In this document: one piece after another, positions 1 to 64,000 of the stretch
Layout of the letters: each line of letters starts with the position of its first letter
How positions within the stretch are numbered: position 1 is the first letter of the stretch
Origin: a bacterium
Lineage (GTDB): Bacteria; Armatimonadota; Zipacnadia; Zipacnadales; UBA11051
Length of the DNA stretch: 64,000 nucleotides
Assembly: GCA_021372615.1 (NCBI GenBank)
Contig: JAJFUB010000034.1
Span: 34,927-98,926 of the forward strand
Reading direction: 5' to 3'
Notes under the pieces: generated by a model
Database searches by the model: none
What the model was told of the DNA's origin: nothing
What the model saw: the letters and a program-made list of their open reading frames with translations, nothing else
Translations under genes and position numbers: made by a program

Positions 1-1
1 C

Positions 2-532
2 AACGCCGACCAGGTCGCGTACATGAAGCGCTGCGTCGCGGCCTTCTGCGAGGTCTGCGTGCCGGACTTCATGACCTTCGGCGAGGACATGAGCTACAAC
101 CACGGGCCGATGATCGGCAAGGCCCAGTTCGATGAGTTCATGGCGCCCTACTACCGCGAGATCATCCCGGTCCTGCGCGCCCGCGACATCGTGTGCCTCA
201 TTGACAGCGACGGGCAGGTCGAGCCGCTGATCCCCTGGTTCGAGGAAGTCGGCCTGCAGGGCATCCTGCCGCTGGAGCGCATGGCCGGCGTGGACGTGAA
301 CCGCATCCGCCAAAGGCACCCGCAGTGGCGGATGATCGGGGGCTTTGACAAGACGGTCATGCACCTGGGCGAAGCAGCCATCCGGGCGGAGTTCGAGCGC
401 CTCATGCCGGCGGCGCGGGCGGGCTACTTCGTCCCCTCGGTGGATCACCAGACCCCGCCCGGCGTGTCGCTTCAGGACTACCGGCTGTACGTGCGGCTGC
501 TCAAAGACTTCATGGCGGAGGCGTGCCGATGA
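2..532 (+). CDS. URO-D family protein (uroporphyrinogen decarboxylase / MtaA-type methyltransferase fold), C-terminal part; 5' end lies outside the window
   Basis: Reading frame is open to the window edge (NADQVAY precedes the first Met). The translation (MSYNHGPMIGKAQFDEFMAPYYREIIPVL...GGFDKTVMHLGEA...FVPSVDHQTPPGV) resembles the C-terminal half of URO-D-fold proteins. Stop TGA 530-532 overlaps the ATG of the next gene (ATGA). Confidence 0.55.
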   Translation, partial: NADQVAYMKRCVAAFCEVCVPDFMTFGEDMSYNHGPMIGKAQFDEFMAPYYREIIPVLRARDIVCLIDSDGQVEPLIPWFEEVGLQGILPLERMAGVDVNRIRQRHPQWRMIGGFDKTVMHLGEAAIRAEFERLMPAARAGYFVPSVDHQTPPGVSLQDYRLYVRLLKDFMAEACR

Positions 533-1845
533 GCGCACCCATCAACCTGCGGCTACTGTGGACCTGGGATCACTGCATCCAGTGGACGGCGAGCCGCGCC
601 GGCGTGCACGACTGGGGCGCCTCCAACGAGTTCAGCGGCGACGCCGAGGACTTCGTGCGCGAGTGCAGCCTGATGCTGCGCTGGTGCGGGGCCCACGGGA
701 TCGAGGGGGTGGTCGTGTGGGGGCTCTTGCGCGACCAGCACGGCGGGGTGGACGCCGCGCGGCGGCTGTGCGACGTGGCCGCCGAGGCCGGCGTGAAGCT
801 GCTGGCCGGGGTGGGGCTCAATGCCTATGGCGGCGTGTACTATGACGGCGACTCGCCGTGGTCGCTGGACCGCCACCTGGAAGCCCACCCGGAGCTGCGC
901 GCCGTCAACGCGGCGGGCGAGCCGCATATCCTGCGGCCGGGACGCTTCATGCCGCGCCCGATGGACCATGCCTGCCCGTCGCGGCCCGAGAACATGGCCT
1001 ACTGCTGCGACGGGCTGCGCTGGCTGATGGAGACGGTGCCGCTGGCCGGCGTGCAGGTCGAGGCCGGCGACACGGGCGTGTGCCACTGCCCGCTGTGCCG
1101 CGCGCGGCGGCAGCACCCCGTGTCCTACCTGTCGTGGGAAGACATGGCGCTCATGTACGCCCCGGCGGCCGAGGCGGTCTTGTCCGTCCGTCCGGACGCG
1201 CTGGTGGTGCTGGAGACGTACTCCAACCCCACGCCGCATGAGGGCGAGGACGCCCCCGGCTTTGGCGGCGGCCTGCCCCACTGGGCCCCGGAGTGCATCG
1301 CGGAGTTCCCACGCGGGGGCCACATCCAGTGGGTCTGCGACGAGTACATCCCGCCGCGCAAGCAGCATGAGTGGACTGACGCCGGTACGGCCCCGGCAGG
1401 CTTTGCCGGCCACATCATGCGCTGCCACCTGGCGACGTGGTGGCGGGGCCGCGGCGAGGAAGTGGCGGCGGACTGGCTCGCCGTCATGGCGCAGCGGTGC
1501 ATCGCGACCGGCTTCAGCGGGACCTCCATGTTCGGCGAGAAGTCGGCCTTCCGCGCCGGCAGCGAACTGAACTATCTGGCGCTGGCCGACTATGGCTCGG
1601 CGGCCAATCCCGAGGCCGATCTGGACTCGTTCCTGGATCGGGTGGCGGGGCCATTGCTGGGCGGGGCGGAGCAGGCCCGGGAGTACCTGCGACTGGCGCG
1701 GCTGGTTGACGCGCCGGACGATTTGGCGCGCGCCATCGAGGCAGCGCAGCGACACGCCGCGCAGCTCGCCGGACGCCCGGCCGAGCGCTGGACGTGGCTG
1801 GCGTGGTATCTGAGCCGCTTCCGCCACGATCGTGACGAGCTGTGA
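529..1845 (+). CDS. Hypothetical protein with a Cys cluster (GVCHCPLCRARR) reminiscent of GH42/GHL10-type zinc-site motifs
   Basis: ATG 529 overlaps the upstream stop (ATGA coupling). Coding-like amino-acid composition over 438 aa. A CxCxxC motif follows a hydrophobic strand, as in CDS 6889-8874 and 46413-49148. The antisense ORF 553-1827 was rejected. Confidence 0.4.
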   Translation: MSAPINLRLLWTWDHCIQWTASRAGVHDWGASNEFSGDAEDFVRECSLMLRWCGAHGIEGVVVWGLLRDQHGGVDAARRLCDVAAEAGVKLLAGVGLNAYGGVYYDGDSPWSLDRHLEAHPELRAVNAAGEPHILRPGRFMPRPMDHACPSRPENMAYCCDGLRWLMETVPLAGVQVEAGDTGVCHCPLCRARRQHPVSYLSWEDMALMYAPAAEAVLSVRPDALVVLETYSNPTPHEGEDAPGFGGGLPHWAPECIAEFPRGGHIQWVCDEYIPPRKQHEWTDAGTAPAGFAGHIMRCHLATWWRGRGEEVAADWLAVMAQRCIATGFSGTSMFGEKSAFRAGSELNYLALADYGSAANPEADLDSFLDRVAGPLLGGAEQAREYLRLARLVDAPDDLARAIEAAQRHAAQLAGRPAERWTWLAWYLSRFRHDRDEL

Positions 1846-1946
1846 GAACGACGCCGTCTGGCCACAGCACAGGGGAAAGGGAAGAATGAGAGCCGGAGCG
1901 GGCAGCCGTTGCCCGGGCTGTCCGGCGCGGGACTCATCGCATCAAC

Positions 1947-3158
1947 ATGACTGAAGCTGCTTTGCAGTGGCCACGGCCGCCGGCCGGGCTCACGAATACG
2001 CCGGCGGCGCTGGCCGAGGTGTGCAATCACCTGGCTGCCGCGCGGGTGTTCGCCTTTGACACGGAGTTCCTGTCGGGGCGCACCTACCGGACGCGCCTGT
2101 GCCTGGTGCAGGTCGCGACCGACGAGCGGGTAGAGCTGATTGACCCGCTTTCCCTGCGCGATCTTGGGCCGCTGTGGGAGCTGCTGGCCGACCCGGCGGT
2201 CGAGAAGATCTGCCACGCGGGCGCGCAGGACCTGGCCGTGATCTGGCGAGCCGGGGGCCTGGCGCCGCAGCACGTGTTCGACTGCCAGATTGCGGCGGCG
2301 CTGGTCGGGATCGGCTATGAGATCGGCGTCCCGCAACTGGTTGAGATGGTGGCGGGCGTCCGGCTTTCCAAGGCGGACCAGTACTCGAACTGGGCGCGGC
2401 GGCCGCTTTCGGCCTCGCAGCTTGCCTACGCCGCCAACGATGTGCGCTATCTGCCGGCCGCGCACCGCCTGCTGCTGGAGCAGGTGCAGGCGAAGGGGCG
2501 CATGGCCTGGGTGCGCGACGCCTGCCGCGAGGCGTGCGAACGGGCCGCCCCCGACGGGGAGTTGGCGGCGACCTACACCCGCACGGGCCTGAAGTGGCGG
2601 CTGGAGCCCGAGCAACTGTCGGTGCTGTGGGAGTTGCTGCAATGGCGCGAGGCCCTGGCGGAGCAGCTCAACAGCGCACCCGGCAGCCTGCTCAAGGACG
2701 ACATGCTGGCGAGGCTGGCCGAGCGGTCGCCGGAGACGAAGCCTGAGCTTCGGCGCCTCAAGAGCATGACCGATGACGTCGTCGCGCGGTACGGTGACGA
2801 CCTGCTGCGCGCGGTCGGCCGCGGGAAGCAACTGCCGCCGGCGCGCCTGCCAGCTCTTCCACCGCCGGCGCCAGACACCGCCGAGACGCGGCGACTCATG
2901 GATGTCATCAAGGCCTCGGTCCAGTTGATCTGCCACGCGCAGCGGGTGTGGCCCAACGCCGTGGTGGATGCCGCCCAACTCGAGGAGTTGGTGCGGCTGC
3001 TCGCCGGCGGCCAGGACGTGTCCGGTCACGGGCTGATGCACGGCTGGCGGCGCGAGTGCCTGGGACAGGCGCTGCTGGACCTGCTGCAAGGCGAATCGCG
3101 CCTGACGCTGCAGGTGACGGACGGGCGGATGCGCGCGGAGTTCGCGCCGGGCACCTGA
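1947..3158 (+). CDS. rnd: Ribonuclease D (DEDDy 3'-5' exonuclease domain + HRDC domain)
   Basis: Translation FAFDTEFLSGRTYRTRLCLVQVAT...CHAGAQDL...DCQIAA...YAANDVRYL shows the exonuclease motifs and a C-terminal HRDC-like region. Length 403 aa fits RNase D. Confidence 0.8.
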   Translation: MTEAALQWPRPPAGLTNTPAALAEVCNHLAAARVFAFDTEFLSGRTYRTRLCLVQVATDERVELIDPLSLRDLGPLWELLADPAVEKICHAGAQDLAVIWRAGGLAPQHVFDCQIAAALVGIGYEIGVPQLVEMVAGVRLSKADQYSNWARRPLSASQLAYAANDVRYLPAAHRLLLEQVQAKGRMAWVRDACREACERAAPDGELAATYTRTGLKWRLEPEQLSVLWELLQWREALAEQLNSAPGSLLKDDMLARLAERSPETKPELRRLKSMTDDVVARYGDDLLRAVGRGKQLPPARLPALPPPAPDTAETRRLMDVIKASVQLICHAQRVWPNAVVDAAQLEELVRLLAGGQDVSGHGLMHGWRRECLGQALLDLLQGESRLTLQVTDGRMRAEFAPGT

Positions 3159-3218
3159 GCGATGGTGTGCCGGGCAAGCTCATGCCGACGGGGGGAGCCG
3201 TAAGACGAGAGCGGGGCA

Positions 3219-3290
3219 GTGGGAGCGGTCACCGACCGCGACCAGGCCGAGACGACAGTCGCAGTCGGTGGCCGCTCCCACCGACCGCGC
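3219..3290. repeat. Imperfect 23-bp-stem hairpin containing the 23-mer GGGAGCGGTCACCGACCGCGACC (3221-3243), shared in inverted orientation with 41592-41614
   Basis: Seen directly: arm tgggagcggtcaccgaccgcgac pairs with gtcgcagtcggtggccgctccca (2 mismatches) in the rnd-pheT intergenic region. Confidence 0.6.
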
Positions 3291-3315
3291 AGTATGACTT
3301 GGAGGCAGCGTTCGC

Positions 3316-5514
3316 ATGCGCGTACCGTATAGCTGGCTGATGGAGTTCCTGCAGGCTGACATCGCGGCGCCCGACTTGGCGCACGTGCTGACGATGGGCG
3401 GGCTCGAAGTGGAGGAGATCCGCGACTGGACCTCCGACGACGGCCAGGCGAGCGACCAGATCCTGGTCACGAAGGTCACCGCCAACCGCGGCGACATGCT
3501 GTCGATCCTGGGCGTGGCGCGGCAGGCCGCAGCGCTGCTGCAGACCACCTACAAGCTGCCCGACATCCCGTCGGACTCCATCACCGATCCGGTCGGCGGG
3601 GGGCTGCAGGCGAGCGACGGCCGCGTGACGATCGAGCTGGCCGATCCGGTCGGCTGCCCGCGCTACTCGGGGCTGCTGCTGGAGGGCATCAAACTGGCGC
3701 CCTCGCCCGCGTGGCTGTCCCACCGCCTCGAAGCCGCTGGCATGAGGCCGCTGATCAATGTCGTGGACTGCACCAACTATGTGATGCTGGAGCTGGGCCA
3801 GCCGCTGCACGCCTTCGACTTCAAGCTGCTGCGCCGGGGCCACATCATCGTCCGCCGCGCCACCGAGGGCGAGCAGATCCTGACCCTCGATCGCCAGTGG
3901 CGGACGCTGACGGCCGAGGACCTGCTCATCACCGACCCCTCGGGCCCGGCGGCGCTGGCGGGCGTCATGGGCGGAGCGGACACCGAGATCAACGACAAGT
4001 CCACGACCGTCCTGATCGAGAGCGCGCACTTCGACCCCACCACCATCCGCAAGACGTCCCTGCGCCTCGGCCTGTCCAGCGAGGCCAGCTACCGCTTCGA
4101 GCGGCACGTGGACCCCAACGGGACGCTGCGCGCCGTCGCCCGGGTGACCCAGCTTATCCGGCAGACCGCCGGCGGGGAGATCATCGGCAAGGCCCTCGAC
4201 GCCCGGGCCGAGGACTTCGCACCCCGGCCGATCACACTCAGGCCCGAGCGCTGCAACGCCATCCTGGGCACGAGCCTGACCGCCGAGGACATGTCCCGCT
4301 GCCTGAAGGCGATTGACTTCGGCGTCGAGGCCACGGGTGCCGCGTCGTGTGCGGCGGGGCCCGTGGCCGGGGCGGCGCAAGCAGCGGCGGGGCCCGGCGC
4401 ACACGACGCGCCACCCGCCGCCTTGACAGTGCGGGTCCCGCGCCTGCGCTGGGACATCGAGCGCGAGATTGACCTCATCGAGGAAGTCGCGATCATCTAC
4501 GGGTATGACAACCTGCCGATGACCGTGCCGGGCAAGCTGGCCCAGAGCGGGCTGTTCACGCGACGGCAGAAGCTGACACGTCAGGTGGGTGCGGTGCTGC
4601 GCGAGTGCGGCCTGAACGAGAGCTTCAGCTTCTCGGTGTCGTGCCCGGCCGATCTGGACCGCCTGGGCTTCGGCCCCGACGCCTCCGAGCGCACGATGCT
4701 GCCGCTGTCGAACCCGATGATTGACACACAGTCGCACATGCGCACGACACTGCTGCCCGCGATGCTGGAGGCAGCCGAGAACAACGTCCGCCAGCGCGTG
4801 ACGGATGTGGCCCTGTATGAGACCAACAAGGTCTTCGTGCCCGTGACCGGCGAGCCCCTCCCGCAGGAGCCGCAGCGCGTCGCCGGGATCATCATGGGCT
4901 CGGTGCTGACCGCCGACTGGAACGCCTCCGAGGAGCTGAAGCACCCGGACTTCTTCCTGGTCAAGGGGATCGTCGAGCAGGTCTGCGACAGCCTGGGCCT
5001 CACGGACGTGAGCTTCGCGCGCACCCAGCACCCCACGTTCCATCCCGGCCGTTGCGCGGCGCTGGTCATCGGCGGCCAGGCGGCAGGCGTGCTCGGCGAA
5101 GTTGCCGCGAGTGTGCAGGCGGCGTACGACCTGCCCGACCGCGCCTATGCCTTCGAGCTGGACCTGGAGGCCCTGCTGGCCGGGGCCTGCGACTTCAAGC
5201 CCTATGCTCCGCTGCCGCGCTTCCCGGCGGTGGGTCGCGACCTGGCGCTGGTGCTGCCCGATGACGACGCCCACACGGCGGCGCGGCTGGAGGAGATCAT
5301 CCGGGCGGCGGGCGGGGAGATGCTGCAGACGGTCGCGCCCTTCGACCTGTTCATGGACGCCCAGCGCCTGGGCGCGGGCGTCAAGAGCCTGGCGTTCAGT
5401 CTGGAGTTCCGCGCGCCGGACCGCACGCTGACGGACGACGAAGTGGACGCCGCCATGGCCGCCATCCGCGAGCGCGTGGCGACCGAGGCCGGAGCGAAGG
5501 TGCGGGACAGCTAG
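3316..5514 (+). CDS. pheT: Phenylalanine--tRNA ligase beta subunit (short form lacking N-terminal tRNA-binding domain)
   Basis: Translation MRVPYSWLMEFL... shows B3/4 and B5 domain motifs and a C-terminal FDX-ACB-like region typical of PheT; 732 aa. The antisense ORF 3229-5874 was rejected. Confidence 0.85.
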   Translation: MRVPYSWLMEFLQADIAAPDLAHVLTMGGLEVEEIRDWTSDDGQASDQILVTKVTANRGDMLSILGVARQAAALLQTTYKLPDIPSDSITDPVGGGLQASDGRVTIELADPVGCPRYSGLLLEGIKLAPSPAWLSHRLEAAGMRPLINVVDCTNYVMLELGQPLHAFDFKLLRRGHIIVRRATEGEQILTLDRQWRTLTAEDLLITDPSGPAALAGVMGGADTEINDKSTTVLIESAHFDPTTIRKTSLRLGLSSEASYRFERHVDPNGTLRAVARVTQLIRQTAGGEIIGKALDARAEDFAPRPITLRPERCNAILGTSLTAEDMSRCLKAIDFGVEATGAASCAAGPVAGAAQAAAGPGAHDAPPAALTVRVPRLRWDIEREIDLIEEVAIIYGYDNLPMTVPGKLAQSGLFTRRQKLTRQVGAVLRECGLNESFSFSVSCPADLDRLGFGPDASERTMLPLSNPMIDTQSHMRTTLLPAMLEAAENNVRQRVTDVALYETNKVFVPVTGEPLPQEPQRVAGIIMGSVLTADWNASEELKHPDFFLVKGIVEQVCDSLGLTDVSFARTQHPTFHPGRCAALVIGGQAAGVLGEVAASVQAAYDLPDRAYAFELDLEALLAGACDFKPYAPLPRFPAVGRDLALVLPDDDAHTAARLEEIIRAAGGEMLQTVAPFDLFMDAQRLGAGVKSLAFSLEFRAPDRTLTDDEVDAAMAAIRERVATEAGAKVRDS

Positions 5515-5574
5515 GGGGCAGGTTACGGGTTGCCGGAGCCGTTGCCGTCGGCCCCGAAGCGGCCCGCGTACGTA

Positions 5575-5594
5575 GCCACGGGCGTGAGCCCGTG
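5575..5594 (+). terminator. GC-rich hairpin downstream of pheT (ccacgggc-gtga-gcccgtgg)
   Basis: Perfect 8-bp inverted repeat with a 4-nt loop, about 60 nt after the pheT stop. No U-tract is present, which is common in high-GC genomes. Confidence 0.4.
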
Positions 5595-5719
5595 GACTCC
5601 CGGCCCTCCTCCTTTCCTCCTTCCCCTCTCCCCCGGCAGGTGCCACCCCGCCCCGTGGGGAACCGCGAACCATTGGATTCCACTGCCGCCCTGGCGGCCA
5701 TGATGAGGAGGGCCTTCGT

Positions 5720-6763
5720 ATGGCCAAGAAGCTACGTGTTGGTGTCATTGGTTCCGGTGCGATCTTCACCGGCGCCCATCTGCCCGGCTGGAAGGCGCTG
5801 AACGACGTTGAGATCGTCGCCATCGCCGACATCAAGAAGCCATCGCAGGAGACGGCCGCGGCCGCCATCGGCAACCCTGACCTGAAGATCTACGATGACT
5901 ACAAGAAGATGCTCAAAGAGATGCAGTTCGACATCGTGGACGTCTGCACCCCGAACTGCTTCCACTGCGCCCCGACCATCGCTGCCTTCGAGGCCGGCGC
6001 CCATGTCATCACCGAGAAGCCGTGCGCGACGTCTGTCGCGGAAGTCGAGAAGATGATCGCCGCCGGCAAGAAGGCCGGGACCTTGTTCATGGTCGCCCAG
6101 TCGCTGCGCTTCTCCGACGCGCACCTGGCTATGAAGCGCTGGGTGGAGGCCGGGCTCATCGGCGAAGTGTACTACGGCCGCCTGAGCCTCCTGCGCCCGC
6201 GCGGCGTGCCCTCCTGGGGTGACTTCATCGTCAAGGAGATGTCCGCCGGCGGCCCGTGCTATGACCTCGCGGTGCATATCCTCGATCTCGCGCTGTACCT
6301 GATGGGCCACCCCGAGCCCGTGTCGGTCTCGGCCAACTACTGGCTCAAGCTGTCCAACAAGCCCTCGGTCATGAAGCACGATCCGAAGCGCTACACCGTG
6401 CCCGACGAGTTGGCCGCCGGCTTCATCCGCTTCGCCAACGGCGCCAGCCTGGCGCTGGAGACGAGCTGGGCCGTCAACGCCCCGGAGGGCACGTACAACG
6501 TGTTCCTCGCCGGCGACAAGGGCGGCATGCAGAACAGCCCGCTGACGCTGGTGCGCGAGGAGGCCGGGTTGCTGACCAACACCACGGTGCAGGTCAACCC
6601 CGATGCGGGCGTCAAGCCCCACAGCGAGGAGATCCGCCGCTTCGTCGAGGCCGTCCGCAAGGGCCTCCCGTCGCCCGTGCCCGGCGAGCAGGCGCTCATG
6701 ACCCAGCGCATCCTCGACGGCATCTACAAGTCCGCCGAGAAGGGCAAGGAAGTCAAGGTGTAG
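5720..6763 (+). CDS. Gfo/Idh/MocA family NAD(P)-dependent oxidoreductase
   Basis: N-terminal Rossmann motif LRVGVIGSGAIFTGAHLP, an EKP motif (HVITEKP) and a C-terminal alpha/beta domain. The antisense ORF 5732-6790 was rejected. Confidence 0.8.
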   Translation: MAKKLRVGVIGSGAIFTGAHLPGWKALNDVEIVAIADIKKPSQETAAAAIGNPDLKIYDDYKKMLKEMQFDIVDVCTPNCFHCAPTIAAFEAGAHVITEKPCATSVAEVEKMIAAGKKAGTLFMVAQSLRFSDAHLAMKRWVEAGLIGEVYYGRLSLLRPRGVPSWGDFIVKEMSAGGPCYDLAVHILDLALYLMGHPEPVSVSANYWLKLSNKPSVMKHDPKRYTVPDELAAGFIRFANGASLALETSWAVNAPEGTYNVFLAGDKGGMQNSPLTLVREEAGLLTNTTVQVNPDAGVKPHSEEIRRFVEAVRKGLPSPVPGEQALMTQRILDGIYKSAEKGKEVKV

Positions 6764-6771
6764 GCGGGAGC

Positions 6772-6794
6772 GGCAAGTGGCAAGTGGCAAGTGG
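6772..6794. repeat. Tandem heptamer repeat (GGCAAGT x3)
   Basis: ggcaagtggcaagtggcaagtgg lies 9 nt after the stop of the Gfo gene. More caagg copies occur within the last codons of that gene. Confidence 0.6.
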
Positions 6795-6888
6795 CGGGCG
6801 GGACGCCGTTGCCGTAGCCGTCACCTCGGGGCCGCCGGCAGATGCTGGCGGCCCCGTATGCCAATCGGTCATGCCAGGAGGCAGTCCC

Positions 6889-8874
6889 ATGCGCGTCATG
6901 CTGCTGTTGTTGCCGGTGGTGCTCGCCAGCGCCGCCCATGCTCAGCCCGAGATGGTCTTCGGCAAGCTGCGCTACGCCATCTGCGGCGTGGGCGACAGGG
7001 AGACCATTCTCCGCAACCACATCAACCTGGCCCATCTGCACTGCCCGGCCAGCGGCGGGGCGTACAACGGCTTGCCCGCGCGCACCGAGTTCGACCGGCA
7101 GATGGCCGACTGGAAGAAGGGCGCCGACGCCCTGCGCGAGGCGGGAGTACACCCCATCACGTACATCGCCCCGGACATGTGGTACGGCGACCCCGAGAAG
7201 CGCACGCTGATCTTCGACTTCTACGACCAGCGCTGGGGGCAGTACGAGGACTTCCTGGGGCCCCGGCCCGCCGACCCCCTGGCCTGGGCGCAGCTCAAGC
7301 CCGACGGCACGCCCATCCCCTATGTGTACCACGACCAGAAGGGCTTCTACTGGTGCACGAACCAGCCCGCCTGCCGCCAGTACGTGCAGGGCGTCATCAA
7401 GATGCACGTGCAGTACGGCTCGCACGGCGTCTTCTTCGATGGCCCGTGCAACCATGGCTGCTACTGCCAGGAGTGCCAGAAACAGTTCCGCGAGTTCCTG
7501 CGCACGCAGTACCCCGACGCCGTCCGTGAGCGCCTCCTCAGCGGCGCGAAGCTCGACGAGGTCAAGCTCCCCACCGACAAGTCGAACCTGCCGCTGTGGG
7601 CGGCGCTGCGGCGGTTCCGCTGCGAGTCGCTGGCCCGGTTCCTGCACGACATGCGCGCCTGGGGGCGCAGCCTGTGCCCGGACTTTGTCCTGACCAACAA
7701 CTACTGCATGTGGGCCGGCGACGCCGGGGGCATGGTGGGCATCGGCGAGCACCCGGAGCTGTACGCCCGCGAGGTGGACATTCTCTTTGACGAGGCGGCC
7801 TACGGCGGCGGCTCGGTCATGCAAGACGACGGCACCCGCCTGTCGAACGGGTTCCACTATGACTACCTCGTCGCCGCGGCCGCGAGCAAGCCTGCCGTCT
7901 GCACATACCTGGGCGTCAAGGACGCACCCGCCGAGGCCAAGGGCAACCTGGCGTCGCTGGAGATCGCCGAGTCATGGGCCAGCCAGTGTGGCAAGATGCA
8001 GCAGACGTTCCGCGACCAGCCTATCGTGGACGCCTTCACGCAAGCGGGGGAATTCCAGGTCAGGAACCCGGAGCTGTTCACCCCGGCCAAGCCGCTGGCC
8101 GATGTGGGCGTGTGGGTGTCGCTGCAGCAGTCTGTCGTGGGCAGCCCCACCTACGGTCTGGCCATGCCGCGCCTGCTGTCCGACGCCGGGATCGCCTGCC
8201 GCATCCTGACCGATGGCGACGTCACGGCGGCCGGATTGAAGGGGCTGCGGTGCCTGGTCGTACCGGGTGTGGCGGCGGCGACCGAGGCGCAACTGGTGGC
8301 GCTGCGAGAGTTCGCGAAGAGCGGCGGCGGGCTGGTGGCCGTCGGCCCCACTGGGACGCTCGACGAGCACGCCCTGCCACGCGCGGCCGAGGCCGCACAG
8401 CCCTTCGGGGCCGGGCCCGAGACGGGGCAGACGCAGACGGAGGTCGGGAAGGGGCGGCTGGCGTGGCTGAGCAGTCGCGAGATCAGCGGTCTGCCCGGCT
8501 ACGCCCGCACGGCGGTGTCACCAGAGATCGGGAGCAAGGTCGCCGCCGCGGTGCGCTGGGCCGGACGCGAGCAACTGCTCCTGGCGCAGGCTCCGCCGCA
8601 GCCCTGTGAGATCCGCCTGTTCAGCGTCGCGCCGGACCGCTGGCGGATCTATCTCGTGAACTATGGCGTGACGAAGGCCGGGGCTGTCAACGCCATGCAA
8701 GACATGAGCTTCGCGCTGCGTCTGCCGGGGAAGATGAAGGTCGTTTCGGCGAAGGCGGACAGCACGGACTACGCCACGCCCCAGAACTTGGCCGTGACGC
8801 AGCAGGCGGGCGAGGCGACGCTGAAGCTCGGGACACTGCACATCTGGGCGGTGGTGGATGTGAAGCTGAAGTAG
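6889..8874 (+). CDS. Secreted GH42-like glycoside hydrolase (putative) with CYCQECQ zinc-site-like motif and C-terminal GH42-trimerisation-like (class I glutamine amidotransferase-like) domain
   Basis: ATG 6889 is preceded by AGGAGG and encodes a signal peptide MRVMLLLLPVVLASAAHA. The motif GVFFDGPCNHGCYCQECQKQFREFL resembles the GH42 Cys cluster. The segment VGVWVSLQQ...LRCLVVPG...FAKSGGGLVAVGPTG resembles the GH42 middle domain. The upstream in-frame extension from 6784 was rejected. Confidence 0.45.
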   Translation: MRVMLLLLPVVLASAAHAQPEMVFGKLRYAICGVGDRETILRNHINLAHLHCPASGGAYNGLPARTEFDRQMADWKKGADALREAGVHPITYIAPDMWYGDPEKRTLIFDFYDQRWGQYEDFLGPRPADPLAWAQLKPDGTPIPYVYHDQKGFYWCTNQPACRQYVQGVIKMHVQYGSHGVFFDGPCNHGCYCQECQKQFREFLRTQYPDAVRERLLSGAKLDEVKLPTDKSNLPLWAALRRFRCESLARFLHDMRAWGRSLCPDFVLTNNYCMWAGDAGGMVGIGEHPELYAREVDILFDEAAYGGGSVMQDDGTRLSNGFHYDYLVAAAASKPAVCTYLGVKDAPAEAKGNLASLEIAESWASQCGKMQQTFRDQPIVDAFTQAGEFQVRNPELFTPAKPLADVGVWVSLQQSVVGSPTYGLAMPRLLSDAGIACRILTDGDVTAAGLKGLRCLVVPGVAAATEAQLVALREFAKSGGGLVAVGPTGTLDEHALPRAAEAAQPFGAGPETGQTQTEVGKGRLAWLSSREISGLPGYARTAVSPEIGSKVAAAVRWAGREQLLLAQAPPQPCEIRLFSVAPDRWRIYLVNYGVTKAGAVNAMQDMSFALRLPGKMKVVSAKADSTDYATPQNLAVTQQAGEATLKLGTLHIWAVVDVKLK

Positions 8875-8895
8875 GACGATGGCCGGGGCGTCGTT

Positions 8896-8925
8896 GGAGG
8901 GGCCGGCTATCAGCCGGGCCGCCGT
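8896..8925. repeat. 30-nt palindromic repeat ggaggggccggctatcagccgggccgccgt (second copy 36521-36550)
   Basis: 29/30 identity with the copy inside the sialidase-like CDS. The core ggccggctatcagccggcc is a hairpin (8-bp stem, atc loop). Confidence 0.6.
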
Positions 8926-8965
8926 ACGGTGCTCCCGTTGCTTTGTGACATCCGTCCCCAACGGC

Positions 8966-8986
8966 GGGCCGGATGATATCCGGCCC
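8966..8986 (+). terminator. Perfect hairpin gggccggat-gat-atccggccc downstream of CDS 6889-8874
   Basis: 9-bp perfect stem with a 3-nt loop. No U-tract. Confidence 0.35.
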
Positions 8987-9066
8987 CTCCCAAGGCGACG
9001 GCCGCAGGTTCGCGACAGGCCGCTGCCGAACTGCCGTCTCACAGCAAAGACGCACGGAGGAACACT

Positions 9067-10083
9067 ATGGCCCTACGAGTTGGCTTTGTGGGTGTCGGCG
9101 GCATCGCCAAGCGGCACCTGGCGTACTGCAAGAACCGCGAGGATGTCGAACTGGTCGGCTATGCCGACGTGAACTTCGAGGGCGCGCAGAAGGTCGCCGC
9201 TGAGTTCGGCGGCAACGCCTACGACAGCTACGACAAGCTCTACAGCGCCGAGAAGCCGGACGCGATCGTCATCTGCACCCCGCCCTTCGCGCACGGCGAC
9301 ATCGAGGAGGCCGCGTGCGCGGCGAAGATCCCCTTCTTTGTCGAGAAACCCGTGGCCGTGAACATGGAGCTGGCCCACCGCGTGCAGAAGGCGGTGGAGC
9401 AGAGCGGCATCGCCACCCAGGTCGGCTATATGTTCCGCTTCTCCGAGCCGATCCGCAAGGTGCGGGAGATGCTACAGAAGCACCCGCTCGCCATGGTGCA
9501 GGCGCACTACTACATGCCGGGCCTGCCGCCGCCGGCGTGGTGGACGAGCATGGAACTCGGCGGCGGGCAGCTCATCGAGCAGGCCACGCACATGCTCGAC
9601 CTGGGGCGTTTCCTGGCCGGCGACGCCAAGACGGTCGTCGGCCGGGCCACGCGCACGCGCGACTGGACCCCGCCGCCCGGCTACGCGAGCGAGGGCATGC
9701 GGCTGTACGCCGCCGACATGGGCATCCCGGACACGACCGCGCTGGTCATCGAGTATGAGTGCGGCGCGCTCGGCACGCTGAGCTGCTCCATTGTGCCGCA
9801 GGCCAAGTGGGACGTGGGCTTCAAGGTCGTGGCCGAGGGGCTGCTCATCACGATTGACGGCGCAAACTGCTCATGGAGTGGCGACGAGGAGGGCAGCATG
9901 ACAGCCTCCCCGGACTGGACCGGAGCCGTTCTGGGCGAGCTGCTCGATGTCGTCAAGGCGGGCGGCACGCAGACCAGCGTCCCGTACCTCGAGGGCGTCA
10001 AGAGCCTGGCGATCTCGGTGGCGGGGTATGAGTCCATGAAACGGGGCGGAGGCCCCGTAGCGGTCAGCGAGCTGGTTGGGTGA
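9067..10083 (+). CDS. Gfo/Idh/MocA family oxidoreductase
   Basis: LRVGFVGVGGIAKRHL Rossmann motif and an EKP motif (FFVEKP). RBS GGAGG upstream. Confidence 0.8.
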   Translation: MALRVGFVGVGGIAKRHLAYCKNREDVELVGYADVNFEGAQKVAAEFGGNAYDSYDKLYSAEKPDAIVICTPPFAHGDIEEAACAAKIPFFVEKPVAVNMELAHRVQKAVEQSGIATQVGYMFRFSEPIRKVREMLQKHPLAMVQAHYYMPGLPPPAWWTSMELGGGQLIEQATHMLDLGRFLAGDAKTVVGRATRTRDWTPPPGYASEGMRLYAADMGIPDTTALVIEYECGALGTLSCSIVPQAKWDVGFKVVAEGLLITIDGANCSWSGDEEGSMTASPDWTGAVLGELLDVVKAGGTQTSVPYLEGVKSLAISVAGYESMKRGGGPVAVSELVG

Positions 10084-10120
10084 CGGCGAAGGCACCGGAG
10101 AACCGAACCGAAAAGCAACG

Positions 10121-10150
10121 ACGCCACCCCTGGCCTGGGGGTGGCGTTTT
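10121..10150 (+). terminator. Rho-independent terminator (acgccacccc-tggcct-ggggtggcgt-tttt)
   Basis: 10-bp GC-rich perfect stem, 6-nt loop and a T4 tract, 38 nt after the Gfo stop. It lies between convergent genes. Confidence 0.75.
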
Positions 10151-10164
10151 CTACTGGAGTCAGC

Positions 10165-10878
10165 TCAGTCGGGCCGCTCGGCCCGTGGCAGGCTGAACAT
10201 GAACGTGGCACCCTGGCCCGGCGCGCTGTCTACGCGGATGTCGCCGCCCATGGCGTGCAGCAGGTTTTGACACACCGATAGCCCCAGTCCGGCGCCTGGC
10301 TCGATGCCGCTGACCTCCAGCGCAACAAAGGGCTCGAAGATGCGCTCCTGGTCGTCCGGGGCGATACCCGGGCCCTGGTCATGCACCAGCGTCCAGACCA
10401 CGGTCTCTTCCGGGCGGGCCGTGATCGTCACCGTGCCCCCTGGGGGGCTGTAGCGGATGGCGTTGGCCAGCAGGTTGTGCAGGACCTGCAGGACGCGGCG
10501 CTCATCCGCGCGCGCCGCCAGGGCGGGATCCACCTCGGCCGCCAGCGCCAGGCGCTTCTCATGGGCCAGTCCGCGGGCAATGTGCACCGAACGCTCCACC
10601 ACCGCCGCCAGGGACAGTACCTCGATCTGCAGGTCGAGCTTGGCCATCTGCAGGCGGGAGAGGTCCAGGACGTCATTGATGAGCTGCAGGAGGTGCTCGG
10701 CGGCGCTGTGGATGTCCTGCGCAACCGACTTCTGGTCCGGGTTGAGGGGGCCGAAGGCCTCATCGGTCAGCAGTTCGGAGAAGCCGATGATGGCGTGGAG
10801 GGGGCTGCGGACCTCGTGGCTGAGGTCCGCCAGAAAGCGTGCGCGCAACGCGATGGGGCCATCAGGTTCCTGCGCCAT
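10165..10878 (-). CDS. Cytoplasmic histidine kinase core (HisKA + HATPase_c only, no sensor/TM domain)
   Basis: H-box LSHEVRSPLHAI, N-box LLANAIRYS, G1 DQGPGI and G2 GAGLGLS motifs; 237 aa. No response regulator is adjacent. Confidence 0.7.
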   Translation of the reverse strand: MAQEPDGPIALRARFLADLSHEVRSPLHAIIGFSELLTDEAFGPLNPDQKSVAQDIHSAAEHLLQLINDVLDLSRLQMAKLDLQIEVLSLAAVVERSVHIARGLAHEKRLALAAEVDPALAARADERRVLQVLHNLLANAIRYSPPGGTVTITARPEETVVWTLVHDQGPGIAPDDQERIFEPFVALEVSGIEPGAGLGLSVCQNLLHAMGGDIRVDSAPGQGATFMFSLPRAERPD

Positions 10879-11017
10879 AGGTCATGCCCCTGGTCGGTGC
10901 CGGCAGGTCAACGGCAGGAATGACGCGAAGCTTCTAGCCATTCGCCGTGTGGCTGGGCCGGACCTGCCGCCCCGCGGCAGTAGCCGACCCGGCCAGCTTT
11001 CCCGTGGAGGAACGACC

Positions 11018-13363
11018 ATGCATAGACTGTGGCTCATTGTCCTGTTGGCGGCAGTCGCCAGCAGCGCCTTCGGCTTCACCATCGCCCGAGACGGCAAGCC
11101 GCAGGTGGACATCATCGTGGCTGCCGAGGCCACGTTGCCCGAGCAGACCGCCGCGACCGAGCTGGGGGACTACCTGGGCAAGATCGTCGGCAGCCCCTTC
11201 ACCATCGTCAAGCCTGGTGAGGCGACCCAGATGGCCGCCCACATCTTCGTGGGCCAGACCGGAGCGGCCATTCGCGCAGGACTGCTGGCTGACAAGCTGG
11301 GGCCCGAGGAGTGGGTCATCCGCGCCTCCGGCCAGGACCTGATCGTGACCGGCGGCCGCCCGCGCGGCACGCTCTACGCCGTCTACCGCCTGCTCGAGGA
11401 CGTGCTGGGCGTGCACTGGTGGAACCCGTGGGAGGAGACGGTGCCGCCGGCGAAGACGCTGGCCCCGAAGATCACGGAGCTGCGCGGCAAGCCCGTCACC
11501 CCGTACCGCGACATCTACATGCTGTACGGCAATGACGGCGGGCGGTTCGCGGCGCGCAACCGGCTCAACCGCGACGGCGACGCACGGATGCAGGCGGAGT
11601 TCGGCGGCTGCCGCGACTACGGCCCGCCCTACCACGTCCACACCTTCAACCTGTACTTCCCGCCCAAGCAGTACGGGGCCGAGCACCCCGAGTGGTACTC
11701 GCTCATCAAGGGCCAGCGGGTCGTGGACACCTCGCAGCTCTGCCTGACGAACCCGGAACTGCGCCAGGCGTTTCTGGCGAAGCTGACCAACTTCATCGAG
11801 ACCACCGCCGCGGCCGCCAAGGCCGCCGGGGCGCCGCCGCCGGACGTCTTCAGCGTCTCGCAGAACGACTGGGACAACCACTGCACCTGCGATAGCTGCC
11901 AGGCGATCGCGACAGCCGAGGAGAGCGAGGCCGGGCCGCTACTGGACTTCGTGAACTTCCTGGCCGACAACATCAAGGACAAGTACCCCTGGGTGCACAT
12001 TGACACCCTCGCCTACCAGTACACGCAGAAGGCGCCCAAGCATATCAGGCCACGGGACAATGTCATCATCCGGCTGTGCGACACCGGCTCCGACCCCACC
12101 AAGCCCATCACCTCGGAAGACAACAAGGCCTTCCGCGAGCACCTGCTGAGCTGGGCGGCCATCGCCAAGAACCTGCGCGTGTGGGACTACGCGGTGACCT
12201 ACGCCAACCCCGCGGGGATGCCGCTGCCCACCACGCAGACCTATGACGATGACTTCAAGTTCTACCACGAGCACAATGTCGAGGGCGTGTTCACCGAGCA
12301 TGAGTACGGCATCATCGGCGATGCGCGCGACTTCAAGATCTGGATGATGATGAAGCTGCTCGAGGACCCGTACGCCAACACCGAGAAGCTGGCGCGGACC
12401 TTCACCGACGGCTTCTACGGCCCGGCGGCGGGGAAGCTCGTGCGCGACTACCTGGCGGCCCTGGAGGCCGAGATGATCGCGCGCCAGACGCACACCAACT
12501 GGGGCTCGACGCCGATGTCGCTCACGTACCTGAACCTCGGCTTCATCAACCGCGCCCAGAAGCTGTTCGACCAGGCTGAGCAGGCTGTCGGCAACGACGC
12601 CACGCTGCTACGGCGCGTGCGCCACGCGCGGCTGCCGCTGGACCGGGCGAGCGTGGTGGCCTACACCAAGCTCAACAGCGAGTGGCAGGCGCTGGGCCAG
12701 CCGGCCGACCAGGCCCCGCCCAGCCGCGATGCCGTCGCCCAGCGCGCCATGGCGACTTGGCTGGCCGAGGCCAAGCTGCGCATGAGTGAGGCCGGGCAGG
12801 CCAAGGAGAAGGCTGCGGCTGAGAAGGAGATGCGGCGCTACACGTCGCTGCCCGGCTCGGTGCCGCTGCCCGCCAGGTTCCGTGACCTGCCGCGCGGCAC
12901 GGTCTTTGACTACACCGCCGACATGACCCGCAACTGGGCGGACGTCGTCAAGGTCATCAAGGACCCCGAGGCCGAGAGCGGCTTCACCAACAAGCTGGAC
13001 CTCACCGCCCCGGAGACAACCAGCCAGGAGAAGTACGTGCTGCCGATGCCATGGGGCCTGTACGGGGTGCAGCAGAAGAAGTTCGTCGGTGGCGCCGCCA
13101 TCAAGGCCGAGGACATCACGGGGCCGGGCTACCACTGGTACAAGATGGGCGTCTTCCCCCTTGAGCCGTCGTACTACGCGTACTTCTTCTGGAGCTGGAT
13201 CATCCAGGTAGACATTGACAACGCCTACGACGCCGCCAAGCCCGACCAGAAGTTCGAGGTCTGGGCCAACATCAAGTTCACGGGCCCGCGCTTCCCGCAT
13301 GCCAAGGAGGGCGACAAGGACGCCATCTACGTGGAGCGGCTGGTGCTGGTGAAGACGCAGTAG
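11018..13363 (+). CDS. Secreted DUF4838-family glycoside-hydrolase-like protein
   Basis: ATG 11018 follows GGAGGAA and encodes a signal peptide MHRLWLIVLLAAVASSAFG. Length and motifs (WDNHCTCDSCQA, ...WDYAVTY...) fit DUF4838 proteins, which resemble GH20/GH67 catalytic domains. The upstream ORF extension to 10457 was rejected. Confidence 0.5.
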   Translation: MHRLWLIVLLAAVASSAFGFTIARDGKPQVDIIVAAEATLPEQTAATELGDYLGKIVGSPFTIVKPGEATQMAAHIFVGQTGAAIRAGLLADKLGPEEWVIRASGQDLIVTGGRPRGTLYAVYRLLEDVLGVHWWNPWEETVPPAKTLAPKITELRGKPVTPYRDIYMLYGNDGGRFAARNRLNRDGDARMQAEFGGCRDYGPPYHVHTFNLYFPPKQYGAEHPEWYSLIKGQRVVDTSQLCLTNPELRQAFLAKLTNFIETTAAAAKAAGAPPPDVFSVSQNDWDNHCTCDSCQAIATAEESEAGPLLDFVNFLADNIKDKYPWVHIDTLAYQYTQKAPKHIRPRDNVIIRLCDTGSDPTKPITSEDNKAFREHLLSWAAIAKNLRVWDYAVTYANPAGMPLPTTQTYDDDFKFYHEHNVEGVFTEHEYGIIGDARDFKIWMMMKLLEDPYANTEKLARTFTDGFYGPAAGKLVRDYLAALEAEMIARQTHTNWGSTPMSLTYLNLGFINRAQKLFDQAEQAVGNDATLLRRVRHARLPLDRASVVAYTKLNSEWQALGQPADQAPPSRDAVAQRAMATWLAEAKLRMSEAGQAKEKAAAEKEMRRYTSLPGSVPLPARFRDLPRGTVFDYTADMTRNWADVVKVIKDPEAESGFTNKLDLTAPETTSQEKYVLPMPWGLYGVQQKKFVGGAAIKAEDITGPGYHWYKMGVFPLEPSYYAYFFWSWIIQVDIDNAYDAAKPDQKFEVWANIKFTGPRFPHAKEGDKDAIYVERLVLVKTQ

Positions 13364-13378
13364 ACGTGCGATGCCGGA

Positions 13379-13562
13379 ACGGCGAACGGCTCCTCACCCC
13401 TCCCCCTCTCCCTCGCGCGGGATACAGCCCCGCGCTCCGGAGAGGGGTGTCGTCCGGCCACTTCGTGGCTGCGAAGTCATAGAGCAACATGCGACCGCCC
13501 CTCTCCGGAGCACAGCCGTATCGTGCGAGGGAGAGGGGGAGGGGTGAGGAGCCTTCGAGCCG
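13379..13562. repeat. Long nested palindrome (~180 bp) with 28-bp perfect terminal inverted repeats GCTCCTCACCCCTCCCCCTCTCCCTCGC (13389-13416 / 13525-13552); MITE/REP-like element
   Basis: Seen directly: perfect 28-bp arms, inner imperfect arms (ctccggagaggggtg / cgcccctctccggag) and a central small palindrome (acttcg...cgaagt). It lies in the intergenic region between CDS 11018-13363 and the HAD gene. Confidence 0.6.
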
Positions 13563-13579
13563 TCCTTCGCGAATCACAT

Positions 13580-14245
13580 ATGCCCACACGCACCATCACC
13601 GCCCTTCTCTTCGATCTGGATCAGACGCTCTACGCGCCGGAGACCGGCTTGCTGCCGGCCGGGGACCGGCGCATCACCGACTACCTTGCCCATCGCCTGA
13701 ACCTGCCGCGCGAGCAGGCCGACGCCGAGCGCCGGCGGCTCTGGCGCGAGTACGGCACGACCGCCCGCGGGGCGGAGATCGAGTACGGCCTGCCCCAGCG
13801 CGAGCTGTACCTCCACAGCCTGGAGGACCTCGACCCGCGCGAGTACCTGGGCCGTGACGAGGCGCTGGCGGGGATGCTGCAGGGCCTCGACGCCGACCGG
13901 TTCGTCGTCACCAATGCGGCGGGCAACTATGCCCGCCGCGTGCTGGCGGCGCTGGGGATTGACCACTGCTTCCAGCGCGTGTTCGACATCGAGGCCCTCG
14001 GCTGGCGCCCCAAGCCCGAGCACGCGGCCTACCAGTGCGTGCTGGACGCCCTCGGCCGCCCGGCGGCCGAGGTGGGGATGGTCGAGGACTTCCCGTGGAA
14101 CCTCGTCCCGGCGCAGGAGTTGGGGATGCTGACCGTCTACCTGGGCGCCGACGAGGCCGAGGCCGATGTGACGCTGACGAACCTGCTGGACCTGCCGGCG
14201 GCGCTGGCGGAGGCGGGGGTACGGCTCACCCACCCCCGGCGCTAG
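13580..14245 (+). CDS. HAD superfamily hydrolase (pyrimidine 5'-nucleotidase-like subfamily)
   Basis: Motif I LLFDLDQTLY directly after the ATG at 13580, a motif II-like VVTNAA and a C-terminal Asp motif region. The upstream extension from 13523 overlaps the palindromic element and was rejected. Confidence 0.65.
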   Translation: MPTRTITALLFDLDQTLYAPETGLLPAGDRRITDYLAHRLNLPREQADAERRRLWREYGTTARGAEIEYGLPQRELYLHSLEDLDPREYLGRDEALAGMLQGLDADRFVVTNAAGNYARRVLAALGIDHCFQRVFDIEALGWRPKPEHAAYQCVLDALGRPAAEVGMVEDFPWNLVPAQELGMLTVYLGADEAEADVTLTNLLDLPAALAEAGVRLTHPRR

Positions 14246-14251
14246 CGCGCC

Positions 14252-14276
14252 GACCCCTCCCCACAGGGGAGGGGTC
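14252..14276. repeat. Palindromic hairpin gacccctcccc-acag-gggaggggtc (CCCCTCCCC core)
   Basis: Perfect palindrome 6 nt after the HAD stop. Near-identical copy at 14391-14413. Confidence 0.6.
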
Positions 14277-14390
14277 CCGGGGCTCGACCGTTGGTCGGAT
14301 TCCCTGAAGCATGCCGGGGATGTGCTTCCGCCGGTTGCGGCAGGGGCCGACACTACCGGCATTGTAGTCACAACGCCATCGAACAGAGCA

Positions 14391-14413
14391 ACCCCTCCCC
14401 ACTGGGGAGGGGT
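14391..14413. repeat. Second copy of CCCCTCCCC-core hairpin acccctcccc-actg-gggaggggt
   Basis: Differs from the 14252 copy only in the loop. The two hairpins bracket a ~114-bp structured segment (gaagcat...atgtgcttc stem) upstream of the GH95 gene. Confidence 0.6.
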
Positions 14414-14457
14414 CGGCCCGCAGGGCCGGGGGTGGGTTGCCGTTCCGGGAGGCTTAC

Positions 14458-16695
14458 ATGAACACCACCATCTGGATGAACAAGCCCGCCGCCGACTGGC
14501 TCGAGGGCCTGCCCATCGGCACGGGGCGCCTGGCCGCGATGGTCCTCGGCGGCGTGAAGCGCGAGCAGGTGACGCTGAACCACGAGTGGCTCTGGACCGG
14601 TCGCAACCGCCAGCGCGACACAGAGCCCCGGGCCCACTTGCTCGAGCCCGTGCGGGAGTTGCTGCGGCAGGAGCGTTGGGAGGAGGCCGCGCAGGCTGCC
14701 AACGACGCCTTCGGCGGCGCGGGCGGCATCAGCGGCGTCCGGAACCGCGTGGACCCCTACCAGCCCGCTGCTGACCTGCTGCTCACCTTCAGCCACGGGC
14801 CATACCACCACTACCGCCGCAGCCTCGACCTGGAGAGCGGCATCGTGCGCGTGGAGTACGACGCCCAGCACGGCAACCGCATCACCCGCACCTACGTCGC
14901 CGACCTGAGCCACGACGCGATCTACGTGCACGTCGCGTTCGACGAGTACCCCCTCGAGTGCGTCGTGCAACTCGACCGCGGCTTCGACCCCGACTGCACG
15001 CTGACGCGCCGCGCCGCCGGCAGTCAACTCGACCTGCACGGCGCCATCCGCGACGGCATCGAGTTCCACGTACGCTGCCAGGCGGCGGTGCGTGAGGGCA
15101 CGGTACGGGCGAACGGCGACAACCGCCTGATCGTCAGCGGCGCGCGGGAGCTGCTGCTGGCGCTGGACCTGGGCACCAATGTGAAGCAGCCCGACGCGGC
15201 GGCCGAATGTGACGCGCCGCTGCCGAGCCTGGACGAGTGGCCGGACCTGGTGCGGGCGCACACGGAGACCTACCAGCGCGGGCGCGGGGGCTTCAGCCTG
15301 GAACTGGGCGACTTGCCGGACCGCGAGGCCATGCCGACGCCCGAGCGCATTCACCGCGCCCGCAATGGCGAGCCCGATCCCGGCCTGCCACTGCTGTACT
15401 TCAATCTGGCCCGCCACCTGATGCAGGCCAGCTCCGCGCTGGCCGACCTGCCGGCGAACCTGCAGGGCAAGTGGAACGAGGACCTGCGCCCGCCGTGGGA
15501 GTGCGACCTGCACCAGGACGTGAACCTGCAGATGAACTACTGGTTCGCCGAGCCGGCGGGCATGACGGAGTGCATCGAGGCGCTGTTCCGCCACATCGAG
15601 CGCTTCGTGCCGCACGCCCGCAAAGCCGCGCGCGACCTGTACGGCTGCCGCGGCGTGTGGTTCCCGATCCAGACCGACCCGTGGGGCCGCGCCACCCCGG
15701 AGTCCTACGGCTGGGCGGTGTGGATCGGTGCGGCGGCCTGGCTGGCGCAGCACTTCTGGTGGCGCTGGGACTTCGGCCGCGACCGGCAGTTCCTCGCCGA
15801 CCGCGCCTACCCGTTCATCAAGGACGTCGCGGCGTTCTACGAGGACTATCTCGTCGCGGACGCGGAGGGCGTCCTGCAAGTCATGCCCTCGCAGTCGCCC
15901 GAGAACCGCTTCGTTGGCAGCGGCAGTCGTTTCCCTGTCTCCATCGGCATCTCAGCGGCGATGGATGTGGAGCTGGCGCACGAGTGCCTCCGCCACGCGG
16001 TCGCGGCGTCCGAGGCCCTGGGCGTAGACGAGGACCTGCGCCGCACGTGGCAGGACATGCTGGGCCAGTTGCCGCCGCTGCAGGTCGGCTCGCGCGGACA
16101 ACTGCTTGAGTGGGACCGGGAGTTCGAGGAAGTCGAGCCCGGCCATCGGCACCTATCGCACCTGTACGCGCTCTATCCGGGCGACCAGATTGATCCACTG
16201 GACAGCCCGGAGCTGTTCACGGCGGCGCGGCGGTCACTGGAGATCCGACTGGAGAACTTCGGCGGCCACACCGGCTGGAGCCGCGCCTGGACGGCGTGCT
16301 GCTTCGCGCGCCTGGGTGACGCGGAGGCGGCGTGGGCGCACCTGATGCACCTGGCGACGGACTTCGTGACCGACGCACTGCTGGACCTGCACCCGCCGCG
16401 CATCTTCCAGATCGAGGGCAACTTCGGCGGAGCGGCGGCGATCCTGGAGATGCTGCTGCAGAGCCGCGGCGGGCGGCTGCATCTGCTGCCGGCCTTACCG
16501 GAGGTCTGGCCGAGTGGAGAGGTGAAGGGGCTGCGGGCGCGAGGAGGATTTGTGGTGGATATGAAGTGGGCGGCGGGGCGGCTGATGGAGGCAATTGTCA
16601 CCGCCCAGGAGACTGGTCCCTGCCGGATCATCCATGGGGATCAGGACCAGACGGTTACGTTGCAGGCCGGCGAGACCTACCAGGTGAACGGCTAG
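14458..16695 (+). CDS. Glycoside hydrolase family 95 (alpha-L-fucosidase type)
   Basis: N-terminus MNTTIWMNKPAADWLEGLPIGTGRLAAMVLGGV is the characteristic GH95 start. Length is 745 aa. ATG 14458 follows GGGAGG. The antisense ORF 14368-15879 and the TTG start at 14437 were rejected. Confidence 0.75.
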   Translation: MNTTIWMNKPAADWLEGLPIGTGRLAAMVLGGVKREQVTLNHEWLWTGRNRQRDTEPRAHLLEPVRELLRQERWEEAAQAANDAFGGAGGISGVRNRVDPYQPAADLLLTFSHGPYHHYRRSLDLESGIVRVEYDAQHGNRITRTYVADLSHDAIYVHVAFDEYPLECVVQLDRGFDPDCTLTRRAAGSQLDLHGAIRDGIEFHVRCQAAVREGTVRANGDNRLIVSGARELLLALDLGTNVKQPDAAAECDAPLPSLDEWPDLVRAHTETYQRGRGGFSLELGDLPDREAMPTPERIHRARNGEPDPGLPLLYFNLARHLMQASSALADLPANLQGKWNEDLRPPWECDLHQDVNLQMNYWFAEPAGMTECIEALFRHIERFVPHARKAARDLYGCRGVWFPIQTDPWGRATPESYGWAVWIGAAAWLAQHFWWRWDFGRDRQFLADRAYPFIKDVAAFYEDYLVADAEGVLQVMPSQSPENRFVGSGSRFPVSIGISAAMDVELAHECLRHAVAASEALGVDEDLRRTWQDMLGQLPPLQVGSRGQLLEWDREFEEVEPGHRHLSHLYALYPGDQIDPLDSPELFTAARRSLEIRLENFGGHTGWSRAWTACCFARLGDAEAAWAHLMHLATDFVTDALLDLHPPRIFQIEGNFGGAAAILEMLLQSRGGRLHLLPALPEVWPSGEVKGLRARGGFVVDMKWAAGRLMEAIVTAQETGPCRIIHGDQDQTVTLQAGETYQVNG

Positions 16696-16736
16696 GTGCT
16701 GCTTCCGGCGCAGCTCCTGCTGAGGAGTGGATTGGC

Positions 16737-17294
16737 ATGGCCAACAACGAGGTGGTGATGCCTTATGTGCAGCAGTGGGCGAACTACCTGGTTGGCGAGG
16801 GCTGCCGGCCGCCGGTCGTCAACGAGGGCAACAGGTGGCCCACGCGGCAGGAAGTGATCGCGGCCATCGAGGCAGAGGGCCTGCTGGCAGTGCCTCACGG
16901 CAGCGAAGAGGTCATCGTGCGGCCCCCTGCGGGCGCCCCGGAGGCAGTCGAGGGACTGCTGCGCCACGTGGTCGAGGTGCGGTGGGACGCGACAGGTGCG
17001 TTGGGGGAGGCAGGGCAGTCATCGTATCTCGTGATATTCCAGTGCCGGGACTGGGATCGCCTTGGGAACGATGATGTCGGCCTCTTCATCCATGGGCAGA
17101 ACTGGCCTCTAGAGGTCTTCCTGGTGCACCGTCTCGCCCAGGAATGCGGGCAACTTGTTCTGTACCCAAGCGGCGGCGGCGTCCCTCTCGTAGTCGGTCC
17201 CGACTCCGGCCCTGGCCAACTGGCCGGCCTCTGGCCGGAGGCTGATCGGAGAGAAGGCGGCTGCAAGTGGCTCTACGAGCAGATGAGCTGCTGA
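16737..17294 (+). CDS. Hypothetical protein (185 aa), no recognisable domain
   Basis: ATG 16737 is preceded by GAGGAG. Coding-like composition. Sits in a slightly lower-GC patch between GH95 and a URO-D-like gene. Confidence 0.4.
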   Translation: MANNEVVMPYVQQWANYLVGEGCRPPVVNEGNRWPTRQEVIAAIEAEGLLAVPHGSEEVIVRPPAGAPEAVEGLLRHVVEVRWDATGALGEAGQSSYLVIFQCRDWDRLGNDDVGLFIHGQNWPLEVFLVHRLAQECGQLVLYPSGGGVPLVVGPDSGPGQLAGLWPEADRREGGCKWLYEQMSC

Positions 17295-17347
17295 CGCAGC
17301 CACATCTGGTCGGCCCAAGAGAGAACCTCGAAGGAGATTCCACAGGT

Positions 17348-18394
17348 ATGGACAGCCGCCAGCGCGTTCTCGCCGCCATGAACTTCACCGGGCCGGACCG
17401 CTGCCCCATCCACCACTACTGCTTCCCCGGCGCGATCTGGCGCCACGGGCAGAGGCTACTCGACCTCGTCGAGAAGTACCCCGACGATTTCGACAACGAG
17501 AACATCAAGGCCAACGCGCAGGCCCACCAACTCGCGGCCAACGAGAGCGCCGAGGACATCATCGAGTGGGTGGATGGCTGGGGCACGACGTGGCGGCGGA
17601 TGCGCGGCTATACCTCGGGCGAGGTCCACCAGCCCGCCCTGCCCGACTGGGACGCCTGGCGTGGCTACGAGTTCCCCCCACTGCCCGATGACAAGCACTT
17701 CGCGGACTTCGCGGCCTCCGTCCAGCCGCGGCAGGAGGCCGGGGAGTTCGTGCGCGCCGGCGGCGGCCCGTTCTTCCAACACATGCAGCATCTGCGCGGC
17801 AACGCCAACTACTACGTAGACCTGGCCGAGGATAACGAGGGGGTCAACGAACTGGCCGACCGCATGGTCGCCTACAACCTGTACTCCATCGAGCGCTATG
17901 TGCAGATGGGCGTGGACTGCATCGCCTTCGGCGACGACTGGGGCGCCCAGCACGCCCTGCTCATCCACCCGGACATGTGGCGCCGGTTCTTCAAGCCCCG
18001 CTATGCCAGGATGTTCGCCCCTGCCCGCGAGCACGGGATCCAGGTCTGGTTCCATTCGGACGGGTGGATCCTGGAGATCATCGAGGACCTCATCGAGATC
18101 GGCGTGACGCTGCTGAACCCCCAGCATGACATCATGGGCACGCGGCGCGTGGGGGAGATCGTCCGGGGCCGCTGCTGCATCCGCACCGACATCAGCCGCC
18201 AGACGGTCATCCCCTTCGGCACGCCCAACGACATTCGCGCGGCGGTCAGGGAAGCCCTCGAGGCCTTCAGCACCGACGCCGGCGGCTGCATGCTCCACGG
18301 TGAGATCGGCCAGGAAGTCCCCTTCGAGAACATCGAGGCGCTGTATGCAGCGTTCTATGAGTACGGGCAGTACCCGATGGAGTGGCGGAGGTAG
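17348..18394 (+). CDS. URO-D family protein (uroporphyrinogen decarboxylase / methylcobamide methyltransferase MtaA-like fold)
   Basis: ATG 17348 is preceded by AAGGAG. Translation (...FFQHMQHLRGNANYYVDLAED...GVDCIAFGDDWGAQHALLIHPDMWRRFFKPRYARMF...HSDG...) fits the URO-D TIM-barrel family. 348 aa. Confidence 0.65.
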   Translation: MDSRQRVLAAMNFTGPDRCPIHHYCFPGAIWRHGQRLLDLVEKYPDDFDNENIKANAQAHQLAANESAEDIIEWVDGWGTTWRRMRGYTSGEVHQPALPDWDAWRGYEFPPLPDDKHFADFAASVQPRQEAGEFVRAGGGPFFQHMQHLRGNANYYVDLAEDNEGVNELADRMVAYNLYSIERYVQMGVDCIAFGDDWGAQHALLIHPDMWRRFFKPRYARMFAPAREHGIQVWFHSDGWILEIIEDLIEIGVTLLNPQHDIMGTRRVGEIVRGRCCIRTDISRQTVIPFGTPNDIRAAVREALEAFSTDAGGCMLHGEIGQEVPFENIEALYAAFYEYGQYPMEWRR

Positions 18395-18397
18395 CCC

Positions 18398-18808
18398 ATG
18401 AGTTCATCCAAGGCCTCACCGCTGGGGATCATCCTGCTCATCGGGCTGATGGTCGTCTTCTTCAGCCCGGCGCGCTCGACCATCCCCCAGCAGGAAGCGG
18501 ACGCCATCCGCGCCCGGTTCGGCGTCCGCCCCGGTGCGGTAGTCGTCTTCCAGAACCCTGGGTGAGGGGCCTGCACCATGCTCTTTGAGCAGCTCGATGC
18601 CGTGGGCATCAGCTATGTGCCGGTCAATGTCACCGCCTCAGAACGCGCCATCCAAACGCTGCGGGACCTGGGGAAGAACAGCTTCGGCATGACGACACGG
18701 ATGCCGACACCGACGACGCTGGTGGGGAGGCGAGTCATCCGGGGAGCGGATGTGAAGAGGATCCAGCAGGCCCTGATCGAGGAGCGGAAGGGTAGCTCAA
18801 CTCGCTGA
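18398..18808 (+). CDS. Putative selenoprotein: membrane-anchored glutaredoxin/NrdH-like thioredoxin-fold protein with in-frame TGA (18563-18565) read as Sec in a U-G-A-C (CxxC-type) redox motif
   Basis: ATG 18398, 4 nt after the URO-D stop, opens a 55-codon ORF (MSSSKASPLGIILLIGLMVVFFSP...GAVVVFQNPG) ending at TGA. The same frame continues GACTMLFEQLDAVGISYVPVNV... (track ORF 18578-18808). Joined, the sequence AVVVFQNPG-U-GAC-TMLFEQLDAVGISY aligns residue for residue with the glutaredoxin pattern VVIY-x3-CPYC-x10-GVxY. The downstream RMPTPTTLVGRRVIRGADVKRI matches the cis-Pro TVPxIFIxGxxIGGxDD region. Neither half has a complete fold on its own. Confidence 0.55.
18591..18614 (+). promoter_or_regulatory. 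Candidate bacterial SECIS-like hairpin downstream of the in-frame UGA
   Basis: agctc-gatgcc-GUG-ggcatc-agct forms a ~10-bp stem with one bulge and a GUG apical loop whose G lies ~37 nt after the UGA. A smaller hairpin tgctc-ttt-gagca starts 11 nt after the UGA. Consistent with bSECIS geometry but not diagnostic. Confidence 0.3.
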
Positions 18809-19768
18809 ATCCATGTTCTTCGTCTTGAGCACGCGCAGCAACGTCTGCATGTTCTCCTGGAAGCTGCCGGTCGTGAAGTCCATCGCCTGATCGCCCTCTC
18901 GCAGCGGCGTGCCGCCGGGGGCCGCGCCACCGTCTGCGGCTGGCCCGATGGTGACCGGTACAACCATGCCGCCCTGTTCGAGGGCATACTTGTACTCGTA
19001 TTCGACCCACTCTGATCTAAGGCCGGCCTCGCTCACGAAGAGCAGGATGAAACCCTCGGCCGCAGCGGTCTCGATGCTACGCCGCATGATCCCGGCCAGG
19101 TCCACGCCCGCAGCGTCATCATCGTCGAAGTAGACCCGGTATTCGTGCTGCCTGAGAGCCTCGGCAATGGGTCTGACGAGTTCCTGATCTTCCCGCGAAT
19201 AGGCCATGTAGATCGTCACACGCCGCGAGAGCCCTGTGACCGCCGCGAGTTGCTCGTCCCAGTCGTGCGTCAGATCCACGTTCGCCGTGTATTTGCCCGG
19301 AAGCCCCCTGATGTACTCCAGCTCCATCTGCACCCACTTGGAGTTGCGCGCGTTGGGGCTGTCACAGAGCAGGAACCACGTGCGCGCCTCGATCTCGCGC
19401 CTGATCAGGTCATCCAGCTCGGCGTTGTCGTCCAGGCAGCGCAGGAAGAACAGCAAGGGATTGTGTCCCTTGGCCTCCAGTGCATTGCGGACACGGCGGA
19501 CCTCTTCAAGATCCCGGTGCGAATGGGAAACAAAGATCCACGCGCCTTCGGGGGCGGGTTCGCCCGGCCCGCCCTCTGCACGCGCCGAGGGGGCGGGGGC
19601 CAGGCCCGTGGGCCCGTCAACGGCCAGCTTGTCTCGCACGAGACCATGGCGCACGTCCTGTGCTAGCTCGAGGTCGTCGTCCACTGCGCCCACTAGCTCG
19701 CTGTTGCTGAGGTGGCCGCGAGCGTTGAGTAGCTGGAGGACCTTGCTCGACGCCTGCTCGATGTTCAC
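18797..19768 (-). CDS. Tandem TIR-domain protein (two Toll/interleukin-1 receptor-like domains) with short N-terminal helical (wHTH-like) region
   Basis: GTG start 19768 preceded by AGGAGA. Domain 1 reads IFVSHSHRDLEEV...LLFFLRC...SKWVQMELEYI. Domain 2 reads IYMAYSREDQELV...ILLFVSEAGLRSEWVEYEYKYA. Both carry a conserved Glu in the WxxxE position. Local GC is below the window average. The 3' end overlaps the selenoprotein candidate by 12 nt, and only 11 nt separate it from the GH127 stop. Confidence 0.6.
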   Translation of the reverse strand: MNIEQASSKVLQLLNARGHLSNSELVGAVDDDLELAQDVRHGLVRDKLAVDGPTGLAPAPSARAEGGPGEPAPEGAWIFVSHSHRDLEEVRRVRNALEAKGHNPLLFFLRCLDDNAELDDLIRREIEARTWFLLCDSPNARNSKWVQMELEYIRGLPGKYTANVDLTHDWDEQLAAVTGLSRRVTIYMAYSREDQELVRPIAEALRQHEYRVYFDDDDAAGVDLAGIMRRSIETAAAEGFILLFVSEAGLRSEWVEYEYKYALEQGGMVVPVTIGPAADGGAAPGGTPLREGDQAMDFTTGSFQENMQTLLRVLKTKNMDSAS

Positions 19769-19779
19769 GCCTCGGTCTC

Positions 19780-21687
19780 CTACGTAACCTCGCGGTCGGC
19801 CTTACTCGCCACCCACACCCGCATCGCCGCCGGGCCGCGATTGGCCCAGGCGTAGTAGGGGATGGCGGTGATGTGCGCCGGCACCTGGCCGGTCTTGTAG
19901 CCCTGGGCGACCGCCGCATACAGCGGCCGTTCGGTCGGCACGCAGCCAAAGCCAGGCCCCTCGATGACGACGACCCCGCCGAGCAGATCCTCGCGCCAGA
20001 CAGCCTCCCAACTCGCCGGCAGGCCCTCACCCGGGGTCACCGACACCGACAGCTCTGCCACCGGCGTCCGGTGATCCACGCTCTCCACACAGTACACGAT
20101 CGGTCCGCGCTTGAGCGCCACGGCACCCCGGTCCTCGGTGACGTTGGGATGGGCCTCGAGCGCCTCCAGTGCCATCGGCAGGTCAAGCTGCACCACGTCA
20201 CCCGGCTGCCACTGCCGCTGGATGACGAGGTAGGTGCCCGGCTCGCCCGCCAGGGGCTGAGCCCCGCCGACGAAAGCCGCCGCGCCATCGGCCCACGTGG
20301 GGATGCGCAGGTGCAGCGCGAAGTCCGCGGCCTCGTCGAGCCCGACCGTGATCGTGATGCCCCCGTCCCACGGGTAGCGCGTCTCGATCTTCAGGCGCAC
20401 CGGGCCCACGCCCGGCACGTCCACTGCGGCCTCCAGCGCATCGTACAGGTGCACGTGCACCTCGCGCTCGGCGACGGTGACGAAGTAGCCGGGCAGCGAG
20501 GCGAGCAGGCGCTGGACGTTCGGCGGGCAGCAGGTGCAGCCGTGCCATGTGCTGCGCTGCGTGGGCGGCACGCGGTGCCCGGTGGCCGATACGGATTCCT
20601 TCCCGTCGTGGGCGAGTGGATTCATGTAGAAGTACTGGTAGCCGTCCAGGTCCACGCCGCTGCGCAGACCGTTGTAGAGGATCCACTCCATCGCCTCCGC
20701 GTACTGGCCTTCGCCGGTGAGCAGGAGCATGCGGAAGGCCCACATGAAGTGGCCGATCTGGGCGCACGTCTCGGCGTAGGCGCGCGCGTTGGGCAGCTCG
20801 TACGGCTCGCCGAAGGCCTCGCCCTCGTAGCGGGCTCCGACGCCGCCGGTCACGTAGATCTTGCCGCCGACGAGGTCCTGCCACAGGCGCTGCAGGTTGG
20901 CCATCATCTCCGGGTCGCCCGTCTCCATTACGAGGTCAGCCCCCCCGCAACAGATGTACGACGACCGCACGGCGTGGCCGATGAGGCTCTCGCGCTGGGC
21001 GATGGGCGGGAGGTTGGCGTGTGACTGCGGGCGGCTCAGCAGGAAGGCAGCCAGGTCGAGGTAGCGCCGCTCGCGGGTGTGGCGGTATAGCTCGATGAGC
21101 GCCAGCTCGACTTCGGGGTGGCCGTCGGTCGTGCCGTTTCTGCCGGGGCCGAAGACGCTGTCGAGGTGGTCGGCGAAGCGACAGGCGACCTGCAGCAGCG
21201 TGTCATCGCCGGTGGCGCGGGCGACCGCCACGGCGCCCTGCATCAGGTGGCCGGCGCAGTACATCTCGTGCGAGTACTCCAGGTGCTGGTAGCGCTCGCC
21301 GGCCCGCTCCTCGATGAAGTAGGTGCTCAGGTAGCCGTCGTCGCCCTGGGCCGCGGCGATGTCGGCGATGTCGGCCTCCAGGAGGCTGCGCAGGTCCGGG
21401 TGGTCCTCGGTCTGCAGCACATAGCCGGCGGCCTCGATCCACTTGTAGAGGTCCGAGTCGGTGAAGAGCGGGCCCCGGCGCGCCACGTCCTTGCCGGCGA
21501 GGCGGCGGAAGTTGTCCATGTGGCCGTTCTCTTCGAGCAGGCCATGCAAGCGCGGGAGGCCGTTCTCGACATTGCCCCGGCGCAGGGGCGTCCAGAAGGC
21601 GTCGTCGGCCAGGCGCACGGCGGGCAGGGGCACGGTGTGCAGGCGCACATGGGGGCTGTGTGAGGTGTCGAGAATCGGGGTAGCCAT
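19780..21687 (-). CDS. Glycoside hydrolase family 127 (beta-L-arabinofuranosidase HypBA1-like, DUF1680)
   Basis: 635 aa. Contains the GH127 Cys-rich zinc motif STWHGCTCCPPN and a conserved region around EYSHEMYCAGHLMQG. Antisense ORFs 19873-21024 and 21118-21663 were rejected. Confidence 0.75.
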   Translation of the reverse strand: MATPILDTSHSPHVRLHTVPLPAVRLADDAFWTPLRRGNVENGLPRLHGLLEENGHMDNFRRLAGKDVARRGPLFTDSDLYKWIEAAGYVLQTEDHPDLRSLLEADIADIAAAQGDDGYLSTYFIEERAGERYQHLEYSHEMYCAGHLMQGAVAVARATGDDTLLQVACRFADHLDSVFGPGRNGTTDGHPEVELALIELYRHTRERRYLDLAAFLLSRPQSHANLPPIAQRESLIGHAVRSSYICCGGADLVMETGDPEMMANLQRLWQDLVGGKIYVTGGVGARYEGEAFGEPYELPNARAYAETCAQIGHFMWAFRMLLLTGEGQYAEAMEWILYNGLRSGVDLDGYQYFYMNPLAHDGKESVSATGHRVPPTQRSTWHGCTCCPPNVQRLLASLPGYFVTVAEREVHVHLYDALEAAVDVPGVGPVRLKIETRYPWDGGITITVGLDEAADFALHLRIPTWADGAAAFVGGAQPLAGEPGTYLVIQRQWQPGDVVQLDLPMALEALEAHPNVTEDRGAVALKRGPIVYCVESVDHRTPVAELSVSVTPGEGLPASWEAVWREDLLGGVVVIEGPGFGCVPTERPLYAAVAQGYKTGQVPAHITAIPYYAWANRGPAAMRVWVASKADREVT

Positions 21688-21699
21688 GGGTTCCTCCGT

Positions 21700-22125
21700 C
21701 TATTCGTCGGCAATCCGGTAGAACTGCCGGTGAGCGTCGTCGGCATACTCCACCCGGCCCTCCTTGAGGACCAGGCACAGGTTCCGTGCGTCGTACAGCA
21801 GGCTCACATCGGTGGCGGGGTCGCCGGACACGACGAGCAGGTCGGCTAGCTTGCCCGGCTCCAGTGTGCCGAGGGAAGGGAGCTTTCGATAGGCGGCGGC
21901 ATTTACCTGCGTCGCGGCGGTGAGGGCCTCCAGGGGCGACAGGCCGCAGGCCACCAGCTCCTGTAGCTCAACCAGTGTGCGGTCGCCCAGGCGCCAGGTG
22001 CGGGGCGTCCCCGGATAGTCGGTGCCGACCCTGGTCGGTAGCGATAGGCAGGGCATTCGGGGCCGTCGCGGCATGACGGAGGTTTCACCACACCGGAGGC
22101 GGGGGCCTGCCCGGCGCCTGGGCAT
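21700..22125 (-). pseudogene. Amidohydrolase-family C-terminal fragment (N-terminal ~300 aa of a normal amidohydrolase missing)
   Basis: Translation ...VGTDYPGTPRTW...LSPLEALTAATQVNAAAYRKLPSLGTLEPGKLADLLVVSGDPATDVSLLYDARNLCLVLKEGRV matches the metal-dependent amidohydrolase C-terminus (GSLEVGKxADLVVLDxNP...V). Only ~110 alignable residues remain before the unrelated divergent promoter at 22126-22196. Confidence 0.45.
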
Positions 22126-22178
22126 CCGTTCTTGCCGTTCTCTTGCGGATCAGGTAGGTACAGGATGTGATATCTTCT

Positions 22179-22193
22179 GTATCGCTATGATAC
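22179..22193. promoter_or_regulatory. Inverted repeat GTATC-N5-GATAC in AT-rich divergent promoter region (candidate operator)
   Basis: gtatcgctatgatac lies in the unusually AT-rich stretch 22141-22200. It is immediately upstream of the HTH-thioredoxin fusion gene, at -42 to -28 if GTG 22221 is the true start. Confidence 0.35.
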
Positions 22194-22196
22194 GGT

Positions 22197-22793
22197 ATGA
22201 CACGCAGGAGGGTGACTCCAGTGGATGAGCTTCTGTCCCTCGCCGAGGCCGCTGAGACTCTCAACGTTAGCGAGATCACGGTCAAGCGCTACATCTACGC
22301 CGGGAAGCTCAAGTCCCACAAGCTGCCCGGCGGCCGACACCGCATCCCCCGGTCGGAACTGACGCGTCTGCTGGAGGGTGGGGCGGCCCCGCCGGCCCCC
22401 GAGGAGGTCGTGACCGGCCTCGAAGCCCGGGTGGACGAGCTGGAGGCGGCCCTGGAGCACATCTCGGCGGAGCTGCAGGTGCTGGCGGCCTGGTGCGCGC
22501 GCCGCCAGGAGGAGCTGCCCGAGACGGAGGCGCCGGCCGCGACACAACGCGTCGTCGAGGTGCTCGGGCCCGGCTGCACCAAGTGCCGCAAGCTGCACGC
22601 GACGGTCCTGGAAGTGGTGGGGGAGTCATTCGCCGAGACCTTCCAGGTTGCGCATGTGACCGACCTGGACCACATCACGGCCTATGGGCCGCTCCTGACG
22701 CCTGCCCTCGTCATTGACGGCAAGGTTGTCTCAGCGGGACGAGTGCTGCTGGCCGATGAGGTGCAGCGGCTGTTGGCCAAGGCGCTTCAATAG
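22197..22793 (+). CDS. Fusion protein: N-terminal excisionase/MerR-type HTH (HTH_17-like) + C-terminal small thioredoxin-like domain (redox-active disulfide protein 2 / Thioredoxin_3 family, CxxC = GCTKC)
   Basis: The N-terminus LLSLAEAAETLNVSEITVKRYIYAGKLKSHKLPGGRHRIPRSEL matches the excisionase-family DNA-binding helix. A Pro/Ala/Glu linker follows. The C-terminus VVEVLGPGCTKCRKLHATVLEVV...GPLLTPALVIDGKVVSAGRV matches the TM0983-like thioredoxin family. An alternative GTG start at 22221 has a better AGGAGG spacing. Confidence 0.6.
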   Translation: MTRRRVTPVDELLSLAEAAETLNVSEITVKRYIYAGKLKSHKLPGGRHRIPRSELTRLLEGGAAPPAPEEVVTGLEARVDELEAALEHISAELQVLAAWCARRQEELPETEAPAATQRVVEVLGPGCTKCRKLHATVLEVVGESFAETFQVAHVTDLDHITAYGPLLTPALVIDGKVVSAGRVLLADEVQRLLAKALQ

Positions 22794-22811
22794 GCACTCC
22801 GGAGGCACGAA

Positions 22812-23252
22812 GTGAGCAATCGCTGCACATCGCAGGCCCGTCCGTCGGTTGCCCTGCTGGGCTGTAGTGGCATCGGGCAGCTCATGTCCACTGTCGTGCG
22901 CCGTGCCTGCCTCCGCGTGGCGGAGCAACACCCCGAGGTCGTGCTGCTGTCGGTCGGCGCGCTGACCGGCGACGTGCCGGAGGTGCTGCAGCAAGGCCGG
23001 GCATTGCCTGTCATCCTCGTGGACGGCTGCCGCGAGCACTGCGGCACGATCCTGTGCGAAGCCAAGGGCCTCAACGTCGTCTCGAAGCTGTTTGCGCTCA
23101 CACTGGTCCAGAGGGACCATATGCGGCTGGCGGGTGAGGACCGCGCGAACCTGGGCGAGATCGGGCTGGCGGCGGTCGCCGACGTGGCCGCCGGGATCAG
23201 CGCCGAGGTGCGCCGGCTGCAGGACGATCTAACCGCCGAGGAGGTGGCATGA
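22812..23252 (+). CDS. DGC-domain protein (putative zinc-binding, PF08859-like)
   Basis: Contains the motif PVILVDGCREHCGTILCEAKG that gives the family its name, plus N-terminal LLGCSGIGQL. 146 aa. Confidence 0.5.
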   Translation: MSNRCTSQARPSVALLGCSGIGQLMSTVVRRACLRVAEQHPEVVLLSVGALTGDVPEVLQQGRALPVILVDGCREHCGTILCEAKGLNVVSKLFALTLVQRDHMRLAGEDRANLGEIGLAAVADVAAGISAEVRRLQDDLTAEEVA

Positions 23253-23653
23253 TGCCCGATCGGGTCTGCCTGCAGCCCTGCCTGGGCAGCACCAGCGCCG
23301 CCGCGACGGTAGGCCGACAGGCTACCTACGCCGCCCTGGCCGAGTTGGGGCGGGCCGCCGACCTCGGCTGCGCCCCGGCGCTGTTCGCCGAAGTCCCCGA
23401 GGACGTCATCTTCGTCCAGCAGGACTATGTCATCGCCATCGAGTCATGCGACAGGCTCTGTGCCAATCACCTCGTCGCGCAGAAGGGCTATCCCGTGCAC
23501 GCGACCGTGCGCGTGGATGAGGTCCTCAGCGGTGCGGGCATTGACAGCGCGGTCCTGCCGGCGGAGACCATCCCGCTGGATCATCCGGCCGTGGTCGCCG
23601 TGTGCGCGGAGATCGTGCGCGTGGCGCGGCAGCTACTGGAGGGGATGGCGTGA
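23249..23653 (+). CDS. Cys-rich DGC-like paralogue (DGC replaced by ESC: VIAIESCDRLCANHL)
   Basis: Overlaps the upstream gene by 4 nt (ATGA). Similar size and Cys spacing to the preceding DGC protein. Confidence 0.4.
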   Translation: MMPDRVCLQPCLGSTSAAATVGRQATYAALAELGRAADLGCAPALFAEVPEDVIFVQQDYVIAIESCDRLCANHLVAQKGYPVHATVRVDEVLSGAGIDSAVLPAETIPLDHPAVVAVCAEIVRVARQLLEGMA

Positions 23654-24498
23654 GGAGCCGGCTCTGCGCCGAGATGTTCGCCGAAGCCGCGGGCTCGTAC
23701 GTCCTGTGCTTCTTCGGGCCTGGCGCGGTGGCCGTCTCGGTCCTGATGGGCGGGCACACGGGCCTCTGGCAGGTGGCCTCCGTCTGGGGCTTTGCCATCG
23801 CGCTGGCGATCTACGCCGTGGGCTCGGTCTCCGGGGCGCACCTGAACCCGGCGGTGACGCTGGCGATGGCCGTGTACCGCAAGTTCCCGGCCGGCAAGGT
23901 GCTGCCGTACGTGCTGGCGCAGATGGCCGGCGGCGTTTTGGCGGCGGCCACGCTGCTGGTGCTCTTCAACGGTACGTGCCTGCACTTCGAGGCCACGCAT
24001 CACATCGTGCGCGGGATGCCCGGCAGCCAGCTCTCGGCCATGTGGTTCGGCGAGTACTTCCCCAACCCCGCGGTCTACGGCACCGACGCCGAGGCCTTCG
24101 TGCAAGTCGGCGTGAAGACCGCCTTCCTGGCCGAGGCCGTGGGCACGGCGTTCCTGCTGTTCTTCATCATGGCGCTGACGGACCCCCGCAACGACGCGTC
24201 CGCCGGCAGGGCGAACCTGCATCCCCTCCTCATCGGCTTTGCGGTGGCCATCATCATCAGCATCGTGGCCCCCCTGACCCAGGCAGGACTGAACCCCATG
24301 CGCGACTTCGCCCCGCGCATCGTGGCGTACTTCGCCGGGTGGGGGACCATCGCCATCCCCGGCCCGCGCCGCGTGGACGTCTGGGTCTACATCCTCGCCC
24401 CGCTGGTGGGCGGCCTGGCGGGCGCCGGGGCATACCAGGCGCTCATCCATGCCGGACGCCTGGCCATGGCCCCGGGCTCCCAGGCCGAGGCGGCCTGA
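23650..24498 (+). CDS. MIP-family channel, aquaglyceroporin (GlpF-like); first NPA intact (HLNPAVT), second motif NPM (GLNPMRDFAPR)
   Basis: Six TM segments inferred from hydrophobicity. The GlpF-like signatures AGGVLAA and GLNPMRDFAPRIVAYFAGWG are present. A GTG start at 23650 overlaps the upstream stop (GTGA); the alternative ATG at 23674 (MFAEAAGSYVL) is also plausible. Confidence 0.75.
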   Translation: MRSRLCAEMFAEAAGSYVLCFFGPGAVAVSVLMGGHTGLWQVASVWGFAIALAIYAVGSVSGAHLNPAVTLAMAVYRKFPAGKVLPYVLAQMAGGVLAAATLLVLFNGTCLHFEATHHIVRGMPGSQLSAMWFGEYFPNPAVYGTDAEAFVQVGVKTAFLAEAVGTAFLLFFIMALTDPRNDASAGRANLHPLLIGFAVAIIISIVAPLTQAGLNPMRDFAPRIVAYFAGWGTIAIPGPRRVDVWVYILAPLVGGLAGAGAYQALIHAGRLAMAPGSQAEAA

Positions 24499-24546
24499 GA
24501 CACGAGCCCTCCTCACGGACCACGGCCGTCTCCCACCCCCTGTGAC

Positions 24547-24585
24547 CATAACCTCACCTTAACACGCGCCTAACCCCCACTTAAC
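24547..24585 (+). promoter_or_regulatory. Pho-box-like array: four direct repeats C-N-TAAC (CATAAC, CTTAAC, CCTAAC, CTTAAC) at exact 11-bp spacing
   Basis: Seen directly at 24547, 24558, 24569 and 24580, about 80-115 nt upstream of the porin-pstSCAB-phoU cluster. The 11-bp periodicity matches PhoB/PhoP-type tandem binding sites. Confidence 0.5.
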
Positions 24586-24662
24586 CGCCCCGGGATAAGG
24601 TAACCACAGCGTCTGGTACCGACGGTCGTGAGACTCCTACGGGGGAATCCAACGATCCATAG

Positions 24663-25664
24663 GTGGTTGCCTTGAGGAACAAGCAACTCGCCGGCTTCGT
24701 GGGGCTGGCGGCATGTCTGGTGGCGTGCGTGTCGGGGGCTCATGCAGAATGGAAGATCAGTGGGTACACCCAGGCACGCTACAATGTCTGGGACGACGCC
24801 GTGGACGATGACGCGTTCGATCTGCGGCGGGTACGGGTCAAGCTGGAGGGGCCGGTCGGCGAGGTGGGCGAAATCAAGCTGCAGGTGGACCTGGCGGGGC
24901 TGGACGATGACAATGGCGAGATCGAGCTGAAGGACGCGCTGATCACTCGCCCGCTGAATGGGACGTGCAAGGCGGCCGTGGGCTTCACCTCCGTCCCCTT
25001 CGGGTACGAAGTACCGGTCTCCAGCTCCAAGCGCTTGGCGCTGGAGCGCAGCGAGGCGGCGCGGCGGCTCTTCCCTGGCGAGCGCGCCACCGGCGTGTGG
25101 TTCATGGTCCGGCCACCCGAGGGCAAGCCGAGCCAGCCGCAAGTGGACCTGGGCCTGACCAACGGCATGTCCAAGTGGTATGACGAGGACAGCAGCGGCA
25201 ACGCCGACAGCGACAGCTTCGCCTTCCTCGGGCGCGCGCAGTGGTCCGTCCTCAATACCGGCGTGGCCGGGGTAAGCTACATGGGCGCCACACGAAAGCG
25301 GGACCTCGCCGGCGTGTCCACCGACTGGGGAAGCGAGAACGTCTTGGGCCTGCATGCCCGTGTGCCGCTGGCCCGTCGACTTACCCTCCAGGGCGAGTAC
25401 TACACGGGAGACTACAACAACACCGACGCCGACGGCTGGTATGGGACGCTGGAGTACGCGATTCCCGAGACGACGGCCACGGTCTTCTATCGCTATGACG
25501 AGTTCGACCGAGGGGCGACGAACGACTACACCCGCCACACCGCCGGCGTGGCGTGGGACGTGAGCAGCAACGAGCGCCTGACGCTGCAGGGCGAGGCGCT
25601 GGAGGACTACGCCGGCGACAAGATCACGAACTTCGCCCTGCAATACCAGGTCAAGTATCCCTGA
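24663..25664 (+). CDS. Phosphate-selective porin O/P family outer-membrane protein
   Basis: Signal peptide or lipobox (GLAACLVACVSGAHA). Beta-strand-rich sequence with alternating hydrophobic residues ending ...ALQYQVKYP. Sits upstream of pstS, as oprO/oprP do in Pho regulons. The start is GTG 24663 or TTG 24672. Confidence 0.55.
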   Translation: MVALRNKQLAGFVGLAACLVACVSGAHAEWKISGYTQARYNVWDDAVDDDAFDLRRVRVKLEGPVGEVGEIKLQVDLAGLDDDNGEIELKDALITRPLNGTCKAAVGFTSVPFGYEVPVSSSKRLALERSEAARRLFPGERATGVWFMVRPPEGKPSQPQVDLGLTNGMSKWYDEDSSGNADSDSFAFLGRAQWSVLNTGVAGVSYMGATRKRDLAGVSTDWGSENVLGLHARVPLARRLTLQGEYYTGDYNNTDADGWYGTLEYAIPETTATVFYRYDEFDRGATNDYTRHTAGVAWDVSSNERLTLQGEALEDYAGDKITNFALQYQVKYP

Positions 25665-25687
25665 GCACAAGAGAGGGCAATCAGACA

Positions 25688-26629
25688 ATGAAAACGGTAA
25701 CTGCCGTGGCAGTATTGGGTGCGGTGTTGGCAGCGTGGCTGTGCTGCACCGGGTGCAGCCGCCCGCCGGACCAGTCCGCCGTGGCGCCGCCCATGCCGGG
25801 AACCGAGGCCCAGCCGGGCCCACAGGCCGCCGGCGCCACCGTCAGCCAGGTCGGCTCCACCACCGTGCTGCCGCTGGCCGAGAAGTGGCGCGACGCGTTC
25901 AACCAGCAGCGCCCGGAAGTGAACCTGGCCGTCTCGGGTGGCGGCTCGGGCGCGGGGATCGAGGCGCTCAGCAACAAGTCGGCCCAGATCGCCAACGCCT
26001 CCCGCGAGATCAAGGCCAGGGAGAAGGAGAGCGCCGCCGCCAAGGGCGTCAACCCGGTCGAGCACCTGGTCGCCTACGACGGCATAGCGGTCATCGTCTC
26101 CAGGGATAACCCGCTCACGGAGATCTCCGTGCAGAAGCTCTCGGACATCTACACCGGGAAGATCACGAAGTGGGACGAGGTGGGCGCGAAGGGCCTCGGG
26201 GCCATCCAGCTCGTGAACCGCGACTCCGCCTCGGGCACCTATGACGCCTTCAAGGAGATGGTCGTGCAGCTCGGCGGCAAGGACAAGCAGCGCGATTACG
26301 CCGCCGGCACGATGAACCAGACCTCGAACGAGGCCGTCAAGACGACCGTGGCCCAGGGCAGGGGCGCCATCGGCTACGTCGGCCTGGGCTATGTGGACGA
26401 CACGATCAAGACGCTGAAGGTCATCGGGCTCAAGGGCGGCGCGGCAGTGGCGCCGAGCGTGGACACGGTCATGAACAAGTCCTATCCGATCTCCCGTGCC
26501 CTGTACATGTACACCGATGGCGAGCCGAGTGGCGCCATCAAGGACTACCTGGACTACGTGAAGAGCGACGCCGGCCAGGCCATCGTCGTGCAGCTCGGGT
26601 TCGTACCCATCCGCAAGCTGTCCCGGTGA
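25688..26629 (+). CDS. pstS: Phosphate ABC transporter substrate-binding protein PstS (lipoprotein)
   Basis: Signal/lipobox MKTVTAVAVLGAVLAAWLCCTGC. PstS-family motifs SGGGSGAGIEAL, ...ANASREIK..., SASGTYDAF and GAIGYVGLGYV. Confidence 0.85.
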   Translation: MKTVTAVAVLGAVLAAWLCCTGCSRPPDQSAVAPPMPGTEAQPGPQAAGATVSQVGSTTVLPLAEKWRDAFNQQRPEVNLAVSGGGSGAGIEALSNKSAQIANASREIKAREKESAAAKGVNPVEHLVAYDGIAVIVSRDNPLTEISVQKLSDIYTGKITKWDEVGAKGLGAIQLVNRDSASGTYDAFKEMVVQLGGKDKQRDYAAGTMNQTSNEAVKTTVAQGRGAIGYVGLGYVDDTIKTLKVIGLKGGAAVAPSVDTVMNKSYPISRALYMYTDGEPSGAIKDYLDYVKSDAGQAIVVQLGFVPIRKLSR

Positions 26630-26641
26630 TGGCTGGAGGCT

Positions 26642-26699
26642 GTCCAGTAGGGCGGGCGGCTCGCCTGCCCGCGCGGGCGGGCCGCCCGCGCTACTGGGA
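26642..26699 (+). terminator. Large imperfect intercistronic hairpin between pstS and pstC (possible partial terminator/attenuator)
   Basis: tccagtagggcgggcggc...gccgcccgcgctactggga form ~19-bp arms with 2 mismatches, 13 nt after the pstS stop. Confidence 0.35.
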
Positions 26700-26823
26700 C
26701 CATATAGCCAATCGCGGGACACAACACTAGCACAGCCGTACCCTCCCGGCGGCAGGAGCGGCTCGGCGTGGGCACCATCCACGAGCCGCTCTTGTCGCAC
26801 GAGCGCAGACCGAAGGTCGGGGC

Positions 26824-27720
26824 ATGAGGAAGACCACGCAGCGGATACAGGAATGGGTCATGGAGCGCACGATCACCCTCGCCGGGATCGCGGCGATCGT
26901 GTTCGTGCTGCTGATCTTCGGCTTCCTGCTGCGCGACTCGCTGCCCCTGCTGCACACGGCGTCACCCGCGGCGCTGCTGACCGACACGCGCTGGCTGCCG
27001 ACCTCCGAGCCCCCCCGCTTTGGGTTGCTGCCGCTGCTGCTCGGGTCGCTGTACGTGACCTTCGGGGCGCTGGTGCTGGCGGTGCCGCTGGGGCTGGGGT
27101 GCGCCGTGTTCATCGCCGAAGTGGCCCCGCCACGCTGGCGCGAATGGCTGAAGCCCGCCGTGGAGCTGCTCGCCGCTGTCCCCTCGGTGGTTTTCGGGTT
27201 CGTCGGGATGCTCATGGTGGGGCCGTGGCTGGCAGAGAGGCTCCAACTGCCCATCGGGCAGTTCGCCGCCCTGGGGTCGCTGCTGCTGGCCTTCATGGCG
27301 ATCCCGACCATCGTGTCGGTGGCCGAGGACGCCCTGACCGCCGTGCCACGGGCGCTGCGCGACAACTCGCTGGCGATGGGCGCGACCGAGTGGCAGACAA
27401 TCTCGCGCATCACCGTGCCGGCGGCGCGCTCGGGCATCATCGCCGCCTGCCTGCTGGGCCTGGGCCGGGCCATCGGGGAGACGATGACCGTGCTGATGGT
27501 CACGGGCAACGCGGCCGTCATCCCCCACGGCCTGGCGGGCTTCATGCAGCCGGTGCGGACCATGACCGCCACGATCGCCGCCGAGATGGGGGAGACGGCG
27601 TACCACACGCCGCACTACTACGCCCTGTTCATGGTCGGGCTGTTGCTGTTTGGCATCACGCTGGTGACGAACATGATCGCGGATGTCATCGTGCACCGGG
27701 CCGGAGGGGTGAAGCTATGA
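26824..27720 (+). CDS. pstC: Phosphate ABC transporter permease PstC
   Basis: Multiple TM helices and the EAA-like motif region (AMGATEWQTISRITVPAARSGII). Standard order after pstS. Confidence 0.85.
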   Translation: MRKTTQRIQEWVMERTITLAGIAAIVFVLLIFGFLLRDSLPLLHTASPAALLTDTRWLPTSEPPRFGLLPLLLGSLYVTFGALVLAVPLGLGCAVFIAEVAPPRWREWLKPAVELLAAVPSVVFGFVGMLMVGPWLAERLQLPIGQFAALGSLLLAFMAIPTIVSVAEDALTAVPRALRDNSLAMGATEWQTISRITVPAARSGIIAACLLGLGRAIGETMTVLMVTGNAAVIPHGLAGFMQPVRTMTATIAAEMGETAYHTPHYYALFMVGLLLFGITLVTNMIADVIVHRAGGVKL

Positions 27721-28553
27721 GGCTGCCCCCCGGCCTCGTGCAGAGGCTGGCCTTCGCCGCCCTCACCGGGGCGATGATCGTGGTTGCGCTACCGGTCGTC
27801 GGCATCGTCACCATGATGATCGTCAAGGGCGCGCCGGGGCTGACGGCCAAGCTGTTCTTCCAGGGCTCCCAGGCCCTGTTGCCGGCCATCGTCGGCACGG
27901 TGTATCTGGTGCTACTGACGGCCGCCATCGCCGCGCCGGTGGGGATCCTGGCGGCGGTCTACCTGAGCGAATACGCCCGGCAGGGCCCGCTGGTGCGGGC
28001 CATCCGGCTGGCGATCGTGAACCTGGCGGGCGTGCCCTCGGTCGTGTACGGTCTGTTCGGGCTGGCGCTGTTCGTGATGATGCTGAAGTTCGGCCGGTGC
28101 CTGCTGTCGGGCAGCGCGACACTGGCGCTGCTCGTGCTGCCGCTGATCATCAGCGCCTCGGAAGAGGCGCTGCGGCAGGTGCCGCGGCGGCTGCGGGATG
28201 GCTCGCTGGCCCTGGGGGCCACCAAGTGGCAGACGGTGCGGCGCGTGGTGCTGCCCAACGCCTTGCCGGGGATCATCACCGGCCTGATCCTGGCCATCAG
28301 CCGCGCCGCGGGAGAGACGGCTCCGATCCTGTTCACGGCCGCCTTCTTCTCCCTGACCCACCCGTATCCCAAGTCCGTCTTCTACCCGGTCCTGGCCCTG
28401 CCGTACCAGCTCTTCGTCATGTCCACGGAGATGCCGGAGGTCACGACCACGAGCAAATGGGCCGCGGCCCTCGTACTGGTCGTTCTCGTCTTGGGGATTA
28501 ACGCCGGGGCCATCGTGTACCGGGCCCGGCTGCGGAGGAAGCAACGGTGGTAG
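27717..28553 (+). CDS. pstA: Phosphate ABC transporter permease PstA
   Basis: ATG overlaps the pstC stop (ATGA). EAA motif [25 protein letters not shown]-rich. Confidence 0.85.
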
Positions 28554-29374
28554 AACCTGCGACCATTCAGGCGGGGGCGGAGGCCATCCGCCCGCCGGAG
28601 GTCATTGTCCGGCCGCCCGGAGAGATCCGGCTGGCGACCCACGACCTGCACATGCGCTACGGGTCGTTCCATGCCCTCAAGGGCATCAGCATGGCGGTGC
28701 CCGCGCGGCAGATCACGGCCCTGATCGGGCCGTCGGGATGCGGCAAGTCGTCGTTCCTGCGCTGCTTCAACCGCATGAACGACGTGATTGACGGCGTGCG
28801 CATCGAGGGTGACGTACTGCTCGACGGGGAGGACATCAACCGGCCGGGGCTCGACGTAGCCGAGCTGCGCAAGCGTGTGGGGATGGTCTTCCAGGCGCCG
28901 AACCCCTTCCCGATGAGCATCTACGACAACATCGCCTACGGCCCGCGCCTGCACGGCAGCCCGGGTCGCGAGGAGCTGGACCAACTGGTCGAGGAGAGCC
29001 TGCGGGGCGCGGCGCTGTGGGACGAAGTGAAGGACAAGCTGCGGCAGTCGGCGCTGGGACTGTCGGGCGGGCAGCAGCAGCGGCTGTGCATCGCCCGCGT
29101 GCTGGCTGTGCGACCCGAGGTGCTGCTGATGGACGAGCCCGCCAGCGCCCTCGACCCGACCGCCACTTTCCACATTGAGGAGCTGATGCTGCGCCTCAAG
29201 GACCAGTACACGATCGTCATCGTGACCCACAACATGTACCAGGCCTCGCGTGTCTCGACGTACACCGGCTTCTTTCTGCTGGGCGAGCTGGTGGAGTACG
29301 GCCCGACCGAGCGCATCTTCGAGAATCCCGTGGACCGGCGCACTGATGACTACGTGCGCGGCCGCTTTGGGTAG
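28547..29374 (+). CDS. pstB: Phosphate ABC transporter ATP-binding protein PstB
   Basis: Walker [13 protein letters not shown] signature LSGGQQQRL and Walker [15 protein letters not shown] start overlaps the pstA end. Confidence 0.9.
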
Positions 29375-29380
29375 GCCCCC

Positions 29381-30085
29381 ATGGATAACGGCACCATGCG
29401 CACCCGCCAGTCTTTCGACGAAGAACTGCACCAGCTCGAGCAGCGCCTGCTGCAGTTCGGCTCGTACGTGGAGGGCATGCTCGAGCAGGCCACACGCGCC
29501 CTCGTGGGACAGGACCTGAACCTCGCCCGCCAGGTCGTCGCCGCGGACGACCGGGCCGACGAGATGGATCTGGAGATCGAGCACACCTGCATGCGCCTGC
29601 TGGCCCTGCAGCAGCCGATGGCGCGTGACCTGCGCATGATCGGCACCGTGATGAAGATCATCGTGGATGTCGAACGCATCGGCGACTACTCGGTGGACAT
29701 CGCCAAGGCCGCGCTGAGCCTGGCCGACACGGCGTACTTCAAGCCGCTGGTGGACCTGCCGAGGATGAGCGAGCTGGTGCGCGGCCTGCTCCGCTGCGCG
29801 CTGGAGGCGCTCGTGAAGCGCGACTTGGACCTGGCGCGGGAGTGTGGGGAGATGGACAACGCCGTGGACGCCATGTGGAAGAGCCTGCGCGCCGAGTTGG
29901 AGGGGATCATGCAGCAACACCCCGAGGTCGTGCCGCAGGCCGTGGCGCTGATCCTCGTGACGCGCTACCTCGAGCGCATCGCTGATCATGCCGTCAACGT
30001 CGCCGAGCGCGTCACGTACATCGAGACAGGCCACGTGGAGACGCTGGTGCGCCGCCACAGCGGGGACGCCAGCGAGGCCACGTAG
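29381..30085 (+). CDS. phoU: Phosphate signalling complex protein PhoU
   Basis: Two PhoU repeats (DDRADEMDLEIE..., ERIGDYSVDIAKAA / ERIADHAVNVAERV). 234 aa. Confidence 0.85.
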   Translation: MDNGTMRTRQSFDEELHQLEQRLLQFGSYVEGMLEQATRALVGQDLNLARQVVAADDRADEMDLEIEHTCMRLLALQQPMARDLRMIGTVMKIIVDVERIGDYSVDIAKAALSLADTAYFKPLVDLPRMSELVRGLLRCALEALVKRDLDLARECGEMDNAVDAMWKSLRAELEGIMQQHPEVVPQAVALILVTRYLERIADHAVNVAERVTYIETGHVETLVRRHSGDASEAT

Positions 30086-30086
30086 C

Positions 30087-30142
30087 GGCGCGATTCATCG
30101 CGCCGTCCTCATGCCGCACGGAGGGTGCGATGAATCGCACCC
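30087..30142. terminator. Pair of GC-rich hairpins sharing a CGATTCATCG/CGATGAATCG core (bidirectional terminator between convergent phoU and DUF58 genes)
   Basis: cggcgcga-ttca-tcgcgccg (30087-30106) and gggtgcgat-gaa-tcgcaccc (30123-30142) are seen directly. The DUF58 gene stop is at 30143. Confidence 0.5.
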
Positions 30143-31453
30143 CTACAGGCGGCCCCGGGCCTTCAACCCCAGGTACTCGTTGACCGCCGCCACCGTCAGC
30201 TTCTCCGGCAGCGCATCCAGCACCATCACCCCGCGTTGCCGCAGCACCGCCAACGCCGCCTCACGGTCGTGCAGCACCTGCGCCGCCAGGGCCCGCTCGT
30301 AAGTCTCGGCCACATCGCCGGGCTGGCGCTCGGCGACGTACTGCAAGTCGCGGTCGCGCAGCGTGATCAGCAGCGGCAGATGGTGCGGGGCCAGGGCGGT
30401 GAGGTGCCCCAGCAGGCGGCTGGAGGCCTCCACATCCACCAGGTCGGTGAAGCACGCCACCAGCGCCCGTTTGCGCGCGCGGGAGGAGAGCACCGAGAAC
30501 GCCTCGGCATAGTCCGGCTCCACGAGGGCCGGCTGCAGGTCGTACAGCGCCTCGGTGATGAGGCCCACCTGGCGATGGCCCTTGCGTGGCGGCACGAAGG
30601 CCTTCACGTCGTCAGCGAAGGCGATCAGGCCCACGGCGTCATCGCGCTCCACGGCGACGTAGGCGAACATGAGCGCGGCATTGAGCGCATAGTCCAGGCG
30701 CGACAGGTCGCCCACGAGCGTGCTCATCATGCGCCCGGCGTCCACCATGATGACGACCGTCTGGCTGCGCTCGGTCTCATACTGACGACTGACGGGGCGG
30801 TGGCGGCGCGCCGTGGCCTTCCAGTCAATGCTGCGGAACTCATCATCGGGGCTGTACTCGCGCAGGCTCTCGAACTCCGTGCCCTGCCCCAGCCGCCGCG
30901 TCAGCCGGAAGCCGGCCTGGCGCAGCCGGTCCGACCGGGCCAGCAGTTGGTAGCGCCGCACCTCGAGCAAGTTCGGGTAGACCGCCACCTCGGCCGCGGC
31001 CGGGAAGCGGCGCTGCCAGGCGCTCAGGCCCAGGCGCGAGCGCCCCCGCACGTGCAGATCGCCGAAGGCATAGCGCCCGCGCGCCAGGGGGCGGACATGG
31101 TACGCGACGGTGCCCTGGTCATACGGCGCGAGCGTCAGGTTGAAGGTGCGGCGGTCCACGGCGAAGCCGGCGGGGGGATCGTCCTTGATGAGCAGCAACA
31201 GTTTCAGGGGGCAACGGTTGCGGACGCGGATCTCGACGCGGTTCTCGGCGCCGAGGCTGAGCTTGTCTTCGGTGATGCGCTCCAGCTCCAGCACGGCGAG
31301 GCGGCGGCTGGCCAGATGGTCCAGGGCGATGAGCAGTACGATGGCCACCAACGCCAGGGGGCCCAGCGTCCCCGCCCACGGCACCAGCTCCCTGACCAGC
31401 GAGATCAGGGCCGGCACGAGCAGCAGCGCCAGCGCCAGCGGCGTGAGGGGCAT
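30143..31453 (-). CDS. DUF58 domain protein (vWA-like, MoxR-associated family) with N-terminal TM segment
   Basis: ATG 31453 encodes MPLTPLALALLLVPALISL (TM). The DUF58 core EFESLREYSPDDEFRSIDWKATARRHRP...VVIMVDAGRMM is present. The in-frame upstream extension to 31714 was rejected as low-complexity Arg/Pro/Ser. Confidence 0.6.
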   Translation of the reverse strand: MPLTPLALALLLVPALISLVRELVPWAGTLGPLALVAIVLLIALDHLASRRLAVLELERITEDKLSLGAENRVEIRVRNRCPLKLLLLIKDDPPAGFAVDRRTFNLTLAPYDQGTVAYHVRPLARGRYAFGDLHVRGRSRLGLSAWQRRFPAAAEVAVYPNLLEVRRYQLLARSDRLRQAGFRLTRRLGQGTEFESLREYSPDDEFRSIDWKATARRHRPVSRQYETERSQTVVIMVDAGRMMSTLVGDLSRLDYALNAALMFAYVAVERDDAVGLIAFADDVKAFVPPRKGHRQVGLITEALYDLQPALVEPDYAEAFSVLSSRARKRALVACFTDLVDVEASSRLLGHLTALAPHHLPLLITLRDRDLQYVAERQPGDVAETYERALAAQVLHDREAALAVLRQRGVMVLDALPEKLTVAAVNEYLGLKARGRL

Positions 31454-31505
31454 GGGGGAGAAGTTCGCAGCGCGCCCCGGCCGCACCTGCCCCGGGCCGG
31501 ACGCC

Positions 31506-32606
31506 TTAGGGCAGCGGCAGTGCGATGACCTCGCGGCGCGCGCTAGACAGGACGGCCGCCTGGGCCAACTCCACTGCCCGCAGGCCGGCATCGTCGAACA
31601 GGTCGGCGTTAGCCGTGTCGGTGAACGTCCCGTTGGCCTGCGCCACCATGGCCCGGAACTCGTCGGCCACCAGCTCGCGCAGGAAGAGCGGCACGTCCTC
31701 ATCGGGCCGGCCATGCACGCGGCCCTTGGTCATCAGACCATAGGCCTCATCGGACGACTGCTGCTCCTCCGGGTCGTCGTACATCGCCCGCACCTCCTCA
31801 CCCGACTTGCCGGCGATGGTCAGCTTCCCGGCCTGCCAGTGGATGATGATCGTGCCCTCCGAGCCGTGGATCGTCATGCAGTGCTCCCGGCGGCGATAGG
31901 CCGAGCCCAGCTCGAACGTCCCCAGCGCACCGGACCGGAAGCGCACGGCGAGCTGCACGACATCATCCTCCGCCTCGGGCCCGTCGGCCTGGTGGGCCAG
32001 GTTCGCCATCTGCGCGACGACGGTGTCGTAGTCGCCCAGCAGCCAGCGTGCGGTACACAACTCGTGCATGTGGTGGAACAGGTGGCCGCCGGATAGCTCG
32101 CGCTTCATCTTCCAGCTCGGCGACGGCCCGCGCAGGTCCACCCAGAAGATGCGTTCGCAGCGCATGGCCACGGGCGTGCCGATCTCCCCGGCCACGATGG
32201 CCTCGCGCGCGGCCCGCACGCCGTCCATGAAGCGCTGCGGGTGGCCGAGGAAGAGCATGACCCCGGCGGCGCGCGCGGCAGCCATCATTGCGCGGCAGTC
32301 GGCCACGTTCAGTGCCATCGGCTTTTCCAGGAAGATGTGCTTGCCCGCCCGCGCGGCCTGCAGCACCGGCTCCAGGTGCGCATGGTTGGCGGTCGCGACG
32401 ACGACAGCATTGACCTCGCCATCGGCCAGCAGCGCCTCGACCGAGGCGAAGTGCCGGCAGCCCAACTGCTGCGCCAGCGCCGCCGCCGTATCGGCGGTGC
32501 GGTTCCACACGCCCACCAGCGAGCAGCCCGGCACACGCTGCGCCAGCCGCGCCTCCAGCTTGCCCATGTAGCCTGTGCCGATGATGCCGAAACGTAGTTC
32601 GTTCAT
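31506..32606 (-). CDS. Gfo/Idh/MocA family oxidoreductase
   Basis: ATG 32606 follows GAGGT. Rossmann LRFGIIGTGYMG and FLEKP motif. The 5' extension to 32702 was rejected. Confidence 0.75.
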   Translation of the reverse strand: MNELRFGIIGTGYMGKLEARLAQRVPGCSLVGVWNRTADTAAALAQQLGCRHFASVEALLADGEVNAVVVATANHAHLEPVLQAARAGKHIFLEKPMALNVADCRAMMAAARAAGVMLFLGHPQRFMDGVRAAREAIVAGEIGTPVAMRCERIFWVDLRGPSPSWKMKRELSGGHLFHHMHELCTARWLLGDYDTVVAQMANLAHQADGPEAEDDVVQLAVRFRSGALGTFELGSAYRRREHCMTIHGSEGTIIIHWQAGKLTIAGKSGEEVRAMYDDPEEQQSSDEAYGLMTKGRVHGRPDEDVPLFLRELVADEFRAMVAQANGTFTDTANADLFDDAGLRAVELAQAAVLSSARREVIALPLP

Positions 32607-32760
32607 GTTGACCTCGTCCGTCTGGCCGTGTCGCCCGCGAAGGCCGGCATCTTCCCGCCATCCCCCGCAGGGACCTCCCGCCCAGTCACTTGCCCTCCCC
32701 AAACATCAGAGCCACCCTCGGGGGAGGGTGGCTCTGTGGGTCAACCATGGCGTCGGCCGG

Positions 32761-34011
32761 CTAGCGTCGCCGACTCGCCCGGCGCGGCGTCAGGCGCCCG
32801 CCGGTGCGCGCGCCGCCGGACCACGAACTCGGTGTGGACGCGGGGCGGCCGTTCCGGCCCACCGCGGGAGCCTGGAAGGTCGGCCGCCCGTAGTCGAAGC
32901 CCTCGATCTCGCGCACGGTGATCGGCTTGCCGAGCGCCTTCTCGATGTCGCGCACGGCCTCGCGGTCGTCAGCCGTGACGAGCGTCAGCGCGTCGCCGGT
33001 GTGCTCGGCGCGGCCGGTGCGGCCGATGCGGTGGATGTAGGCATCCGCGCAATCGGGCATGTCGTAGTTGATGACATGCGAGATGCCCGCCACGTCAATG
33101 CCGCGGGCGGCGATATCGGTGGCTACGAGCGTCTTGAACTTGCCCTCGCGGAAGCCGTCGAGTGCCCGCTGCCGCTGGCCCTGCGACTTGTTCGAGTGCA
33201 GCACCGCGGCCTGATGGCCGTTGCGCTCGATCTGCGCGGCCACACGGTCGGCGCGGTGCTTGGTGCGGGTGAAGATCAGCACCGAGCGCGCCTCGGTCCG
33301 CTCCAGCAGATGCAACAACAGCTCGGTCTTGCGCTCCTGAGGCACCGGGCACAGCGTATGCTCGACCGTCTGTGCCGGGGCCGCGATCGCCACGCCGATG
33401 CGCTCAGGCCGGTGCATGATCTCGCTTGCCAGCCGGTTCAGCTCGGGGGCGAAGGTCGCCGAGAACAGCATCGTCTGGCGGCGGCGCTCCGTCGCCTGGC
33501 AGATGCGGCGCACGGGCGGCAGGAAGCCCATGTCGAGCATCCGGTCGGCCTCGTCGAGCACGAGGACCTCCACGTGCTCCAGCTTGGCGTTGCCCCGCTG
33601 GACGTGGTCCAGCAGGCGGCCCGGGCAGGCCACGATGATCTCGGTGCCCTGGCGCAGCGCCTTCTCCTGGGCCGGGAAGCCCACGCCGCCGTACACGGTG
33701 GCGGACTTGATCTTGGTGAACTTGGCGAGCTGCTTGATGGCGGCATGAATCTGCTCGGCCAGCTCGCGGGTGGGGGTGACGATCAGGGCTCGCGTCCGTC
33801 CGCGCGGGGCAGGGGTCGTGAGCAGCGACTGCAGAATGGGCAGCACGAAGGCTGCGGTCTTGCCGGTGCCGGTCTGGGCGGTGCCGATGATGTCATGGCC
33901 CTCCAGGCACGGCGGGATGGCGGCAGTCTGAATGGGAGTCGGCTCGGCATAGCCGGCCGCCTCGACGGCGCGCAACAGGCGCTCGTCCAGTGTGAAACTA
34001 CTGAAACTCAT
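32761..34011 (-). CDS. DEAD-box ATP-dependent RNA helicase
   Basis: Q-motif, AQTGTGKT (motif I), PTRELA, the DEAD box (VLDEADRMLDMGF), SAT and HRIGRTGR motifs. Arg-rich C-terminal tail. Confidence 0.85.
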   Translation of the reverse strand: MSFSSFTLDERLLRAVEAAGYAEPTPIQTAAIPPCLEGHDIIGTAQTGTGKTAAFVLPILQSLLTTPAPRGRTRALIVTPTRELAEQIHAAIKQLAKFTKIKSATVYGGVGFPAQEKALRQGTEIIVACPGRLLDHVQRGNAKLEHVEVLVLDEADRMLDMGFLPPVRRICQATERRRQTMLFSATFAPELNRLASEIMHRPERIGVAIAAPAQTVEHTLCPVPQERKTELLLHLLERTEARSVLIFTRTKHRADRVAAQIERNGHQAAVLHSNKSQGQRQRALDGFREGKFKTLVATDIAARGIDVAGISHVINYDMPDCADAYIHRIGRTGRAEHTGDALTLVTADDREAVRDIEKALGKPITVREIEGFDYGRPTFQAPAVGRNGRPASTPSSWSGGARTGGRLTPRRASRRR

Positions 34012-34377
34012 AGGGTCTCTTTCTTATCGCCAGCACACGATGATCTGTAGACCGCAGGGTTCGGCGATGCTGGTCCCGATACGCCAAATCCTGCACCCAC
34101 GCTAGTGGGTGCGCTCAGCGCATGCCGAAGGTCGCACGGCGACCTGCCTGCGGCGGCGTGCATTCATCGAGTAGCGGCTTGTAGAGGGGGCGCACAGGGG
34201 GTAGTGCGGGGGGAGATACCCAATCCATTGCCAAATCCAACAACACGTCCATACTCAACAAATGCCTACGGGGCCGCGAATGCGACACCCGTATCAGTAG
34301 TATACACAGGTCATGCGCCGAGCGCAAGGGCCGTTGCGTCCGCAGGACGCTTGGCGGTGCCGAGCACCGCCCCTCAG

Positions 34378-34397
34378 CCCGGCGCTTCAGCGCCGGG
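34378..34397 (-). terminator. Hairpin cccggcgc-ttca-gcgccggg 10 nt downstream of the DUF4352-like gene stop
   Basis: Perfect 8-bp stem. No U-tract. Confidence 0.35.
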
Positions 34398-34406
34398 GGA
34401 GGTAGC

Positions 34407-35192
34407 CTACTTCTCATCATCCCACGGCGCCTCGCCTTTGGGCTGCGGCGTCGGCGGCGTGTACTGCCCCGCCGGCACCACCGCCGACTTCGGATCCACC
34501 CGCCGCACCTTCACTGTCGCCGGCATCTGGAGTTGCCAGTCGGCGCTGATGCGGCTGTATACGCGCGGGATCATGTACGCCGTCTGGCCCTGCACGCGCC
34601 CGCCGGGGGCCAGCGTCGTGGCCGTCAGGAAGGGCAGGCCGTTGATGACCGCATCGGCCGTCGAGAACTGGTCGGAGCGGTAGATGCGGTTGTCCACGTT
34701 CAGCGTGAAGGCGTTGTTGTCCACCGGCACGTTCTCAGTGCAGTCGTTCCAGATCTGGATGCCCATCGCCACGAACTGGTAGCCAGGCATCTGGTTCTGT
34801 ATCTGCACCCCGAGAATGGAGGGCGTGACGGGATAGAGCTGCCAGGCCCAGGTGACGGTGCCGGAGGGTTGCGGCTTCTGGGGCTGGGGCGGAGCCTGGG
34901 CCAGGGGCGCCTGCGGCTGGGGCGTCACTTGCGTCTGCGGCAGGGCCGCGCTCGGGGCGTCCTCAACCTTCTTCTCCGGCAGCGCCGGGCCCTTGGGGAG
35001 GTCCGGCAGTTGCACCTGCGGCGCCGCCGGCAACTCCGGCTGGGGCCGGACGTAGTTGAAGTACACGAGCACCGCGATGGCGACGATGAGCAGGCCGATC
35101 ACGATGAGGGCGATCCATGCATACAGCGGCAGACCCGCGCGCGGCTTCTTGCCCGGCGACGGCGCCGCGGCGGCCGAGAAACGCTTGCCCAT
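34407..35192 (-). CDS. Membrane-anchored protein with Pro/Gln-rich linker and C-terminal DUF4352-like beta-sandwich domain
   Basis: N-terminal TM helix LYAWIALIVIGLLIVAIAVLVYF. A PQPQAP linker region follows, then C-terminal ...NQMPGYQFVAMGIQIWNDCTENVPV...TLNVDNRIYRSD.... Confidence 0.45.
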   Translation of the reverse strand: MGKRFSAAAAPSPGKKPRAGLPLYAWIALIVIGLLIVAIAVLVYFNYVRPQPELPAAPQVQLPDLPKGPALPEKKVEDAPSAALPQTQVTPQPQAPLAQAPPQPQKPQPSGTVTWAWQLYPVTPSILGVQIQNQMPGYQFVAMGIQIWNDCTENVPVDNNAFTLNVDNRIYRSDQFSTADAVINGLPFLTATTLAPGGRVQGQTAYMIPRVYSRISADWQLQMPATVKVRRVDPKSAVVPAGQYTPPTPQPKGEAPWDDEK

Positions 35193-35384
35193 GTGCCTTC
35201 ACCTCACACCGTAGAACATTCGACCGGGGGGTGTTCGTTCCTCCTGGCAGGGAGGTCTGGACGAGCCAAGGTGCGAAGCGACTGCCCGCAACTGCCACGT
35301 GGGCGGGTGCGTCCCCGCACCCGCGACCGTGTGGGTTCGAGGACGAACCCACCCACGCGACCTCGACGAAGGAGACAGACCCCC

Positions 35385-36938
35385 ATGCGCTACGACTTCA
35401 CCACCATGCGCCCCGGCGCCCTGCCCGCAGGCTTCAGCGGGGAGGGCTGGCAACTGGCGTCCGTCGCGCGCCACCCGCGCAACACGACCGCCATCAAGGC
35501 CGTGGACTCCCCCGACTACCATGTCGCCTTCCCCAGCATCTGCAAGGCGCAGAGCGGCGACCTGCTGGTCGTGTACCGCGAGGGCTTCACGCACGCGGTG
35601 AGTGAGGACCCGCACGACGGCAAAGTCGCCCTCATCCGCTCGACCGATGGCGGACGTACGTGGGGCGAGCGCGTCATCATCATGGACGGCGACGACTATG
35701 ACGACCGCAACGCCGCCATCGCCTGCGCGCTCCCCGCGTGCCAGCAGGATGCTGGCGCTCCTACGGCGCAGTTGCTCGTGTGCTGGGACAAGTGGAAGCC
35801 GAGCAAACACCGCGGGGCCTACGCCATGCTCAGCGACGACGAGGGGCACACGTGGAGCGCCCCGATCCGCCTGCAGCCCGTCGAGGATGTGCACACGCGG
35901 TCAGCGTCGCTCATGCTCAGCGACGGCCACTGGCTCATCCCGCTGGCCGAGGGTGAGGGCGACGGGCAGGCGGCATATGCCACGATCCTGGACCCGCGCA
36001 CGGGGCAGTCCGAGATGATCCCCATCACACCGGTGGGCGATCAGAACCTCGCCGACGAGGTCTGCGTCGCCCGCGCGGCGGACGGCTCGCTGGTGGCGCT
36101 GGGCCGTGCGGTGCGCGACCGGTACCTGTGGCAGACGCGCTCGCGCGACGAGGGACGCACGTGGGAGACGCCGTGGCTGTCGTCCATCCCCTCGCAGTAC
36201 ACGCCGGGCGATGTCATCGCCCTGGACAACGGTTGGCTGCTATGCAGCTTCTCGTTCCGCGAACGGCGCAATGAGCGGCTGGTGCTGTCCAAGGACCACG
36301 GGGAGACATGGGAGGTCGAGAACTCGATTGATGTCTTCGACGGCACCATGGCCGTGGGCGGCGACCGCTCGTATCCCGCGTCGGTACAGATTGACGCGGA
36401 CACGATCGGCACGGTGCTGTATGAGACGCAGGCCCATCCCGCGGGCGGGGCGATCTACTTCGTGACCAGCAAGCTCAGCGAGTTTGACCGCGCGCCGGTG
36501 ACGGCGCTCTACGCGCCGATGGAGGGGCCGGCTATCAGCCGGCCCGCCGTCACTGTCGCCCTCCCACCAGCCGCACAGGAGATCCGCTTCCGCTACCGCT
36601 TCACCGGCCGCTTCGGCGACGCCCCGAACCGGCTGGAGGTGAGCCTCGACGACCTCACTTTCGCCTACCAGATGGGCGCCACGCCCGACCGCAAGGGCGC
36701 GATCAACTACGTCCAGGCCAGCGGCCTGACGGCCAACGGCGAGGAGCACGAGGCGGTCGGCGATTGGTTCGACGACGGCAACGAGCACGAGCTGACCCTC
36801 CGCCGCGGCGCTGGCGGCTGGACGATGAGCCTCGACGGCCACGAGCAGATCACGGCCGCCGGGCCAGAGGCACCGGCGGCCGTGACGATTACGGCGGTGC
36901 GCGCGGGGATCGCCGTCTACGAGCTGGAGATCGCGTAG
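35385..36938 (+). CDS. BNR/Asp-box repeat exo-alpha-sialidase-like protein (GH33-like) with C-terminal lectin-like domain
   Basis: ATG 35385 follows AAGGAG. Four Asp-box motifs: STDGGRTW, SDDEGHTW, SRDEGRTW and SKDHGETW. The upstream extension to 34533 was rejected. Confidence 0.6.
   Translation: MRYDFTTMRPGALPAGFSGEGWQLASVARHPRNTTAIKAVDSPDYHVAFPSICKAQSGDLLVVYREGFTHAVSEDPHDGKVALIRSTDGGRTWGERVIIMDGDDYDDRNAAIACALPACQQDAGAPTAQLLVCWDKWKPSKHRGAYAMLSDDEGHTWSAPIRLQPVEDVHTRSASLMLSDGHWLIPLAEGEGDGQAAYATILDPRTGQSEMIPITPVGDQNLADEVCVARAADGSLVALGRAVRDRYLWQTRSRDEGRTWETPWLSSIPSQYTPGDVIALDNGWLLCSFSFRERRNERLVLSKDHGETWEVENSIDVFDGTMAVGGDRSYPASVQIDADTIGTVLYETQAHPAGGAIYFVTSKLSEFDRAPVTALYAPMEGPAISRPAVTVALPPAAQEIRFRYRFTGRFGDAPNRLEVSLDDLTFAYQMGATPDRKGAINYVQASGLTANGEEHEAVGDWFDDGNEHELTLRRGAGGWTMSLDGHEQITAAGPEAPAAVTITAVRAGIAVYELEIA
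36521..36550. repeat. Second copy of 30-nt palindromic repeat (ggaggggccggctatcagccggcccgccgt), here inside the sialidase-like CDS
   Basis: 29/30 identical to 8896-8925. Encodes MEGPAISRPAV in the CDS frame. Confidence 0.6.
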
Positions 36939-37765
36939 TCGTCGGGGTCCACGCCGACGGCGATATGCCCCAGGCAGTCGTACCAGTGGATGAAGGGGAC
37001 GCCATCCACGACGAGCCGTTGCGCGTCGGGCAGGTGCTCATCCCACGGCCCGCGATCGGCGTAGACCTTGTTACCATGCCCCCAGAGGCGGCCGTTGTAA
37101 CGCCGGCAGATGATGAGCCGCCCGTCGTCCGGGCGCACGAAGCACTCCATCAGCGCGTCCCGCTCGGTCGGCTGCGCCGGCACGTCAATGACATGCACGC
37201 ACTCGAACTTCCGCTCACCCACGGTCAGCTTCGCCATGCCCAGCACGCCTGCCCTGTCATCGGGGTCGTCCGGCGTGTGACGTTGGGCCAGCGCGCCGTC
37301 CGCCTGCCGGGCGAAGCGTCCCGTGTCGCGTAGTACGAGGGCGAAGCTGCCCCAGTCGTCATCGAAGCCCTCATCCAGGAAGGTGCGCAGCACACGCACG
37401 CCCCGTCGCCGGCGGTCGGTCCCCAGCCAGCGGCCCTGCTCGGCCGTTGCGGCGATGAAGGTCCACGACCGGCTGACTTGCCAGTCGCGTTCGTGGTCGT
37501 ACTCATCGTCCTGCAGCTCCAGGCCCTCGACGCCGTGCAGCTCGACCTTGCCGATCATGTGCACGTCCATCAGGTAGGTCAGCCGCCAGTCCGGCGGGTC
37601 GTACATCGTCCACATCGTGTGGTCACCGATCTGCAGCCGGCTGAACCCGTTGCGCACTTCCCGCCAGTGCAGCTCCGGCGCCGGCCGGTCGAGCGGCTCG
37701 ACCCGAAGGTCCGGCCGCAGCTCGGGGAACGGCTGCGGCTTCCCGCCAATCGTGAACAGACTCAT
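36917..37765 (-). CDS. Hypothetical protein (282 aa) translationally coupled downstream of ECF sigma factor; no recognisable anti-sigma features
   Basis: The sigma stop and this ATG are arranged as TGAGACATG. No TM helix and no HxxxCxxC zinc motif. The 3' end overlaps the convergent sialidase gene by 22 nt. Confidence 0.45.
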   Translation of the reverse strand: MSLFTIGGKPQPFPELRPDLRVEPLDRPAPELHWREVRNGFSRLQIGDHTMWTMYDPPDWRLTYLMDVHMIGKVELHGVEGLELQDDEYDHERDWQVSRSWTFIAATAEQGRWLGTDRRRRGVRVLRTFLDEGFDDDWGSFALVLRDTGRFARQADGALAQRHTPDDPDDRAGVLGMAKLTVGERKFECVHVIDVPAQPTERDALMECFVRPDDGRLIICRRYNGRLWGHGNKVYADRGPWDEHLPDAQRLVVDGVPFIHWYDCLGHIAVGVDPDDYAISSS

Positions 37766-37768
37766 GTC

Positions 37769-38314
37769 TCATGCCTCCTCGTCCAGCCCGAGCGTCCGCC
37801 GCATGTGTCGTCGCGCCTCGTGCAGTCGCCGCTTGACGGTGCCGGCAGGACACTGCAGTTGCCGCGCGATCTCGGCGATGGACCAGCCCTCGGCGTAGAA
37901 CAGCTCCGCGGCCTCGCGCAGCGGCGGGCGCACCTGCCGCAGCGCCTCCTGCGCCGCCTCGACCTGCTCGTCGGCGCGGCCCGCCGCGCGCCCGTAGCGA
38001 TTGGCGGCAACCTCCAGGTGCTCCGCGGCCAGTGGTACGGTGGCCCGTCCCTGCGCCTTCCAGCAGTCGCGGCAGCGGTTGCGCGCGATCTGCAGCAGCC
38101 AGGCTCGTACGCGCCCGGCCTCCTGCAGCTTGCCGATATCCCGCCAGGCGTGCAGCAGCGTCTCTTGCAGGAGATCCTCCACGTCCTCGGGCCGTTCGAG
38201 CAGCCGCCGCAGCAGGGCGACGACGGGCCGCCCGTGCCGCTGCATCAACTCCGCGAAGGCAGCGCCCTCGCCCCGCGCACTACGGCTCACCAGTTCGGCA
38301 TCATCCGGCTGCAT
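37769..38314 (-). CDS. ECF (sigma-70 family, group IV) RNA polymerase sigma factor
   Basis: Region 2 LLQETLLHAWRDIGKL and region 4 HTH ...EGWSIAEIARQLQCPAGTVKRRLHEARRHMR. 181 aa. ATG 38314. The upstream extension to 39019 was rejected as low complexity. Confidence 0.8.
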   Translation of the reverse strand: MQPDDAELVSRSARGEGAAFAELMQRHGRPVVALLRRLLERPEDVEDLLQETLLHAWRDIGKLQEAGRVRAWLLQIARNRCRDCWKAQGRATVPLAAEHLEVAANRYGRAAGRADEQVEAAQEALRQVRPPLREAAELFYAEGWSIAEIARQLQCPAGTVKRRLHEARRHMRRTLGLDEEA

Positions 38315-38391
38315 GGGCACGCTCTCGGGCTGTTGATGAGAGAGTGGAGAAGGCGGGGAGCAAAAGGTTCGGCGCCTACGCCGGGGAGCGA

Positions 38392-40284
38392 CTACGGCGC
38401 CGGGGTCACGGTCGTGGTCAACTCCCAGGCCGCCGCGGGGGCGGCGGTCCGCGCGACCACACAGGTATGCATGAAGTCCCAACCGTTGTCCTTCTTCCCC
38501 AGGCACACCGTGTTGTCGGGCAGCTTCTCCTGTGTGACCTGCAGCGGCACGGAGCTGCTCAGGCTCAGCTTCCCCTCCGGCCACGCAACCTCCCAGGTCG
38601 TGCCGTCTCCGGTGATGGCAGCCACCTCGGCAGTGCCCAGGTGCCAGCGGAAGCACGTGACCGCGGGCTGTGCCGGGCCCTGCACGGTGTCGGCGACGCG
38701 CAGAGCGGCGGCGTCCCACGTCACGTGCCGCTGCCAGCGCTGCAGGCCGGGGTAGCAGGCCGTAGGCTCCACGATGAGGTCCCCGCCCTCGGCCGTCAGG
38801 CGGCTGACCGCCATCGGCGCCACGGCCTTCCTGGGCTTTGCGTCCGCCACGTCGAGTACATTGTGCCCCACGACCGTTGAGTAGAGCGTGTGGATGGTTG
38901 GGTTGTCGTAGCCGGGCGTCCCCGCCTCGATGAGCAGGGGCTTGCCGCGGGCGATGAAGTTCACGTGTCCCCGGTCGTAGTGGTCGTGGCCGTCGAGCGG
39001 ATGCCCGCCCCGCACCCACAGCCCGGTTGCGTCGTCAGCCCAGCTATCGCGCCAGTTGACGCGCCGCGCCGGCCCGTTGTAGAACGCGAACAGCGGCGGG
39101 GCCTGCGGCGGGACCGTCGCGGTGCGGGCCAGCAGGCCGATCAGGTCATCGGTCGGGCCGTCGTAGAGCGTGTCCAGCGCCCAGCGCGCAGCCGAGCTGC
39201 CCGCGAACACCGTCAGCGTCCCCAGCAGCCCCCGGGCGCCGCCGTCGTTGCGCCCGGTCTTGGCGCCACCGGCGTCGAAGCAGTTGACCCGCAGCCGCCC
39301 CGGCTGCAGGTGGTGGACCGCCCACGTCGGGAAGCCGCGCAGGAAGGGGTGATCGAGCGCCCGCGTGTCGCCGTGGGCCGCCATGGCATGCGCCGCCGCC
39401 AGCATCGACCCAACCGTGAACATCGCGTAGCCGATCCCCTCGTTGAACTCCCCCTGCTGCCCCTGCACGTCCATCGCCCGCAGCAGGTTCGTCACGCCCA
39501 GTTCGTACTCAGCCGCGAACTGGTCCTTGCCCAGCAGGAGACAGGCGCGGATGAGGCCTTCGGTCGGCAGCACCCACTGGTTGGTCTGTGGGTGGCCATT
39601 GCCCGACCGGAACCACCCGCGGCGCAAGCGCCAGTCGTCGCCGATCGTCTTGATCTCCCCGCGCAGCAGGCCGTGCACCTGCGCGACCAGCTCCGGCGGC
39701 AGGCTTCCAGCCGGCATCAGCTCCAGCGTGTCCGCAATCCCCCGGATGCCCTGGCCCGTGGCCAGCCAACTGCCGTCCCAGTAGCCGGCCGGCACGGGAT
39801 CGGGCGCGGGTGTGCAGAGCTGCCAGCCAGGCCGTTGCAGCGGCGACCATGTCGCCGTCTCCGCCAGTTGGCTGATGATCCGCGCGCGGAAGACCTCCTC
39901 GCCGGTGCAGCGGTACGCCAGGGCGAGCAGGGGCAACTCATTGAGAACCGTGCCGGCAGCCGCGAAGTCCGACATCGCCAGCCCGAACACTCCCTGCCGG
40001 GGCTGGCGGTCCATGAACTTCGCCCGCCCATCCAGCCACGTGCGGTTCTGGCCGATGTCGGCATACCGGTACACGCGCTTGACGATGGGCGTGGCAGCGA
40101 TCTTGCGCGCCCGCTCGACGATGGTCTGCAGCGGCGCCGCCAGTTCCGGCCGCTGCCGGACGGCATCGGCCATCGCGCCCCAGTCGCGCGCCGGGGCGCT
40201 GACTTGCCCCGAGGCCGGCAGGGACGACAGCGCGACGACCGCGAGGAGTGCCAGCGACAGCAGGCCACAGGCTGGGACAGTCAT
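38392..40284 (-). CDS. Secreted heparinase II/III-like polysaccharide lyase family protein
   Basis: Signal peptide MTVPACGLLSLALLAVVALSSLPASG. The C-terminal region GHDHYDRGHVNFIARGKPLLIEAGTPGY matches the heparinase II/III-like domain. RBS GGAGG upstream. Confidence 0.55.
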   Translation of the reverse strand: MTVPACGLLSLALLAVVALSSLPASGQVSAPARDWGAMADAVRQRPELAAPLQTIVERARKIAATPIVKRVYRYADIGQNRTWLDGRAKFMDRQPRQGVFGLAMSDFAAAGTVLNELPLLALAYRCTGEEVFRARIISQLAETATWSPLQRPGWQLCTPAPDPVPAGYWDGSWLATGQGIRGIADTLELMPAGSLPPELVAQVHGLLRGEIKTIGDDWRLRRGWFRSGNGHPQTNQWVLPTEGLIRACLLLGKDQFAAEYELGVTNLLRAMDVQGQQGEFNEGIGYAMFTVGSMLAAAHAMAAHGDTRALDHPFLRGFPTWAVHHLQPGRLRVNCFDAGGAKTGRNDGGARGLLGTLTVFAGSSAARWALDTLYDGPTDDLIGLLARTATVPPQAPPLFAFYNGPARRVNWRDSWADDATGLWVRGGHPLDGHDHYDRGHVNFIARGKPLLIEAGTPGYDNPTIHTLYSTVVGHNVLDVADAKPRKAVAPMAVSRLTAEGGDLIVEPTACYPGLQRWQRHVTWDAAALRVADTVQGPAQPAVTCFRWHLGTAEVAAITGDGTTWEVAWPEGKLSLSSSVPLQVTQEKLPDNTVCLGKKDNGWDFMHTCVVARTAAPAAAWELTTTVTPAP

Positions 40285-40327
40285 GCGGAGCCTCCAGGGG
40301 CCAGACGCAACATGCGGGTGGTTGACG

Positions 40328-41443
40328 CTACAACCCCGCCTCCAGCCTCACACCCGCCCCCACGAAGCGTGGCGTGTTCACCTCTACCACCACATTGCCA
40401 CTCGACCCCACCACCAGGACTGTTTTCTCCGGCGCCGTGTAGTACAGCCCCGTGCCACGCGGCGTTCCCGCGCCGCGCAGGGCATTGCCGGTCACGACCA
40501 CCATGCCCGTGCCATGCGTCACCGACACCGCGAGGTAGCGATAGGTCGAGGCTGGCTGCTTCTCGCCGCCGAAGTTGAGGATGCGGTTGTGGGCGATGGT
40601 GGAAGCTGCGCCGCCCTGCACGATGGCCTCGATGCCGCACCACGCCCCCGCCTCGTCCGTCTCGCCGAACCCCTCGATGTAGTTGTCACAGATCGAGGTG
40701 CCGAAGAGCCGGTGGGCATAGATGGCCGTGTGCGGCACCCCGTAGATGTGGTTGCGCTCGACCACCCAGCCGGCGGCGTTGTCCATGTGGATGCCGTCGG
40801 CGCCCGAGCTGGCGATCCAGTTGTCGCTCAGGATCCAGTCGGTCACGGAGTTCCCCGGGTCCTCGATGAAGATACCGTGCCGCCCCGAGTTCTCGATGAA
40901 GTTGCCGGAGATGCGCCCGTTCACCTGCGAGTTCTTGAGCCCGACGCCCTTGGCGCTGCGGCTGGTAAGCCGCAAGCCGTCCCCGCCCATGCTCGTGATG
41001 CAGACGTCCTCAACCACGCTCAGCCACGAGCGCAGGACCAGGCCGGCGGTCTGAGCCCCCGGGTTGCCCTTGCGGTTGCCGTTCAGCGTCAGGTGCCGCA
41101 CGGCCACGGGTGTGCCGGTCCACGGCGCGTCATCCAGGTACCCCGCGGAGGCGACGAGCGCGCCAAGGTTCGCCCCGTCCGCCTGCTTGAGGACCGTGCC
41201 CGTACGGCTCTCACCGCGCAGCGACCGCTGCCCGAGCAGGCGGATGGTCTGGTTGACGAGGAACGCCCCGCGGAGCACGACTTCGCTGCCCTCCGGGCTG
41301 GCGGCGATGGCCGCGTTAATGGCGGCGGCATCGGCAGGCGTGCTCGTGCCCACGACGATGATCGGCTCGGCCGCCCGCACGGCCTCCGCCCCCGCACCCC
41401 ACAGGAGAAAGCCGATCAGCGCCAGCCCTCGCCATGTCATCAT
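40328..41443 (-). CDS. Secreted right-handed parallel beta-helix repeat protein (pectate-lyase/GH28-like fold)
   Basis: Signal peptide MMTWRGLALIGFLLWGAGAEA. Repeated NxxGxxI/V motifs (GNFIENSGRHGIFIED, DNWIASSGADGIHMDN, ERNHIYG). Confidence 0.5.
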   Translation of the reverse strand: MMTWRGLALIGFLLWGAGAEAVRAAEPIIVVGTSTPADAAAINAAIAASPEGSEVVLRGAFLVNQTIRLLGQRSLRGESRTGTVLKQADGANLGALVASAGYLDDAPWTGTPVAVRHLTLNGNRKGNPGAQTAGLVLRSWLSVVEDVCITSMGGDGLRLTSRSAKGVGLKNSQVNGRISGNFIENSGRHGIFIEDPGNSVTDWILSDNWIASSGADGIHMDNAAGWVVERNHIYGVPHTAIYAHRLFGTSICDNYIEGFGETDEAGAWCGIEAIVQGGAASTIAHNRILNFGGEKQPASTYRYLAVSVTHGTGMVVVTGNALRGAGTPRGTGLYYTAPEKTVLVVGSSGNVVVEVNTPRFVGAGVRLEAGL

Positions 41444-41575
41444 CGCACCGTCCCTTCGCCTGCCGTTGGAGCGCGGGCTTTCCAGCCCGCGAGCCGTTGT
41501 CGTTGCCGTCCTGCAGGAGAGGGCAGAGCCGGGAGGCCCGCCTCACGTGCGCCGGCCCCTTCGGGACGAACGGCT

Positions 41576-41616
41576 GTGGGAGCGGTCACCCGGTCGCGGT
41601 CGGTGACCGCTCCCAC
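41576..41616. repeat. Perfect 14-bp-stem hairpin gtgggagcggtcac-N13-gtgaccgctcccac containing the 23-mer GGGAGCGGTCACCGACCGCGACC in inverted orientation (41592-41614)
   Basis: Seen directly. It shares the 23-mer exactly with 3221-3243. Intergenic, between the beta-helix gene and the Gfo gene. Confidence 0.6.
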
Positions 41617-41649
41617 ACCCTCCTCATCCCCTCATCCCGCCATCCCGCC

Positions 41650-42648
41650 CTACCTCAGCCGCACCGGTCGCCCCTCTGCCGCCGAGCGGATGAGCGCGTG
41701 CGCCACTTCCAGCGAGGCGAGCACTTCCTCGTGCGTCGGCACCTCGACCGGCAGGCCATGCGTCACGCAGCGCACGAAGTAGCCGATCTCGTCGCGCAGA
41801 GCGCCGACGGTCGCGCCGTAGATCTCCGGCCAGTACGACGTGTCCGGCGTCGTCACCCGGTCCTCCAGCCAGAACCCCAGCCCGTTCCCCGGGACTTCCA
41901 GTAATGCCGTCCCCTTGGTCCCGATCACCTCGCCGAGGATGTGGCCCCGCCACGGGGTCGAGTCGGGCAGCAGCCAGGCCGTCTCCACCACGCCCACCGA
42001 GCCGTCGTCCATCGTGATGATCCCCCAGAACAGGTCATCGCCGAGCCCGCCGACATCGGCGGTGCGCATGTAGACCTCCACCGGCCGGCGGTCGCCGAAG
42101 TACCACAGGATCAGGTCAATGTCGTGGATGCCGGTGGTGTAGAGGAGATTGGACTTGGTGAACTTCGCGCGCATCGCGAGGCTCTGGTTGCGACGGCCGT
42201 AGACGCTGACGACCTTCCCCAGCTCGCCCCGGTCAATGCTCCCCTTGATGGCGGCGCAACGGGTGTCGAAGCGCAGGAGGTGGCCGACCATCATCCGCCG
42301 CCCCAGCTCCCGCGCGCGGGCCACCATCCGCCGCGCCTCGTCCATGTCGTGGCTGAGGGGCTTTTCGACGAAGACATCGCATCCGGCCTCCAGCGCGGCC
42401 ATCACGGGCGCGAAGTGCCGGTTGTCATCGGTGACGACATGGACCGCGTCCAGCTCCACGGCGGCCAACATCGCGTCCACGTCGGGGAAGACGTGCGGCA
42501 CGCCGTAGCGGTCGGCCAGCTCGCGGGCGCGGGCCTCGGTGCGCGACACGAGCGCCACGACCTCAGCGCCGTCGAGCCCGGACAGGACGTCCAGATGCCG
42601 GGCCCCGAAGTCCCCGGCGCCAATGACGGCGAAGCGTTTGCGTTGCAT
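41650..42648 (-). CDS. Gfo/Idh/MocA family oxidoreductase
   Basis: Rossmann FAVIGAGDFGARHL and FVEKP motif. RBS AGGAGG. Confidence 0.8.
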   Translation of the reverse strand: MQRKRFAVIGAGDFGARHLDVLSGLDGAEVVALVSRTEARARELADRYGVPHVFPDVDAMLAAVELDAVHVVTDDNRHFAPVMAALEAGCDVFVEKPLSHDMDEARRMVARARELGRRMMVGHLLRFDTRCAAIKGSIDRGELGKVVSVYGRRNQSLAMRAKFTKSNLLYTTGIHDIDLILWYFGDRRPVEVYMRTADVGGLGDDLFWGIITMDDGSVGVVETAWLLPDSTPWRGHILGEVIGTKGTALLEVPGNGLGFWLEDRVTTPDTSYWPEIYGATVGALRDEIGYFVRCVTHGLPVEVPTHEEVLASLEVAHALIRSAAEGRPVRLR

Positions 42649-42662
42649 GTGGAGGGTGCCTC

Positions 42663-42710
42663 CTACAGGTGCTTCCGGAAGAACTCATGCGCCCGGTTGT
42701 CGGCAAGCAT
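42663..42710 (-). pseudogene. Relic A of esterase 3' end (encodes MLADNRAHEFFRKHL*)
   Basis: Protein-level and ~75% DNA similarity to the last 15 codons of the esterase 49334-50371 (FANNKAHEFFGKYL*). Lies between the APH stop and the Gfo start, and contains the Gfo RBS. Confidence 0.5.
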
Positions 42711-42727
42711 CGGCGGCTGCGCGGTGA

Positions 42728-43690
42728 CTAACCCGGCCCCGCCGCTTCCGGCAGGTAGGCATGGAGGCGCTCGCGCAGGACGCCGAGCTGCTGGTTGATG
42801 AACTCGTCATCCGTTGGGCGTCCGGTGAAGCGTGGCCAGTGTGTCGCAAAGACGGCCATGCGCCACACCTGGCGGGCCACGATGAACCAGGGGAGAGCCG
42901 CGAGCGTGGCCTCGGGCAACGGTCGGATCTCCCGGTAAGCCTGGCAGAAGCCGGCCCACAGGCTCTCGGTCTGGCAGAACAGGCGGCAGACCGCCAGGTC
43001 GTAGGCCCGCCAGCCTGGCCCACCGCAGTCGAAGTCGAACACCCACAGCGTGCCGTCTGTATCCCGGCGGAGGTTGCCGCCGTGGAAGTCGGCGTGGCAG
43101 AACCCCCACTCCAGTGTCGGGGCTTGCGACGCCAGGCCCGTGCGCAATGCCGCCACGGCTTCCGCCACGAAAGCCGCGTCCGTCGGGCGGTGTGCCAGGA
43201 GGCGCAGCACCACCGCGAGTGGCTGGTCGAGCAGGTGCCCCAGATCGAGGCGGAAGCGCTCGTGAGGGCAAGTGAAGCCGTCGGTGTGGCGGTGGATCAG
43301 CGCCATGGTGCGGCCACAGGCACGCAGGGCTTCGGGGTTGGTCAGGTCGGGCGGCTCGCCAGGAGCGTACGGGAACAGCACTGCTGCGCGCGGCCCGTCA
43401 TCGGCCTCAACAACAGTCTGAGCCGCGCCATCGCGCCGGGCGATCGGGCCACAGACCGCGAGCCCGCCCGTCGCCAGGTGGCTGAGCACCGCCAGTTCGT
43501 AGGCGATGTCGGCCGGCGTGCGCCAGCCGCGACGGTACAGCCGCAGCACGTACCGGCCCTGCAGCGACTCGATGAGGTAGTGCGTGTTCAGGCCGTCCTG
43601 GATCAGTTGACAGCTCGCGTTCCTGGCGAGCGGGTAGTGAGGCTGGAGGGCCTCGACCAGGGAGTCCGGACTGGGCGGAGCGTCGGACAT
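42728..43690 (-). CDS. Phosphotransferase enzyme family protein (APH / homoserine-kinase type II-like)
   Basis: ATG 43690 follows GGAG. Brenner-type catalytic motif FCHADFHGGNL and the WVFDFDCGGPG (DFD) motif. The upstream extension to 43807 was rejected. Confidence 0.6.
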   Translation of the reverse strand: MSDAPPSPDSLVEALQPHYPLARNASCQLIQDGLNTHYLIESLQGRYVLRLYRRGWRTPADIAYELAVLSHLATGGLAVCGPIARRDGAAQTVVEADDGPRAAVLFPYAPGEPPDLTNPEALRACGRTMALIHRHTDGFTCPHERFRLDLGHLLDQPLAVVLRLLAHRPTDAAFVAEAVAALRTGLASQAPTLEWGFCHADFHGGNLRRDTDGTLWVFDFDCGGPGWRAYDLAVCRLFCQTESLWAGFCQAYREIRPLPEATLAALPWFIVARQVWRMAVFATHWPRFTGRPTDDEFINQQLGVLRERLHAYLPEAAGPG

Positions 43691-43709
43691 GATGAGAGGC
43701 TCCATTGAG

Positions 43710-43803
43710 CTACAGGTACTCCCGGAAGAACGCATGCGCCTTGCTGTCGGCGAAGGCGTGCTCGCCGGGGTGGACATCGTGCCAGAGGTTCTTGCCGGCG
43801 CCG
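43710..43803 (-). pseudogene. Relic B of esterase 3' end (…LWHDVHPGEHAFADSKAHAFFREYL*)
   Basis: Homologous to esterase C-terminus DLWADIHPGEHMFANNKAHEFFGKYL*. Begins 1 nt after the stop of the LVIVD gene and ends 19 nt before the APH start. Confidence 0.5.
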
Positions 43804-45954
43804 TCACCGCACAGGCTCACGGCTAACCCAGAGCCCGTCGTAACCGGCGGGCAATAGCGCATGGCCTCGGTGCTCAGCCATCAGGCAGGGGTTGCCGGCG
43901 ATAGTGAACTCATCCAGGAGCCGCGGCTGCTTCGGCTCGCCAAGATCCACGATGGTCACGTGGCCTTCAGCGCGGTCAGTCAGGTACAGGGTGTTTCCGA
44001 CCACGACCGGCTTGCCGGTCAGCCGGTGGCCCGCGAGGCCATGGTGCGGCAGCTGTCCCAGGGGACGACGGTCACCCCGCGTGATGATCGTGTACTGACC
44101 GTGAGGTTCGGTGAGCAGCCCGTGGACACCATCGGGCATCACGGCCAGGCCGTTGGTGGGATGCATGGGACCGGGCAGGACGTCGCCCGAGAAGACCGGC
44201 TGGGGGCCGCCGGTCAGGTCAAACCAGTGCGTTCCGCTCACATGCCAGGTGCAGGCCGCGTAGCGCCCCTCGAACAGGCCGTCGGTGATGTTATAGCCGT
44301 AGAGCAGGCCAAGGCGCTGGTCGTGGAACACCTCGCGCGGGTGAGCGGGATCGCTGACATCAAGGATGACCAAGGTGTTCGCGCCCACGTCAATCAGCGC
44401 GAGGGCAAGGCCCGGCGGGACGACCACCTGTTTGACGGACCTGCCCGGCACAGTGAAGCGCCCCTGCAACGCCAACTCCCCGCCGGCCCCGATGCGCCAG
44501 ATTGACAACCCACCGCGCCCCTCGGCCACATAGAGCAGACCGCCGCGCTGTTTGGCGTCTACCGCGAACCCCTCCGTCGGGTAGACCGCTAGTCGCTTGA
44601 GCTCGGGCCACAGGCTGACCCGGTGCAGTCCGGCAACGCCGCACGCGACGAAGGCGTAGTCATCCCGAGCCGTCACGGCGAAGACCTGACCCTCCGGTTG
44701 GTAAATGCTCCAGCCATCGCGCTGCGGTGGCGTGGCCGGGGGAATCTGAACGGCGAGACCAGGCTGCGGGGCGACCGGCCGCGCCATCGGGGCCTCGAGC
44801 ACGTGCAGATCGGTCCACAGCCCGGCCGCATAGACGACGCCCTGGCCGATGGCGAACCCACCGATGGGGGCGGTGTCTTGCCGTTGCTCGATGTAGGGCA
44901 GACGATGGTGGGCCACCACTCGCGGATGGGCCGGGTCCTTCACCTCAATGACGAACAGGCCGCCGTGGTTATCTCCCACATAGACGAACTCACCGGAAAG
45001 CTGCGCATCCCACATGTCCACGCGCAGGCGGTAGAAAGGCGGAAACGGCACCCGCGCGACCGTCTTGGGCTGGCGCGCATCGCTGACATCGAGCACTTCC
45101 AGACCGTGGCCCGCGCCGTAGCGCGGATCGTCGTTGCTGCTGGGCCTCCCCGTGCCGTGGTGATGGCCGGTCGCGGCGAAGCAATGGCCGCCGCGCACAT
45201 CCAGCCCGTCGCCGTAACCGCCAAGCGGCGCATGGGACACGACGGTGGGCAGCCGGGGGTTGCCGACGTCGCAGATCACGACCTCCCGTGTGCCCCATAC
45301 CCCCACGTACAGCATGCAGCCGCGCACGACGCATGACTGCGCCTCGCCGGTCCTGACCGTGCTCAAGTGGCGGGGCTGCGCAGGATCGCGCACGTCCACC
45401 AACTCGACGCCGTAGTGCCGGCAGGCGACGTACACGATCGACCCGCTGACCTCCAGCCCGGTGGCGAGTTCAATCGTGTTGTAGTGGCTGATCAGCCGCG
45501 GCGCCGCCGCGTCCGACGCGTCGATGATGAACAGACCATCCTCGCGGGCAGTGACGAACACACGGTCGCCGCGAACCACGATCTGCCGGTTGTTGCCGAG
45601 ATTGTCGAGACTGCCCAGCACCCTGGGGTGTTGGGGGTCAGACACGCTGCAGACCCACAGGCGCTGCGGCCCGATCACGTAGAGCTTGTCGCCCGCGAGG
45701 GCTGCGTCCATGCAGGGCCCGATCCCGACAGTCCCCACCTCGCGCAGCGGAGGCCCGTAGAGGGAGGAGCTGATCTCGCCCAGGGGCGTGGACTGAGGGT
45801 AGGCGACCATCGTGCCGACACCTCCACACAGCAGCATCGCATAGAGGCAGCGGGCGAGGGCTCGTCGTCGCACACCCGACGTGTTGTGACTGCGCCCCAC
45901 CTTGGTGGCCGTGCGCCCTGTCTCGTCTGAGCTCAGGTCACAAGCCGCTGCCAT
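43804..45954 (-). CDS. LVIVD-repeat beta-propeller protein (secreted/cell-surface, function unknown)
   Basis: Repeated LVIVD-type strands (LYVIG, VYVAC, LYVGV, VYVGD, LFVIEV, AFVACG, LLYVAE, LVILDVSDPAHP). ATG 45954 (second Met of the track ORF) overlaps the stop of relic C. Confidence 0.55.
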   Translation of the reverse strand: MAAACDLSSDETGRTATKVGRSHNTSGVRRRALARCLYAMLLCGGVGTMVAYPQSTPLGEISSSLYGPPLREVGTVGIGPCMDAALAGDKLYVIGPQRLWVCSVSDPQHPRVLGSLDNLGNNRQIVVRGDRVFVTAREDGLFIIDASDAAAPRLISHYNTIELATGLEVSGSIVYVACRHYGVELVDVRDPAQPRHLSTVRTGEAQSCVVRGCMLYVGVWGTREVVICDVGNPRLPTVVSHAPLGGYGDGLDVRGGHCFAATGHHHGTGRPSSNDDPRYGAGHGLEVLDVSDARQPKTVARVPFPPFYRLRVDMWDAQLSGEFVYVGDNHGGLFVIEVKDPAHPRVVAHHRLPYIEQRQDTAPIGGFAIGQGVVYAAGLWTDLHVLEAPMARPVAPQPGLAVQIPPATPPQRDGWSIYQPEGQVFAVTARDDYAFVACGVAGLHRVSLWPELKRLAVYPTEGFAVDAKQRGGLLYVAEGRGGLSIWRIGAGGELALQGRFTVPGRSVKQVVVPPGLALALIDVGANTLVILDVSDPAHPREVFHDQRLGLLYGYNITDGLFEGRYAACTWHVSGTHWFDLTGGPQPVFSGDVLPGPMHPTNGLAVMPDGVHGLLTEPHGQYTIITRGDRRPLGQLPHHGLAGHRLTGKPVVVGNTLYLTDRAEGHVTIVDLGEPKQPRLLDEFTIAGNPCLMAEHRGHALLPAGYDGLWVSREPVR

Positions 45955-46223
45955 CACAGGTACTTCCCAACAAACTCATGCGCCTTGTTGTTCGCGAACA
46001 TGTGCTCTCCGGGATGGATGTCCACCCACAGGTCCTCCTCTACCCCCGCCGCCGCGTAGATCCTCTGGAGCGCCTCAAACCCCGCGAGCTGGTCCTCAAT
46101 GAAGAAGCAGGTGTCGTACACGCCCATCTCGATCAGCAGGGGCCGCGGGGCGATCAGCCCGGCGATGTCGTGCACATCGAAGTACTTGTAGATCTGGGGG
46201 ACTGTCGGGCGATGTGACGACAA
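45954..46223 (-). pseudogene. Relic C: 5'-truncated duplicate of esterase gene 3' end (89 codons, ~90% nt identity to 49334-49600)
   Basis: Translation ...VPQIYKYFDVHDIAGLIAPRPLLIEMGVYDTCFFIEDQLAGFEALQRIYAAAGVEEDLWVDIHPGEHMFANNKAHEFVGKYL is near-identical to the esterase C-terminus. Homology breaks at ~46200. Confidence 0.7.
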
Positions 46224-46310
46224 TAGTTGAGATCACCCCGGTGCGACTGCACCTACCGGCGAGATCCTGCAGCGGACACAGTAACCGCCACTAGCAGCAC
46301 GTCGGCTGCG

Positions 46311-46375
46311 GGTACTCTCCCACGAACCTATGCGCCTCGTCTTCCGCGGACCGGGTGCATGTCGTGCTCTGCAGG
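46311..46375 (-). pseudogene. Relic E: frameshifted decayed copy of esterase 3' end (…EHDMHP… / …AEDEAHRFVGEY…)
   Basis: DNA ggtactctcccacgaacctatgcgcctcgtcttccgcggaccgggtgcatgtcgtgctctgcagg aligns with the esterase 3' end gatacttcccaaagaactcatgcgccttgttgttggcgaacatgtgctcaccggg. Lies just downstream of the GHL10 stop. Confidence 0.4.
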
Positions 46376-46412
46376 CGTTACCCCTCCGCCAAGAAGGCTA
46401 TGGACTATGGCG

Positions 46413-49148
46413 CTACTGCTGGCCCCGACCAGCAGACAGATACTCCCTGCTGCGGACCATGAACGCCTGGCTCGTGCCATCCACAAAGACCATCGCCCCC
46501 GCCGCAGCCACGCGCTGGCCGCCTCCATCTGCAGTTGCCGTCAACCGCACCGTCGCGCTCTTGCCCGGAGCCGGCAGTTCGCCCAGATCGGCCAGCTTCC
46601 TGCCCCCCATGTCCTGCAACTGCAGCCGCCCACTGAAGCTCTTGACTGCCTGGCGGTGCTGGCCCGGCCCGACGACCGTGACCCTCACCCCCCCACCCGC
46701 CACGTCCTCGAAACGCAAATGGGGCCCGTTTTGCGGGATGCTCGCGGGTTTTGAGGTGATCCCTTCCGCGAACTTAGGCAGGCCCTGCATCGCGAGGTCG
46801 TTGCCCATGTTGAAGAGAGCGAAACCGTCAGCGCCGAGGTTCCGCCCCATCTCCATCTGGCCCACAACCGCCTCATCGGGATTGATGAACGAGCCGATTC
46901 CAGGATACAGCGGCACCGTCGCGCCAAGCAGGCTCAGTTGCCCGCGCACCACTGTCTGGAAGGTCTCGTCGTTCACTTCGTAGTCCATCGGGCAGACGAA
47001 ATCCAGGTACCCCTGCTTGCACCACAGCACCCAGTCCTGCCCCAATCTGTCTCTGCAGGCGGGGTAGTCACCGATGGCTGCGGCCGACAACTTGATCCAC
47101 GGCTTGAGCCGGTGAGCAGCCTCCGAGACTGCTTTCACCAGCCGGGTAATCTGGTCGCAACGGAACTGGCGATACTCGGCCTTCAGCGGTCCGCTGTAGC
47201 AGTCCTCCGGCCACTTGGCGATCTTGGCGCCATGCACTGCCTCGAAGCGTTCACGGCAGCCGTCGCAGTAGCAGCTTTCCTCGTCGGGATAGCGGATGTA
47301 GTCGAACTGGAGGCCGTCCATGTCATAGTTGCGCAGCACCTCGAGCAACGCGTCCCGCTCGAGTTCGAAGTTCTTGGGGTGCGAAGGGCATAGCCAGAGA
47401 ATCTCCTCGCCCTTGGCATTGGCCTGCAGGCGGTGCTCAGCGCGCATGCGGCCCACGAAGCTCTCAGGCCCGTCCGGCAAGTACATCACACTCCAACATA
47501 CCTTCCACACATGCACCTCCAGGCCGTACTTCTTGCCTGCCGCCACACACTGGGCGATCTGGTCCCCCTTCTCCTTGAAGTCATCCGAGTGTGGCAGGAG
47601 CTTGCTGTCGTAGTGCGCGAAGCCGCCACCCAGCATGTTGGGCACTACTGTGTTGAAGCCCGCCGCCTTCAGTCGCCGCATCGCCGTGTCCCAGGCGCCA
47701 CAGTCTCCGGTGCCGGAAGCGTTCCAGACGGCGCGGAATTCCACCGTGCGCGACTTGTGGGCCACGAAGTACGCCTCGGCAAGCGCGTCATGGAACTTCT
47801 CTGCCGCCGCTTGCGCCTCTGGATAGCGCTTGTCCGCGAGCAGTCGCCGGGCCGTCGCCTCGGCCACAGTGGCCTGCGCCAATGCCGCCTTCACTTTCGC
47901 GGCAAACGCAGGGTCTTTCTGCGCTGTAGCGACAAAGGCGTCGAACTCGGCCGGGGTCTTGAAGGGGCGTATGTTCCGCGCCTTGGCCAGGTCGCCACTC
48001 ACGACGGCCTCCCATGCCTCGGGTACAAAATGGCCGACCAGCGCCCTTACGAAGGCCAGTTTGGATGCCATTGGCTCCGCGTCAGCCAGTATCTGGCCCA
48101 TGAAGGCCCCATTGTCGCTCACGAGGACTGCGGGGCCTTGGTCCTGCCCTTTCTTGTCGCGCCAGATGCCGATCACGCGGGCGTTGTGTGTCGGCCCCGC
48201 CGCGAAACTCATCTTGCACATCGAGTTCTGAACCATGCTGCTAGGCAGGCCGGGGAGGGCATCGGGCGTGAAGGCTATCTCTGCGAAGTCGTCACGCTTC
48301 ATCCGCTGCGCAAACGAGCGGTTGGCGAGACCAAGCAAGTCCGCCACAGCATCCGGCGCTGCGAAGGCGAACATCACCTTCCCGCCGCCCGCCACGAAGC
48401 CCCTGATCTGCTCAACTGCCTTGTCGCTGAGTTCAGGGCTGAAGGGGAAGATTGCCAGCTTCTGGCCGTGAAGTGTGCCGCTCTCGAGGTCGGTCTCCCC
48501 GATCACATCATGCGCCACGCCGACCTTGGTGAGGAGCCCGCGAAGCATCGTCTCGGCCCACTTGGCCCCGCCAGTGCCTCTGACGCCCTTCATCGAGCCG
48601 GAGATCACGACGACGTCATCCCAACGTGCCTGCAGGTTATCCAGCGCGCAGAAGGTATCCGCAGCATGGGTATCGAGGGGCCAGATGCTGATACGGATGG
48701 CATCCACCGTGTCCCATCCGCCGACATTCCCCTGGGGGAAGAACATGCTCTTGTCCAGCACCACATGCTTCCAGCCCTTGGTCGGGATGAACCAGCCGTG
48801 GTACCAAGCCTGTCCGCTGCGGAAATACAGAGTGCCGCTCTTTACGACCGTCGGGTCGTCGCAGTAGAGGTCGAAGGTGATGGTGCGGGCGCGCGACAGG
48901 TCGAGCTTGACCTGCTTGTCAAACGACCCGCGCTCCAATCCTGGGTCGGTGAAGGGGCAGGGCAGCTTCAAGGCCATACCGTCGTCATGGGGCATGATCT
49001 CGGCCGGGCGCGAGCCATTCGCGTCCACCCAGGCGGCCCGCAAGGCCGCGACATCCGGGTAGTTGAAGTCATCAATGGTGCTGACTTCGGCTGCCAGACA
49101 TCCCCCGGCCATCGCCAGCAAGGAGAGCCCGAGCAATGTCGTGCGCAT
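46413..49148 (-). CDS. Secreted glycoside-hydrolase-like family 10 (GHL10 / DUF187, PF02638-like) TIM-barrel protein with N-terminal accessory domains
   Basis: ATG 49148 follows AGGAGG and encodes signal peptide MRTTLLGLSLLAMAGGCLAA. GHL10 hallmark YDMDGLQFDYIRYPDEESCYCDGCRERFE. The upstream extension to 49241 and antisense ORF 47433-49274 were rejected. Confidence 0.6.
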   Translation of the reverse strand: MRTTLLGLSLLAMAGGCLAAEVSTIDDFNYPDVAALRAAWVDANGSRPAEIMPHDDGMALKLPCPFTDPGLERGSFDKQVKLDLSRARTITFDLYCDDPTVVKSGTLYFRSGQAWYHGWFIPTKGWKHVVLDKSMFFPQGNVGGWDTVDAIRISIWPLDTHAADTFCALDNLQARWDDVVVISGSMKGVRGTGGAKWAETMLRGLLTKVGVAHDVIGETDLESGTLHGQKLAIFPFSPELSDKAVEQIRGFVAGGGKVMFAFAAPDAVADLLGLANRSFAQRMKRDDFAEIAFTPDALPGLPSSMVQNSMCKMSFAAGPTHNARVIGIWRDKKGQDQGPAVLVSDNGAFMGQILADAEPMASKLAFVRALVGHFVPEAWEAVVSGDLAKARNIRPFKTPAEFDAFVATAQKDPAFAAKVKAALAQATVAEATARRLLADKRYPEAQAAAEKFHDALAEAYFVAHKSRTVEFRAVWNASGTGDCGAWDTAMRRLKAAGFNTVVPNMLGGGFAHYDSKLLPHSDDFKEKGDQIAQCVAAGKKYGLEVHVWKVCWSVMYLPDGPESFVGRMRAEHRLQANAKGEEILWLCPSHPKNFELERDALLEVLRNYDMDGLQFDYIRYPDEESCYCDGCRERFEAVHGAKIAKWPEDCYSGPLKAEYRQFRCDQITRLVKAVSEAAHRLKPWIKLSAAAIGDYPACRDRLGQDWVLWCKQGYLDFVCPMDYEVNDETFQTVVRGQLSLLGATVPLYPGIGSFINPDEAVVGQMEMGRNLGADGFALFNMGNDLAMQGLPKFAEGITSKPASIPQNGPHLRFEDVAGGGVRVTVVGPGQHRQAVKSFSGRLQLQDMGGRKLADLGELPAPGKSATVRLTATADGGGQRVAAAGAMVFVDGTSQAFMVRSREYLSAGRGQQ

Positions 49149-49333
49149 GGTTCGCCTCCTGTGGTATGGGCCAGCCGCACTTCCGTGGCAGGGAAGCCCA
49201 ACCTGCCAACAAACAGAAGCCGACCCATCGGGCTCCGGCAAGTTGGGGCGGGGCGGAGGCGAATTCTACCGTGAGAATGGTCTCCCAATCCGTTGTCGCC
49301 AAAGGCCATTCCCGCAGGCCATAGCCGCCTCAC

Positions 49334-50371
49334 CTACAGATACTTCCCAAAGAACTCATGCGCCTTGTTGTTGGCGAACATGTGCTCACCGGGGTGGATG
49401 TCCGCCCACAAGTCCTCCTCGGCCCCCGCCGCCGCGTAGATCTTCTTCAGCGCCTCCCAGCCCGCAAGCTGGTCCTCAATGAAGAAGCACGTGTCGTATA
49501 CGCCCATCTCGATCAGCAGGGGCCGCGGGGCGATGAGACCGGCGATGTCGTGCACATCGAAGTACTTGTAGATCTGCGGCACCATCTGGCTGCCGCACCA
49601 GTTGGCTCGGTTGATCGCGAACCCCTGCCACGGGTTCAGGTAGCCGATGATGTCGGCGCACTTGATCCGCGGCTCGGCGGCCGTGGCGAAGGTCGTCATC
49701 GTCCCGCCCTGGCTCAGGCCCATCATCCCGATGCGGTCTGGGTCCACCTCTGCCCGCGTCTGCAGGTAGTCCACGCAGCACTTCATGTCCCAGATGTTGA
49801 GCATCAGCGTGTAGACGCCGAACATCGCGCCGCGCAGGAAGTGGACATTGCACTTGTCGCGGCCGGGGTACGGGTTGTTGCCGTCGGCCCGCTCGCCGAA
49901 GACCCGCAGGTCCGGGCTGATCGTCAGGTAGCCATCCAGGGCCATGATCTCGCCGTAGTTGTAGTTGTGCTGGGTGATGCTGGCGGCCATGTCGGGCGTG
50001 GTGCGGTTGCCCGCGACGGGCTCCTTGCCGTACAGGCCGTGCCCGTGGCTGCACAGGATCGCGGGGTTGCTCCCATCGGTCGGCATGTCCTTGTGGCGCA
50101 GGACGATGCAGGGCACGGACATGTGCTCTTCGGAGTCGAAGATGACCCGCTCGCGGACCAGTCCGCTGGGCTCCTCGACGCTGAAGATGACCTCGGGCTC
50201 AGGGTCCACCGGCTCGGGGAAATCCCCGAGCAGCTCGAAGAACTTCTCACTGGCCTTGGCCTGCCAGTCCTCGAACTCAGCCAGGCTCGAGCCCCGGAAG
50301 GTGAGCAGCGGCGTCCAGTTCTCCGCCATCTTGTTGAAGTATGCGATCATCGAGAAGTTGCGCTTGGCCAT
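49334..50371 (-). CDS. Alpha/beta-hydrolase fold esterase (dienelactone hydrolase / acetyl-xylan-esterase-like)
   Basis: Nucleophile elbow GLSQGG with acid/His region ...DTCFFIED...HPGEHMF. ATG 50371 (MAKRNF...) has better RBS spacing than GTG 50380. Confidence 0.6.
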   Translation of the reverse strand: MAKRNFSMIAYFNKMAENWTPLLTFRGSSLAEFEDWQAKASEKFFELLGDFPEPVDPEPEVIFSVEEPSGLVRERVIFDSEEHMSVPCIVLRHKDMPTDGSNPAILCSHGHGLYGKEPVAGNRTTPDMAASITQHNYNYGEIMALDGYLTISPDLRVFGERADGNNPYPGRDKCNVHFLRGAMFGVYTLMLNIWDMKCCVDYLQTRAEVDPDRIGMMGLSQGGTMTTFATAAEPRIKCADIIGYLNPWQGFAINRANWCGSQMVPQIYKYFDVHDIAGLIAPRPLLIEMGVYDTCFFIEDQLAGWEALKKIYAAAGAEEDLWADIHPGEHMFANNKAHEFFGKYL

Positions 50372-50412
50372 CTGCGGCACTCCCTTTCGCCTCGGGTTGG
50401 CAGTATGTCACA

Positions 50413-51516
50413 TCATCGCGTCATCTGCGGGTTGCACATCTCGCCGACGGCCGCGACCATCGCCCGGAAGTTCTCGGGCGGGATAGGCGGGTTGATCTCG
50501 CTGGAGGTGGCGACGAACATGCCGCCGGTGCGCAGGGCGTCGGTCTCGCGGATATGCCGCAGCACCTCGGCCCGGACCTGCTCGGGCGTGCCGCGCTCCA
50601 TCAGGTCCACCCCGTCCACACCGCCGGCCCACACCATCTGCGGCCACGCCTGCTTGAGCCCCACGATCTCCATGCCCACCCCCGGCTCCAGGCAGTAGAA
50701 GCCGTCCACGCCGCAGGCCATCAGGTCCGGCAGGGCCTTCCGGTAGTTGCCGTCGCTGTGGTACAGCACCTTCACCCCGGCCGCGTGCCAGGCGGCGGTC
50801 ACCTGCTCCACGTACGGGTAGTGGAAGCGGGCCAGGAAGTCCGGCGGGAAGATGGGGCCCTGCTTGGTGGCGAAGTCCTCGGCGAGGAGGATGACCGGCG
50901 ACAGCTCGCCGTCCGCGACCGCTCGCACCCACTCCAGGCGCCGCGCTCCGCTGGCCGCCATGTACCGCGCGAAGACCTCGGGGTAGTCGTAGGTGAAGTA
51001 CGAGAACAGCTCCAGGCCCATCGCATCATAGGCGGAACAGAAGCCCACGTCGTGGTACTTGAGGATCACGGTCTCACCGATCTGCGCTTGCAGGCCGGTC
51101 ATGTAGCGGCGCCACTCCGCGCGGGCCGGGGCCGGCTCGATCACCTGGGCCTCGAGCGCCTCGGTCCGTCGCACCAGCCAATCCCGCGCCCCCTCGGTCG
51201 TGTCGAAGGGACGGCTTACGCGCCACGCCGTCCAGTTGTCGTTCTGGTACACGAAGCCGTCTTCCGTCGTGACGCGCCCCGTGCCGCGGGGCGCCACCGG
51301 CGGCATGATGAGGTCGGTGGTCTGGCGGATCACCGCGCAGATGTCCTGCACGGTGTAGTCGAAGCCCTCGATCGTTCTGCCGGTCCAGTCGGCGATGACC
51401 CGCGGGTTGTAGCTGAGCTGCTCCAGGATCGGCACGCGGTCCACCGGCTGCAGGTTCAGGGCGGCCTCGACCCGCTCACGCTTGGACATGACATCGGTGG
51501 GGAAGAGGCGTTCCAT
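50413..51516 (-). CDS. URO-D family protein (third paralogue in window)
   Basis: ATG 51516 follows GGAGG. Translation MERLFPTDVMSKRERVEAALNLQPVDRVPILEQL...YHSDGNYRKALPDLMACGVDGFYCLEP... is typical of URO-D/MtaA TIM-barrel proteins. The upstream extension to 51744 was rejected. Confidence 0.6.
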   Translation of the reverse strand: MERLFPTDVMSKRERVEAALNLQPVDRVPILEQLSYNPRVIADWTGRTIEGFDYTVQDICAVIRQTTDLIMPPVAPRGTGRVTTEDGFVYQNDNWTAWRVSRPFDTTEGARDWLVRRTEALEAQVIEPAPARAEWRRYMTGLQAQIGETVILKYHDVGFCSAYDAMGLELFSYFTYDYPEVFARYMAASGARRLEWVRAVADGELSPVILLAEDFATKQGPIFPPDFLARFHYPYVEQVTAAWHAAGVKVLYHSDGNYRKALPDLMACGVDGFYCLEPGVGMEIVGLKQAWPQMVWAGGVDGVDLMERGTPEQVRAEVLRHIRETDALRTGGMFVATSSEINPPIPPENFRAMVAAVGEMCNPQMTR

Positions 51517-51566
51517 GGGGCGGGGCCTCCACAGGGATGGGAGCGCGGCTGCCAGCGGTCCCGGGG

Positions 51567-52673
51567 CTACCACTTCGCGGGCGCGTAGGCGACTTCGAGG
51601 CGGCTCGTGAGGCCGGGGCGCCCGCAGACATTCACGGGCCGGACCTCCAGCACGTTTTCCCCTTCGCGCAGCGGCCAGTCGAGCGTGGCGGGGCGCGTCT
51701 GCCACACGCCGCCATCCACGCGCGTCTCGAAGTGGTCGAACCACGGCATGCAGTGCTCCAGTGACACGGTCAGGTTCGGCCCGTCGGCCCAGGCAGCCTG
51801 CGCGGACAGGCGCACCATGTTCACCGTCCAGTACAGGTCATCGGGGTTGTCGGTCAGCACGCCCGTGCCGCCAGGGGCGAAGTGGCTGACGAAGCCGGGC
51901 AGGCAGCGCCGGTCGAGCCACGTCCAGCGCCCTACGGTCAGGCGCGCGTAGTAGTCGAGCGCGCGGTGGCGGACGAAGCGCCGGCACAGGTGTGCCGCCT
52001 CCTGCTCGCTGAAGTGGTCCATGTTCGGCATGAGCTTGCTGACCAGCCCGACGTGCTCGCCCACCGGGAGCGTGAACGGGGGCTCCTCCTGCACTACCGT
52101 CACCGCCTCGGCCTCGTGGGCCAGCCACGCCTCGTGTATCTCCAGCGCCGACAGGGGCACGCCGTCGCGCTCGTAGTGCAGGTTGAGGTCCGGGTCGAGG
52201 AGGACCCACTTGCGGTACTGGTTGGACCAGATCTCCGGCACGCTGTGGCCGACGTTGCCGACATTGTGCCCGCGCGGGAAGGCGCTGTCCCGCACACCGA
52301 TGCTCAGCGGCCGCGCCACCCAACCCAGCGCCCGGGCGCCTTCCACGAAGACCCGGCTATAGAAGCCGCAGTTGAAGTGCTCCCCGCGGTCGGCCTCATG
52401 CAGGATGTCCAGGGCATCCCGGACGGTGTTGAAGCATAGCGACCAGCCATGATCCCAGCGCGACCGCACCCACCGCTGTAGCGTGCGCTGGGCCTCAAAC
52501 TCAGTCGCGTAGCCGGCCACGACGTCGTCGAGGCCGTACTCCTCGCGCACCTGCATCGTGCGCGGGGCCAGCGGGTCGCCGTAGTCCATCTGCGTGAAGT
52601 CGCCGACGAAGGCCGGCAGGTCGCAGCGGATGATCTCGAAGTCGCCGGGGATGCCGTGCCTGTCTTCGCTCAT
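51567..52673 (-). CDS. Transglutaminase-like (Cys-His-Asp papain-like) domain protein
   Basis: RBS AAGGAG. Core motif GEHFNCGFYSRVFVEGARALGWVARPL (nucleophile Cys) followed by GHNVGNVGHSVPEIW...VLLDPD (His and Asp). Confidence 0.5.
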   Translation of the reverse strand: MSEDRHGIPGDFEIIRCDLPAFVGDFTQMDYGDPLAPRTMQVREEYGLDDVVAGYATEFEAQRTLQRWVRSRWDHGWSLCFNTVRDALDILHEADRGEHFNCGFYSRVFVEGARALGWVARPLSIGVRDSAFPRGHNVGNVGHSVPEIWSNQYRKWVLLDPDLNLHYERDGVPLSALEIHEAWLAHEAEAVTVVQEEPPFTLPVGEHVGLVSKLMPNMDHFSEQEAAHLCRRFVRHRALDYYARLTVGRWTWLDRRCLPGFVSHFAPGGTGVLTDNPDDLYWTVNMVRLSAQAAWADGPNLTVSLEHCMPWFDHFETRVDGGVWQTRPATLDWPLREGENVLEVRPVNVCGRPGLTSRLEVAYAPAKW

Positions 52674-52701
52674 CGGTCGCTCCTTCCGGGGGCGTCGGGC
52701 C

Positions 52702-53652
52702 TCAGTACGCGTTCAGCCGGTCGGCCTCGGCGTGCAACTCCGCCATGCTGCAGGGGGTCAACGCCAGCCCCAGCTTCTCCGCCAGGGCATACGCGACCTC
52801 GATGGTCGTCTCGACGGCCCGGCGGCGGCCGCTGGCGCGGTCACCCACGTCCCAGGTGTTGTGGGTCGGGTGGTGCAGGAGCAGCACCGGGTGATCGCGC
52901 CGGATCTGGTCCCGCACGCTGGCTTCGCAGATCGCCATGGTGTCAGCGAAGCTCAGCTCGTTCTCGGCCCGGCAGTCCCGTACGGTCCAGGTGTCCGGCT
53001 GCGAGGCGGGGAGGGGCTCCAGACCCCGCGTCAGGGTGAACTCGTACAGGTCCAGGTCGCCGGGGACCAGGCGCGACTTGCTGCTGGCGTGGTGGGGATG
53101 GGGGAAGGCGCCGTGCCACAGGTGGCCCACTTCCGGGTGGGGGTTCCAGCGCCCCGGCGCCGAGCAGTAGCTCTGCCGGAAGCCCAGCTCGGCCAGGATC
53201 GGGAAGGTGTAGTCATTGGCCTGGGCGCAGCACGCCCCGAAGCTGTCGGCGGCCAGGCCCAAGGCTTGCTCCCAGTCGTCCCTGGCGATGGTGAGGACCT
53301 CCCGCTGCTCGTCGTAGTCGTACCAGGTCAGCGGCCGCTGCCAGTCGTAGTCCTCCGTCGCGCCCGGCGGGCGATAGCCGCGCACCTGGAAGTGCAGGGC
53401 CTGCCAACAGCCATGCGCGGCCATTTCGCGGAACAGGTCCGGCTGCCGCCGGGCCACCTCCGGCTCCGAGCAAAAGCCCAGGCAGCGCTGCAGACCACGC
53501 TCGGCGAACAGCTCATGGAGCCCCCGCACGGCCAGCTCGGCGACCTCCCACGTCTGGTCCCGCCCTCCGCCGGGCTTCTGGGGCGTCTGGCAGTCCATGA
53601 AGTAGATGAAGAAGAGCTGCGAGCGGTTCTTCTCGGTCAGCTGGGGCTTCAT
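52702..53652 (-). CDS. Hypothetical protein, paralogue B of 56383-57264 (TxDxET motif; possibly polysaccharide deacetylase/ArnD-like CE4 superfamily)
   Basis: ATG 53652 follows AGGAGG. N-terminus LFFIYFMDCQTPQ parallels LFVTWTMDCETIQ of paralogue A. A His-containing segment ALHFQ lies downstream. The assignment to the deacetylase fold rests on weak motif resemblance to ArnD (RIDVDT...GLHAWDHH). Confidence 0.35.
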   Translation of the reverse strand: MKPQLTEKNRSQLFFIYFMDCQTPQKPGGGRDQTWEVAELAVRGLHELFAERGLQRCLGFCSEPEVARRQPDLFREMAAHGCWQALHFQVRGYRPPGATEDYDWQRPLTWYDYDEQREVLTIARDDWEQALGLAADSFGACCAQANDYTFPILAELGFRQSYCSAPGRWNPHPEVGHLWHGAFPHPHHASSKSRLVPGDLDLYEFTLTRGLEPLPASQPDTWTVRDCRAENELSFADTMAICEASVRDQIRRDHPVLLLHHPTHNTWDVGDRASGRRRAVETTIEVAYALAEKLGLALTPCSMAELHAEADRLNAY

Positions 53653-53698
53653 GGCTCGCCTCCTCGTGCAGGCCGGCAGGATGCCGGCGCTCCTACGG

Positions 53699-55078
53699 CT
53701 ACAGCGGCCAGCGCCACGACAGGCGGCGCAAGATGCGGCTCGAGACGGCATGCAGCACATCGCGCGTGCGGTAGCGGTCGTCGGGCCGGACGTGTCCGTA
53801 GCAAGCCCAGCCCAGCGCCACCAACCCCGCCGCCAGCGCGAACAGGACCGCATGGGTGTCCACCGTCACCCAGCCCAACGACACGCGCCAGTCGCCCCAC
53901 GCCTGTAGCAGCGCCCCGGCCAGCAGCGGCGCCATCCCGCCCACCAGCCCGATCCAGGCGTAGTAGAGTGCCGTGTAGGCGGTGTTCTTGTGGGGCGGGA
54001 CGACGTCATTGTACAGCAGGCGGCCCGCTCCCAGCGCAGCCCCGTTGAAGGCCATGCCATGCGCCAGATACAGCAGGCCGCACCACATCACCAGGTGCGG
54101 CGCCTGGCGCGGCATCAGCAGCCAGCCCACGGGGATGAGGAGGGTCAGCGCGGCCCCGGTCATCAGCACCGGACGGCTGCCCACGCGGTCGGCCGCGTAG
54201 CCCCACAGCAGCGCCGCGAGCGCCCCGCCGACCATGACCAGCGACTCTAGCGTCACCACGACCCCCGGGGCCAGCCCCAGCGCCTGCTTGACGAACAGGG
54301 GCAGGAACGACAGGTACAGAAGTGTCCCGACCGTGATGCAACCGATCCCCGCCAGATAGACCACGAAGTTGCGATCCCGCAGCGCCTGGCGCATGTTCGC
54401 CAGGTGTCCCGCGCCGGGCGCCTCCTGCGACTGTGGCTGCCCGCCCTGCACCGGGATCACGGCGGCCACGCCCACCAGGCCGAACACGACGCCGACAGCG
54501 ATCAGGAGCAGGAAACGGTCCAGCCCCTCGCCCCCCTTGATGACTTGCCCGGCCGCCGCCAGCGTGAGGCACGTGGCCAGCGTGATCATCAGCGTGGACA
54601 TCGCGCCGAAGCGGCCCCGGACACGATCGGGGACCACCTCCTGCATCCATGGGTACCAGGCCGACTCCGCCAGCGAGCGCAGGGCGGCGAACAGGGCTAC
54701 GACCACGATGAGGTGCACCAGGCCCCCGGCATGGCCAAAGCGGTGCATCACCCAGGGCAGCAGCAGCAGCCCGGCGACGGCGAGCTTGCGTGCCGTCCAG
54801 CACGCCAGGAACACCCGCCGCCGCCCCAGGCGCGTGGCGATGGGGGCGGCCCACAGGGCCAGCACGCCCGCAAAGGGCAACAGCGAGAGCAGCAGGCCGA
54901 TCTGCGCCTTGGGCAGCCCCAACTCGTCGAGGAACAGCAGGAAGACCGGGCCGAACACGGTCAGGTACGCGAAGACCGCATTCAGCGCGTTCTGCGTCAC
55001 CAGCCAGGGAAGACCCCTGAGCTGCACGTCCTCGGGTAGCTCACACACGCCCTCAGGCAGCGGCTCGGCGCGCCCCAT
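53699..55078 (-). CDS. MFS transporter (12 TM)
   Basis: Hydrophobic 12-helix pattern with MFS signature-like loop GRLGRRRVF between TM2 and TM3. ATG 55078 is preferred over GTG 55084. Confidence 0.7.
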   Translation of the reverse strand: MGRAEPLPEGVCELPEDVQLRGLPWLVTQNALNAVFAYLTVFGPVFLLFLDELGLPKAQIGLLLSLLPFAGVLALWAAPIATRLGRRRVFLACWTARKLAVAGLLLLPWVMHRFGHAGGLVHLIVVVALFAALRSLAESAWYPWMQEVVPDRVRGRFGAMSTLMITLATCLTLAAAGQVIKGGEGLDRFLLLIAVGVVFGLVGVAAVIPVQGGQPQSQEAPGAGHLANMRQALRDRNFVVYLAGIGCITVGTLLYLSFLPLFVKQALGLAPGVVVTLESLVMVGGALAALLWGYAADRVGSRPVLMTGAALTLLIPVGWLLMPRQAPHLVMWCGLLYLAHGMAFNGAALGAGRLLYNDVVPPHKNTAYTALYYAWIGLVGGMAPLLAGALLQAWGDWRVSLGWVTVDTHAVLFALAAGLVALGWACYGHVRPDDRYRTRDVLHAVSSRILRRLSWRWPL

Positions 55079-55099
55079 CGTCACAGCCCTTCCATCCGG

Positions 55100-56380
55100 C
55101 TACGGCTTGTCCGCGAGGTCGTCGAGCCGTTCCATCACCTTGCGCATGGCGGCGGCGACCTCGGTCAGGGACTCGCGCGTCACATCAATGAAGCCCGGCA
55201 GCGAGATCAGGCGCCGGTTAAGACTCTCGGCCACGGGCAGCGTGGGCCGGGCCGGCGGTTCCGGGCGCGTCGGGTCGTAGAAGCAACCGCCCAGCTCCCG
55301 CCGGTCCACAGTCGTAAACAGCGGCGCGGCGTGCAGCAGCCCGTACGTGAAGTTCAGGTCGGAGTAGCGGTCGGCGGTGACGGGTGCGCCCTCGGCCTGC
55401 ATGGCGCCGACGATGCGCTCGCGTTCGACCCTCTGCACGGCCCCGGGGGTCAGCTTGAACTTGTACTCCAGGTAGCCCCCGCGCGTGGCCCCGGGCAGCG
55501 CCTCAATGACCTCCAGCCCCGGGCAGTCACGCAGCTGGTCATTCAGGTATTCCACGTTCGCCGTGCGCCTCTCGTTCAGTTCCGGCAGGCGCTGCAGGCC
55601 CACCCGCGCCATGGCGATGGCCCATGGATGGGGCCGGTACTTCGCCCCCAGGCTCATGTCGCCGATGGCGTTGACGACCTCCACCGCGCCCTGCCGCGGA
55701 CGCCCGAAGTGGCCCAGCAACACCATGCGGTCCAGGAGCGCCGGATCGTCGGTCACGGCGACTCCCGACTCGCCGCCGCTGACCGCCTTGGAGCCCTGCA
55801 TGGAGAAGCAACCGATCTGCCCGAAGCTGCCCACGGGCTGGCCTCGCCACAGCGCCCCATGGGCGTGGCTGGCGTCCTCGATCAGGGCCAGATGGTGCCG
55901 CCGGGCGATGTCGCACAGGCGGTCCATGTCGCAGACATTGCCGAACACATGCACGACGCACAGGGCCTTCGTGCGCTCCGTGACGCGGCGCTCGACGTCG
56001 TCGGGGTCAATCGTCAGCGACTCGGGGCGGATGTCGCAGAAAACCGGCGTGGCGGCGCAATGGATGATCGGTGTCGCGCTGGCGTGCCAGGTGTAGGCGG
56101 GGACAAGCACCTCGTCCCCCGGCCTCACGCCGACCGCGAAGTACGCGCTGTGCAGTGTTGCCGTGCCGCTGTTCATCGCCAGGGCGTAGCGACTGCCGGT
56201 CATCGCGGCGAAGTCTGCCTCGAACTCGCCGATCACGCCCCGAGGGCCGCCGATGGAGATGACGCCCTGGTCCATCAGGGCGTTGACCGCGGCCTTGACC
56301 TCGTCGTTGACCTGCACCCACTGCTCGCGCGGTGGGGTGGTGACGGCCTTCGGGCCACCGAGCAGAGCCAGAGCACTCAT
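55100..56380 (-). CDS. DegT/DnrJ/EryC1/StrS family PLP-dependent aminotransferase (ArnB-like sugar aminotransferase)
   Basis: Family motifs including SGTATLHSAY, ...DEVLVPAYTW... and the PLP-lysine region FSMQGSKAVSGGESG. Starts 2 nt after the paralogue A stop. Confidence 0.8.
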   Translation of the reverse strand: MSALALLGGPKAVTTPPREQWVQVNDEVKAAVNALMDQGVISIGGPRGVIGEFEADFAAMTGSRYALAMNSGTATLHSAYFAVGVRPGDEVLVPAYTWHASATPIIHCAATPVFCDIRPESLTIDPDDVERRVTERTKALCVVHVFGNVCDMDRLCDIARRHHLALIEDASHAHGALWRGQPVGSFGQIGCFSMQGSKAVSGGESGVAVTDDPALLDRMVLLGHFGRPRQGAVEVVNAIGDMSLGAKYRPHPWAIAMARVGLQRLPELNERRTANVEYLNDQLRDCPGLEVIEALPGATRGGYLEYKFKLTPGAVQRVERERIVGAMQAEGAPVTADRYSDLNFTYGLLHAAPLFTTVDRRELGGCFYDPTRPEPPARPTLPVAESLNRRLISLPGFIDVTRESLTEVAAAMRKVMERLDDLADKP

Positions 56381-56382
56381 GG

Positions 56383-57264
56383 CTACACCTCACAGCTCGC
56401 GGCGGCGCGGACCTCCGCCAGCGTCGCCGGCGTCAGCTCCAGGCCGCACTCCTCCGCCGTCGCCGTGATGGCCTCGGCGATCAGCTCGAGGTTGCGGCGG
56501 TACGGGTCAGTGGGATCATCGTAGCAGCGCGTATTGTGGGTCATCACGACTACGGACTTGAGCCACCAGTCGTGCTCCACCTGCCGGCGCACGACCTCGC
56601 GGATGAGCCCGGGCCCCCAGTCGGCGAGGCCGTCGCGCTCCAGGCGCAGATGGCGCGGGTCGCAGGGGGCCTCGCGATGCGGGCCGATGTCGTCGGGCGC
56701 TGCGGCGGTGGGCAGTTCCAGGAAGCGCCGCCCGGCGCCCCCCGGTCGCCAGTGGGCGAAGGGCACGTCGTTGACCCACACCGCGCCGACGGCCGGGCTG
56801 TTGCGTCCCGGCAACGTGACACTGCCCTGCGTGAAGCCGAGGTCGGTCAGGAGCGGGAAGGTCTCCCAGGTGGCCGAGAAGCAGCCGGAGCGGTAGCTGG
56901 TCGGGGCCTGCCCGGTGACCGCCGCCACGCGGTCGCGGCCCTGTTGCAGCAGTTCCCGCTGCCTCTGGGGCGGCAGGTGCCCCAGGTGGCGGTCGCAGCC
57001 GAGGTCGGTGGTCTGGGGGTGCATGTGCAGCCCCAGGTCGGCCCCGGCTGCGCCCAGTTCGCAGACGACTCCCGGCAGGCCCTCGGCCAGCCGCGGAATG
57101 AGGAACAGCGTGGTCCGGTGCCCGCGCGCAACCAGGCTCTCCACGTAGCCGCGCATGGCCCGCTCCGCCAGCTCCCAGGTCGCCGGGCCGCCGGTGACCG
57201 GCGACTCCTCCTGGATCGTCTCGCAGTCCATCGTCCACGTGACGAACAGTCGCGCCGCGCTCAC
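56383..57264 (-). CDS. Hypothetical protein, paralogue A (TxDxET motif; possibly deacetylase/ArnD-like)
   Basis: GTG start 57264 is preceded by GAAGGAG. Sequence LFVTWTMDCETIQ...ADLGLHMHPQ. Lies between the two DegT genes. Confidence 0.35.
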   Translation of the reverse strand: MSAARLFVTWTMDCETIQEESPVTGGPATWELAERAMRGYVESLVARGHRTTLFLIPRLAEGLPGVVCELGAAGADLGLHMHPQTTDLGCDRHLGHLPPQRQRELLQQGRDRVAAVTGQAPTSYRSGCFSATWETFPLLTDLGFTQGSVTLPGRNSPAVGAVWVNDVPFAHWRPGGAGRRFLELPTAAAPDDIGPHREAPCDPRHLRLERDGLADWGPGLIREVVRRQVEHDWWLKSVVVMTHNTRCYDDPTDPYRRNLELIAEAITATAEECGLELTPATLAEVRAAASCEV

Positions 57265-57279
57265 CGTGTGCTCCTTCGC

Positions 57280-58590
57280 CTACCGGCCCAACGTCGTGGC
57301 CCGCTCGAGCTTCTGGTCGCTCGTCATGCCTTGGAGCTGGTCAAGGTTCGTCAGCACCTTGACGTACGCCGCGGCGAGCTGGTCCAGGTACGCCTCGTCA
57401 TAGCGGATCATCCGCGGCACGTGGATCAGGCGCGTGACGATCTGCTCGGCCACGGGACAGTCGCCGGGGCCCTGTCGCACGTCGCGCGAGAAGGCAATGC
57501 GCGTGGGCTTGCCGTCGCCGTAGACGTCGCACTCGTTCCAGAAGGGATGCAGGTGGTGGCAGAAGTAGCCGCCGGGGCTGGCGGACGCGCCTTCGGCCCG
57601 GATGGCCTCGGCGATGACCGCCACCGGCGCCTGGCTGATGATCTCATCCCCCAGGATCAGCATCTGCCAGTACGAGGCGCCGACCGTCACGTTCGGGTCG
57701 TGCAGCGGGTAGTTGCAGTCCACGCCGGGCACGGCGCACACCTGCGAAAAGAACCGCTCCATAGCCTTGACGCCGGGGGCGCGGTACTCGTCGTAGTGGC
57801 GCAACTGCACCCGCGCCATGGCCGAGGTCATCTGGTGCATCCGGTACTTGTAGCCGCCCCACGGCAGCGGCGCGAAGCGCTTGTACTCGGGGTTCTGCAC
57901 GAACGAGTGGTGGTCGCCATGGCCAAACATGACAGCCCGCTCGTAGATGTCCTGGTCGTTGGTGTTCATCATGCCGCCCTCGCCGGTGGCCAGGGGCTTG
58001 CCGGACATGATCGAGGCCGCGCCGACATGGCCGATGGAGCCGACCTTGCGGCCCTTCCAGGTGCTCGCGTGCGAGTGCGAGTAGTCCTCGAGGATCTTCA
58101 CGCCCCGGCGGGCGGCGATGTCCATGAAGGCATCCATGTTGGCGGCATAGCCGCCCATCTGCACGACGATGATGGCCTTGGTGCGGTCGGTGATGCGCCG
58201 CTCGGCATCGGCCGGATCGGGGCAGAGGCTGTGGGGGTCGAGGTCGCAGAAGACCGGCGTGGCGCCCAGGTTCAGCAGTTGGGTGTGCGTCGCCCAGAAG
58301 GTCCACGTTGGGGTGATGACCTCATCGCCCCGGCCGATGCCGAGGCCGTACATGGCGCAGTGAATGGCCGAGGTGCCGTTGTTGCAGGCCAGGGCATACT
58401 GGCTGCCCTCCCAGGCCGCGTACTCCTTCTCCAGTTCGAGCGTGACATCCGTGCCCGACATGCTCCGGGCGTGCAGGACCTCCAGGATCGCCCGCTCGTC
58501 TTCCGCGGTCACGATCGGCCAGGTGCTCAGGTCCGGGCATTCCAGAGTGACCGTTTTGGGACCGCCGTTGATTGCCAACTTGCTGCTCAT
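57280..58590 (-). CDS. DegT/DnrJ/EryC1/StrS family PLP-dependent aminotransferase (second copy)
   Basis: ATG 58590 follows AAGGAG. Translation MSSKLAINGGPKTV...YALACNNGTSAIHCAMYGLGIGRGDEVITPTWTF...IMSGKPLATGEGGMM. The upstream extension to 58860 was rejected. Confidence 0.8.
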   Translation of the reverse strand: MSSKLAINGGPKTVTLECPDLSTWPIVTAEDERAILEVLHARSMSGTDVTLELEKEYAAWEGSQYALACNNGTSAIHCAMYGLGIGRGDEVITPTWTFWATHTQLLNLGATPVFCDLDPHSLCPDPADAERRITDRTKAIIVVQMGGYAANMDAFMDIAARRGVKILEDYSHSHASTWKGRKVGSIGHVGAASIMSGKPLATGEGGMMNTNDQDIYERAVMFGHGDHHSFVQNPEYKRFAPLPWGGYKYRMHQMTSAMARVQLRHYDEYRAPGVKAMERFFSQVCAVPGVDCNYPLHDPNVTVGASYWQMLILGDEIISQAPVAVIAEAIRAEGASASPGGYFCHHLHPFWNECDVYGDGKPTRIAFSRDVRQGPGDCPVAEQIVTRLIHVPRMIRYDEAYLDQLAAAYVKVLTNLDQLQGMTSDQKLERATTLGR

Positions 58591-58712
58591 CGCCAACTCC
58601 TTTGCGACCATGTCGCCGCGTGATTCAGGTGGGCGGGCACCCCCGCCTGCCCCCGGATGGTCCGGTCTCGGTACGCACACCCCTCCGGTTCGGGATGCGC
58701 CGCCCGCAGACC

Positions 58713-58751
58713 TTGTCCGGCGGCCTACAGCTTCCTCCCCGCGCCGGACAA
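58713..58751. promoter_or_regulatory. Perfect 10-bp inverted repeat TTGTCCGGCG-N19-CGCCGGACAA in divergent promoter region
   Basis: Seen directly in the 238-bp intergenic region between the head of the minus-strand gene array (58590) and the SDR gene (58829). Confidence 0.35.
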
Positions 58752-58828
58752 TCCTGCGCTTGTCACCGGCGACGCGGTGTTCTACACTCGGGCTGCCCAA
58801 CCCTTCGTGTCGGGCAGGAGGGACCGTC

Positions 58829-59593
58829 ATGCGCCTGCAGGACAGGACCGCCATCATCACCGGGGCCGGTCAGGGCATCGGCCGGGCCATCGCCGAACGC
58901 TTCGCCGCCGAGGGGGCGCAGGTCATCGTGGCCGACATCGCCGCGGACACGGGCGGGGAGACCGTGGAGCTGATCCGCTCGCGCGGGCAGCGGGCCCACC
59001 TGTGCGTGTGCGATGTCACCTCCGAGGAGCAGGTGCAGGCGGTCGCCGAGTTCGCGACCCGCGAGTTGGGGCGCATTGACATCCTGGTCAACAACGCCAT
59101 CTGTGGCGTGGAGCTGGTGCACGGCAACTCCTGGCGGGTCGTTGAGGTCGCCCTGGGCGGGGCATGGCACTGCACGCAGGCGGTGCTGCCGACGATGCTC
59201 CAGCAGGGCTCGGGCAGCATCATCAACGTCTCCTCGGTCAATGCGCTCATGGGCTTCGGGCCCGAGCATCTCTACACCGCTGCCAAGGGCGCCCTCGTCA
59301 GCCTCACGCGTTCGCTCGCGGCGGTGTATGGCCCACGCGGCCTCCGCGTGAACGCCCTGTGCCCGGGCAGCACCGACACCGAGCACTGGGAGCCGATCAA
59401 GCAGGCCAATCCGGGGGTGGTGGCGACCGTGTCGAAGCTGTACCCCCTGGGGCGCATCGCTCAGCCGGCGGAGGTCGCCAACGCCGCGCTCTTCCTCGCC
59501 TCGGATGAGGCTTCGTTCGTGACGGGCGCGGTCCTGGTCGTGGACGGCGGCATCACCGCCAGCCAGATGGCCTTCCGCAAGACCGACGACTAA
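58829..59593 (+). CDS. Short-chain dehydrogenase/reductase (SDR) family oxidoreductase
   Basis: TGAGQGIGRA cofactor motif, NNAI motif and catalytic YTAAK. RBS CAGGAGGG. Confidence 0.8.
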   Translation: MRLQDRTAIITGAGQGIGRAIAERFAAEGAQVIVADIAADTGGETVELIRSRGQRAHLCVCDVTSEEQVQAVAEFATRELGRIDILVNNAICGVELVHGNSWRVVEVALGGAWHCTQAVLPTMLQQGSGSIINVSSVNALMGFGPEHLYTAAKGALVSLTRSLAAVYGPRGLRVNALCPGSTDTEHWEPIKQANPGVVATVSKLYPLGRIAQPAEVANAALFLASDEASFVTGAVLVVDGGITASQMAFRKTDD

Positions 59594-59624
59594 CGGCACA
59601 GCCTGTGGCCATGGGGTGGGGTAC

Positions 59625-59644
59625 GCCCGACACTCCTGTCGGGC
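59625..59644 (+). terminator. Hairpin gcccgaca-ctcc-tgtcgggc after SDR gene
   Basis: Perfect 8-bp stem ~30 nt after the stop, followed by cttcgcg (weak T content). Confidence 0.35.
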
Positions 59645-59680
59645 TTCGCGGGCTACATCCAACTCCAGGGGATTACATCC

Positions 59681-62467
59681 ATGAAGCTGTACGCATCCCT
59701 GCTGGCCGGCCTCGTGCTGTGTCTGGCCCCCGTGCAAGCTGACGAGTGGCAGTGGACGCCGCTGCGCCAGTCGCTGCCCGGCAAGCCGGTCGGCTCGGTG
59801 GTGGCGAGCCAGCCGGTCACGGTGGGCAACCCGCTGCTGCAGACGATCTGCGAGAAGCTCTACGAGGTGCCGTGGGCGCCGGGGGAGGCGATCCTGCTGC
59901 AGCCCCGTCCGGGCACCGGGGGGCTGAGCGCCTTCGGCTTCTGGCACAACGCGCGCGCGTACATGCTCCTGGTGCGCCAGGGCGCGCGCTGGCGGCTGCT
60001 GACCCCGGCGGGGGAGACGGCCCCCAAGGAGCCGCGACTGGCCTACTTCGGCCACGACGCCTCCGGCCAGCCGGTGAAATGGACCGGCCCGGCGCAGATC
60101 ATCGCCGTGGGTGCGGGTGGTCCGGCGGCCCTGCAGATCACCCGCGTGCCGCTGTTCGAGGCCGGGTGTACGCTGATGACCCTGGAGCGGGGCGAGCGGG
60201 AGTTGCGCCAGGCCCGCGACTGCCTCGGCTGGATGAAGCCGCCGGCGGACGGTGTGGTCCGGCGCGTGGCCGACTGCCAGGCCCGCATAGACGCCACCCG
60301 CGCCCGGTTGCGGCAGGAGACGCAAGGCCTCCTGGACACCTACCAGGCCCTGCCCGAGCCGCGCTACGCGCTGGAGAACCTGGCGTTCTTCAGCCGCCTG
60401 TACCAGCGCAGCAAAGGCTTCGAGAAGATCGGCGACCCGGAGCTGTGGACGCGGGTGTTCTACGGCCGGCCGGAGTTCGCGCCCTGCGTCGAAGCGCGGC
60501 GGGCGGCCCAGGAGGCGCTGTGGGCGCAGCGGCCCGCCACTCTGGCGGCCGAGGTGGGGCGGGTCTTCGGCTCGCAGGCGACCTTCGGGGCCTCCCTCAC
60601 GCATGGGCTGGCCAAGTTCCGCCGTGACCGTCCCTTCCCCGAACCGCTGCGCACCGGCTATCGGATGACCCTCGGCCGCGAGGAGCACGAGTCCTTCCAG
60701 GTCGCCGTGGCGGCGCTGGGGCAGCCCCTGCAGAACGTCAACGTGAGCGTCACCTGGGAAGGCCCCGGGCCGCACCCCGAGGTGGTCCTGCGGCCGGTCG
60801 GCTATGTGGAGACGAAGCCCGACCCGGACAATCTGGCCGAGTACATCGGCTGGTGGCCCGATCCGCTCCTGCCTCCGGGGCCGGTGGACGTGGCGGCCGG
60901 ACAGACGCAACCTGTCTGGGGCACTGTCCACGCCACGAAGCAGACGCCGGCGGGCGAGCACACGGCCACCGTCACCGTCCAGGCCGACGGCCAACCGCCC
61001 CTGAAGCTCAAGTTCACCGCCCGCGTGCTGGACTTCAACCTCGGCTTCACTCACTTGCCCAGCCTGCTATCTCTGCGGCTCGCCTCCATCCAGCAGTTCT
61101 ACCAGCTGGACACCGTCTCACAGGAGATCAAGCGCCGCTGGTACGACTTCTGCCTGCAGTACCGGATGAACCCCAACGACATCTACCGCCCCGAGGCCAT
61201 CCCCGAGGAGGAGGACCTGGACTTCTGCCTGGCGCGGGGCTTCAACGCCATGGTCATCACGACCCCGCCGCTGCGCCGCACCACCCGCAACAACGCCGAC
61301 AACCTGCAGGTGTGGGTGAGCGACGACAACCAGACCTTCCGCCAGGTCCCGGCCGGCTACACCGTCACCCACGATGACGAGGGCAGCCTCGTCGTGGGCG
61401 GCCTGGATGTGACGGCCCGCTATGTGAAGCTGCACAGCACGCTGGCCGACGAGGCCTACGAGTTCTCGCTCAAGACCCTCGAGCGCGACCGCATCGTGGT
61501 CTACGGCGGCGACCAGCCTGCCACCGGCCCGGCGGCCTACGTGGGCACCGAGGATGGCACCAAGCCACTCCTGGCCTTCGACGCCAAGTGGGGCGCGGCC
61601 CTGGACTACAAGCGCAGCAGCCTCGGCGTGGACCTGGGCCAGCCGCGCCATGCCACGAAGCTCGTGCTGCGCGGGGCCTATGCCGCCACCCGGGAGCGCG
61701 TCAAACGCTTCTACGAGGTCGCCAGGGCCCACGGGATGGGCGATCGCGCCTATGTCTACGGCTTCGACGAGTGGAGCGACGTGGCGCGCTACGGGGACAT
61801 CAAGCAGACCTACGAGGAGTTGAAGGCCGTCGCTCCGGGCATCAAGGCCTCCAGCACAGTCGTCCACCCCGTGCCGCCCATTGATCGCACCATTGATGCC
61901 TGGTGCCCGGCCCTGTGCTACGAGTTCCCCGAGTACAAGCAGGCCCGGGAGCGCGGGCAGGAGGTCTGGACGTACGAGGGCGGCTGCCCGTACGACCCGT
62001 ACCCCACGCACGAACTGCTGGACGTGCCGGCGGTGGAGGCACGGGCGTTTTTCTGGGTGATCTGGCGGTACCAGTACACCGGCTGGCTGCACTGGGAGCT
62101 GAACGTGTGGAGCGGCAACATGGGCGGGGACAAGCGCTGGCCCGAGGTGCCGTGGAACCCCGCGCGCGGCGGCGTGCGCAATGGCGAGGTGGGGCGCATC
62201 TACCCCGGCCCGAACGCCACGCCGCTACCCTCGGTGCGCCTGGAGAACATGCGCGACGGGATCGAGGACTACGACCTGCTGTGGCTGCTGCGAGATCGAG
62301 CCCGGAAGCTGCCGGCGGGCAGCAAGCAGCGCCTGGCGACCGAGAAGCTGATAACCGACACGGCCCGGGCGCTGTGCCAGTCGCGGGCGCATTTCGAGCG
62401 CGACCCCGCCCGCGTGTTGGCCCTGCACGAGCAGTTGGGCCTGGCCCTCGAGCGGCTCAGCCGCTGA
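59681..62467 (+). CDS. Secreted DUF4091-domain protein (GH123-like glycoside hydrolase C-terminal domain)
   Basis: Signal peptide [20 protein letters not shown]. The C-terminal region ...[48 protein letters not shown]...[15 protein letters not shown] matches DUF4091. Antisense ORFs 58763-61054 and 61118-62092 were rejected. Confidence 0.5.
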
Positions 62468-63950
62468 TCCAGTCGCGGGCCCGCACTACGGCGCGGCGCC
62501 AGCCGGCCAGCAGCTCCTGGCGCCGCTCGTCGGCCATGGCCGGCTCGAAACGCCGATCCAGCGCCCACTGGCCGGCCAGCGTGTCCTGGTCGGGCCAGCA
62601 CCCCACCGCCAGCCCCGCCAGATAGGCCGCGCCCAGCGCCGTCGTCTCCAGCACCCGGGGCCGCACGACCGGTACGCCCAGCACGTCGGCCTGGAACTGC
62701 AGCAGGAAGTCATTGGCTGCCGCCCCGCCGTCTACCCGCAGCTCCGTGAGCGGCGCCCCCCGGTCTGCCGCCATGGCCTGCAGCACATCCGCCGTCTGGT
62801 AGGCCACAGCCTCCAGGGCGGCGCGCACGATGTGCGCCCGCTCCGTCCCCCGCGTCAGTCCCACCAGCGTCCCGCGCGCCCGGTCATCCCAGTGCGGCGC
62901 CCCCAGCCCCACGAACGCCGGGACGAAGTAGACGCCGCCGGTGTCGGGCACGCTCTGCGCCACGGCCTCGCTCTCCGGCGCCGTCTGGATCAGGCCAAGC
63001 TGGTCGCGCAACCACTGCACGGCGGCCCCGGCCACGAAGACGCTCCCCTCCAGCGCATACTCCACCGTGCCGCCGACCGACCAGCCCACGGTCGAGAGCA
63101 GGCCATGGTGTGACGGCACGGGCCGCGCCCCGGTGTTCATCAACAGGAAGCAGCCGGTCCCGTAGGTGCTCTTGGCCATGCCGGGCGCGAAGCAGGCCTG
63201 GCCGAAGAGCGCCGCCTGCTGGTCGCCGATGGCCGCCGTGAGCGGAACGGCGGCCCCCAGCACGTCCGGCTGCAGCTCCCCCAGCTCCCCGCTGGAGGGG
63301 CATACCTGCGGCAGCATCGTCGGCGGAATGTCCAGCGCCGCCAGTATCTCCTCATCCCACTGCCGCGTATGCAGGTTCAGCAGCATCGTCCGCGAGGCAT
63401 TGGAGACATCGGTCACGTGGCGGCGGCCGTCGGTTAGGTTCCACAGGAGCCAGGTGTCCACCGTGCCGAACAGCAGCTCGCCCCGCTCGGCCCGCGCCCG
63501 CGCCCCCTCCACCTCGTTCAGAATCCACTGGAGCTTCGTGGCCGAGAAGTACGGATCAATCACCAGGCCGGTGTGCTCGCGGATGAAGTCGTCGCCCAGT
63601 TGCGCGCGCAACTGCTCGCACAGCCCGGCGGTGCGGCGGCACTGCCAGACGATAGCCGGAGCCACTGGCCGCCCGGTCGCGCGCTCCCACACGAGGGTCG
63701 TCTCGCGCTGGTTGGCGATGCCGACTGCGGCCAGATCGCCCGCAGCCAGACCGGCGGCCTGCAGCGCCTCGCGCGCCGCCTCGACCTGCCCGGTCGCAAT
63801 CTCCTGCGGGTCCTGCTCCACCCAGCCGGAGGCCGGGTAGTGACAGGTCAGGGGACGGCGGGCGACGCCGACCGTCCGGCCCTCGCGGTCGAAGATGAGG
63901 GCCCGCGAGCTGGTCGTGCCCTGGTCGAGGGCCATGATGTAGTCGGCCAC
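62457..63950 (-). CDS. glpK: Glycerol kinase
   Basis: N-terminus [17 protein letters not shown], ...[10 protein letters not shown]..., IVWQCRRTA and the C-terminal FGGY-family ATPase motifs. 497 aa. Stop overlaps the end of the convergent DUF4091 gene by 11 nt. Confidence 0.9.
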
Positions 63951-64000
63951 GGTGACAGTCTCTCCTGTGTCTGGCTAGGCCCCGACGACCTGCATCGCGA

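Follow-up and report, generated by a model that had tools for sequence, protein, structure and literature searches.

A TGA codon at positions 18563-18565 interrupts an otherwise open reading frame in a 64-kb stretch of DNA (hereafter, the window) from the metagenome-assembled genome of an Armatimonadota bacterium. Does this codon end a short membrane peptide, or is it read as selenocysteine (Sec) within one longer gene? The evidence argues strongly for the second answer: 18398-18808 is very probably a single gene encoding a Grx/NrdH-like thiol-disulfide oxidoreductase of 136 residues, with an N-terminal membrane anchor and Sec at the UGA (position 56). It is a genuine gene overlooked by annotation, but of a familiar kind.

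Layout of the locus

Translation of the window gives a single reading frame at 18398-18808 (+), with the TGA as its sole interruption: 55 sense codons from the ATG at 18398, the TGA, 80 sense codons and a TGA stop at 18806-18808. The ORF listing splits the gene into 18398-18565 (55 aa) and 18578-18808 (76 aa). An earlier note on this DNA had described two same-frame ORFs parted by one TGA; translation reproduces its coordinates, and the junction that it gave, AVVVFQNPG-U-GAC, is found as written (AVVVFQNPG-stop-GACTMLFEQLDAVGISY, or VVVFQNPG-U-GAC when read through). It had also expected automated annotation to have missed or truncated the gene, and the public record indeed holds P0001, "hypothetical protein LLH23_05595". 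Each check suggested there and carried out here favoured its reading. The features of the locus are the following:

17348..18394, + strand: upstream URO-D-like gene (Pfam URO-D, 45.4 bits; conserved neighbourhood)
18387..18391, + strand: Shine-Dalgarno-like GGAGG, 6 nt ahead of ATG 18398 (seen in the sequence)
18398..18808, + strand: complete, predicted selenoprotein gene, 136 codons including Sec56 (translation, Pfam, dN/dS, homologue architecture)
18413..18463, + strand: N-terminal hydrophobic segment, residues 6-22, ASPLGIILLIGLMVVFF, a predicted signal-anchor or transmembrane helix (hydropathy, flanking charges)
18563..18565, + strand: in-frame TGA, predicted Sec56 (conserved TGA, Cys in homologues, redoxin alignment)
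18563-18574, + strand: U-G-A-C redox motif with the predicted Sec in first position
18579..18591, + strand: small first hairpin, UGCUC-UUU-GAGCA (folding, homologue comparison)
18591..18614, + strand: candidate bacterial SECIS, AGCU(C)GAUGCC-GUG-GGCAUCAGCU (bSECIS model, conservation, synonymous constraint)
18707..18718, + strand: predicted cis-proline loop of the thioredoxin fold, T104-P105-T106-T107 (alignments)

The longest ORF of the URO-D-like gene starts at 17267; the start at 17348 was deduced from L012, where the orthologue has 348 aa. The gene ends in TAG (18392-18394), within the nucleotides that separate the ribosome-binding site of the selenoprotein gene from its start codon. With the stop codon in this place, translation from ATG 18398 is probably coupled to that of the URO-D-like gene. 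The two genes are probably co-transcribed, and a URO-D-like gene is found directly upstream in L001-L003, L009/L013, L012, L014 and the P0007 contig; upstream of one Cys form, P0021, lies a URO-D paralogue that is only distantly related (25% identity). Some enzymes of the URO-D type are thiol-directed methyltransferases. A scan for promoters and terminators near the selenoprotein gene gave nothing useful.

Both strands of the window were scanned for in-frame TGAs with a strong coding signature on both sides (GC3 >= 0.8 over 40 codons each side), and only two were found. The second, at 37769 on the minus strand, is a plain gene boundary, so the configuration at 18563 is unusual within the window. 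UGA has been reassigned in some uncultured bacterial lineages, and TGA could in principle be a sense codon in this organism (e.g., Trp or Gly, in an alternative code). This is hardly credible here: TGA terminates 15 of the 42 confidently framed genes of the window, the 64 kb contain a single internal TGA with a two-sided coding signal, and the residue found in homologues at the TGA column is Cys, not Trp or Gly.

Fold, predicted membrane anchor and conservation of the interrupting codon

With U replaced by C, the joined translation matches the Pfam Glutaredoxin family (PF00462) at residues 48-92, a segment that spans the TGA, with 28.2 bits against a gathering cut-off of 22.9; 11 of the 12 family members match it. 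In alignments with solved redoxins, the TGA column falls on the first Cys of the active site of 3zij and 1z7p, and the region of P105 on the TPT/VP segment that holds the cis-Pro. The earlier note had read this part as a Grx/NrdH region of the CPYC type. Its placement of the TGA at the first Cys holds, but the motif is UGAC/CGPC, and the classical CPYC active site is present in none of the family motifs. NrdH proteins typically carry the motifs CVQC and WSGFRP, both absent from all family members, and the NrdH-redoxin model TIGR02194 gives 22.6 bits, below its cut-off of 85.75. The UXX-star families also stay below their curated cut-offs (NF041212, 23.1 vs. 66 bits; NF041211, 21.3 vs. 100; NF047338, 16 vs. 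97), with weak matches to NF041212 from all 12 members. No Redoxin or AhpC-TSA/TlpA-like Pfam domain was matched among the 12 members, and Thioredoxin_2 was matched once, weakly (1/12). "Short Grx/NrdH/thioredoxin-like redoxin" suits the domain better than "classical glutaredoxin": its motifs are UGAC/CGPC instead of CPYC, and among structures it comes nearest to BC3987, a thioredoxin-like protein.

The fold was examined on an AlphaFold model of the Cys homologue P0004 (pLDDT 82.7), used in place of the window protein. In this model, a transmembrane helix is followed by the elements beta1-alpha1-beta2-alpha2-beta3-beta4-alpha3, with C/UxxC at the start of alpha1 and the cis-Pro before beta3, as in the PF00462 fold. 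The closest solved folds identified with Foldseek are BC3987, 7c10 and NrdH (target-normalised TM-scores of 0.75-0.86). As the earlier note had argued, neither half-ORF is a complete fold: beta1 precedes the TGA, while alpha1 and the remainder come after it.

The transmembrane helix that had been proposed at the N-terminus corresponds to a hydrophobic segment (residues 6-22) with a mean Kyte-Doolittle value of 2.5, and it is predicted to span the membrane. A hydrophobic N-terminal segment is present in all 17 family members for which it was computed, and in 17/17 the N-terminal flank is more positively charged than the C-terminal one; the P0004 model has a helix at residues 8-21. By this charge rule of thumb only, the predicted orientation is N-in/C-out, with the redox domain facing outward. 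No obvious signal sequence is seen in the URO-D-like protein, an awkward point if its partner is in the periplasm.

At least 10 distinct homologues from metagenomes, with 32-86% identity and from at least four clades, have a TGA at this very codon (L001-L003, L004, L005, L006, L007, L008, L009/L013, L010, L012, L014, L015 and L016, from JGI, ENA, NCBI and Logan samples). Every public copy of these Sec forms is split by gene callers into two "hypothetical" ORFs. About 10 further homologues of the same architecture are single ORFs and have a Cys exactly in the TGA column (P0004, P0006, P0008, P0011, P0019-P0024 and L011). Across the Sec and Cys forms, the active-site motifs are UGAC, UGGC, USAC, CGPC, CGAC, CGDC and CPAC. 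In a 12-sequence alignment, column 56 (C or U) and P105 are both invariant. On a neighbour-joining tree, the Sec and Cys forms are intermixed, with at least four Sec clades. An alignment of four sequences, searched against genome species representatives, retrieved no related locus; that collection thus includes neither the source genome nor one with a close homologue.

Both halves of the gene are under purifying selection: between the window and L001, dN/dS is 0.32 for the part before the TGA and 0.17 for the part after it. The 55-codon upstream part, whose expression had been raised as a point of doubt, thus evolves as coding sequence, and GGAGG lies 6 nt before its ATG. For an ordinary CxxC redoxin gene to acquire a premature stop, through decay to a pseudogene or an error of sequencing or assembly, one change from TGC or TGT to TGA would be enough, and the window does come from a metagenome-assembled genome. 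The probability of such an origin is nevertheless close to nil, since the identical TGA recurs in independent assemblies from many samples at 32-86% protein identity and selection persists past it. The base-call error that the earlier note had allowed for can likewise be set aside.

The conservation also bears on a reading as two genes, namely a 55-residue membrane peptide ending at the TGA and a 76-residue protein beginning at ATG 18578, possibly through termination-reinitiation. This would match the public annotation (P0001), and a GAGG is located 10 nt before ATG 18578. However, the Cys-form homologues are uninterrupted single ORFs, the fold straddles the TGA so that neither half is a domain, and the junction stop is TGA in all of more than 10 lineages, never TAA or TAG. 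Moreover, L010 and L016 have GCG (Ala) where the downstream fragment is annotated to start with ATG, and the start codon chosen for this fragment differs among the gene callers of the homologues. Two separate genes are thus very improbable, and a single gene with a recoded UGA is the preferred reading.

The candidate SECIS hairpin and decoding of the UGA

A hairpin with a GUG loop had been noted 26-52 nt downstream of the TGA; it was located at 18591-18614, 26-49 nt after it. This hairpin has a 6-bp upper stem, a bulged C18595 and a 4-bp lower stem, and its apical loop is GUG (18602-18604). Its predicted dG is -12.3 kcal/mol and its loop is 36 nt from the UGA, near the upper limit of the bSECIS range of 16-37 nt. 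All four published bSECIS constraints (PMC13188914, Fig. 2 legend), in our own implementation of the model, are satisfied. A hairpin that passes the model occurs in all 11 Sec-form sequences tested, against a background in which 20% of the window's TGA triplets pass (8% at -12 kcal/mol).

Among homologues with 70-86% identity, the hairpin is invariant at the nucleotide level with three exceptions: the bulge is C or U, one A-U pair becomes G-U, and in L004 a G in place of C shifts the register of the stem to give 10 unbroken pairs. GAT, a non-preferred codon required for a U-A pair of the stem, is retained. Covariation support is thin in this close clade because the hairpin scarcely varies; between the hairpins of L005 and L006, a compensatory change from C-G to U-A is seen. 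Synonymous sites are held constant in this region. Between the window and L001, the 17 codons that follow the TGA show a synonymous difference of 0.09 vs. 0.68 elsewhere, and in a multi-sequence test 5 of 16 codons in the hairpin region are synonymously variable vs. 35 of 46 farther downstream (p = 0.002).

The small first hairpin (18579-18591) has an invariant stem in the close clade and a variable loop (UUU, UUG, UUC). It shares its codon positions with the hairpin that is the strong SECIS candidate in the L005/L006 clade, but does not itself fit the bSECIS model, since its loop has no G. An outer closing helix (GCAC/GUGC) in the minimum free energy fold was dropped, as it is not conserved in L001 or L004. 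Compared to shuffled sequences, the folding energies of the whole region after the TGA are unexceptional given its G+C content, with z = 0.3 to -2.5; the candidate therefore relies on the bSECIS criteria, read with their background rate, and on the synonymous-site constraint. Rfam gave no match at gathering thresholds in the whole window, and two chance miRNA matches only at E <= 10 on 18500-18700.

Neither selA, selB, selD nor tRNA-Sec was found within the 64-kb window, which contains no tRNA genes at all; a Pfam sweep of its ~50 ORFs recovered no SelA, SelB or SelD. Sec use and SelC are documented in Armatimonadota (PMC13582414), so the source of the window supports Sec decoding at the level of the phylum only. 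In the same study, tRNA(ReC)-like tRNAs were described besides canonical SelC in 5/5 Armatimonadota genomes with UXXU-type [NiFeSe] hydrogenases (PMC13582414).

The latter tRNAs open another route, in which SelB and the SECIS would recode the UGA to Cys, or to Sec or Cys depending on selenium supply, through a tRNA(ReC)/SelC*-type tRNA; the product with Cys would be an ordinary CxxC redoxin made in an unusual way. The conserved TGA, the Cys homologues and the SECIS-like hairpin fit this equally well, and the window comes from the phylum in which such tRNAs are known. On the other hand, no tRNA(ReC)-type tRNA is encoded in the window, the genomes in which they were described also have canonical SelC, and repeated switching between Sec and Cys, in at least four clades, is the usual pattern for true selenoproteins. 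If Cys sufficed, TGA could become TGC or TGT by a single mutation. Recoding to Cys is on the whole improbable, and the in-frame TGA is most likely read as Sec.

With Sec at the UGA, the protein would function as follows. The mRNA hairpin at 18591-18614 would recruit SelB and Sec-tRNA(Sec) at the UGA, leading to Sec in place of termination. The hydrophobic N-terminus would direct the protein to the cytoplasmic membrane, with the redox domain in the periplasm in the predicted orientation. U56 would be the attacking residue of the U-G-A-C motif, and the mature domain would alternate between a selenol/thiol and a selenenylsulfide (U56-C59) state, thereby reducing or exchanging disulfides of partner proteins or small molecules. 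Sec insertion itself is inferred, as are the membrane orientation, the substrate and a possible connection with the URO-D-like enzyme.

Comparison with known systems

Among bacterial selenoproteins, thioredoxin-fold proteins with UxxC are the most frequent type, and a glutaredoxin with Sec has already been verified experimentally (PMC13188914); the locus therefore offers no conceptual surprise. Its description puts right the erroneous two-ORF annotation given to all public copies of the Sec forms, and adds to the bacterial selenoproteome a small family of membrane-anchored Grx-like redoxins, roughly half Sec and half Cys. It also speaks for the use of selenocysteine in an Armatimonadia lineage that degrades glycans. 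Should the outward orientation prove true, the protein would offer a compact model for selenol-based oxidoreductases outside the cytoplasm. A bolder and rather unlikely reading is that the family lies outside the published inventory of 119 prokaryotic families and subfamilies, with a Sec-containing Grx-like domain on the outer face working with the co-transcribed URO-D-like enzyme, and a UGA perhaps decoded as Sec or Cys according to selenium supply in tRNA(ReC)-bearing Armatimonadota.

The verified case is Grx1 of Clostridium oremlandii, with a UxxC motif (PMC13188914, Table 1). Like the window protein, it has a short glutaredoxin fold, Sec as the first residue of UxxC at the start of alpha1, and homologues in the Cys form. 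Its own Cys form is the solved structure 7c10, on which the P0004 model superimposes with a target-normalised TM-score of 0.86 and an rmsd of 2.2 Å, at an identity of only 20% in the structural alignment. Unlike Grx1, the window protein has an N-terminal transmembrane segment and a linker helix of ~25 residues, with a predicted outward orientation; its family has ~7 extra residues (LGKNSFGMTTR) ahead of the cis-Pro, and UGAC/CGPC/CGDC motifs instead of the Grx-type CPYC. Grx1 is clostridial, whereas this family comes from Armatimonadota and unidentified metagenomic bacteria.

BC3987 of Bacillus cereus (3zij/3zit) and the NrdH-redoxins (4hs1, 1r7h) share the minimal four-stranded redoxin fold with CxxC and cis-Pro. 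They are the best solved matches (profile E = 6e-7; for 3zij, a target-normalised TM-score of 0.84-0.86 and an rmsd of 1.5 Å, with Foldseek on the P0004 model). In contrast to the window protein, they are soluble proteins of the cytoplasm, 75-85 residues long, and have Cys only. The UXX-star families (NF041212, NF041211, NF047338) are distantly related, small Grx-like proteins as well, and often selenoproteins. They are listed as "distant Grx-like protein" with the Sec motifs UxxT and GxGU (PMC13188914, Table 1), while the motif of the window family is UxxC.

Finally, TlpA/ResA/CcmG-type oxidoreductases have the same overall design, a thioredoxin-fold domain with C/UxxC on the outer face, held by an N-terminal anchor, as predicted for the window protein. 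The window family does not belong to them by sequence, and the P0004 model is of the smaller Grx type, without the extra N-terminal strands and the central insert of TlpA-like proteins. This design may, all the same, be the best analogy for how the window protein works.

An interrupted frame and its homologues

The frame at 18398-18808 (+) is split by a single TGA, with coordinates and sequence exactly as the earlier note stated. Its layout is as follows:

18387-18391 (+), GGAGG, 6 nt 5' of the ATG
18392-18394 (+), TAG stop of the upstream URO-D-like gene, within the GGAGG-to-ATG spacer
18398 (+), ATG opening 55 sense codons (sequence read directly)
18563-18565 (+), in-frame TGA, codon 56, the single interruption of the frame
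18806-18808 (+), stop TGA, after 80 further sense codons in the same frame

The joined translation is MSSSKASPLGIILLIGLMVVFFSPARSTIPQQEADAIRARFGVRPGAVVVFQNPG-U-GACTMLFEQLDAVGISYVPVNVTASERAIQTLRDLGKNSFGMTTRMPTPTTLVGRRVIRGADVKRIQQALIEERKGSSTR. TGA is the ordinary stop in 15 of 42 window genes, and on that count the organism uses the standard code. A search of the 64 kb, both strands included, for in-frame TGAs with a strong coding signature (GC3 of at least 0.8 and no other stop, 40 codons on each side) gave two: 18563-18565 and a minus-strand TGA at 37769. The latter was rejected as a recoding site, as it appears to be the boundary of two adjacent same-frame genes (...GLDEEA-TGA-DMSLFTIGG).

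Homologues are rare: 19 proteins among 5.8 billion in a profile search and 17 representatives among 1.8 billion in an exhaustive HMMER search. About ten are single ORFs (Cys forms) of 126-161 residues with a cysteine at the TGA-aligned position, the counterpart that the earlier reading called for; their motifs are RPG-CGPC, RPG-CGAC, GPG-CGDC, SPG-CPAC, NPH-CRPC and one CxxS. The remaining homologues are fragments of 54-76 residues, and every one with retrieved DNA is the downstream part of a split arrangement (Sec form): a 55-73-codon ORF with a hydrophobic N-terminus, a TGA precisely at the aligned codon, and xxC directly after it. The contig of one such fragment, P0007, known from its annotated ORFs, carries a URO-D gene followed by two ORFs of one frame, the first of 55 aa and the second of 66 aa.

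Junctions at the TGA (U) in homologous metagenomic loci
L001-L003: HSPG-U-GGC
L004: U-GGC
L005: NPG-U-SAC
L006, L009/L013, L010, L012, L014, L016: NPG-U-GAC
L007: TPG-U-GVC
L008: TDT-U-PAC
L015: QPG-U-GAC

The Sec-form sequences are 32-86% identical, come from various samples and assemblers, and form at least four clades interleaved with the Cys forms in a neighbour-joining tree. Between the window and L001, dN/dS is 0.32 before the TGA (dS 0.80) and 0.17 after it. By these rates, both parts are translated and under selection, including the 55-codon upstream part proposed as coding. At the ATG from which annotators begin the downstream fragment, L010 and L016 have Ala, and the aligned loci lack any conserved restart codon. 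Three other readings are excluded by the combination of TGA conservation, Cys homologues, dN/dS and the missing restart codon: a sequencing error, by the conserved codon over this range of identity, samples and assemblers; a pseudogene, by TGA conservation and continued selection after it; and two independent genes, by homologue architecture and the lack of a restart codon.

In public annotation, every Sec-form copy consists of split hypothetical ORFs (the downstream fragment in the source record is 'hypothetical protein LLH23_05595 [bacterium]'); the gene had indeed been missed or truncated by automated annotation. No carrier of a close homologue was found among the species-representative genomes, a collection from which the source genome is absent.

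Candidate recoding hairpin and the residue at codon 56

According to the legend of Figure 2 in PMC13188914, the bacterial SECIS consensus has an apical loop of 3-9 nt with a G among its first two nucleotides; the upper stem is 4-16 bp, the UGA-to-loop distance 16-37 nt and the MFE <= -7.5 kcal/mol. These constraints were implemented as a scan of the regions downstream of TGAs. Two hairpins are relevant here:

18579-18591 (+), smaller hairpin with a UUU loop, in the same place as the L005/L006 hairpin
18591-18614 (+), candidate SECIS hairpin AGCU(C)GAUGCC-GUG-GGCAUCAGCU, within the bacterial SECIS constraints

The second is the GUG-loop candidate that had been noticed downstream of the TGA, and it agrees with the published constraints: GUG loop, 6-bp upper stem, one-base bulge, 4-bp lower stem, -12.3 kcal/mol and a spacing of 36 nt, at the edge of the model range. 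A qualifying hairpin is present in 11/11 Sec-form sequences tested. The spacing is 36 nt in the close clade (70-86% identical to the window), 28 nt in L007, 21 nt in L008 and 17 nt in L005 and L006, whose hairpins have 8-bp stems and a GGA loop and are set apart by a single compensatory change, C-G to U-A. As background, 20% of all 1463 window TGA triplets pass the constraints, and 8% at -12 kcal/mol. Overall folding energies after the TGA are not unusual for 69% G+C, and Rfam gave no match for a recoding signal in the window.

Within the close clade, the ~50 nt 3' of the TGA are almost invariant in nucleotides. The pairwise synonymous difference is 0.09 just after the TGA versus 0.68 elsewhere in the gene, and among seven sequences 5/16 codons vary synonymously just after the TGA versus 35/46 further downstream (Fisher p = 0.002). 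All close-clade changes inside hairpin 18591-18614 are structure-compatible: the bulged C becomes U, a G-U pair replaces one A-U pair, and the stem of L004 shifts register through a C-to-G change to form 10 continuous pairs. The non-preferred codon GAT is kept in the hairpin, its U pairing with the A of ATC. SelB may bind 18579-18591, 18591-18614 or both.

No tRNA genes were found in the 64-kb window, nor SelA, SelB or SelD in a Pfam sweep of ~50 window ORFs. Codon 56 might also be decoded as Cys, a real, if minor, alternative: tRNA(ReC)-like tRNAs, which permit SelB/SECIS-dependent UGA decoding as Cys, are reported in 5/5 Armatimonadota genomes with UXXU-type hydrogenases, but canonical SelC, together with Sec-containing [NiFeSe] hydrogenases, is also reported from Armatimonadota MAGs (PMC13582414). 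The conserved TGA, Cys homologues, selection and SECIS-type hairpin support the selenoprotein interpretation of the earlier note. Very probably, 18398-18808 forms one gene in which the Sec pathway recodes the UGA, and most of that probability falls to Sec, not Cys.

Genomic neighbourhood

The URO-D-like gene stops 3 nt before the selenoprotein gene, a pairing kept in L001-L003, L009/L013, L012, L014 and the P0007 contig; no URO-D neighbour lies beside L005, L007, L008 or L017. A distant URO-D paralogue (25% identity) precedes the distant Cys form P0021. This link is a hint, because such paralogues are common in the genome, with three in 64 kb, within a glycoside-hydrolase-rich region:

2-532 (+), URO-D-family paralogue
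17348-18394 (+), URO-D-family paralogue beside the selenoprotein gene
50413-51837 (-), URO-D-family paralogue

The adjacent URO-D-like gene is 89-96% identical to its relatives, versus 73-86% for the selenoprotein. On contig MTKZ01028999.1 (L009/L013, 482-1626), it aligns to its window counterpart as two segments in different frames (residues 1-358 and 351-375), which suggests a frameshift or assembly error near the 3' end.

The neighbouring genes encode glycoside hydrolases (GH95, GH127, others) and GFO/IDH/MocA oxidoreductases, a neighbourhood typical for a glycan degrader. A gene with two TIR-like domains (18797-19768 (-); Pfam TIR_2 and ThsB_TIR, PADLOC ThsB-like) shares 12 nt with the 3' end of the selenoprotein gene; nearby in the window there was no sign of a ThsA-like partner. 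It is missing from the otherwise syntenic L012/L013, where ~50 bp separate the selenoprotein gene and GH127. In the window, an amidohydrolase (21700-22125 (-)) is cut to 141 aa versus 393 aa in L012, and the L012 sulfatase is missing. From this comparison, the region looks like a recent defence-type gene insertion plus deletion. A conserved block, 22197-30085, contains:

22197-22793 (+), HTH_17-Thioredoxin_3 fusion, CTKC motif, first gene
22812-23252 (+), DGC-domain protein
23545-24498 (+), MIP-family channel
up to 30085 (+), porin O/P; Pst-type phosphate-binding protein, permease, ATPase; PhoU

The order from the fusion to the ABC permease is kept in L012; L013 ends earlier. The block may serve uptake of, or resistance to, an oxyanion (phosphate or arsenate), under a thioredoxin-like regulator of its own. 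PheT (3298-5514) shares 86% identity with its counterpart in an 'uncultured Armatimonadia bacterium' MAG, and other Armatimonadota follow as next-best matches, which places the organism in that phylum.

Fold, predicted membrane anchor and proposed function

With U written as C, the selenoprotein scores 28.2 bits against Pfam Glutaredoxin PF00462 (cut-off 22.9); the matching region, residues 48-92, spans the TGA codon, which upholds the glutaredoxin-like identity. In the family profile alignment, the U/C column falls on the first active-site Cys of BC3987 (3zij, CPPC) and poplar Grx C1 (1z7p, CGYC), as expected for the first position of a CxxC motif, and T104-P105 pairs with the cis-proline region of both. 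NCBIfam gave only sub-threshold matches (YruB-type glutaredoxin-like proteins, mycoredoxin, NrdH, 'UXX-star' Grx-like (seleno)protein families); the curated Grx-like models, UXX-star selenoprotein models included, were all missed by wide margins. The family is a separate, distant branch within the Grx-like superfamily.

The fold was taken from the AlphaFold model of the Cys homologue P0004 (pLDDT 82.7), not of the window protein. It has a transmembrane helix (8-21) and a linker helix (31-40), followed by beta1, (CGPC) alpha1, beta2, alpha2, beta3, beta4 and alpha3. By Foldseek against the PDB, the three closest groups are thioredoxin-like BC3987 (target-normalised TM-score 0.84-0.86 at an rmsd of 1.5 A), Clostridium oremlandii Grx1 in its Cys form (7c10, TM-score 0.86), Grx1 being the experimentally verified selenoprotein glutaredoxin (PMC13188914), and NrdH. 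Since beta1 precedes the TGA codon and all other elements come after it, neither half-ORF could fold by itself, as had been argued.

UxxC thioredoxin-fold proteins are the commonest bacterial selenoprotein class, and the 2026 inventory of 119 families/subfamilies has selenoprotein glutaredoxin (PF00462, UxxC) in its 'experimentally verified' part; its table holds no entry corresponding to a membrane-anchored Grx-like UxxC protein (PMC13188914). We regard the selenoprotein gene as real and correctly diagnosed, of moderate specialist interest and without conceptual surprise.

One N-terminal hydrophobic segment is present in 17/17 full-length members, in line with the P0004 helix and the TM helix proposed earlier. 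Its N-flank is more positive than its C-flank in all 17, which by the charge-difference rule predicts an N-in/C-out orientation in which the redox domain would face outward from the cytoplasmic membrane. The protein would be a membrane-tethered selenol/thiol-disulfide oxidoreductase in which Sec56 attacks and C59 resolves; its orientation, substrate and reductant we infer. Although the family does not belong to the TlpA/ResA/CcmG-type oxidoreductases by sequence, its predicted anchor and outer-face redox domain would give it the same design.

What the first reader, a model, noticed from the sequence alone, without database searches (positions are those of the whole stretch)
18797..19768. Tandem double-TIR protein embedded between a selenoprotein candidate and a GH127 gene
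One polypeptide carries two complete TIR-like domains (IFVSHSHRD... and IYMAYSRED...), each with the conserved Glu in the WxxxE position, plus a ~60-aa N-terminal helical region. Bacterial TIR domains are NAD-cleaving effectors in antiphage systems (Thoeris and others), but a duplicated TIR in a single ORF is uncommon. The gene has lower GC than its neighbours. It is 11 nt downstream of GH127 (same strand, GTG start with RBS), and its 3' end overlaps the convergent Grx-like gene by 12 nt. This is an unusual context for a defence gene. It could be a cargo gene or have a non-defence NADase or signalling role.
Basis: partly seen in the sequence, partly recalled or inferred. Interest (0 to 1): 0.55.

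Follow-up and report, generated by a model that had tools for sequence, protein, structure and literature searches.

The report
Orphan tandem-TIR immune-type protein
This gene encodes one protein with two fused TIR domains, the NAD-cleaving module of bacterial, plant and animal immunity; it belongs to a widespread but unstudied family, and here it sits alone, without the partner genes its relatives often have.

Summary
ORF 18797-19768 (-) encodes a 323-aa protein, already in NCBI as MCE5237948.1, "TIR domain-containing protein". It has a short N-terminal helical module, a disordered Pro/Ala/Gly linker and two TIR domains. Each TIR passes Pfam TIR_2 on its own and each carries the WxxxE glutamate.

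It is not a one-off duplication. It belongs to a family of roughly 255-aa tandem-TIR proteins: about 630 clusters at 50% identity, and 94 hits among 185,579 species genomes spread over many phyla. The two halves are unequal. TIR-A is about 62% identical across phyla with an invariant Glu149 (dN/dS 0.06). TIR-B is about 30% identical (dN/dS 0.31).

In 31 of 80 related loci the gene lies near TIR-STAND NTPases, other TIR genes or RyR-domain proteins, and RyR domains were recently shown to bind or cleave cADPR isomers. The other 49 loci are solitary, like this one. The 64-kb window has no partner gene. The GH127-TIR arrangement recurs in two related metagenome contigs, so this is not a recent insertion.

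Best reading: a self-contained, NAD-consuming conflict or immunity enzyme, not yet tested biochemically. It is a new architectural variant of a known kind, of moderate interest.

The parts
18797..19768 (-). Whole ORF, 323 aa, GTG start; tandem-TIR protein (identical to NCBI MCE5237948.1)
19777..19780 (-). GGAG Shine-Dalgarno-like motif 8 nt upstream of the GTG start. It overlaps the TAG stop of GH127 (19780-19782). The same TAGGAG is present in L092.
   Evidence: sequence read
19628..19768 (-). Residues 1-47: N-terminal helical module (three helices, 3-17, 22-28 and 33-46, in the full-length model). It is found only in this clade (P0001-P0003). Substitutions against L092 are biased to the third codon position and dN/dS is 0.20, so it is translated.
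19547..19627 (-). Residues 48-74: Pro/Ala/Gly-rich linker, predicted disordered (pLDDT below 50 for residues 48-69)
19217..19546 (-). Residues 75-184: TIR-A, a compact four-strand TIR. This is the highly conserved half: 62% identity to distant family members, invariant H82 S83 D86 R94 E98 F107 L109 L121 E125 R129 F132 E149, and dN/dS 0.06.
19322..19324 (-). Codon of Glu149 (WVQME). Putative catalytic glutamate of TIR-A, invariant in 116 of 116 aligned family members.
18809..19216 (-). Residues 185-320: TIR-B, a canonical full-length TIR_2. This is the fast-evolving half: 30% identity to family members and dN/dS 0.31.
18995..18997 (-). Codon of Glu258 (WVEYE). It aligns with the Glu of the W-x-x-x-E motif of the AbTir and BtTir chains in PDB, and is Glu in 103 of 116 family members.
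19780..21687 (-). Context: GH127 beta-L-arabinofuranosidase gene, 11 nt upstream on the same strand. It is syntenic in L092 and L011.
18398..18808 (+). Context: convergent glutaredoxin-like ORF with an in-frame TGA at 18563-18565 (a UxxC motif). It overlaps the TIR gene's 3' end by 12 nt.

Best explanation
The gene encodes a self-contained TIR enzyme of the bacterial conflict or immunity type.

Shown. The protein has three parts: a small N-terminal helical module, a disordered linker and a rigid tandem-TIR core. It belongs to a widespread, patchily distributed family whose core is the two fused TIRs. TIR-A is under very strong constraint and keeps an invariant glutamate at the catalytic position. 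TIR-B is a canonical TIR_2 that evolves about five times faster.

Inferred. TIR-A is the NAD+-cleaving or ADPR-cyclising half. TIR-B supplies the second TIR surface that every known active TIR assembly needs to complete or gate the active site. TIR-B, or the clade-specific N-terminal module, senses the trigger or drives oligomerisation. When triggered, the protein either depletes NAD+ (abortive infection) or releases an ADPR-derived nucleotide.

In relatives the same core sits beside TIR-STAND NTPases and RyR-domain proteins, and RyR domains bind cADPR isomers. That points to NAD-derived nucleotide chemistry. In this genome the gene is a solitary copy. It has been vertically maintained just downstream of GH127 and is probably read from the same transcript, so it must act alone or with partners encoded elsewhere.
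For: Fold and catalytic residues.
- Both halves pass Pfam TIR_2 independently.
- The AF2 model has mean pLDDT 85.6 and pTM 0.73, with block means of 95-97 across the TIR-A/TIR-B junction, residues 161-200.
- Foldseek matches SPARTA TIR-APAZ, MyD88, SARM1 and AbTir TIR domains.
- Glu258 aligns with the WxxYE glutamate of the AbTir and BtTir chains. Glu149 aligns with the WELGY glutamate of the TIR protein in PDB 8btn.

Family.
- More than 100 tandem-TIR homologues of about 255-265 aa were found.
- 632 clusters reach E<=1e-30.
- 94 hits occur in 185,579 species genomes from at least nine bacterial phyla and a methanogen. This patchy spread is typical of mobile defence genes.

Asymmetry.
- TIR-A is 62% identical to distant members and TIR-B is 30%.
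- dN/dS is 0.06 for TIR-A and 0.31 for TIR-B.
- E149 is invariant, and E258 is Glu in 103 of 116.

Context in relatives.
- A TIR-NPHP3_N/NACHT-wHTH(-RyR) gene lies directly upstream on the same strand in L012, L015, L018, L020, L026 and L027; in L074 the same kind of gene lies about 1 kb downstream.
- Neighbours also include TIR-WD40-patatin, Macro-TIR and TIR-Sel1 genes.
- RyR-domain ORFs lie within 10 kb in 19 of 80 loci. One is a tandem-TIR-RyR fusion in L040.
- One relative lies in an integrase-bounded island.
- RyR-domain phage proteins bind or cleave 2'/3'cADPR (PMC13232231; 10.64898/2026.06.04.730250).
- PADLOC ThsB-type TIR models hit both halves.
Against: - No enzymatic or phage-defence data exist for any member of this family.
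- The window has no other TIR, STAND or RyR gene in 64 kb. It also has no integrase or tRNA near the gene.
- The gene is embedded in a glycoside-hydrolase locus and has been stably syntenic with GH127 across relatives at 62-82% identity. That pattern looks more like a resident gene than a mobile defence gene.
- No homologue is found on sequenced plasmids or phages.
- The very high conservation of TIR-A across phyla is unusual for defence TIRs. It could instead reflect a conserved housekeeping substrate or partner.
- The geometry of the TIR-A/TIR-B interface could not be examined, so the 'composite active site' step is pure inference.
Confidence: 0.5

Rival explanations
1. ThsB-like signal generator acting in trans. 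The tandem TIR senses infection and makes a cADPR-type or other ADPR-derived messenger. A receptor or effector encoded elsewhere in the genome, for example a RyR-domain protein, responds to it.
For: - PADLOC ThsB models match at down to 1.6e-13.
- RyR-domain genes or fusions accompany relatives in 19 of 80 loci.
- RyR domains bind or cleave gcADPR (PMC13232231; 10.64898/2026.06.04.730250).
- Both glutamates are retained.
Against: - No effector-like gene is adjacent here, and no RyR gene lies in the 64-kb window.
- 49 of 80 family loci are solitary, whereas Thoeris-type systems are operonic.
- The NCBIfam Thoeris model ThcB4 scores 16 bits against a cut-off of 220.
Confidence: 0.22
2. Non-enzymatic TIR adaptor or regulator. 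The tandem TIR docks onto other TIR proteins such as TIR-STAND receptors, nucleating or restraining their assembly in the way MyD88 and MAL do in animals.
For: - A TIR-STAND gene lies immediately upstream, sometimes overlapping, in the closest species-genome relatives.
- At least 26 of 80 loci have another TIR gene within 6 kb.
- Foldseek ranks MyD88 TIR filaments among the top matches.
Against: - Glu149 is invariant and Glu258 is Glu in 103 of 116 members. An adaptor has no need for either.
- Most loci, including this one, have no TIR partner nearby.
Confidence: 0.1
3. Resident, non-defence NAD(P) or nucleotide-processing enzyme or regulator in this lineage. It could be a nucleosidase or cADPR-related hydrolase co-expressed with GH127, or an HTH-TIR regulator.
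For: - GH127 followed by the TIR gene is conserved in three related genomes, with gaps of 11-19 nt and a shared TAGGAG.
- All three parts of the protein are under purifying selection.
- The N-terminal helical module could be HTH-like.
- No mobile-element marks are nearby.
Against: - No glycosidase or other metabolic neighbour recurs across the 80 family loci.
- The distribution is patchy, at about 0.05% of species genomes.
- The recurrent neighbours are STAND, TIR, RyR, patatin and Macro genes.
- The N-terminal module has no significant family match: DUF5805 scores 18 bits against a cut-off of 28.5.
Confidence: 0.12

Closest known systems
Thoeris ThsB (TIR-only sensor and signal synthase)
   Same: A small cytoplasmic TIR protein with the catalytic-position glutamate. 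PADLOC ThsB profiles match both halves, and Pfam ThsB_TIR matches at 2.1e-08.
   Different: Two TIRs are fused in one chain. No ThsA or other Thoeris effector gene is adjacent. The NCBIfam Thoeris equivalog score is far below its cut-off. The 2025 systematic survey of TIR signalling systems discarded stand-alone TIRs and does not mention tandem TIRs or RyR.
Single-gene TIR abortive-infection proteins (SpbK; Swarozyc/DUF4062)
   Same: One polypeptide combines a TIR or TIR-like NADase with an accessory sensing or oligomerising domain and acts alone (PMC12847820; 10.64898/2026.05.01.722283). TIR-A shows weak similarity to DUF4062. One family member, P0056, carries an N-terminal DUF4062.
   Different: The accessory part here is a second TIR plus a 47-aa helical module. 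It is not a coiled-coil stalk or a portal-binding domain. DUF4062 scores 15.5-17.5 bits, below the Pfam cut-off of 24.7.
Bacterial TIR-STAND / TIR-NLR receptors (bNACHT, Avs-type)
   Same: These are the most frequent immediate neighbours of the closest species-genome relatives. There is a weak PADLOC TIR-NLR hit at E 0.0049.
   Different: The window protein has no NTPase domain, and no STAND gene lies within 64 kb.
AbTir / BtTir / TcpB-type bacterial TIR NADases and SPARTA TIR-APAZ
   Same: These are the closest solved structures by sequence (7uxr at E 4.7e-4, and 8g83) and by fold (8qlp, 8spo, 7uxu). The W-x-x-x-E motif aligns.
   Different: Those proteins have one TIR per chain. They become active only when two or more chains assemble, and they carry coiled-coil or APAZ partners.
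Eukaryotic tandem-TIR proteins (mollusc Toll-2 family; Dictyostelium TirE)
   Same: Two TIR domains in tandem in one polypeptide (PMC4929906; PMC13142454).
   Different: Those are receptor or RCC1-repeat multidomain proteins. Their duplications arose independently, and no sequence relationship was found.

Membership tests
TIR domain superfamily (Pfam TIR_2, PF13676) | HMM score above the gathering cut-off | tested here: met
   The whole protein scores 106.6 bits. TIR-A alone scores 47.3 and TIR-B alone 64.8, against a cut-off of 28.
TIR domain superfamily (Pfam TIR_2, PF13676) | Flavodoxin-like alpha/beta fold superposable on solved TIR domains | tested here: met
   The AF2 model has pLDDT 85.6. 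Foldseek gives probability 1.00 to SPARTA, MyD88, SARM1 and AbTir TIRs, with TM-scores normalised to the target of 0.56-0.80 for the single-domain TIR entries.
Enzymatic (NADase) TIRs | Glutamate at the alphaC position (W/F-x-x-x-E) | tested here: met
   E149 and E258 are both present. E258 aligns to the AbTir and BtTir motif and E149 to the 8btn motif. E149 is conserved in 116 of 116 members and E258 in 103 of 116.
Enzymatic (NADase) TIRs | NAD+ cleavage or cyclisation activity | not testable with these tools
   Needs an in vitro assay.
Enzymatic (NADase) TIRs | Composite active site from a head-to-tail (BB-loop to DE-surface) TIR pair | not testable with these tools
   The structure tool returns no coordinates or PAE. 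Only the rigid junction is seen (pLDDT 95-97 over residues 161-200).
Thoeris (ThsB plus effector) | Adjacent effector gene (ThsA SIR2/SLOG, Macro/TM, caspase-like and others) | tested here: not met
   The neighbours are GH127, a Grx-like ORF, a URO-D-like gene, GH95, an amidohydrolase remnant and an HTH-thioredoxin gene.
Thoeris (ThsB plus effector) | Match to a curated Thoeris equivalog model | tested here: not met
   NCBIfam ThcB4 scores 16 bits against a cut-off of 220. The PADLOC ThsB hits are generic TIR matches.
TIR-NLR / TIR-STAND systems | STAND NTPase in the same protein or in an adjacent gene | tested here: not met
   An HMM built from the relatives' NTPase modules finds nothing in the 64-kb window. 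The feature is met in relatives: adjacent upstream in L012, L015, L018, L020, L026 and L027, and about 1 kb downstream in L074.
DUF4062 / Swarozyc | Pfam PF13271 score above the cut-off | tested here: not met
   15.5-17.5 bits against a cut-off of 24.7.
SEFIR | Significant SEFIR profile match | tested here: not met
   The PADLOC bSEFIR E-value is 0.029, and there is no Pfam SEFIR hit.
Unnamed tandem-TIR family (core of about 255 aa) | EGAW[IV]F[VL]SHS...[WF]F[LVI]LC[DE]S motifs in TIR-A, followed without a linker by a TIR_2 domain | tested here: met
   The motifs are present in the query. The alignment of 116 members covers residues 75-320. The family profile finds 632 clusters at E<=1e-30.

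The most novel reading that the evidence does not exclude
The tandem-TIR core is a pre-assembled, asymmetric TIR pair: a minimal enzyme in which a fused, fast-evolving TIR-B gates a conserved catalytic TIR-A. Higher-order filament formation would then not be needed to build the active site.

In the wider family this enzyme would feed cADPR-type signals to host-encoded RyR-domain receptors or buffers. That would be a bacterial TIR-to-RyR signalling axis not yet described as an immune system, and it would echo cADPR-ryanodine-receptor signalling in animals.

On this reading, the window's copy is an orphan branch that replaced the partner with an N-terminal helical sensor.
Probability: 0.2. Interest if true: 0.8.

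Novelty: new variant of a known kind. Interest (0 to 1): 0.45.

Why it matters
All known active TIR enzymes need at least two TIR domains from separate chains to form one active site. A family that fuses two unequal TIRs in one chain could be a natural minimal model of that requirement, and it would be a convenient target for structure and enzymology.

The recurrent neighbourhood of relatives also matters. They sit beside TIR-STAND receptors and RyR-domain proteins, and RyR domains were shown in 2026 to bind or cleave cADPR isomers when phages encode them. This suggests host-encoded RyR modules take part in TIR signalling, which the systematic survey I read does not report.

For this particular genome the practical message is more modest. 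The gene is a correctly annotated TIR protein, an orphan member of that family, and its position next to GH127 is a lineage-specific accident of synteny rather than a functional link.

Tried and rejected
- Thoeris membership was rejected. There is no effector neighbour, and the curated model score is far below its cut-off.
- SEFIR and DUF4062 are both below threshold.
- The recent-insertion ('cargo') idea was rejected on conserved synteny in L092 and L011. No tRNA was found, and none of the nearby or larger window genes scanned with Pfam is an integrase.
- A plasmid or phage origin is unsupported. tblastn found no match in 72,556 plasmid and 50,697 phage records.
- The promoter and terminator scan of 17000-23000 was uninformative: no promoter-like site, and one terminator-like hairpin inside the ORF, which is no more than the shuffles give.
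- A Foldseek search of AFDB50 for other tandem-TIR architectures could not be run because the library is unavailable.
- Modelling the N-terminal module alone gave only pLDDT 69 and a different helix pattern, so it was not used for a fold search.
- The N-terminal module has no significant Pfam match.
- Literature searches for bacterial tandem TIR proteins found only eukaryotic cases.
- The possible SECIS hairpin after the neighbour's UGA is no more stable than shuffled sequence, with a z-score of -0.37.
Full report
**1. What is there.**
The ORF at 18797-19768 on the minus strand is real: 323 aa with a GTG start. An identical protein is in NCBI as MCE5237948.1, 'toll/interleukin-1 receptor domain-containing protein [bacterium]', from a 113.5-kb contig.

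Pfam TIR_2 matches it at 1.5e-30 in two stretches. Scanned separately, residues 74-182 score 47.3 bits and residues 182-323 score 64.8 bits, both well above the 28-bit gathering cut-off. PADLOC's ThsB-type TIR profiles also match both halves, down to 1.6e-13.

Both halves carry W-x-x-x-E: W145/E149 and W254/E258. phmmer against PDB aligns E258 with the glutamate of the W-T-x-Y-E motif in the BtTir (7uxr) and AbTir (8g83) chains. It aligns E149 with the W-E-L-G-Y glutamate of the TIR protein in 8btn.

The spacing claims are exact:
- The GH127 gene (Pfam 1.9e-89) stops at TAG 19780-19782.
- 11 nt separate that stop from the GTG start.
- GGAG lies 8 nt upstream of the start.
- The 3' end overlaps the convergent glutaredoxin-like ORF by 12 nt.

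The gene's GC (0.642) and GC3 (0.805) are lower than those of GH127 (0.702 and 0.920). They sit about 2 sd below the window's ORF mean. One other gene in the window is equally low.

**2. Anatomy.**
An AlphaFold2 model built on 116 homologues has mean pLDDT 85.6 and pTM 0.73. It shows these parts:
- Three short helices at residues 3-46, with pLDDT above 90.
- A disordered Pro/Ala/Gly linker at 48-69.
- A compact four-strand TIR-A at 77-184. Its last helix (170-184) runs without any linker into the first strand of TIR-B.
- A full five-strand TIR-B at 185-320.

Confidence across the junction is 95-97, so the two TIRs are predicted as one rigid body. The dips in confidence fall in the two BB-loop regions (about 109-120 and 214-223) and in a Gly/Ala/Pro insertion at 275-292.

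Foldseek against PDB returns only single-domain TIR matches: SPARTA TIR-APAZ, MyD88, SARM1, AbTir, SpbK and Cat1. No tandem-TIR chain appeared among the matches listed.

The N-terminal module is translated. Against the 82%-identical relative, 20 of its 32 nucleotide differences are at third codon positions and dN/dS is 0.20. The GTG start and the TAGGAG motif are both conserved. The module has no significant family match.

**3. It is a family, not a local duplication.**
The word-indexed search found more than 100 proteins of about 255-265 aa. They are 42-54% identical and cover about 76% of the query, that is, both TIRs without the N-terminal extension.

A profile of these, run against 1.84 billion cluster representatives, finds 632 clusters at E<=1e-30. 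That compares with 66,663 at E<=1e-3, which are mostly ordinary TIR proteins. The tandem family is therefore roughly 1% of detectable TIR relatives.

Pattern scanning of one genome per species found 94 carriers among 185,579 species. They include Planctomycetota, Acidobacteriota, Verrucomicrobiota, Bacteroidota, Chloroflexota, Alphaproteobacteria, Nitrospirota, Actinomycetota, Desulfobacterota and a Methanoregula. This is a thin, patchy spread.

The N-terminal helical module occurs only in the window protein and its two closest relatives, P0002 and P0003. A few other members carry different additions: DUF4062 in P0056, and RyR in P0071 and L040.

**4. The two halves are unequal.**

| Measure | TIR-A | TIR-B |
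|---|---|---|
| Identity to 113 distant members | 62% | 30% |
| dN/dS against the 82% relative | 0.06 | 0.31 |
| Catalytic-position Glu | E149, 116 of 116 | E258, 103 of 116 |

Eleven other TIR-A positions are also invariant: H82, S83, D86, R94, E98, F107, L109, L121, E125, R129 and F132.

The two halves of the query align to each other only weakly, so the fusion is ancient. I read this as a conserved catalytic half plus a diversifying regulatory or sensing half. That assignment is an inference.

**5. Context in relatives.**
I called ORFs in the 80 species-genome loci and clustered the neighbours.

The largest neighbour cluster is a 730-990-aa protein directly upstream on the same strand, sometimes overlapping the tandem-TIR start. 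Pfam shows it is a TIR-NPHP3_N/NACHT P-loop-TANC1-like wHTH protein, that is, a TIR-STAND or NLR-like receptor. It occurs upstream in L012, L015, L018, L020, L026 and L027, and about 1 kb downstream in L074. Some copies have a C-terminal RyR domain.

Other recurrent neighbours are TIR-WD40-patatin, Macro-TIR, TIR-Sel1 and further TIR-X proteins.

HMMs built from these neighbours show another TIR gene within 6 kb in at least 26 of 80 loci. RyR-domain ORFs lie within 10 kb in 19 of 80 loci. Many of these are stand-alone RyR proteins of 96-107 aa just downstream. There is also one tandem-TIR-RyR fusion.

One relative lies in an island bounded by a phage-type integrase.

Altogether 31 of 80 loci have such partners. 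The other 49 are solitary genes in unrelated surroundings such as benzoyl-CoA-reductase-like or ThiC neighbourhoods. Both glutamates are retained in both classes.

I did not compute a formal genomic background for these frequencies. The enrichment rests on TIR and RyR genes being rare in prokaryotic genomes, which is general knowledge rather than a test made here.

**6. Why RyR matters.**
Two 2026 preprints bear on this. Phage RyR-domain proteins hydrolyse 2'cADPR and 3'cADPR (RyDEP, PMC13232231). They also sequester gcADPR and cADPR with nanomolar affinity (RyR Tad, 10.64898/2026.06.04.730250).

Host-encoded RyR domains next to, or fused with, tandem-TIR genes therefore point to ADPR-derived nucleotides as the currency of these loci.

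The systematic survey of TIR signalling systems (10.64898/2025.12.03.692087) explicitly discarded stand-alone TIRs. It does not mention tandem TIRs or RyR. My literature searches found tandem TIRs only in molluscan Tolls and Dictyostelium TirE.

**7. Context in this window.**
Nothing of this partner set is present. The TIR, STAND-NTPase and RyR HMMs hit only the tandem-TIR gene itself in the 64 kb. There are no tRNAs.

The neighbours are as follows:
- GH95, GH127 and a DUF4838/GH67N-like gene.
- A URO-D-like protein.
- A Grx-like ORF.
- A truncated amidohydrolase.
- An HTH_17-thioredoxin gene.
- Two DGC-domain genes.
- A MIP channel.

Two related metagenome contigs keep the same arrangement. 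L092 (TIR 82% identical) has the GH127 C-terminus, the same TAGGAG motif, an 11-nt gap and the same overlapping Grx-like gene. L011 (TIR 62% identical, GH127 73% identical) has GH127 19 nt upstream but a different downstream gene.

The gene has therefore been inherited at this spot for a long time, and it evolves somewhat faster than its neighbour. No glycosidase recurs beside other family members, so I treat the GH127 link as lineage-specific synteny and probable co-transcription, not as a functional coupling.

**8. Mechanism and rivals.**
My best reading (confidence 0.5) is a self-contained NAD-consuming TIR enzyme of the conflict or immunity type. TIR-A would be catalytic. TIR-B would provide the second TIR surface that all known active assemblies require. 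TIR-B or the clade-specific N-terminal module would sense the trigger or drive oligomerisation.

Shown:
- The TIR fold of both halves and the glutamates.
- The asymmetry between the halves.
- The size and spread of the family.
- The partner genes in relatives and their absence here.

Inferred:
- Catalysis.
- The division of labour between the halves.
- The intramolecular composite site.
- The immune role.

Rivals:
- A ThsB-like signal generator whose receptor lies elsewhere in the genome (0.22).
- A catalytically irrelevant TIR adaptor for other TIR proteins (0.10). The invariant Glu149 and the many partnerless loci argue against it.
- A resident non-defence enzyme or regulator (0.12). The stable synteny favours it. 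The patchy distribution and the nature of the recurrent neighbours argue against it.

**9. Membership.**
The protein is a member of the TIR_2 superfamily and of the unnamed tandem-TIR family.

It fails the tests for the following:
- Thoeris: no effector neighbour, and the curated model is far below its cut-off.
- TIR-NLR: no NTPase.
- DUF4062/Swarozyc: below threshold.
- SEFIR: below threshold.

It may still work like a ThsB or a stand-alone TIR NADase.

**10. Verdict.**
The protein is a new architectural variant of a known kind, already annotated generically as a TIR protein.

Interest is moderate (0.45). The window's copy is an orphan. The family behind it has three features worth experimental follow-up: the fused unequal TIR pair, the TIR-STAND neighbours and the RyR neighbours.

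Noticed in passing
window 18398-18808 (+), TGA at 18563-18565; also L092:1017-1325 (-) and L010:989-1399 (-): The convergent glutaredoxin-like ORF has an in-frame TGA that gives ...VVFQNPG-U-GAC-TMLFEQLD, a UxxC redox motif, preceded by a hydrophobic N-terminal helix. The TGA and the coding character of both flanks are conserved in the 82%-identical relative, where amino-acid substitutions upstream of the TGA keep the frame. This supports a selenocysteine read-through protein. The downstream hairpin is not more stable than shuffled sequence (z -0.37), and no tRNA-Sec lies in the window.
   Followed up: partly
L012-L091 (for example L048:10271-10561, L061:10955-11260, L084:6291-6581, L040:9977-11323, L027:7508-9949): RyR-domain (PF02026) ORFs accompany tandem-TIR genes in 19 of 80 species-genome loci. 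They occur as 96-107-aa stand-alone proteins (Pfam about 126 bits), as a tandem-TIR-RyR fusion in a Methanoregula MAG, and as the C-terminus of a TIR-STAND protein. Recent work shows phage RyR proteins bind or cleave cADPR isomers, so these may be host receptors or buffers for TIR signals. No formal background frequency was computed.
   Followed up: partly
L012, L015, L018, L020, L026, L027 (gene directly upstream of the tandem-TIR gene): A TIR-NPHP3_N/NACHT-TANC1-like wHTH (STAND/NLR-like) gene sits immediately upstream on the same strand and sometimes overlaps the tandem-TIR start. This suggests a two-gene TIR-NLR plus tandem-TIR module in these relatives; in L074 the same kind of gene lies about 1 kb downstream.
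   Followed up: partly
window 21700-22125 (-): A 141-aa ORF matches only the last 75 or so positions of the amidohydrolase profiles (Amidohydro_1 positions 268-343 of 345). It appears to be a truncated remnant just upstream of GH127, hinting at an old rearrangement at this boundary.
   Followed up: no
window 22197-24498 (+): A cluster made up of an HTH_17-Thioredoxin_3 fusion, two DGC-domain proteins and a MIP-family channel. It may be a redox or metalloid-related operon and looks unrelated to the TIR gene.
   Followed up: no
proteins P0144, P0162, P0186, P0219, P0242, P0247: Giant proteins of 1,400-2,200 aa with 5-7 separate matches to the tandem-TIR profile, that is, poly-TIR arrays. Their context and function were not examined.
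   Followed up: no
window 6784-16695 and 19780-21687: The surrounding locus is rich in glycoside hydrolases: a weak, sub-threshold Glyco_hydro_42 (GH42) match, a DUF4838/GH67N-like gene, GH95 and GH127, plus a GFO/IDH/MocA oxidoreductase. It looks like a plant-glycan (fucose and arabinofuranose) utilisation region.
   Followed up: no

Follow-up and report, generated by a model that had tools for sequence, protein, structure and literature searches.

The locus raises the question of whether a long row of same-strand genes holding two DegT aminotransferases (36917-58590) forms one functional unit, and in which direction its chemistry would run. From the sequence alone it had been read as a twenty-gene array of duplicated aminotransferase and TxDxET pairs with a suggested catabolic or remodelling role, an observation that our analysis partly confirmed and an interpretation that it partly supported. 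We counted 16 minus-strand genes and one 92-codon gene fragment rather than twenty genes (Table 1). All GC3-supported coding sequence in this interval is on the minus strand, and the gene order and every family label agree with Pfam. Measured from RBS-supported starts (for DegT-A, the RBS AAGGAG upstream of the ATG at 58590), the gaps between the first eight genes are 15, 2, 15, 46, 28, 50 and approximately 32 nt, in keeping with the 2-50 nt described for the upstream half and with the 2 nt between parA and DegT-B; those in the downstream half are 43-206 nt. The 282-aa unknown does adjoin the ECF sigma gene, and it has no Pfam or PADLOC match and no TM segment. Co-directionality alone is weak evidence for one operon, since long same-strand runs are normal in the window, i.e. 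the entire 64-kb stretch analyzed; all but one of the GC3-supported ORFs in its first 18 kb are on the plus strand.

Table 1. Features of the array and of its divergent flank (window positions).
Feature	Position	Strand	Evidence
Secreted GH123-like protein, 928 aa	59681..62467	+	GH123_cat 3.2e-16; signal-like N-terminus
Divergent SDR, candidate keto-sugar reductase	58829..59593	+	adh_short_C2 4.6e-65
Possible operator	58713..58751	.	Perfect 10-nt inverted repeat (TTGTCCGGCG, 19 nt, CGCCGGACAA); divergent intergenic region
DegT-A, long-form DegT/DnrJ/EryC1/StrS PLP aminotransferase, 436 aa	57280..58590	-	PF01041 4.3e-71; opens tight block
parA, CE4-superfamily deacetylase-like, rare 'TMDCE' family, 293 aa, putative de-N-acylase	56383..57264	-	PF01522 4.8e-4
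DegT-B, long-form DegT aminotransferase, 426 aa	55100..56380	-	PF01041 7.7e-81; 2 nt after parA
MFS transporter, ~11-12 TM segments	53699..55084	-	PF07690 5.4e-30; 11 hydrophobic segments
parB, divergent parA paralogue, altered active site, 316 aa	52702..53652	-	No Pfam match
tgl, transglutaminase-fold Cys-His-Asp protein, 368 aa, C-terminal beta-sandwich, putative amidase/acyl-transferase	51567..52673	-	PF01841 7.3e-7 (over cut-off)
URO-D / MtaA-CmuA-like protein, 367 aa	50413..51516	-	PF01208 4e-16
Cytoplasmic alpha/beta-hydrolase esterase, Abhydrolase_7, glucuronoyl-esterase-like	49334..50380	-	PF12715 6.3e-14, PF22244 1.6e-7; no signal peptide
Secreted GHL10 protein	46413..49148	-	PF02638 3e-20; N-terminal signal-like segment
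Fragment, duplicated esterase 3' end (pseudogene remnant)	45954..46232	-	93% aa identity to esterase residues 267-348
Secreted LVIVD-repeat beta-propeller protein	43804..45957	-	PF08309 5.5e-30; signal-like segment near residue 40
APH-family small-molecule kinase	42728..43705	-	PF01636 6e-30
Gfo/Idh/MocA NAD(P) oxidoreductase	41650..42648	-	PF01408 3.6e-30
Secreted right-handed beta-helix protein	40328..41443	-	PF12708 3e-9, PF13229 5e-9; signal-like N-terminus
Secreted heparinase II/III-like protein	38392..40284	-	PF07940 (Hepar_II_III_C) 1.8e-12; signal-like N-terminus
ECF sigma factor	37769..38314	-	Sigma70_r2 1.3e-17, Sigma70_r4_2 4.8e-13
282-aa protein, no Pfam match	36917..37765	-	RBS GAGGAGG; 3 nt after ECF sigma gene

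The products fall into a secreted and a cytoplasmic set. Signal-like N-termini were found in the heparinase-like, beta-helix, LVIVD, GHL10 and GH123-like proteins, and no signal peptides in both DegTs, parA, parB, tgl, the URO-D-like protein, the esterase, the APH-like kinase and the Gfo protein. The window also carries GH95, GH127, DUF4838, BNR_2 and GH123-like genes, and the earlier statement that glycosyltransferases and nucleotide-sugar enzymes are missing was borne out for the array and for the entire 64 kb. On the divergent side, the SDR gene has a sigma-70-like promoter match at 58760-58788, and the arrangement SDR, DegT-A, parA, DegT-B is also found in L077 at 95-99% identity, with SDR homologues near the CE4-like gene in L014, L088 and L133. 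GH123_N-like proteins flank the module in three related loci as well (L004, L005 and L009). Within the array, GHL10 is flanked by a 268-nt direct repeat (45943-46210 and 49323-49590, 88% identity) and has a local GC of 0.63-0.64 against approximately 0.70 elsewhere, and it is probably a later insertion. The esterase fragment ends in a stop codon that shares bases with the start codon of the LVIVD gene (GTGA), and the ancestral block therefore probably extended into that gene.

Both aminotransferases have the expected lysine, as Lys198 of DegT-A was aligned to the Schiff-base Lys188 of E. coli ArnB and the corresponding residue is conserved in DegT-B, with 34% identity between the two. DegT-A reached no NCBIfam equivalog. 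Its best PDB match is Fic25 (8GYH, 8.6e-46, full length), followed by the DegT-family aminotransferase 7L7X, perosamine synthases and then 2-deoxy-scyllo-inosose aminotransferases; the best matches of DegT-B are Fic25 and the latter enzymes, which are of the BtrR/NeoB type and act on non-nucleotide substrates. Alignment over the full length, including the extended C-terminal region, was obtained with Fic25 only, plus 5W70 in the case of DegT-B. Fic25 and the 2-deoxy-scyllo-inosose aminotransferases share the intact catalytic Lys but are distant (E 1e-36 to 1e-53), and they belong to antibiotic biosynthesis clusters with cyclases and glycosyltransferases, both of which are absent at the array. 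DegT-B has orthologues (57-88% identity) in Armatimonadota, Hydrogenedentota and Brocadiia, where the adjoining genes encode GH2, sulfatase, heparinase-like, Gfo and aldo-keto reductase proteins; some of these orthologues, at 77-84% identity, have no CE4-like neighbor.

The parA product matches PF01522 only weakly, under the gathering score in the single-sequence Pfam search, and its family conserves D13, E15, H80, H82, R125 and H243. Of these, H80 aligns with the first His of the CE4 HxxxH motif and R125 with the motif-3 Arg. Set beside the 'long' CE4/NodB-homology subgroup (M. smegmatis 3RXZ, H. pylori HP0310/PgdA and PuuE allantoinase), its motifs are TMDCE, HxHPQ and FRxG instead of TFDDG, HxxxH and RPPY, and because the first two depart from canonical CE4, hydrolase activity is not assured. 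The family is rare, as 1.84 billion representatives yielded just 140 clusters at E<1e-30, and none of the parA database homologues listed has a functionally specific annotation. While the proposed paralogy of parA and parB was recovered (32% identity, E 8e-27), the TxDxET motif holds for parA (TMDCET) and not for parB (FMDCQT). The parB changes E15Q, H82Q, R125G, G127C and Y248V are common to seven orthologues (65-81% identity), the Y248 column being missing from the truncated L009 copy, and the replacement of three conserved polar residues in this branch resembles CE4 pseudoenzymes such as BA3943.

Consequently, parB is no true twin of parA, having lost three family-conserved polar residues and having a transglutaminase-fold protein rather than a DegT as its partner; it adjoins or is near tgl in L004, L008, L010, L079 and L086. 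Instead of a duplicated pair, there is one CE4-like gene between two DegTs. The residues C102, H143 and D160 of tgl are retained by all 20 homologues and by the orthologues from the loci, the predicted structure has an AF2 pLDDT of 86, and Foldseek matches are animal transglutaminases and the putative Cys protease 3ISR. Judged from alignments, the predicted catalytic residues are thus intact in both DegTs, parA and tgl. The suggested likeness to ArnB plus ArnD survives at the fold level, but parA and ArnD have no detectable sequence relation (hhalign probability 0.9%) and no other Arn genes are present, the partners ArnA, ArnC and ArnT of E. coli arnBCADTEF included. DegT-A and DegT-B are of a long form of 426-436 aa that scores 148-173 bits against an ArnB equivalog cut-off of 631. 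Furthermore, the Arn pathway, which serves 4-amino-arabinose modification of lipid A, is biosynthetic and works on UDP- and undecaprenyl-linked sugars, with a membrane-associated ArnD, whereas the proteins of this module are soluble and sit among glycan-degrading genes.

In the 118 related loci, the entire array is not conserved. What recurs is a CE4-like gene with a DegT, to which parB and a transglutaminase-like gene, and a Gfo/Idh/MocA, Fe-ADH or SDR gene, may be added; the long array is a mosaic, and just this core of three to five genes is a repeated unit. The pairing of CE4-like protein and DegT is thereby a real and recurrent association. In the related loci, DegT and Gfo genes are approximately 8-14-fold more frequent up to 1.5 kb from the CE4-like gene than at 5-10 kb. 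Among 106 non-redundant loci (<70% identity), both become sparser the farther they are from the CE4-like gene, DegTs going from 5.0 to 1.0 to 0 per 100 kb and Gfo genes from 4.2 to 0-0.7. The association is facultative, as a DegT lies within 5 kb in 8 of 9 close relatives (≥70% identity), but in only 3 of 16 loci at 45-70% and 13 of 68 below 45%. DegT-A orthologues (72-99% identity) precede parA in L005, L009, L077 and L081. The DegT that follows parA is of the B type in the window, L007 and L077, and a different protein of approximately 386-400 aa, 29-33% identical to DegT-B, in L004, L005, L008, L009, L078, L079 and L082; the adjacency is kept despite a replaced partner. Distant recurrences include DegT, CE4, DegT in L132 (36% identity), tgl, CE4, Gfo, DegT in L123 (33%), and, in L062, L067 and L143, a CE4 gene that has DegT and Gfo downstream of it. 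At 30-40% identity, the same combinations are present in loci assigned to Planctomycetota, Latescibacterota and Oscillospiraceae, as well as in metagenome contigs of no assigned lineage. Further amide hydrolases, of the AAT/Ntn and ceramidase-like kinds, flank the module or DegT-B orthologues, as do oxidoreductases (Fe-ADH, Gfo, AKR, SDR). The neighborhoods in relatives also encode GH2, GH28-like, GH123-like and BNR_2 proteins, sulfatases, heparinase-like proteins and amidases. A census of 105 immediate same-strand neighbors was led by Gfo, sulfatase/SGSH_C and ABC transporter proteins, with DegT next, and no glycosyltransferase family was among the 25 families listed (each with at least two members).

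In relatives, the module is not accompanied by the MFS, URO-D-like, esterase or kinase genes. For the MFS gene, subfamily matches in NCBIfam are weak only, and it was not found beside the module in any related locus. The URO-D-like protein matches TIGR01463 at 1.2e-13, far under the cut-off; a second URO-D-like copy is located at 17246-18394. An esterase homologue (40% identity) lies near the DegT-B orthologue in L073. All NCBIfam matches of the APH-like kinase are sub-threshold, homoserine kinase being the best, and those of the Gfo protein, also under the cut-off, are led by UDP-GlcNAc 3-dehydrogenase (7e-42) and inositol 2-dehydrogenase (2e-36).

Could the genes share no pathway at all? A chance co-directional set of independent carbohydrate genes, in a genome rich in them and with the DegT/CE4-like adjacency arising by local shuffling within one Armatimonadia lineage, would fit the same-strand runs, the unconserved whole, the inserted GHL10, the wider downstream gaps, and the lack of a DegT neighbor in most CE4-like family members. 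We consider it unlikely in view of the 2-nt gap between parA and DegT-B and the 15-50 nt across the eight genes, the adjacency that survives a swap to a non-orthologous DegT, the same combinations in distant lineages and the clear decay of DegT and Gfo density. The opposite direction of chemistry is likewise improbable: both DegTs would work with the deacetylase-like protein, an oxidoreductase, the kinase and an MFS exporter to produce and secrete an amino sugar, a diamino sugar or a small molecule of the aminocyclitol type, or to alter an envelope glycan, resembling aminoglycoside/aminocyclitol clusters or Arn-type lipid A modification. All characterised DegT-family enzymes that surfaced in our searches are biosynthetic, headed by Fic25 of ficellomycin for both DegTs, with 2-deoxy-scyllo-inosose aminotransferases ranking as given above; the DegT-B orthologue of L072 is 5 kb from a polysaccharide-synthesis cluster, and both facts count against a catabolic reading. 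Aminoglycoside clusters typically contain APH-type kinases and MFS exporters, the Gfo protein has inositol 2-dehydrogenase as its second-best match, and an Fe-ADH-superfamily gene adjoins parA/DegT in L004 and L007. Yet neither the array nor the window encodes a glycosyltransferase, a sugar-phosphate cyclase, a nucleotidyltransferase or an NDP-sugar dehydratase/epimerase, the neighbor census points the same way for glycosyltransferases, the relatives' neighbors are glycan-degrading and amide-hydrolysing, and conservation of the module does not extend to the kinase, MFS and Gfo genes.

A very unlikely variant places amination within catabolism, such that imported sugars or glycosides would be converted into keto sugars by Gfo, SDR or Fe-ADH, by analogy with oxidative 3-keto routes of glycoside cleavage, the DegTs would aminate these, either salvaging them as amino sugars or trapping reactive keto intermediates, and the CE4-like protein would act on another ester or amide substituent. 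Transamination is freely reversible, Gfo/Idh/MocA is the commonest neighbor of the CE4-like family, often directly adjoining the DegT, and glycoside and disaccharide 3-dehydrogenase families are among the weak NCBIfam matches of the Gfo protein. The recurrent linkage to amide hydrolases (CE4-like, transglutaminase-fold, AAT, ceramidase-like) would be left unexplained, however, and the array lacks, by Pfam, the lyase and hydrolase partners that go with the 3-keto route (AP_endonuc_2, DUF1080).

Our preferred reading, to which we give roughly even chances, is a mosaic glycan-utilisation locus with a conserved cytoplasmic core of amide hydrolase and aminotransferase, in an uncultured bacterium whose best hits fall in Armatimonadota, class Armatimonadia. 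The facultative association, the four accessory genes that relatives do not have with the module, and the 13 kb between the window's Gfo gene and the DegTs count against it. The core consists of DegT-A, parA and DegT-B, plus parB and the transglutaminase-fold protein, and going by context its most likely function is cytoplasmic de-N-acylation followed by transamination and reduction of imported amino sugars. Secreted enzymes (candidates are the heparinase-like, beta-helix, LVIVD, GHL10 and GH123-like proteins) would free N-acylated amino-sugar units from an external glycan, to be imported by the MFS transporter. An N-acyl group would be taken off by parA, and another maybe by tgl, possibly with the catalytically altered parB. 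Both DegTs would then hand over the liberated amino group or groups to a 2-oxo acid, and the resulting keto sugar would be reduced by a neighboring NAD(P) oxidoreductase, an SDR or Gfo/Idh/MocA protein at this locus and an Fe-ADH in relatives, and may be phosphorylated by the APH-like kinase, before entering central metabolism. The preference for catabolism over biosynthesis in the sequence-only reading agrees with the gene context here and in relatives; we infer the direction from the neighbors only, and the step order and every substrate likewise from context.

PUL-like loci outside Bacteroidota similarly combine secreted glycan-active proteins, a transporter, cytoplasmic sugar enzymes and an ECF sigma factor on one strand. 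The array differs from them in the absence of a SusC/SusD pair and in its cytoplasmic part, i.e. the DegT aminotransferases with the CE4-like/transglutaminase-like set, of which we found no description for a polysaccharide-utilisation cluster in the literature searched. The array suggests an undescribed breakdown route for N-acylated amino sugars.

At a G+C content of about 69%, the window gives raw ORF lists that are full of spurious frames, and the genes of the minus-strand array between 36917 and 58590 were called with a GC3 filter and by inspection of ribosome-binding sites. This yielded 16 minus-strand genes and one fragment, rather than the twenty genes counted in the sequence-only reading; its gene order and family labels held, every label being matched by Pfam. 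The first eight genes, from DegT-A to the esterase, are separated by intergenic gaps of 15, 2, 15, 46, 28, 50 and about 32 nt, and the gaps downstream of them measure 43-206 nt. Since long same-strand runs are usual in the window (in its first 18 kb, all but one of the GC3-supported ORFs are on the plus strand), co-directionality alone is little evidence of an operon, and the better evidence is the close packing of the upstream block, not the shared strand. In this high-GC genome, a promoter and terminator consensus scan found sites no more frequently than in shuffled sequence and is therefore uninformative for operon boundaries. Rfam and tRNA scans of the window gave no match, so there is no recognisable riboswitch upstream of the block. 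The array is only partly one unit; it is a mosaic.

Features of the array and its surroundings, with positions in the window
Feature	Position	Strand	Basis or remark
DegT-A	57280-58590	-	PF01041
parA, 293 aa	56383-57264	-	weak CE4 match
DegT-B	55100-56380	-	PF01041
MFS transporter	53699-55084	-	Pfam; about 11 hydrophobic segments
parB, 316 aa, parA paralogue	52702-53652	-	no Pfam match
tgl, Transglut_core protein	51567-52673	-	PF01841
URO-D-like protein	50413-51516	-	Pfam
Esterase, Abhydrolase_7/glucuronoyl-esterase-like	49334-50380	-	Pfam
GHL10	46413-49148	-	Pfam
Esterase fragment ORF	45954-46232	-	esterase residues 267-348 (82 residues), 93% identity
LVIVD propeller	43804-45957	-	Pfam
APH-type kinase	42728-43705	-	Pfam
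Gfo/Idh/MocA oxidoreductase	41650-42648	-	Pfam
Beta-helix protein	40328-41443	-	Pfam
Heparinase II/III-like protein	38392-40284	-	Pfam
ECF sigma factor	37769-38314	-	Pfam
282-aa protein	36917-37765	-	no match
Direct repeat, 268 nt, two copies	45943-46210, 49323-49590		88% identity
SDR gene	58829-59593	+	divergent from DegT-A
Perfect 10-nt inverted repeat: TTGTCCGGCG, 19 nt, CGCCGGACAA	58713-58751		between DegT-A and SDR gene
Sigma-70-like promoter match	58760-58788		for SDR gene
GH123-like protein	59681-62467	+	divergent from array; signal-like N-terminus
Further Gfo/Idh/MocA genes	5588-6763, 8977-10083, 31506-32705
Second URO-D/MtaA-like gene	17246-18394

The GHL10 gene lies between the two copies of the direct repeat, in the only stretch of lower G+C in the window (0.63-0.64). 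The downstream copy is the esterase fragment ORF, which corresponds to the C-terminal 82 residues of the esterase and whose stop codon overlaps the start codon of the LVIVD gene. The simplest reading of this arrangement is that the esterase and LVIVD genes would formerly have been translationally coupled, with GHL10 a later arrival. At the downstream end of the array, the 282-aa protein begins 3 nt after the ECF sigma gene and is soluble; it has no Pfam match, TM segment or obvious zinc anti-sigma motif, and may act as an anti-sigma factor of an unconventional kind or be the first target of the ECF sigma. The 3' end of its gene overlaps a convergent BNR_2 gene (end at 36938) by 22 nt. PADLOC defence models matched none of parA, parB, tgl, LVIVD and the 282-aa protein. 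Upstream of DegT-A, the inverted repeat may be an operator, and the promoter match for the SDR gene follows it.

The two proteins singled out for a TxDxET motif, parA and parB, are paralogues as claimed (32% identity, E 8e-27), and the motif itself is present in parA (TMDCET) and absent from parB, which reads FMDCQT. On its own, parA scores 20.5 bits against PF01522, under the cut-off of 23.1, and parB gives no match; most parA homologues carry a precomputed PF01522 assignment. A PDB search with the single parA sequence retrieved only 3RXZ (E 0.0026). A profile of 20 family members matched CE4 esterase/deacetylase chains at 2e-8 to 1e-3, and its alignment matches parA His80 to the HxxxH motif of CE4 (first His) and Arg125 to the Arg of motif 3. 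The proposed structure prediction bore out the distorted (beta/alpha) barrel fold of CE4 (AlphaFold pLDDT 95.9 for parA). Because of the profile matches, the motif alignment and this confident model, parA is assigned to the CE4 superfamily, but to no characterised CE4 family.

In the TMDCE family, to which parA belongs, D13 and C14 never vary, and E15, H80, H82, R125 and H243 hardly do. Judged from the alignment, the spacing of D13-x-E15, H80-x-H82, R125 and H243 appears unlike that of the CE4 motifs TFDDG, HxxxH, RPPY and LxH. HP0310 and ArnD have a D-x-D motif on the first strand, and if the analogy holds, D13 and E15 would supply the catalytic and metal-binding acids. parA is a putative de-N-acylase. 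The family is rare, a search of 1.84 billion representatives having yielded 140 clusters at E<1e-30 and 352 at the looser limit of E<1e-10, and is almost confined to metagenome-assembled genomes, its taxa being Armatimonadota, Chloroflexota, Latescibacterota, Planctomycetota, Hydrogenedentota, Thermoprotei and Bathyarchaeia. Of the likeness to ArnB and ArnD put forward in the sequence-only reading, the chemical analogy and the fold common to ArnD and parA stand, but an evolutionary relation does not: when the family alignment was compared with E. coli ArnD in hhalign, the probability was 0.9% (E 0.062, 25 columns), ArnD was not among the phmmer or hmmsearch PDB matches, and, with the E. coli locus for comparison, the families of the Arn operon partners ArnA, ArnC and ArnT were not found in the window. 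ArnD membership of parA was ruled out by the profile comparison.

Seven parB orthologues (65-81% identity) have the same E15Q, H82Q, R125G and G127C replacements, and Y248V is common to them wherever the column exists (one copy, in the related locus L009, is truncated there); parA-type residues are retained in more distant family members. As two putative metal/catalytic residues have become isosteric amides and the motif-3 Arg is gone, these substitutions point to a pseudoenzyme or a different chemistry. BA3943, a CE4 pseudoenzyme, is one of the fold matches. The supposed duplication of an aminotransferase and TxDxET pair had to be given up, since parB goes with tgl and not with a DegT: it adjoins or is near tgl in the window and in five related loci (L004, L008, L010, L079 and L086), and could be the pseudoenzyme partner of a Cys-His-Asp enzyme. 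Members of the parB branch, known from the window and from L004, L005, L008, L009 and L010, in every case have a transglutaminase-fold gene nearby. The tgl protein scores 29.9 bits against PF01841 (cut-off 23), its Cys102-His143-Asp160 triad is invariant among homologues and orthologues from the loci, and its model comprises a transglutaminase core and a beta-sandwich (pLDDT 86). According to Foldseek, its closest structures are animal transglutaminases and 3ISR, a putative bacterial Cys protease. A PNGase-like identity was rejected, since the top 50 Foldseek results match transglutaminase cores in general and show no likeness specific to PNGase, and tgl is described as a putative Cys-His-Asp amidase or acyl-transferase, nothing narrower.

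DegT-A and DegT-B, both of the long form and 34% identical to each other, pass PF01041 (240.5 and 272.5 bits, cut-off 19.8). K198, the Schiff-base lysine at the position of ArnB Lys188, is invariant together with D169 and S193 (DegT-A numbering) in the alignment with E. coli ArnB and the L005 DegT of the C type, and both proteins retain the PLP-site residues. Neither reaches an NCBIfam equivalog (PseC, ArnB, WecE, LegC, DesI, RfbH; 157-183 bits against 375-650), and by their sequences they are classed as family members without a functional subfamily. No NCBIfam equivalog cut-off was reached by the Gfo, kinase, URO-D-like, MFS or esterase proteins either. Full-length PDB alignments were obtained only with Fic25, a ficellomycin-pathway aminotransferase (8GYH), for both DegTs, and with the 2-deoxy-scyllo-inosose aminotransferase 5W70 for DegT-B; because these enzymes act on non-nucleotide substrates, there is a weak hint that NDP-sugar substrates are less likely. 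Fic25, the top PDB match, gave no clue to the substrate of the DegTs. DegT-B has many orthologues (57-88% identity) in Armatimonadota, Hydrogenedentota and Brocadiia, and four of their neighbourhoods were sampled. These contain sulfatase/SGSH_C and ceramidase-like genes (L072), an Abhydrolase_7 esterase, AraC, AP_endonuc_2 and DUF6807 (L073), DUF6259, GH2 and GH42M (L074), and Gfo, aldo-keto reductase, heparinase-like and URO-D-like genes (L075). Of the four, L072 alone has a polysaccharide-synthesis cluster, which lies on the opposite strand at a distance of 5 kb.

The conservation of the association was assessed in loci around parA relatives (65 from genomes and 79 from metagenomes, plus loci from exact look-ups), scored by tblastn with the window proteins. 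A public metagenome contig of 4890 nt (L077, MTKZ01039577.1) encodes the SDR, DegT-A, parA and DegT-B at 95-99% protein identity, so that the same or a sister population was sampled elsewhere. Among non-redundant loci with enough flank, a DegT is found within 5 kb of the CE4-like gene in 8 of 9 close relatives (at least 70% identity), 3 of 16 loci at 45-70% identity and 13 of 68 below 45%. In the close relatives L004, L005, L008, L009, L078, L079 and L082 the DegT after parA is of a type of about 386-400 aa, 29-33% identical to DegT-B; since the follower is often this other type, the adjacency of parA and DegT has been retained despite a partner swap. Distant loci have the orders DegT, CE4, DegT (L132, 36% identity), tgl, CE4, Gfo, DegT (L123, 33% identity), CE4 followed by DegT and Gfo (L062, L067, L143), and CE4, Gfo, Gfo, DegT (L042). 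Over 106 non-redundant loci below 70% identity, the density of DegT genes per 100 kb in successive distance bins to 10 kb from the CE4-like gene was 5.0, 2.2, 1.5, 1.0 and 0, and that of Gfo genes 4.2, 2.2, 0, 0 and 0.7. Same-strand neighbours in distant loci, 105 in all, were classified by Pfam. Gfo/Idh/MocA was the most frequent family (9), followed by sulfatase/SGSH_C (6), ABC transporter proteins (5) and DegT (4), and the 25 families on the list, none with fewer than two members, include no glycosyltransferase family.

In close relatives, the surroundings of the module add Fe-ADH, AAT (Ntn hydrolase), ceramidase-like, BNR_2, GH2, GH28-like and GH123_N-like genes; the MFS, URO-D-like, esterase, kinase and ECF genes do not accompany it. 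An Fe-ADH-superfamily gene occurs beside parA and DegT in L004 (11056-13453) and L007 (2876-5563), in the latter between parA and DegT-B. The window has the divergent SDR gene instead of an Fe-ADH gene, which looks like a non-orthologous replacement of the oxidoreductase partner. GH123-like proteins were rejected as orthologous partners, and the claim is limited to recurrence at the family level, because the window protein has no tblastn match (E 1e-6, at least 25% query coverage) in L004, L005 and L009, where GH123_N-like proteins lie.

A hydropathy scan detected signal-like N-termini in the heparinase-like, beta-helix, LVIVD, GHL10 and GH123-like proteins, and none in DegT-A, DegT-B, parA, parB, tgl, the URO-D-like protein, the esterase, the kinase and Gfo. 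Elsewhere in the window are GH95, GH127, DUF4838, BNR_2, three further Gfo/Idh/MocA genes and a second URO-D-like gene; the genome appears heavily committed to oxidative or unusual sugar processing. As previously stated from the sequence, glycosyltransferases and nucleotide-sugar enzymes are missing, none being found by Pfam in the array or the 64-kb window. The locus resembles a PUL-type glycan-utilisation cluster in its working, but no TonB-dependent receptor or SusD family was found in the window, which hence lacks the SusC/SusD pair of the Bacteroidota type. URO-D/MtaA-like genes, two in the window, recur near DegT-B orthologues. A tgl homologue (50% identity) on an 8.08-Mb contig (L156) has around it six S-methyl_trans (PF02574) genes, of which the locus contains five in full, four Gfo/Idh/MocA genes, two of which encode a GH109_C domain, and AAT, Beta_elim_lyase, PALP and M14 peptidase genes. 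Such neighbours hint at alkyl-transfer (demethylation?) steps tied to these modules.

A recurring trio emerges from these loci: one or more amide hydrolases (CE4-like, transglutaminase-fold, AAT, ceramidase-like), one or more DegTs, and an NAD(P) oxidoreductase (Gfo, Fe-ADH, SDR, AKR), located among secreted glycan-active proteins without a glycosyltransferase. Since de-N-acylation, transamination and reduction would employ all three parts, we propose a catabolic reading, to which we give an even chance. An imported N-acyl amino sugar would lose its acyl group to the amide hydrolase, the freed amine would be converted to a keto group by DegT transamination, and the keto group would be reduced by the oxidoreductase. 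Known amino-sugar catabolism concerns C2 amines, handled by NagA/NagB and AgaS type enzymes, and NagB/AgaS-type deaminase-isomerases are known to act on 2-amino sugars only; for non-C2 amines, a deacylase, transaminase and reductase would be the logical route. The data show the folds and families, the integrity of the catalytic residues, the localisation and the statistics of the association; the direction of the pathway, the order of its steps and its substrates we infer from context. A narrower and unlikely form has the core module, with both DegTs, parA and parB-tgl, dedicated to N-acylated diamino sugars from microbial glycans, such as bacillosamine-type 2,4-diacetamido sugars, 2,3-diacetamido uronic acids or 5,7-diacetamido nonulosonic acids. 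Here, the tgl amidase, with the metal-site-deficient parB as partner, and parA would strip the N-acyl groups, the two long-form DegTs would take off the two amino groups by transamination, and an NAD(P) oxidoreductase would reduce the keto product.

The same genes could be read in the opposite direction, as a module for the biosynthesis of an aminocyclitol or an amino sugar, the two DegTs with Gfo and APH resembling StsC/StrI/StsE chemistry. However, the Pfam families of the sugar-phosphate cyclase (DOIS/inositol-phosphate synthase) and glycosyltransferase of an aminoglycoside or aminocyclitol cluster were found neither in the array nor elsewhere in the window, and the presence of the kinase and Gfo genes does not follow that of the module; we consider this improbable. 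That the DegTs aminate keto sugars produced by Gfo-type enzymes is a long shot. We likewise see little chance of an incidental juxtaposition of genes; the distance bins serve as an internal control, and DegT and Gfo are truly enriched beside the CE4-like gene.

The genomic association itself is well supported: it is testable, involves a rare enzyme family and places DegTs in an unexpected context. If the module were biosynthetic or its genes unrelated, the finding would shrink to an ordinary carbohydrate-gene neighbourhood. A literature search of incomplete coverage retrieved no description of a catabolic DegT or of this gene combination, and the diamino sugar route, if true, would be the first catabolic case in the DegT family, as far as we have found, and would give the rare TMDCE branch of the CE4 superfamily its first function. 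Rare bacterial amino sugars, among them nonulosonic acids, di-N-acetylated hexoses and sugars with a 3- or 4-amino group, are plentiful in cell envelopes, and to our knowledge very little is known of their natural recycling. The locus and its relatives offer a concrete enzyme set, consisting of a 293-aa CE4-like protein, two soluble DegTs, and tgl with its pseudo-CE4 partner. If the proposal is true, a DegT annotation in glycan degraders of the Armatimonadota, Hydrogenedentota and Planctomycetota need not mean glycan biosynthesis.
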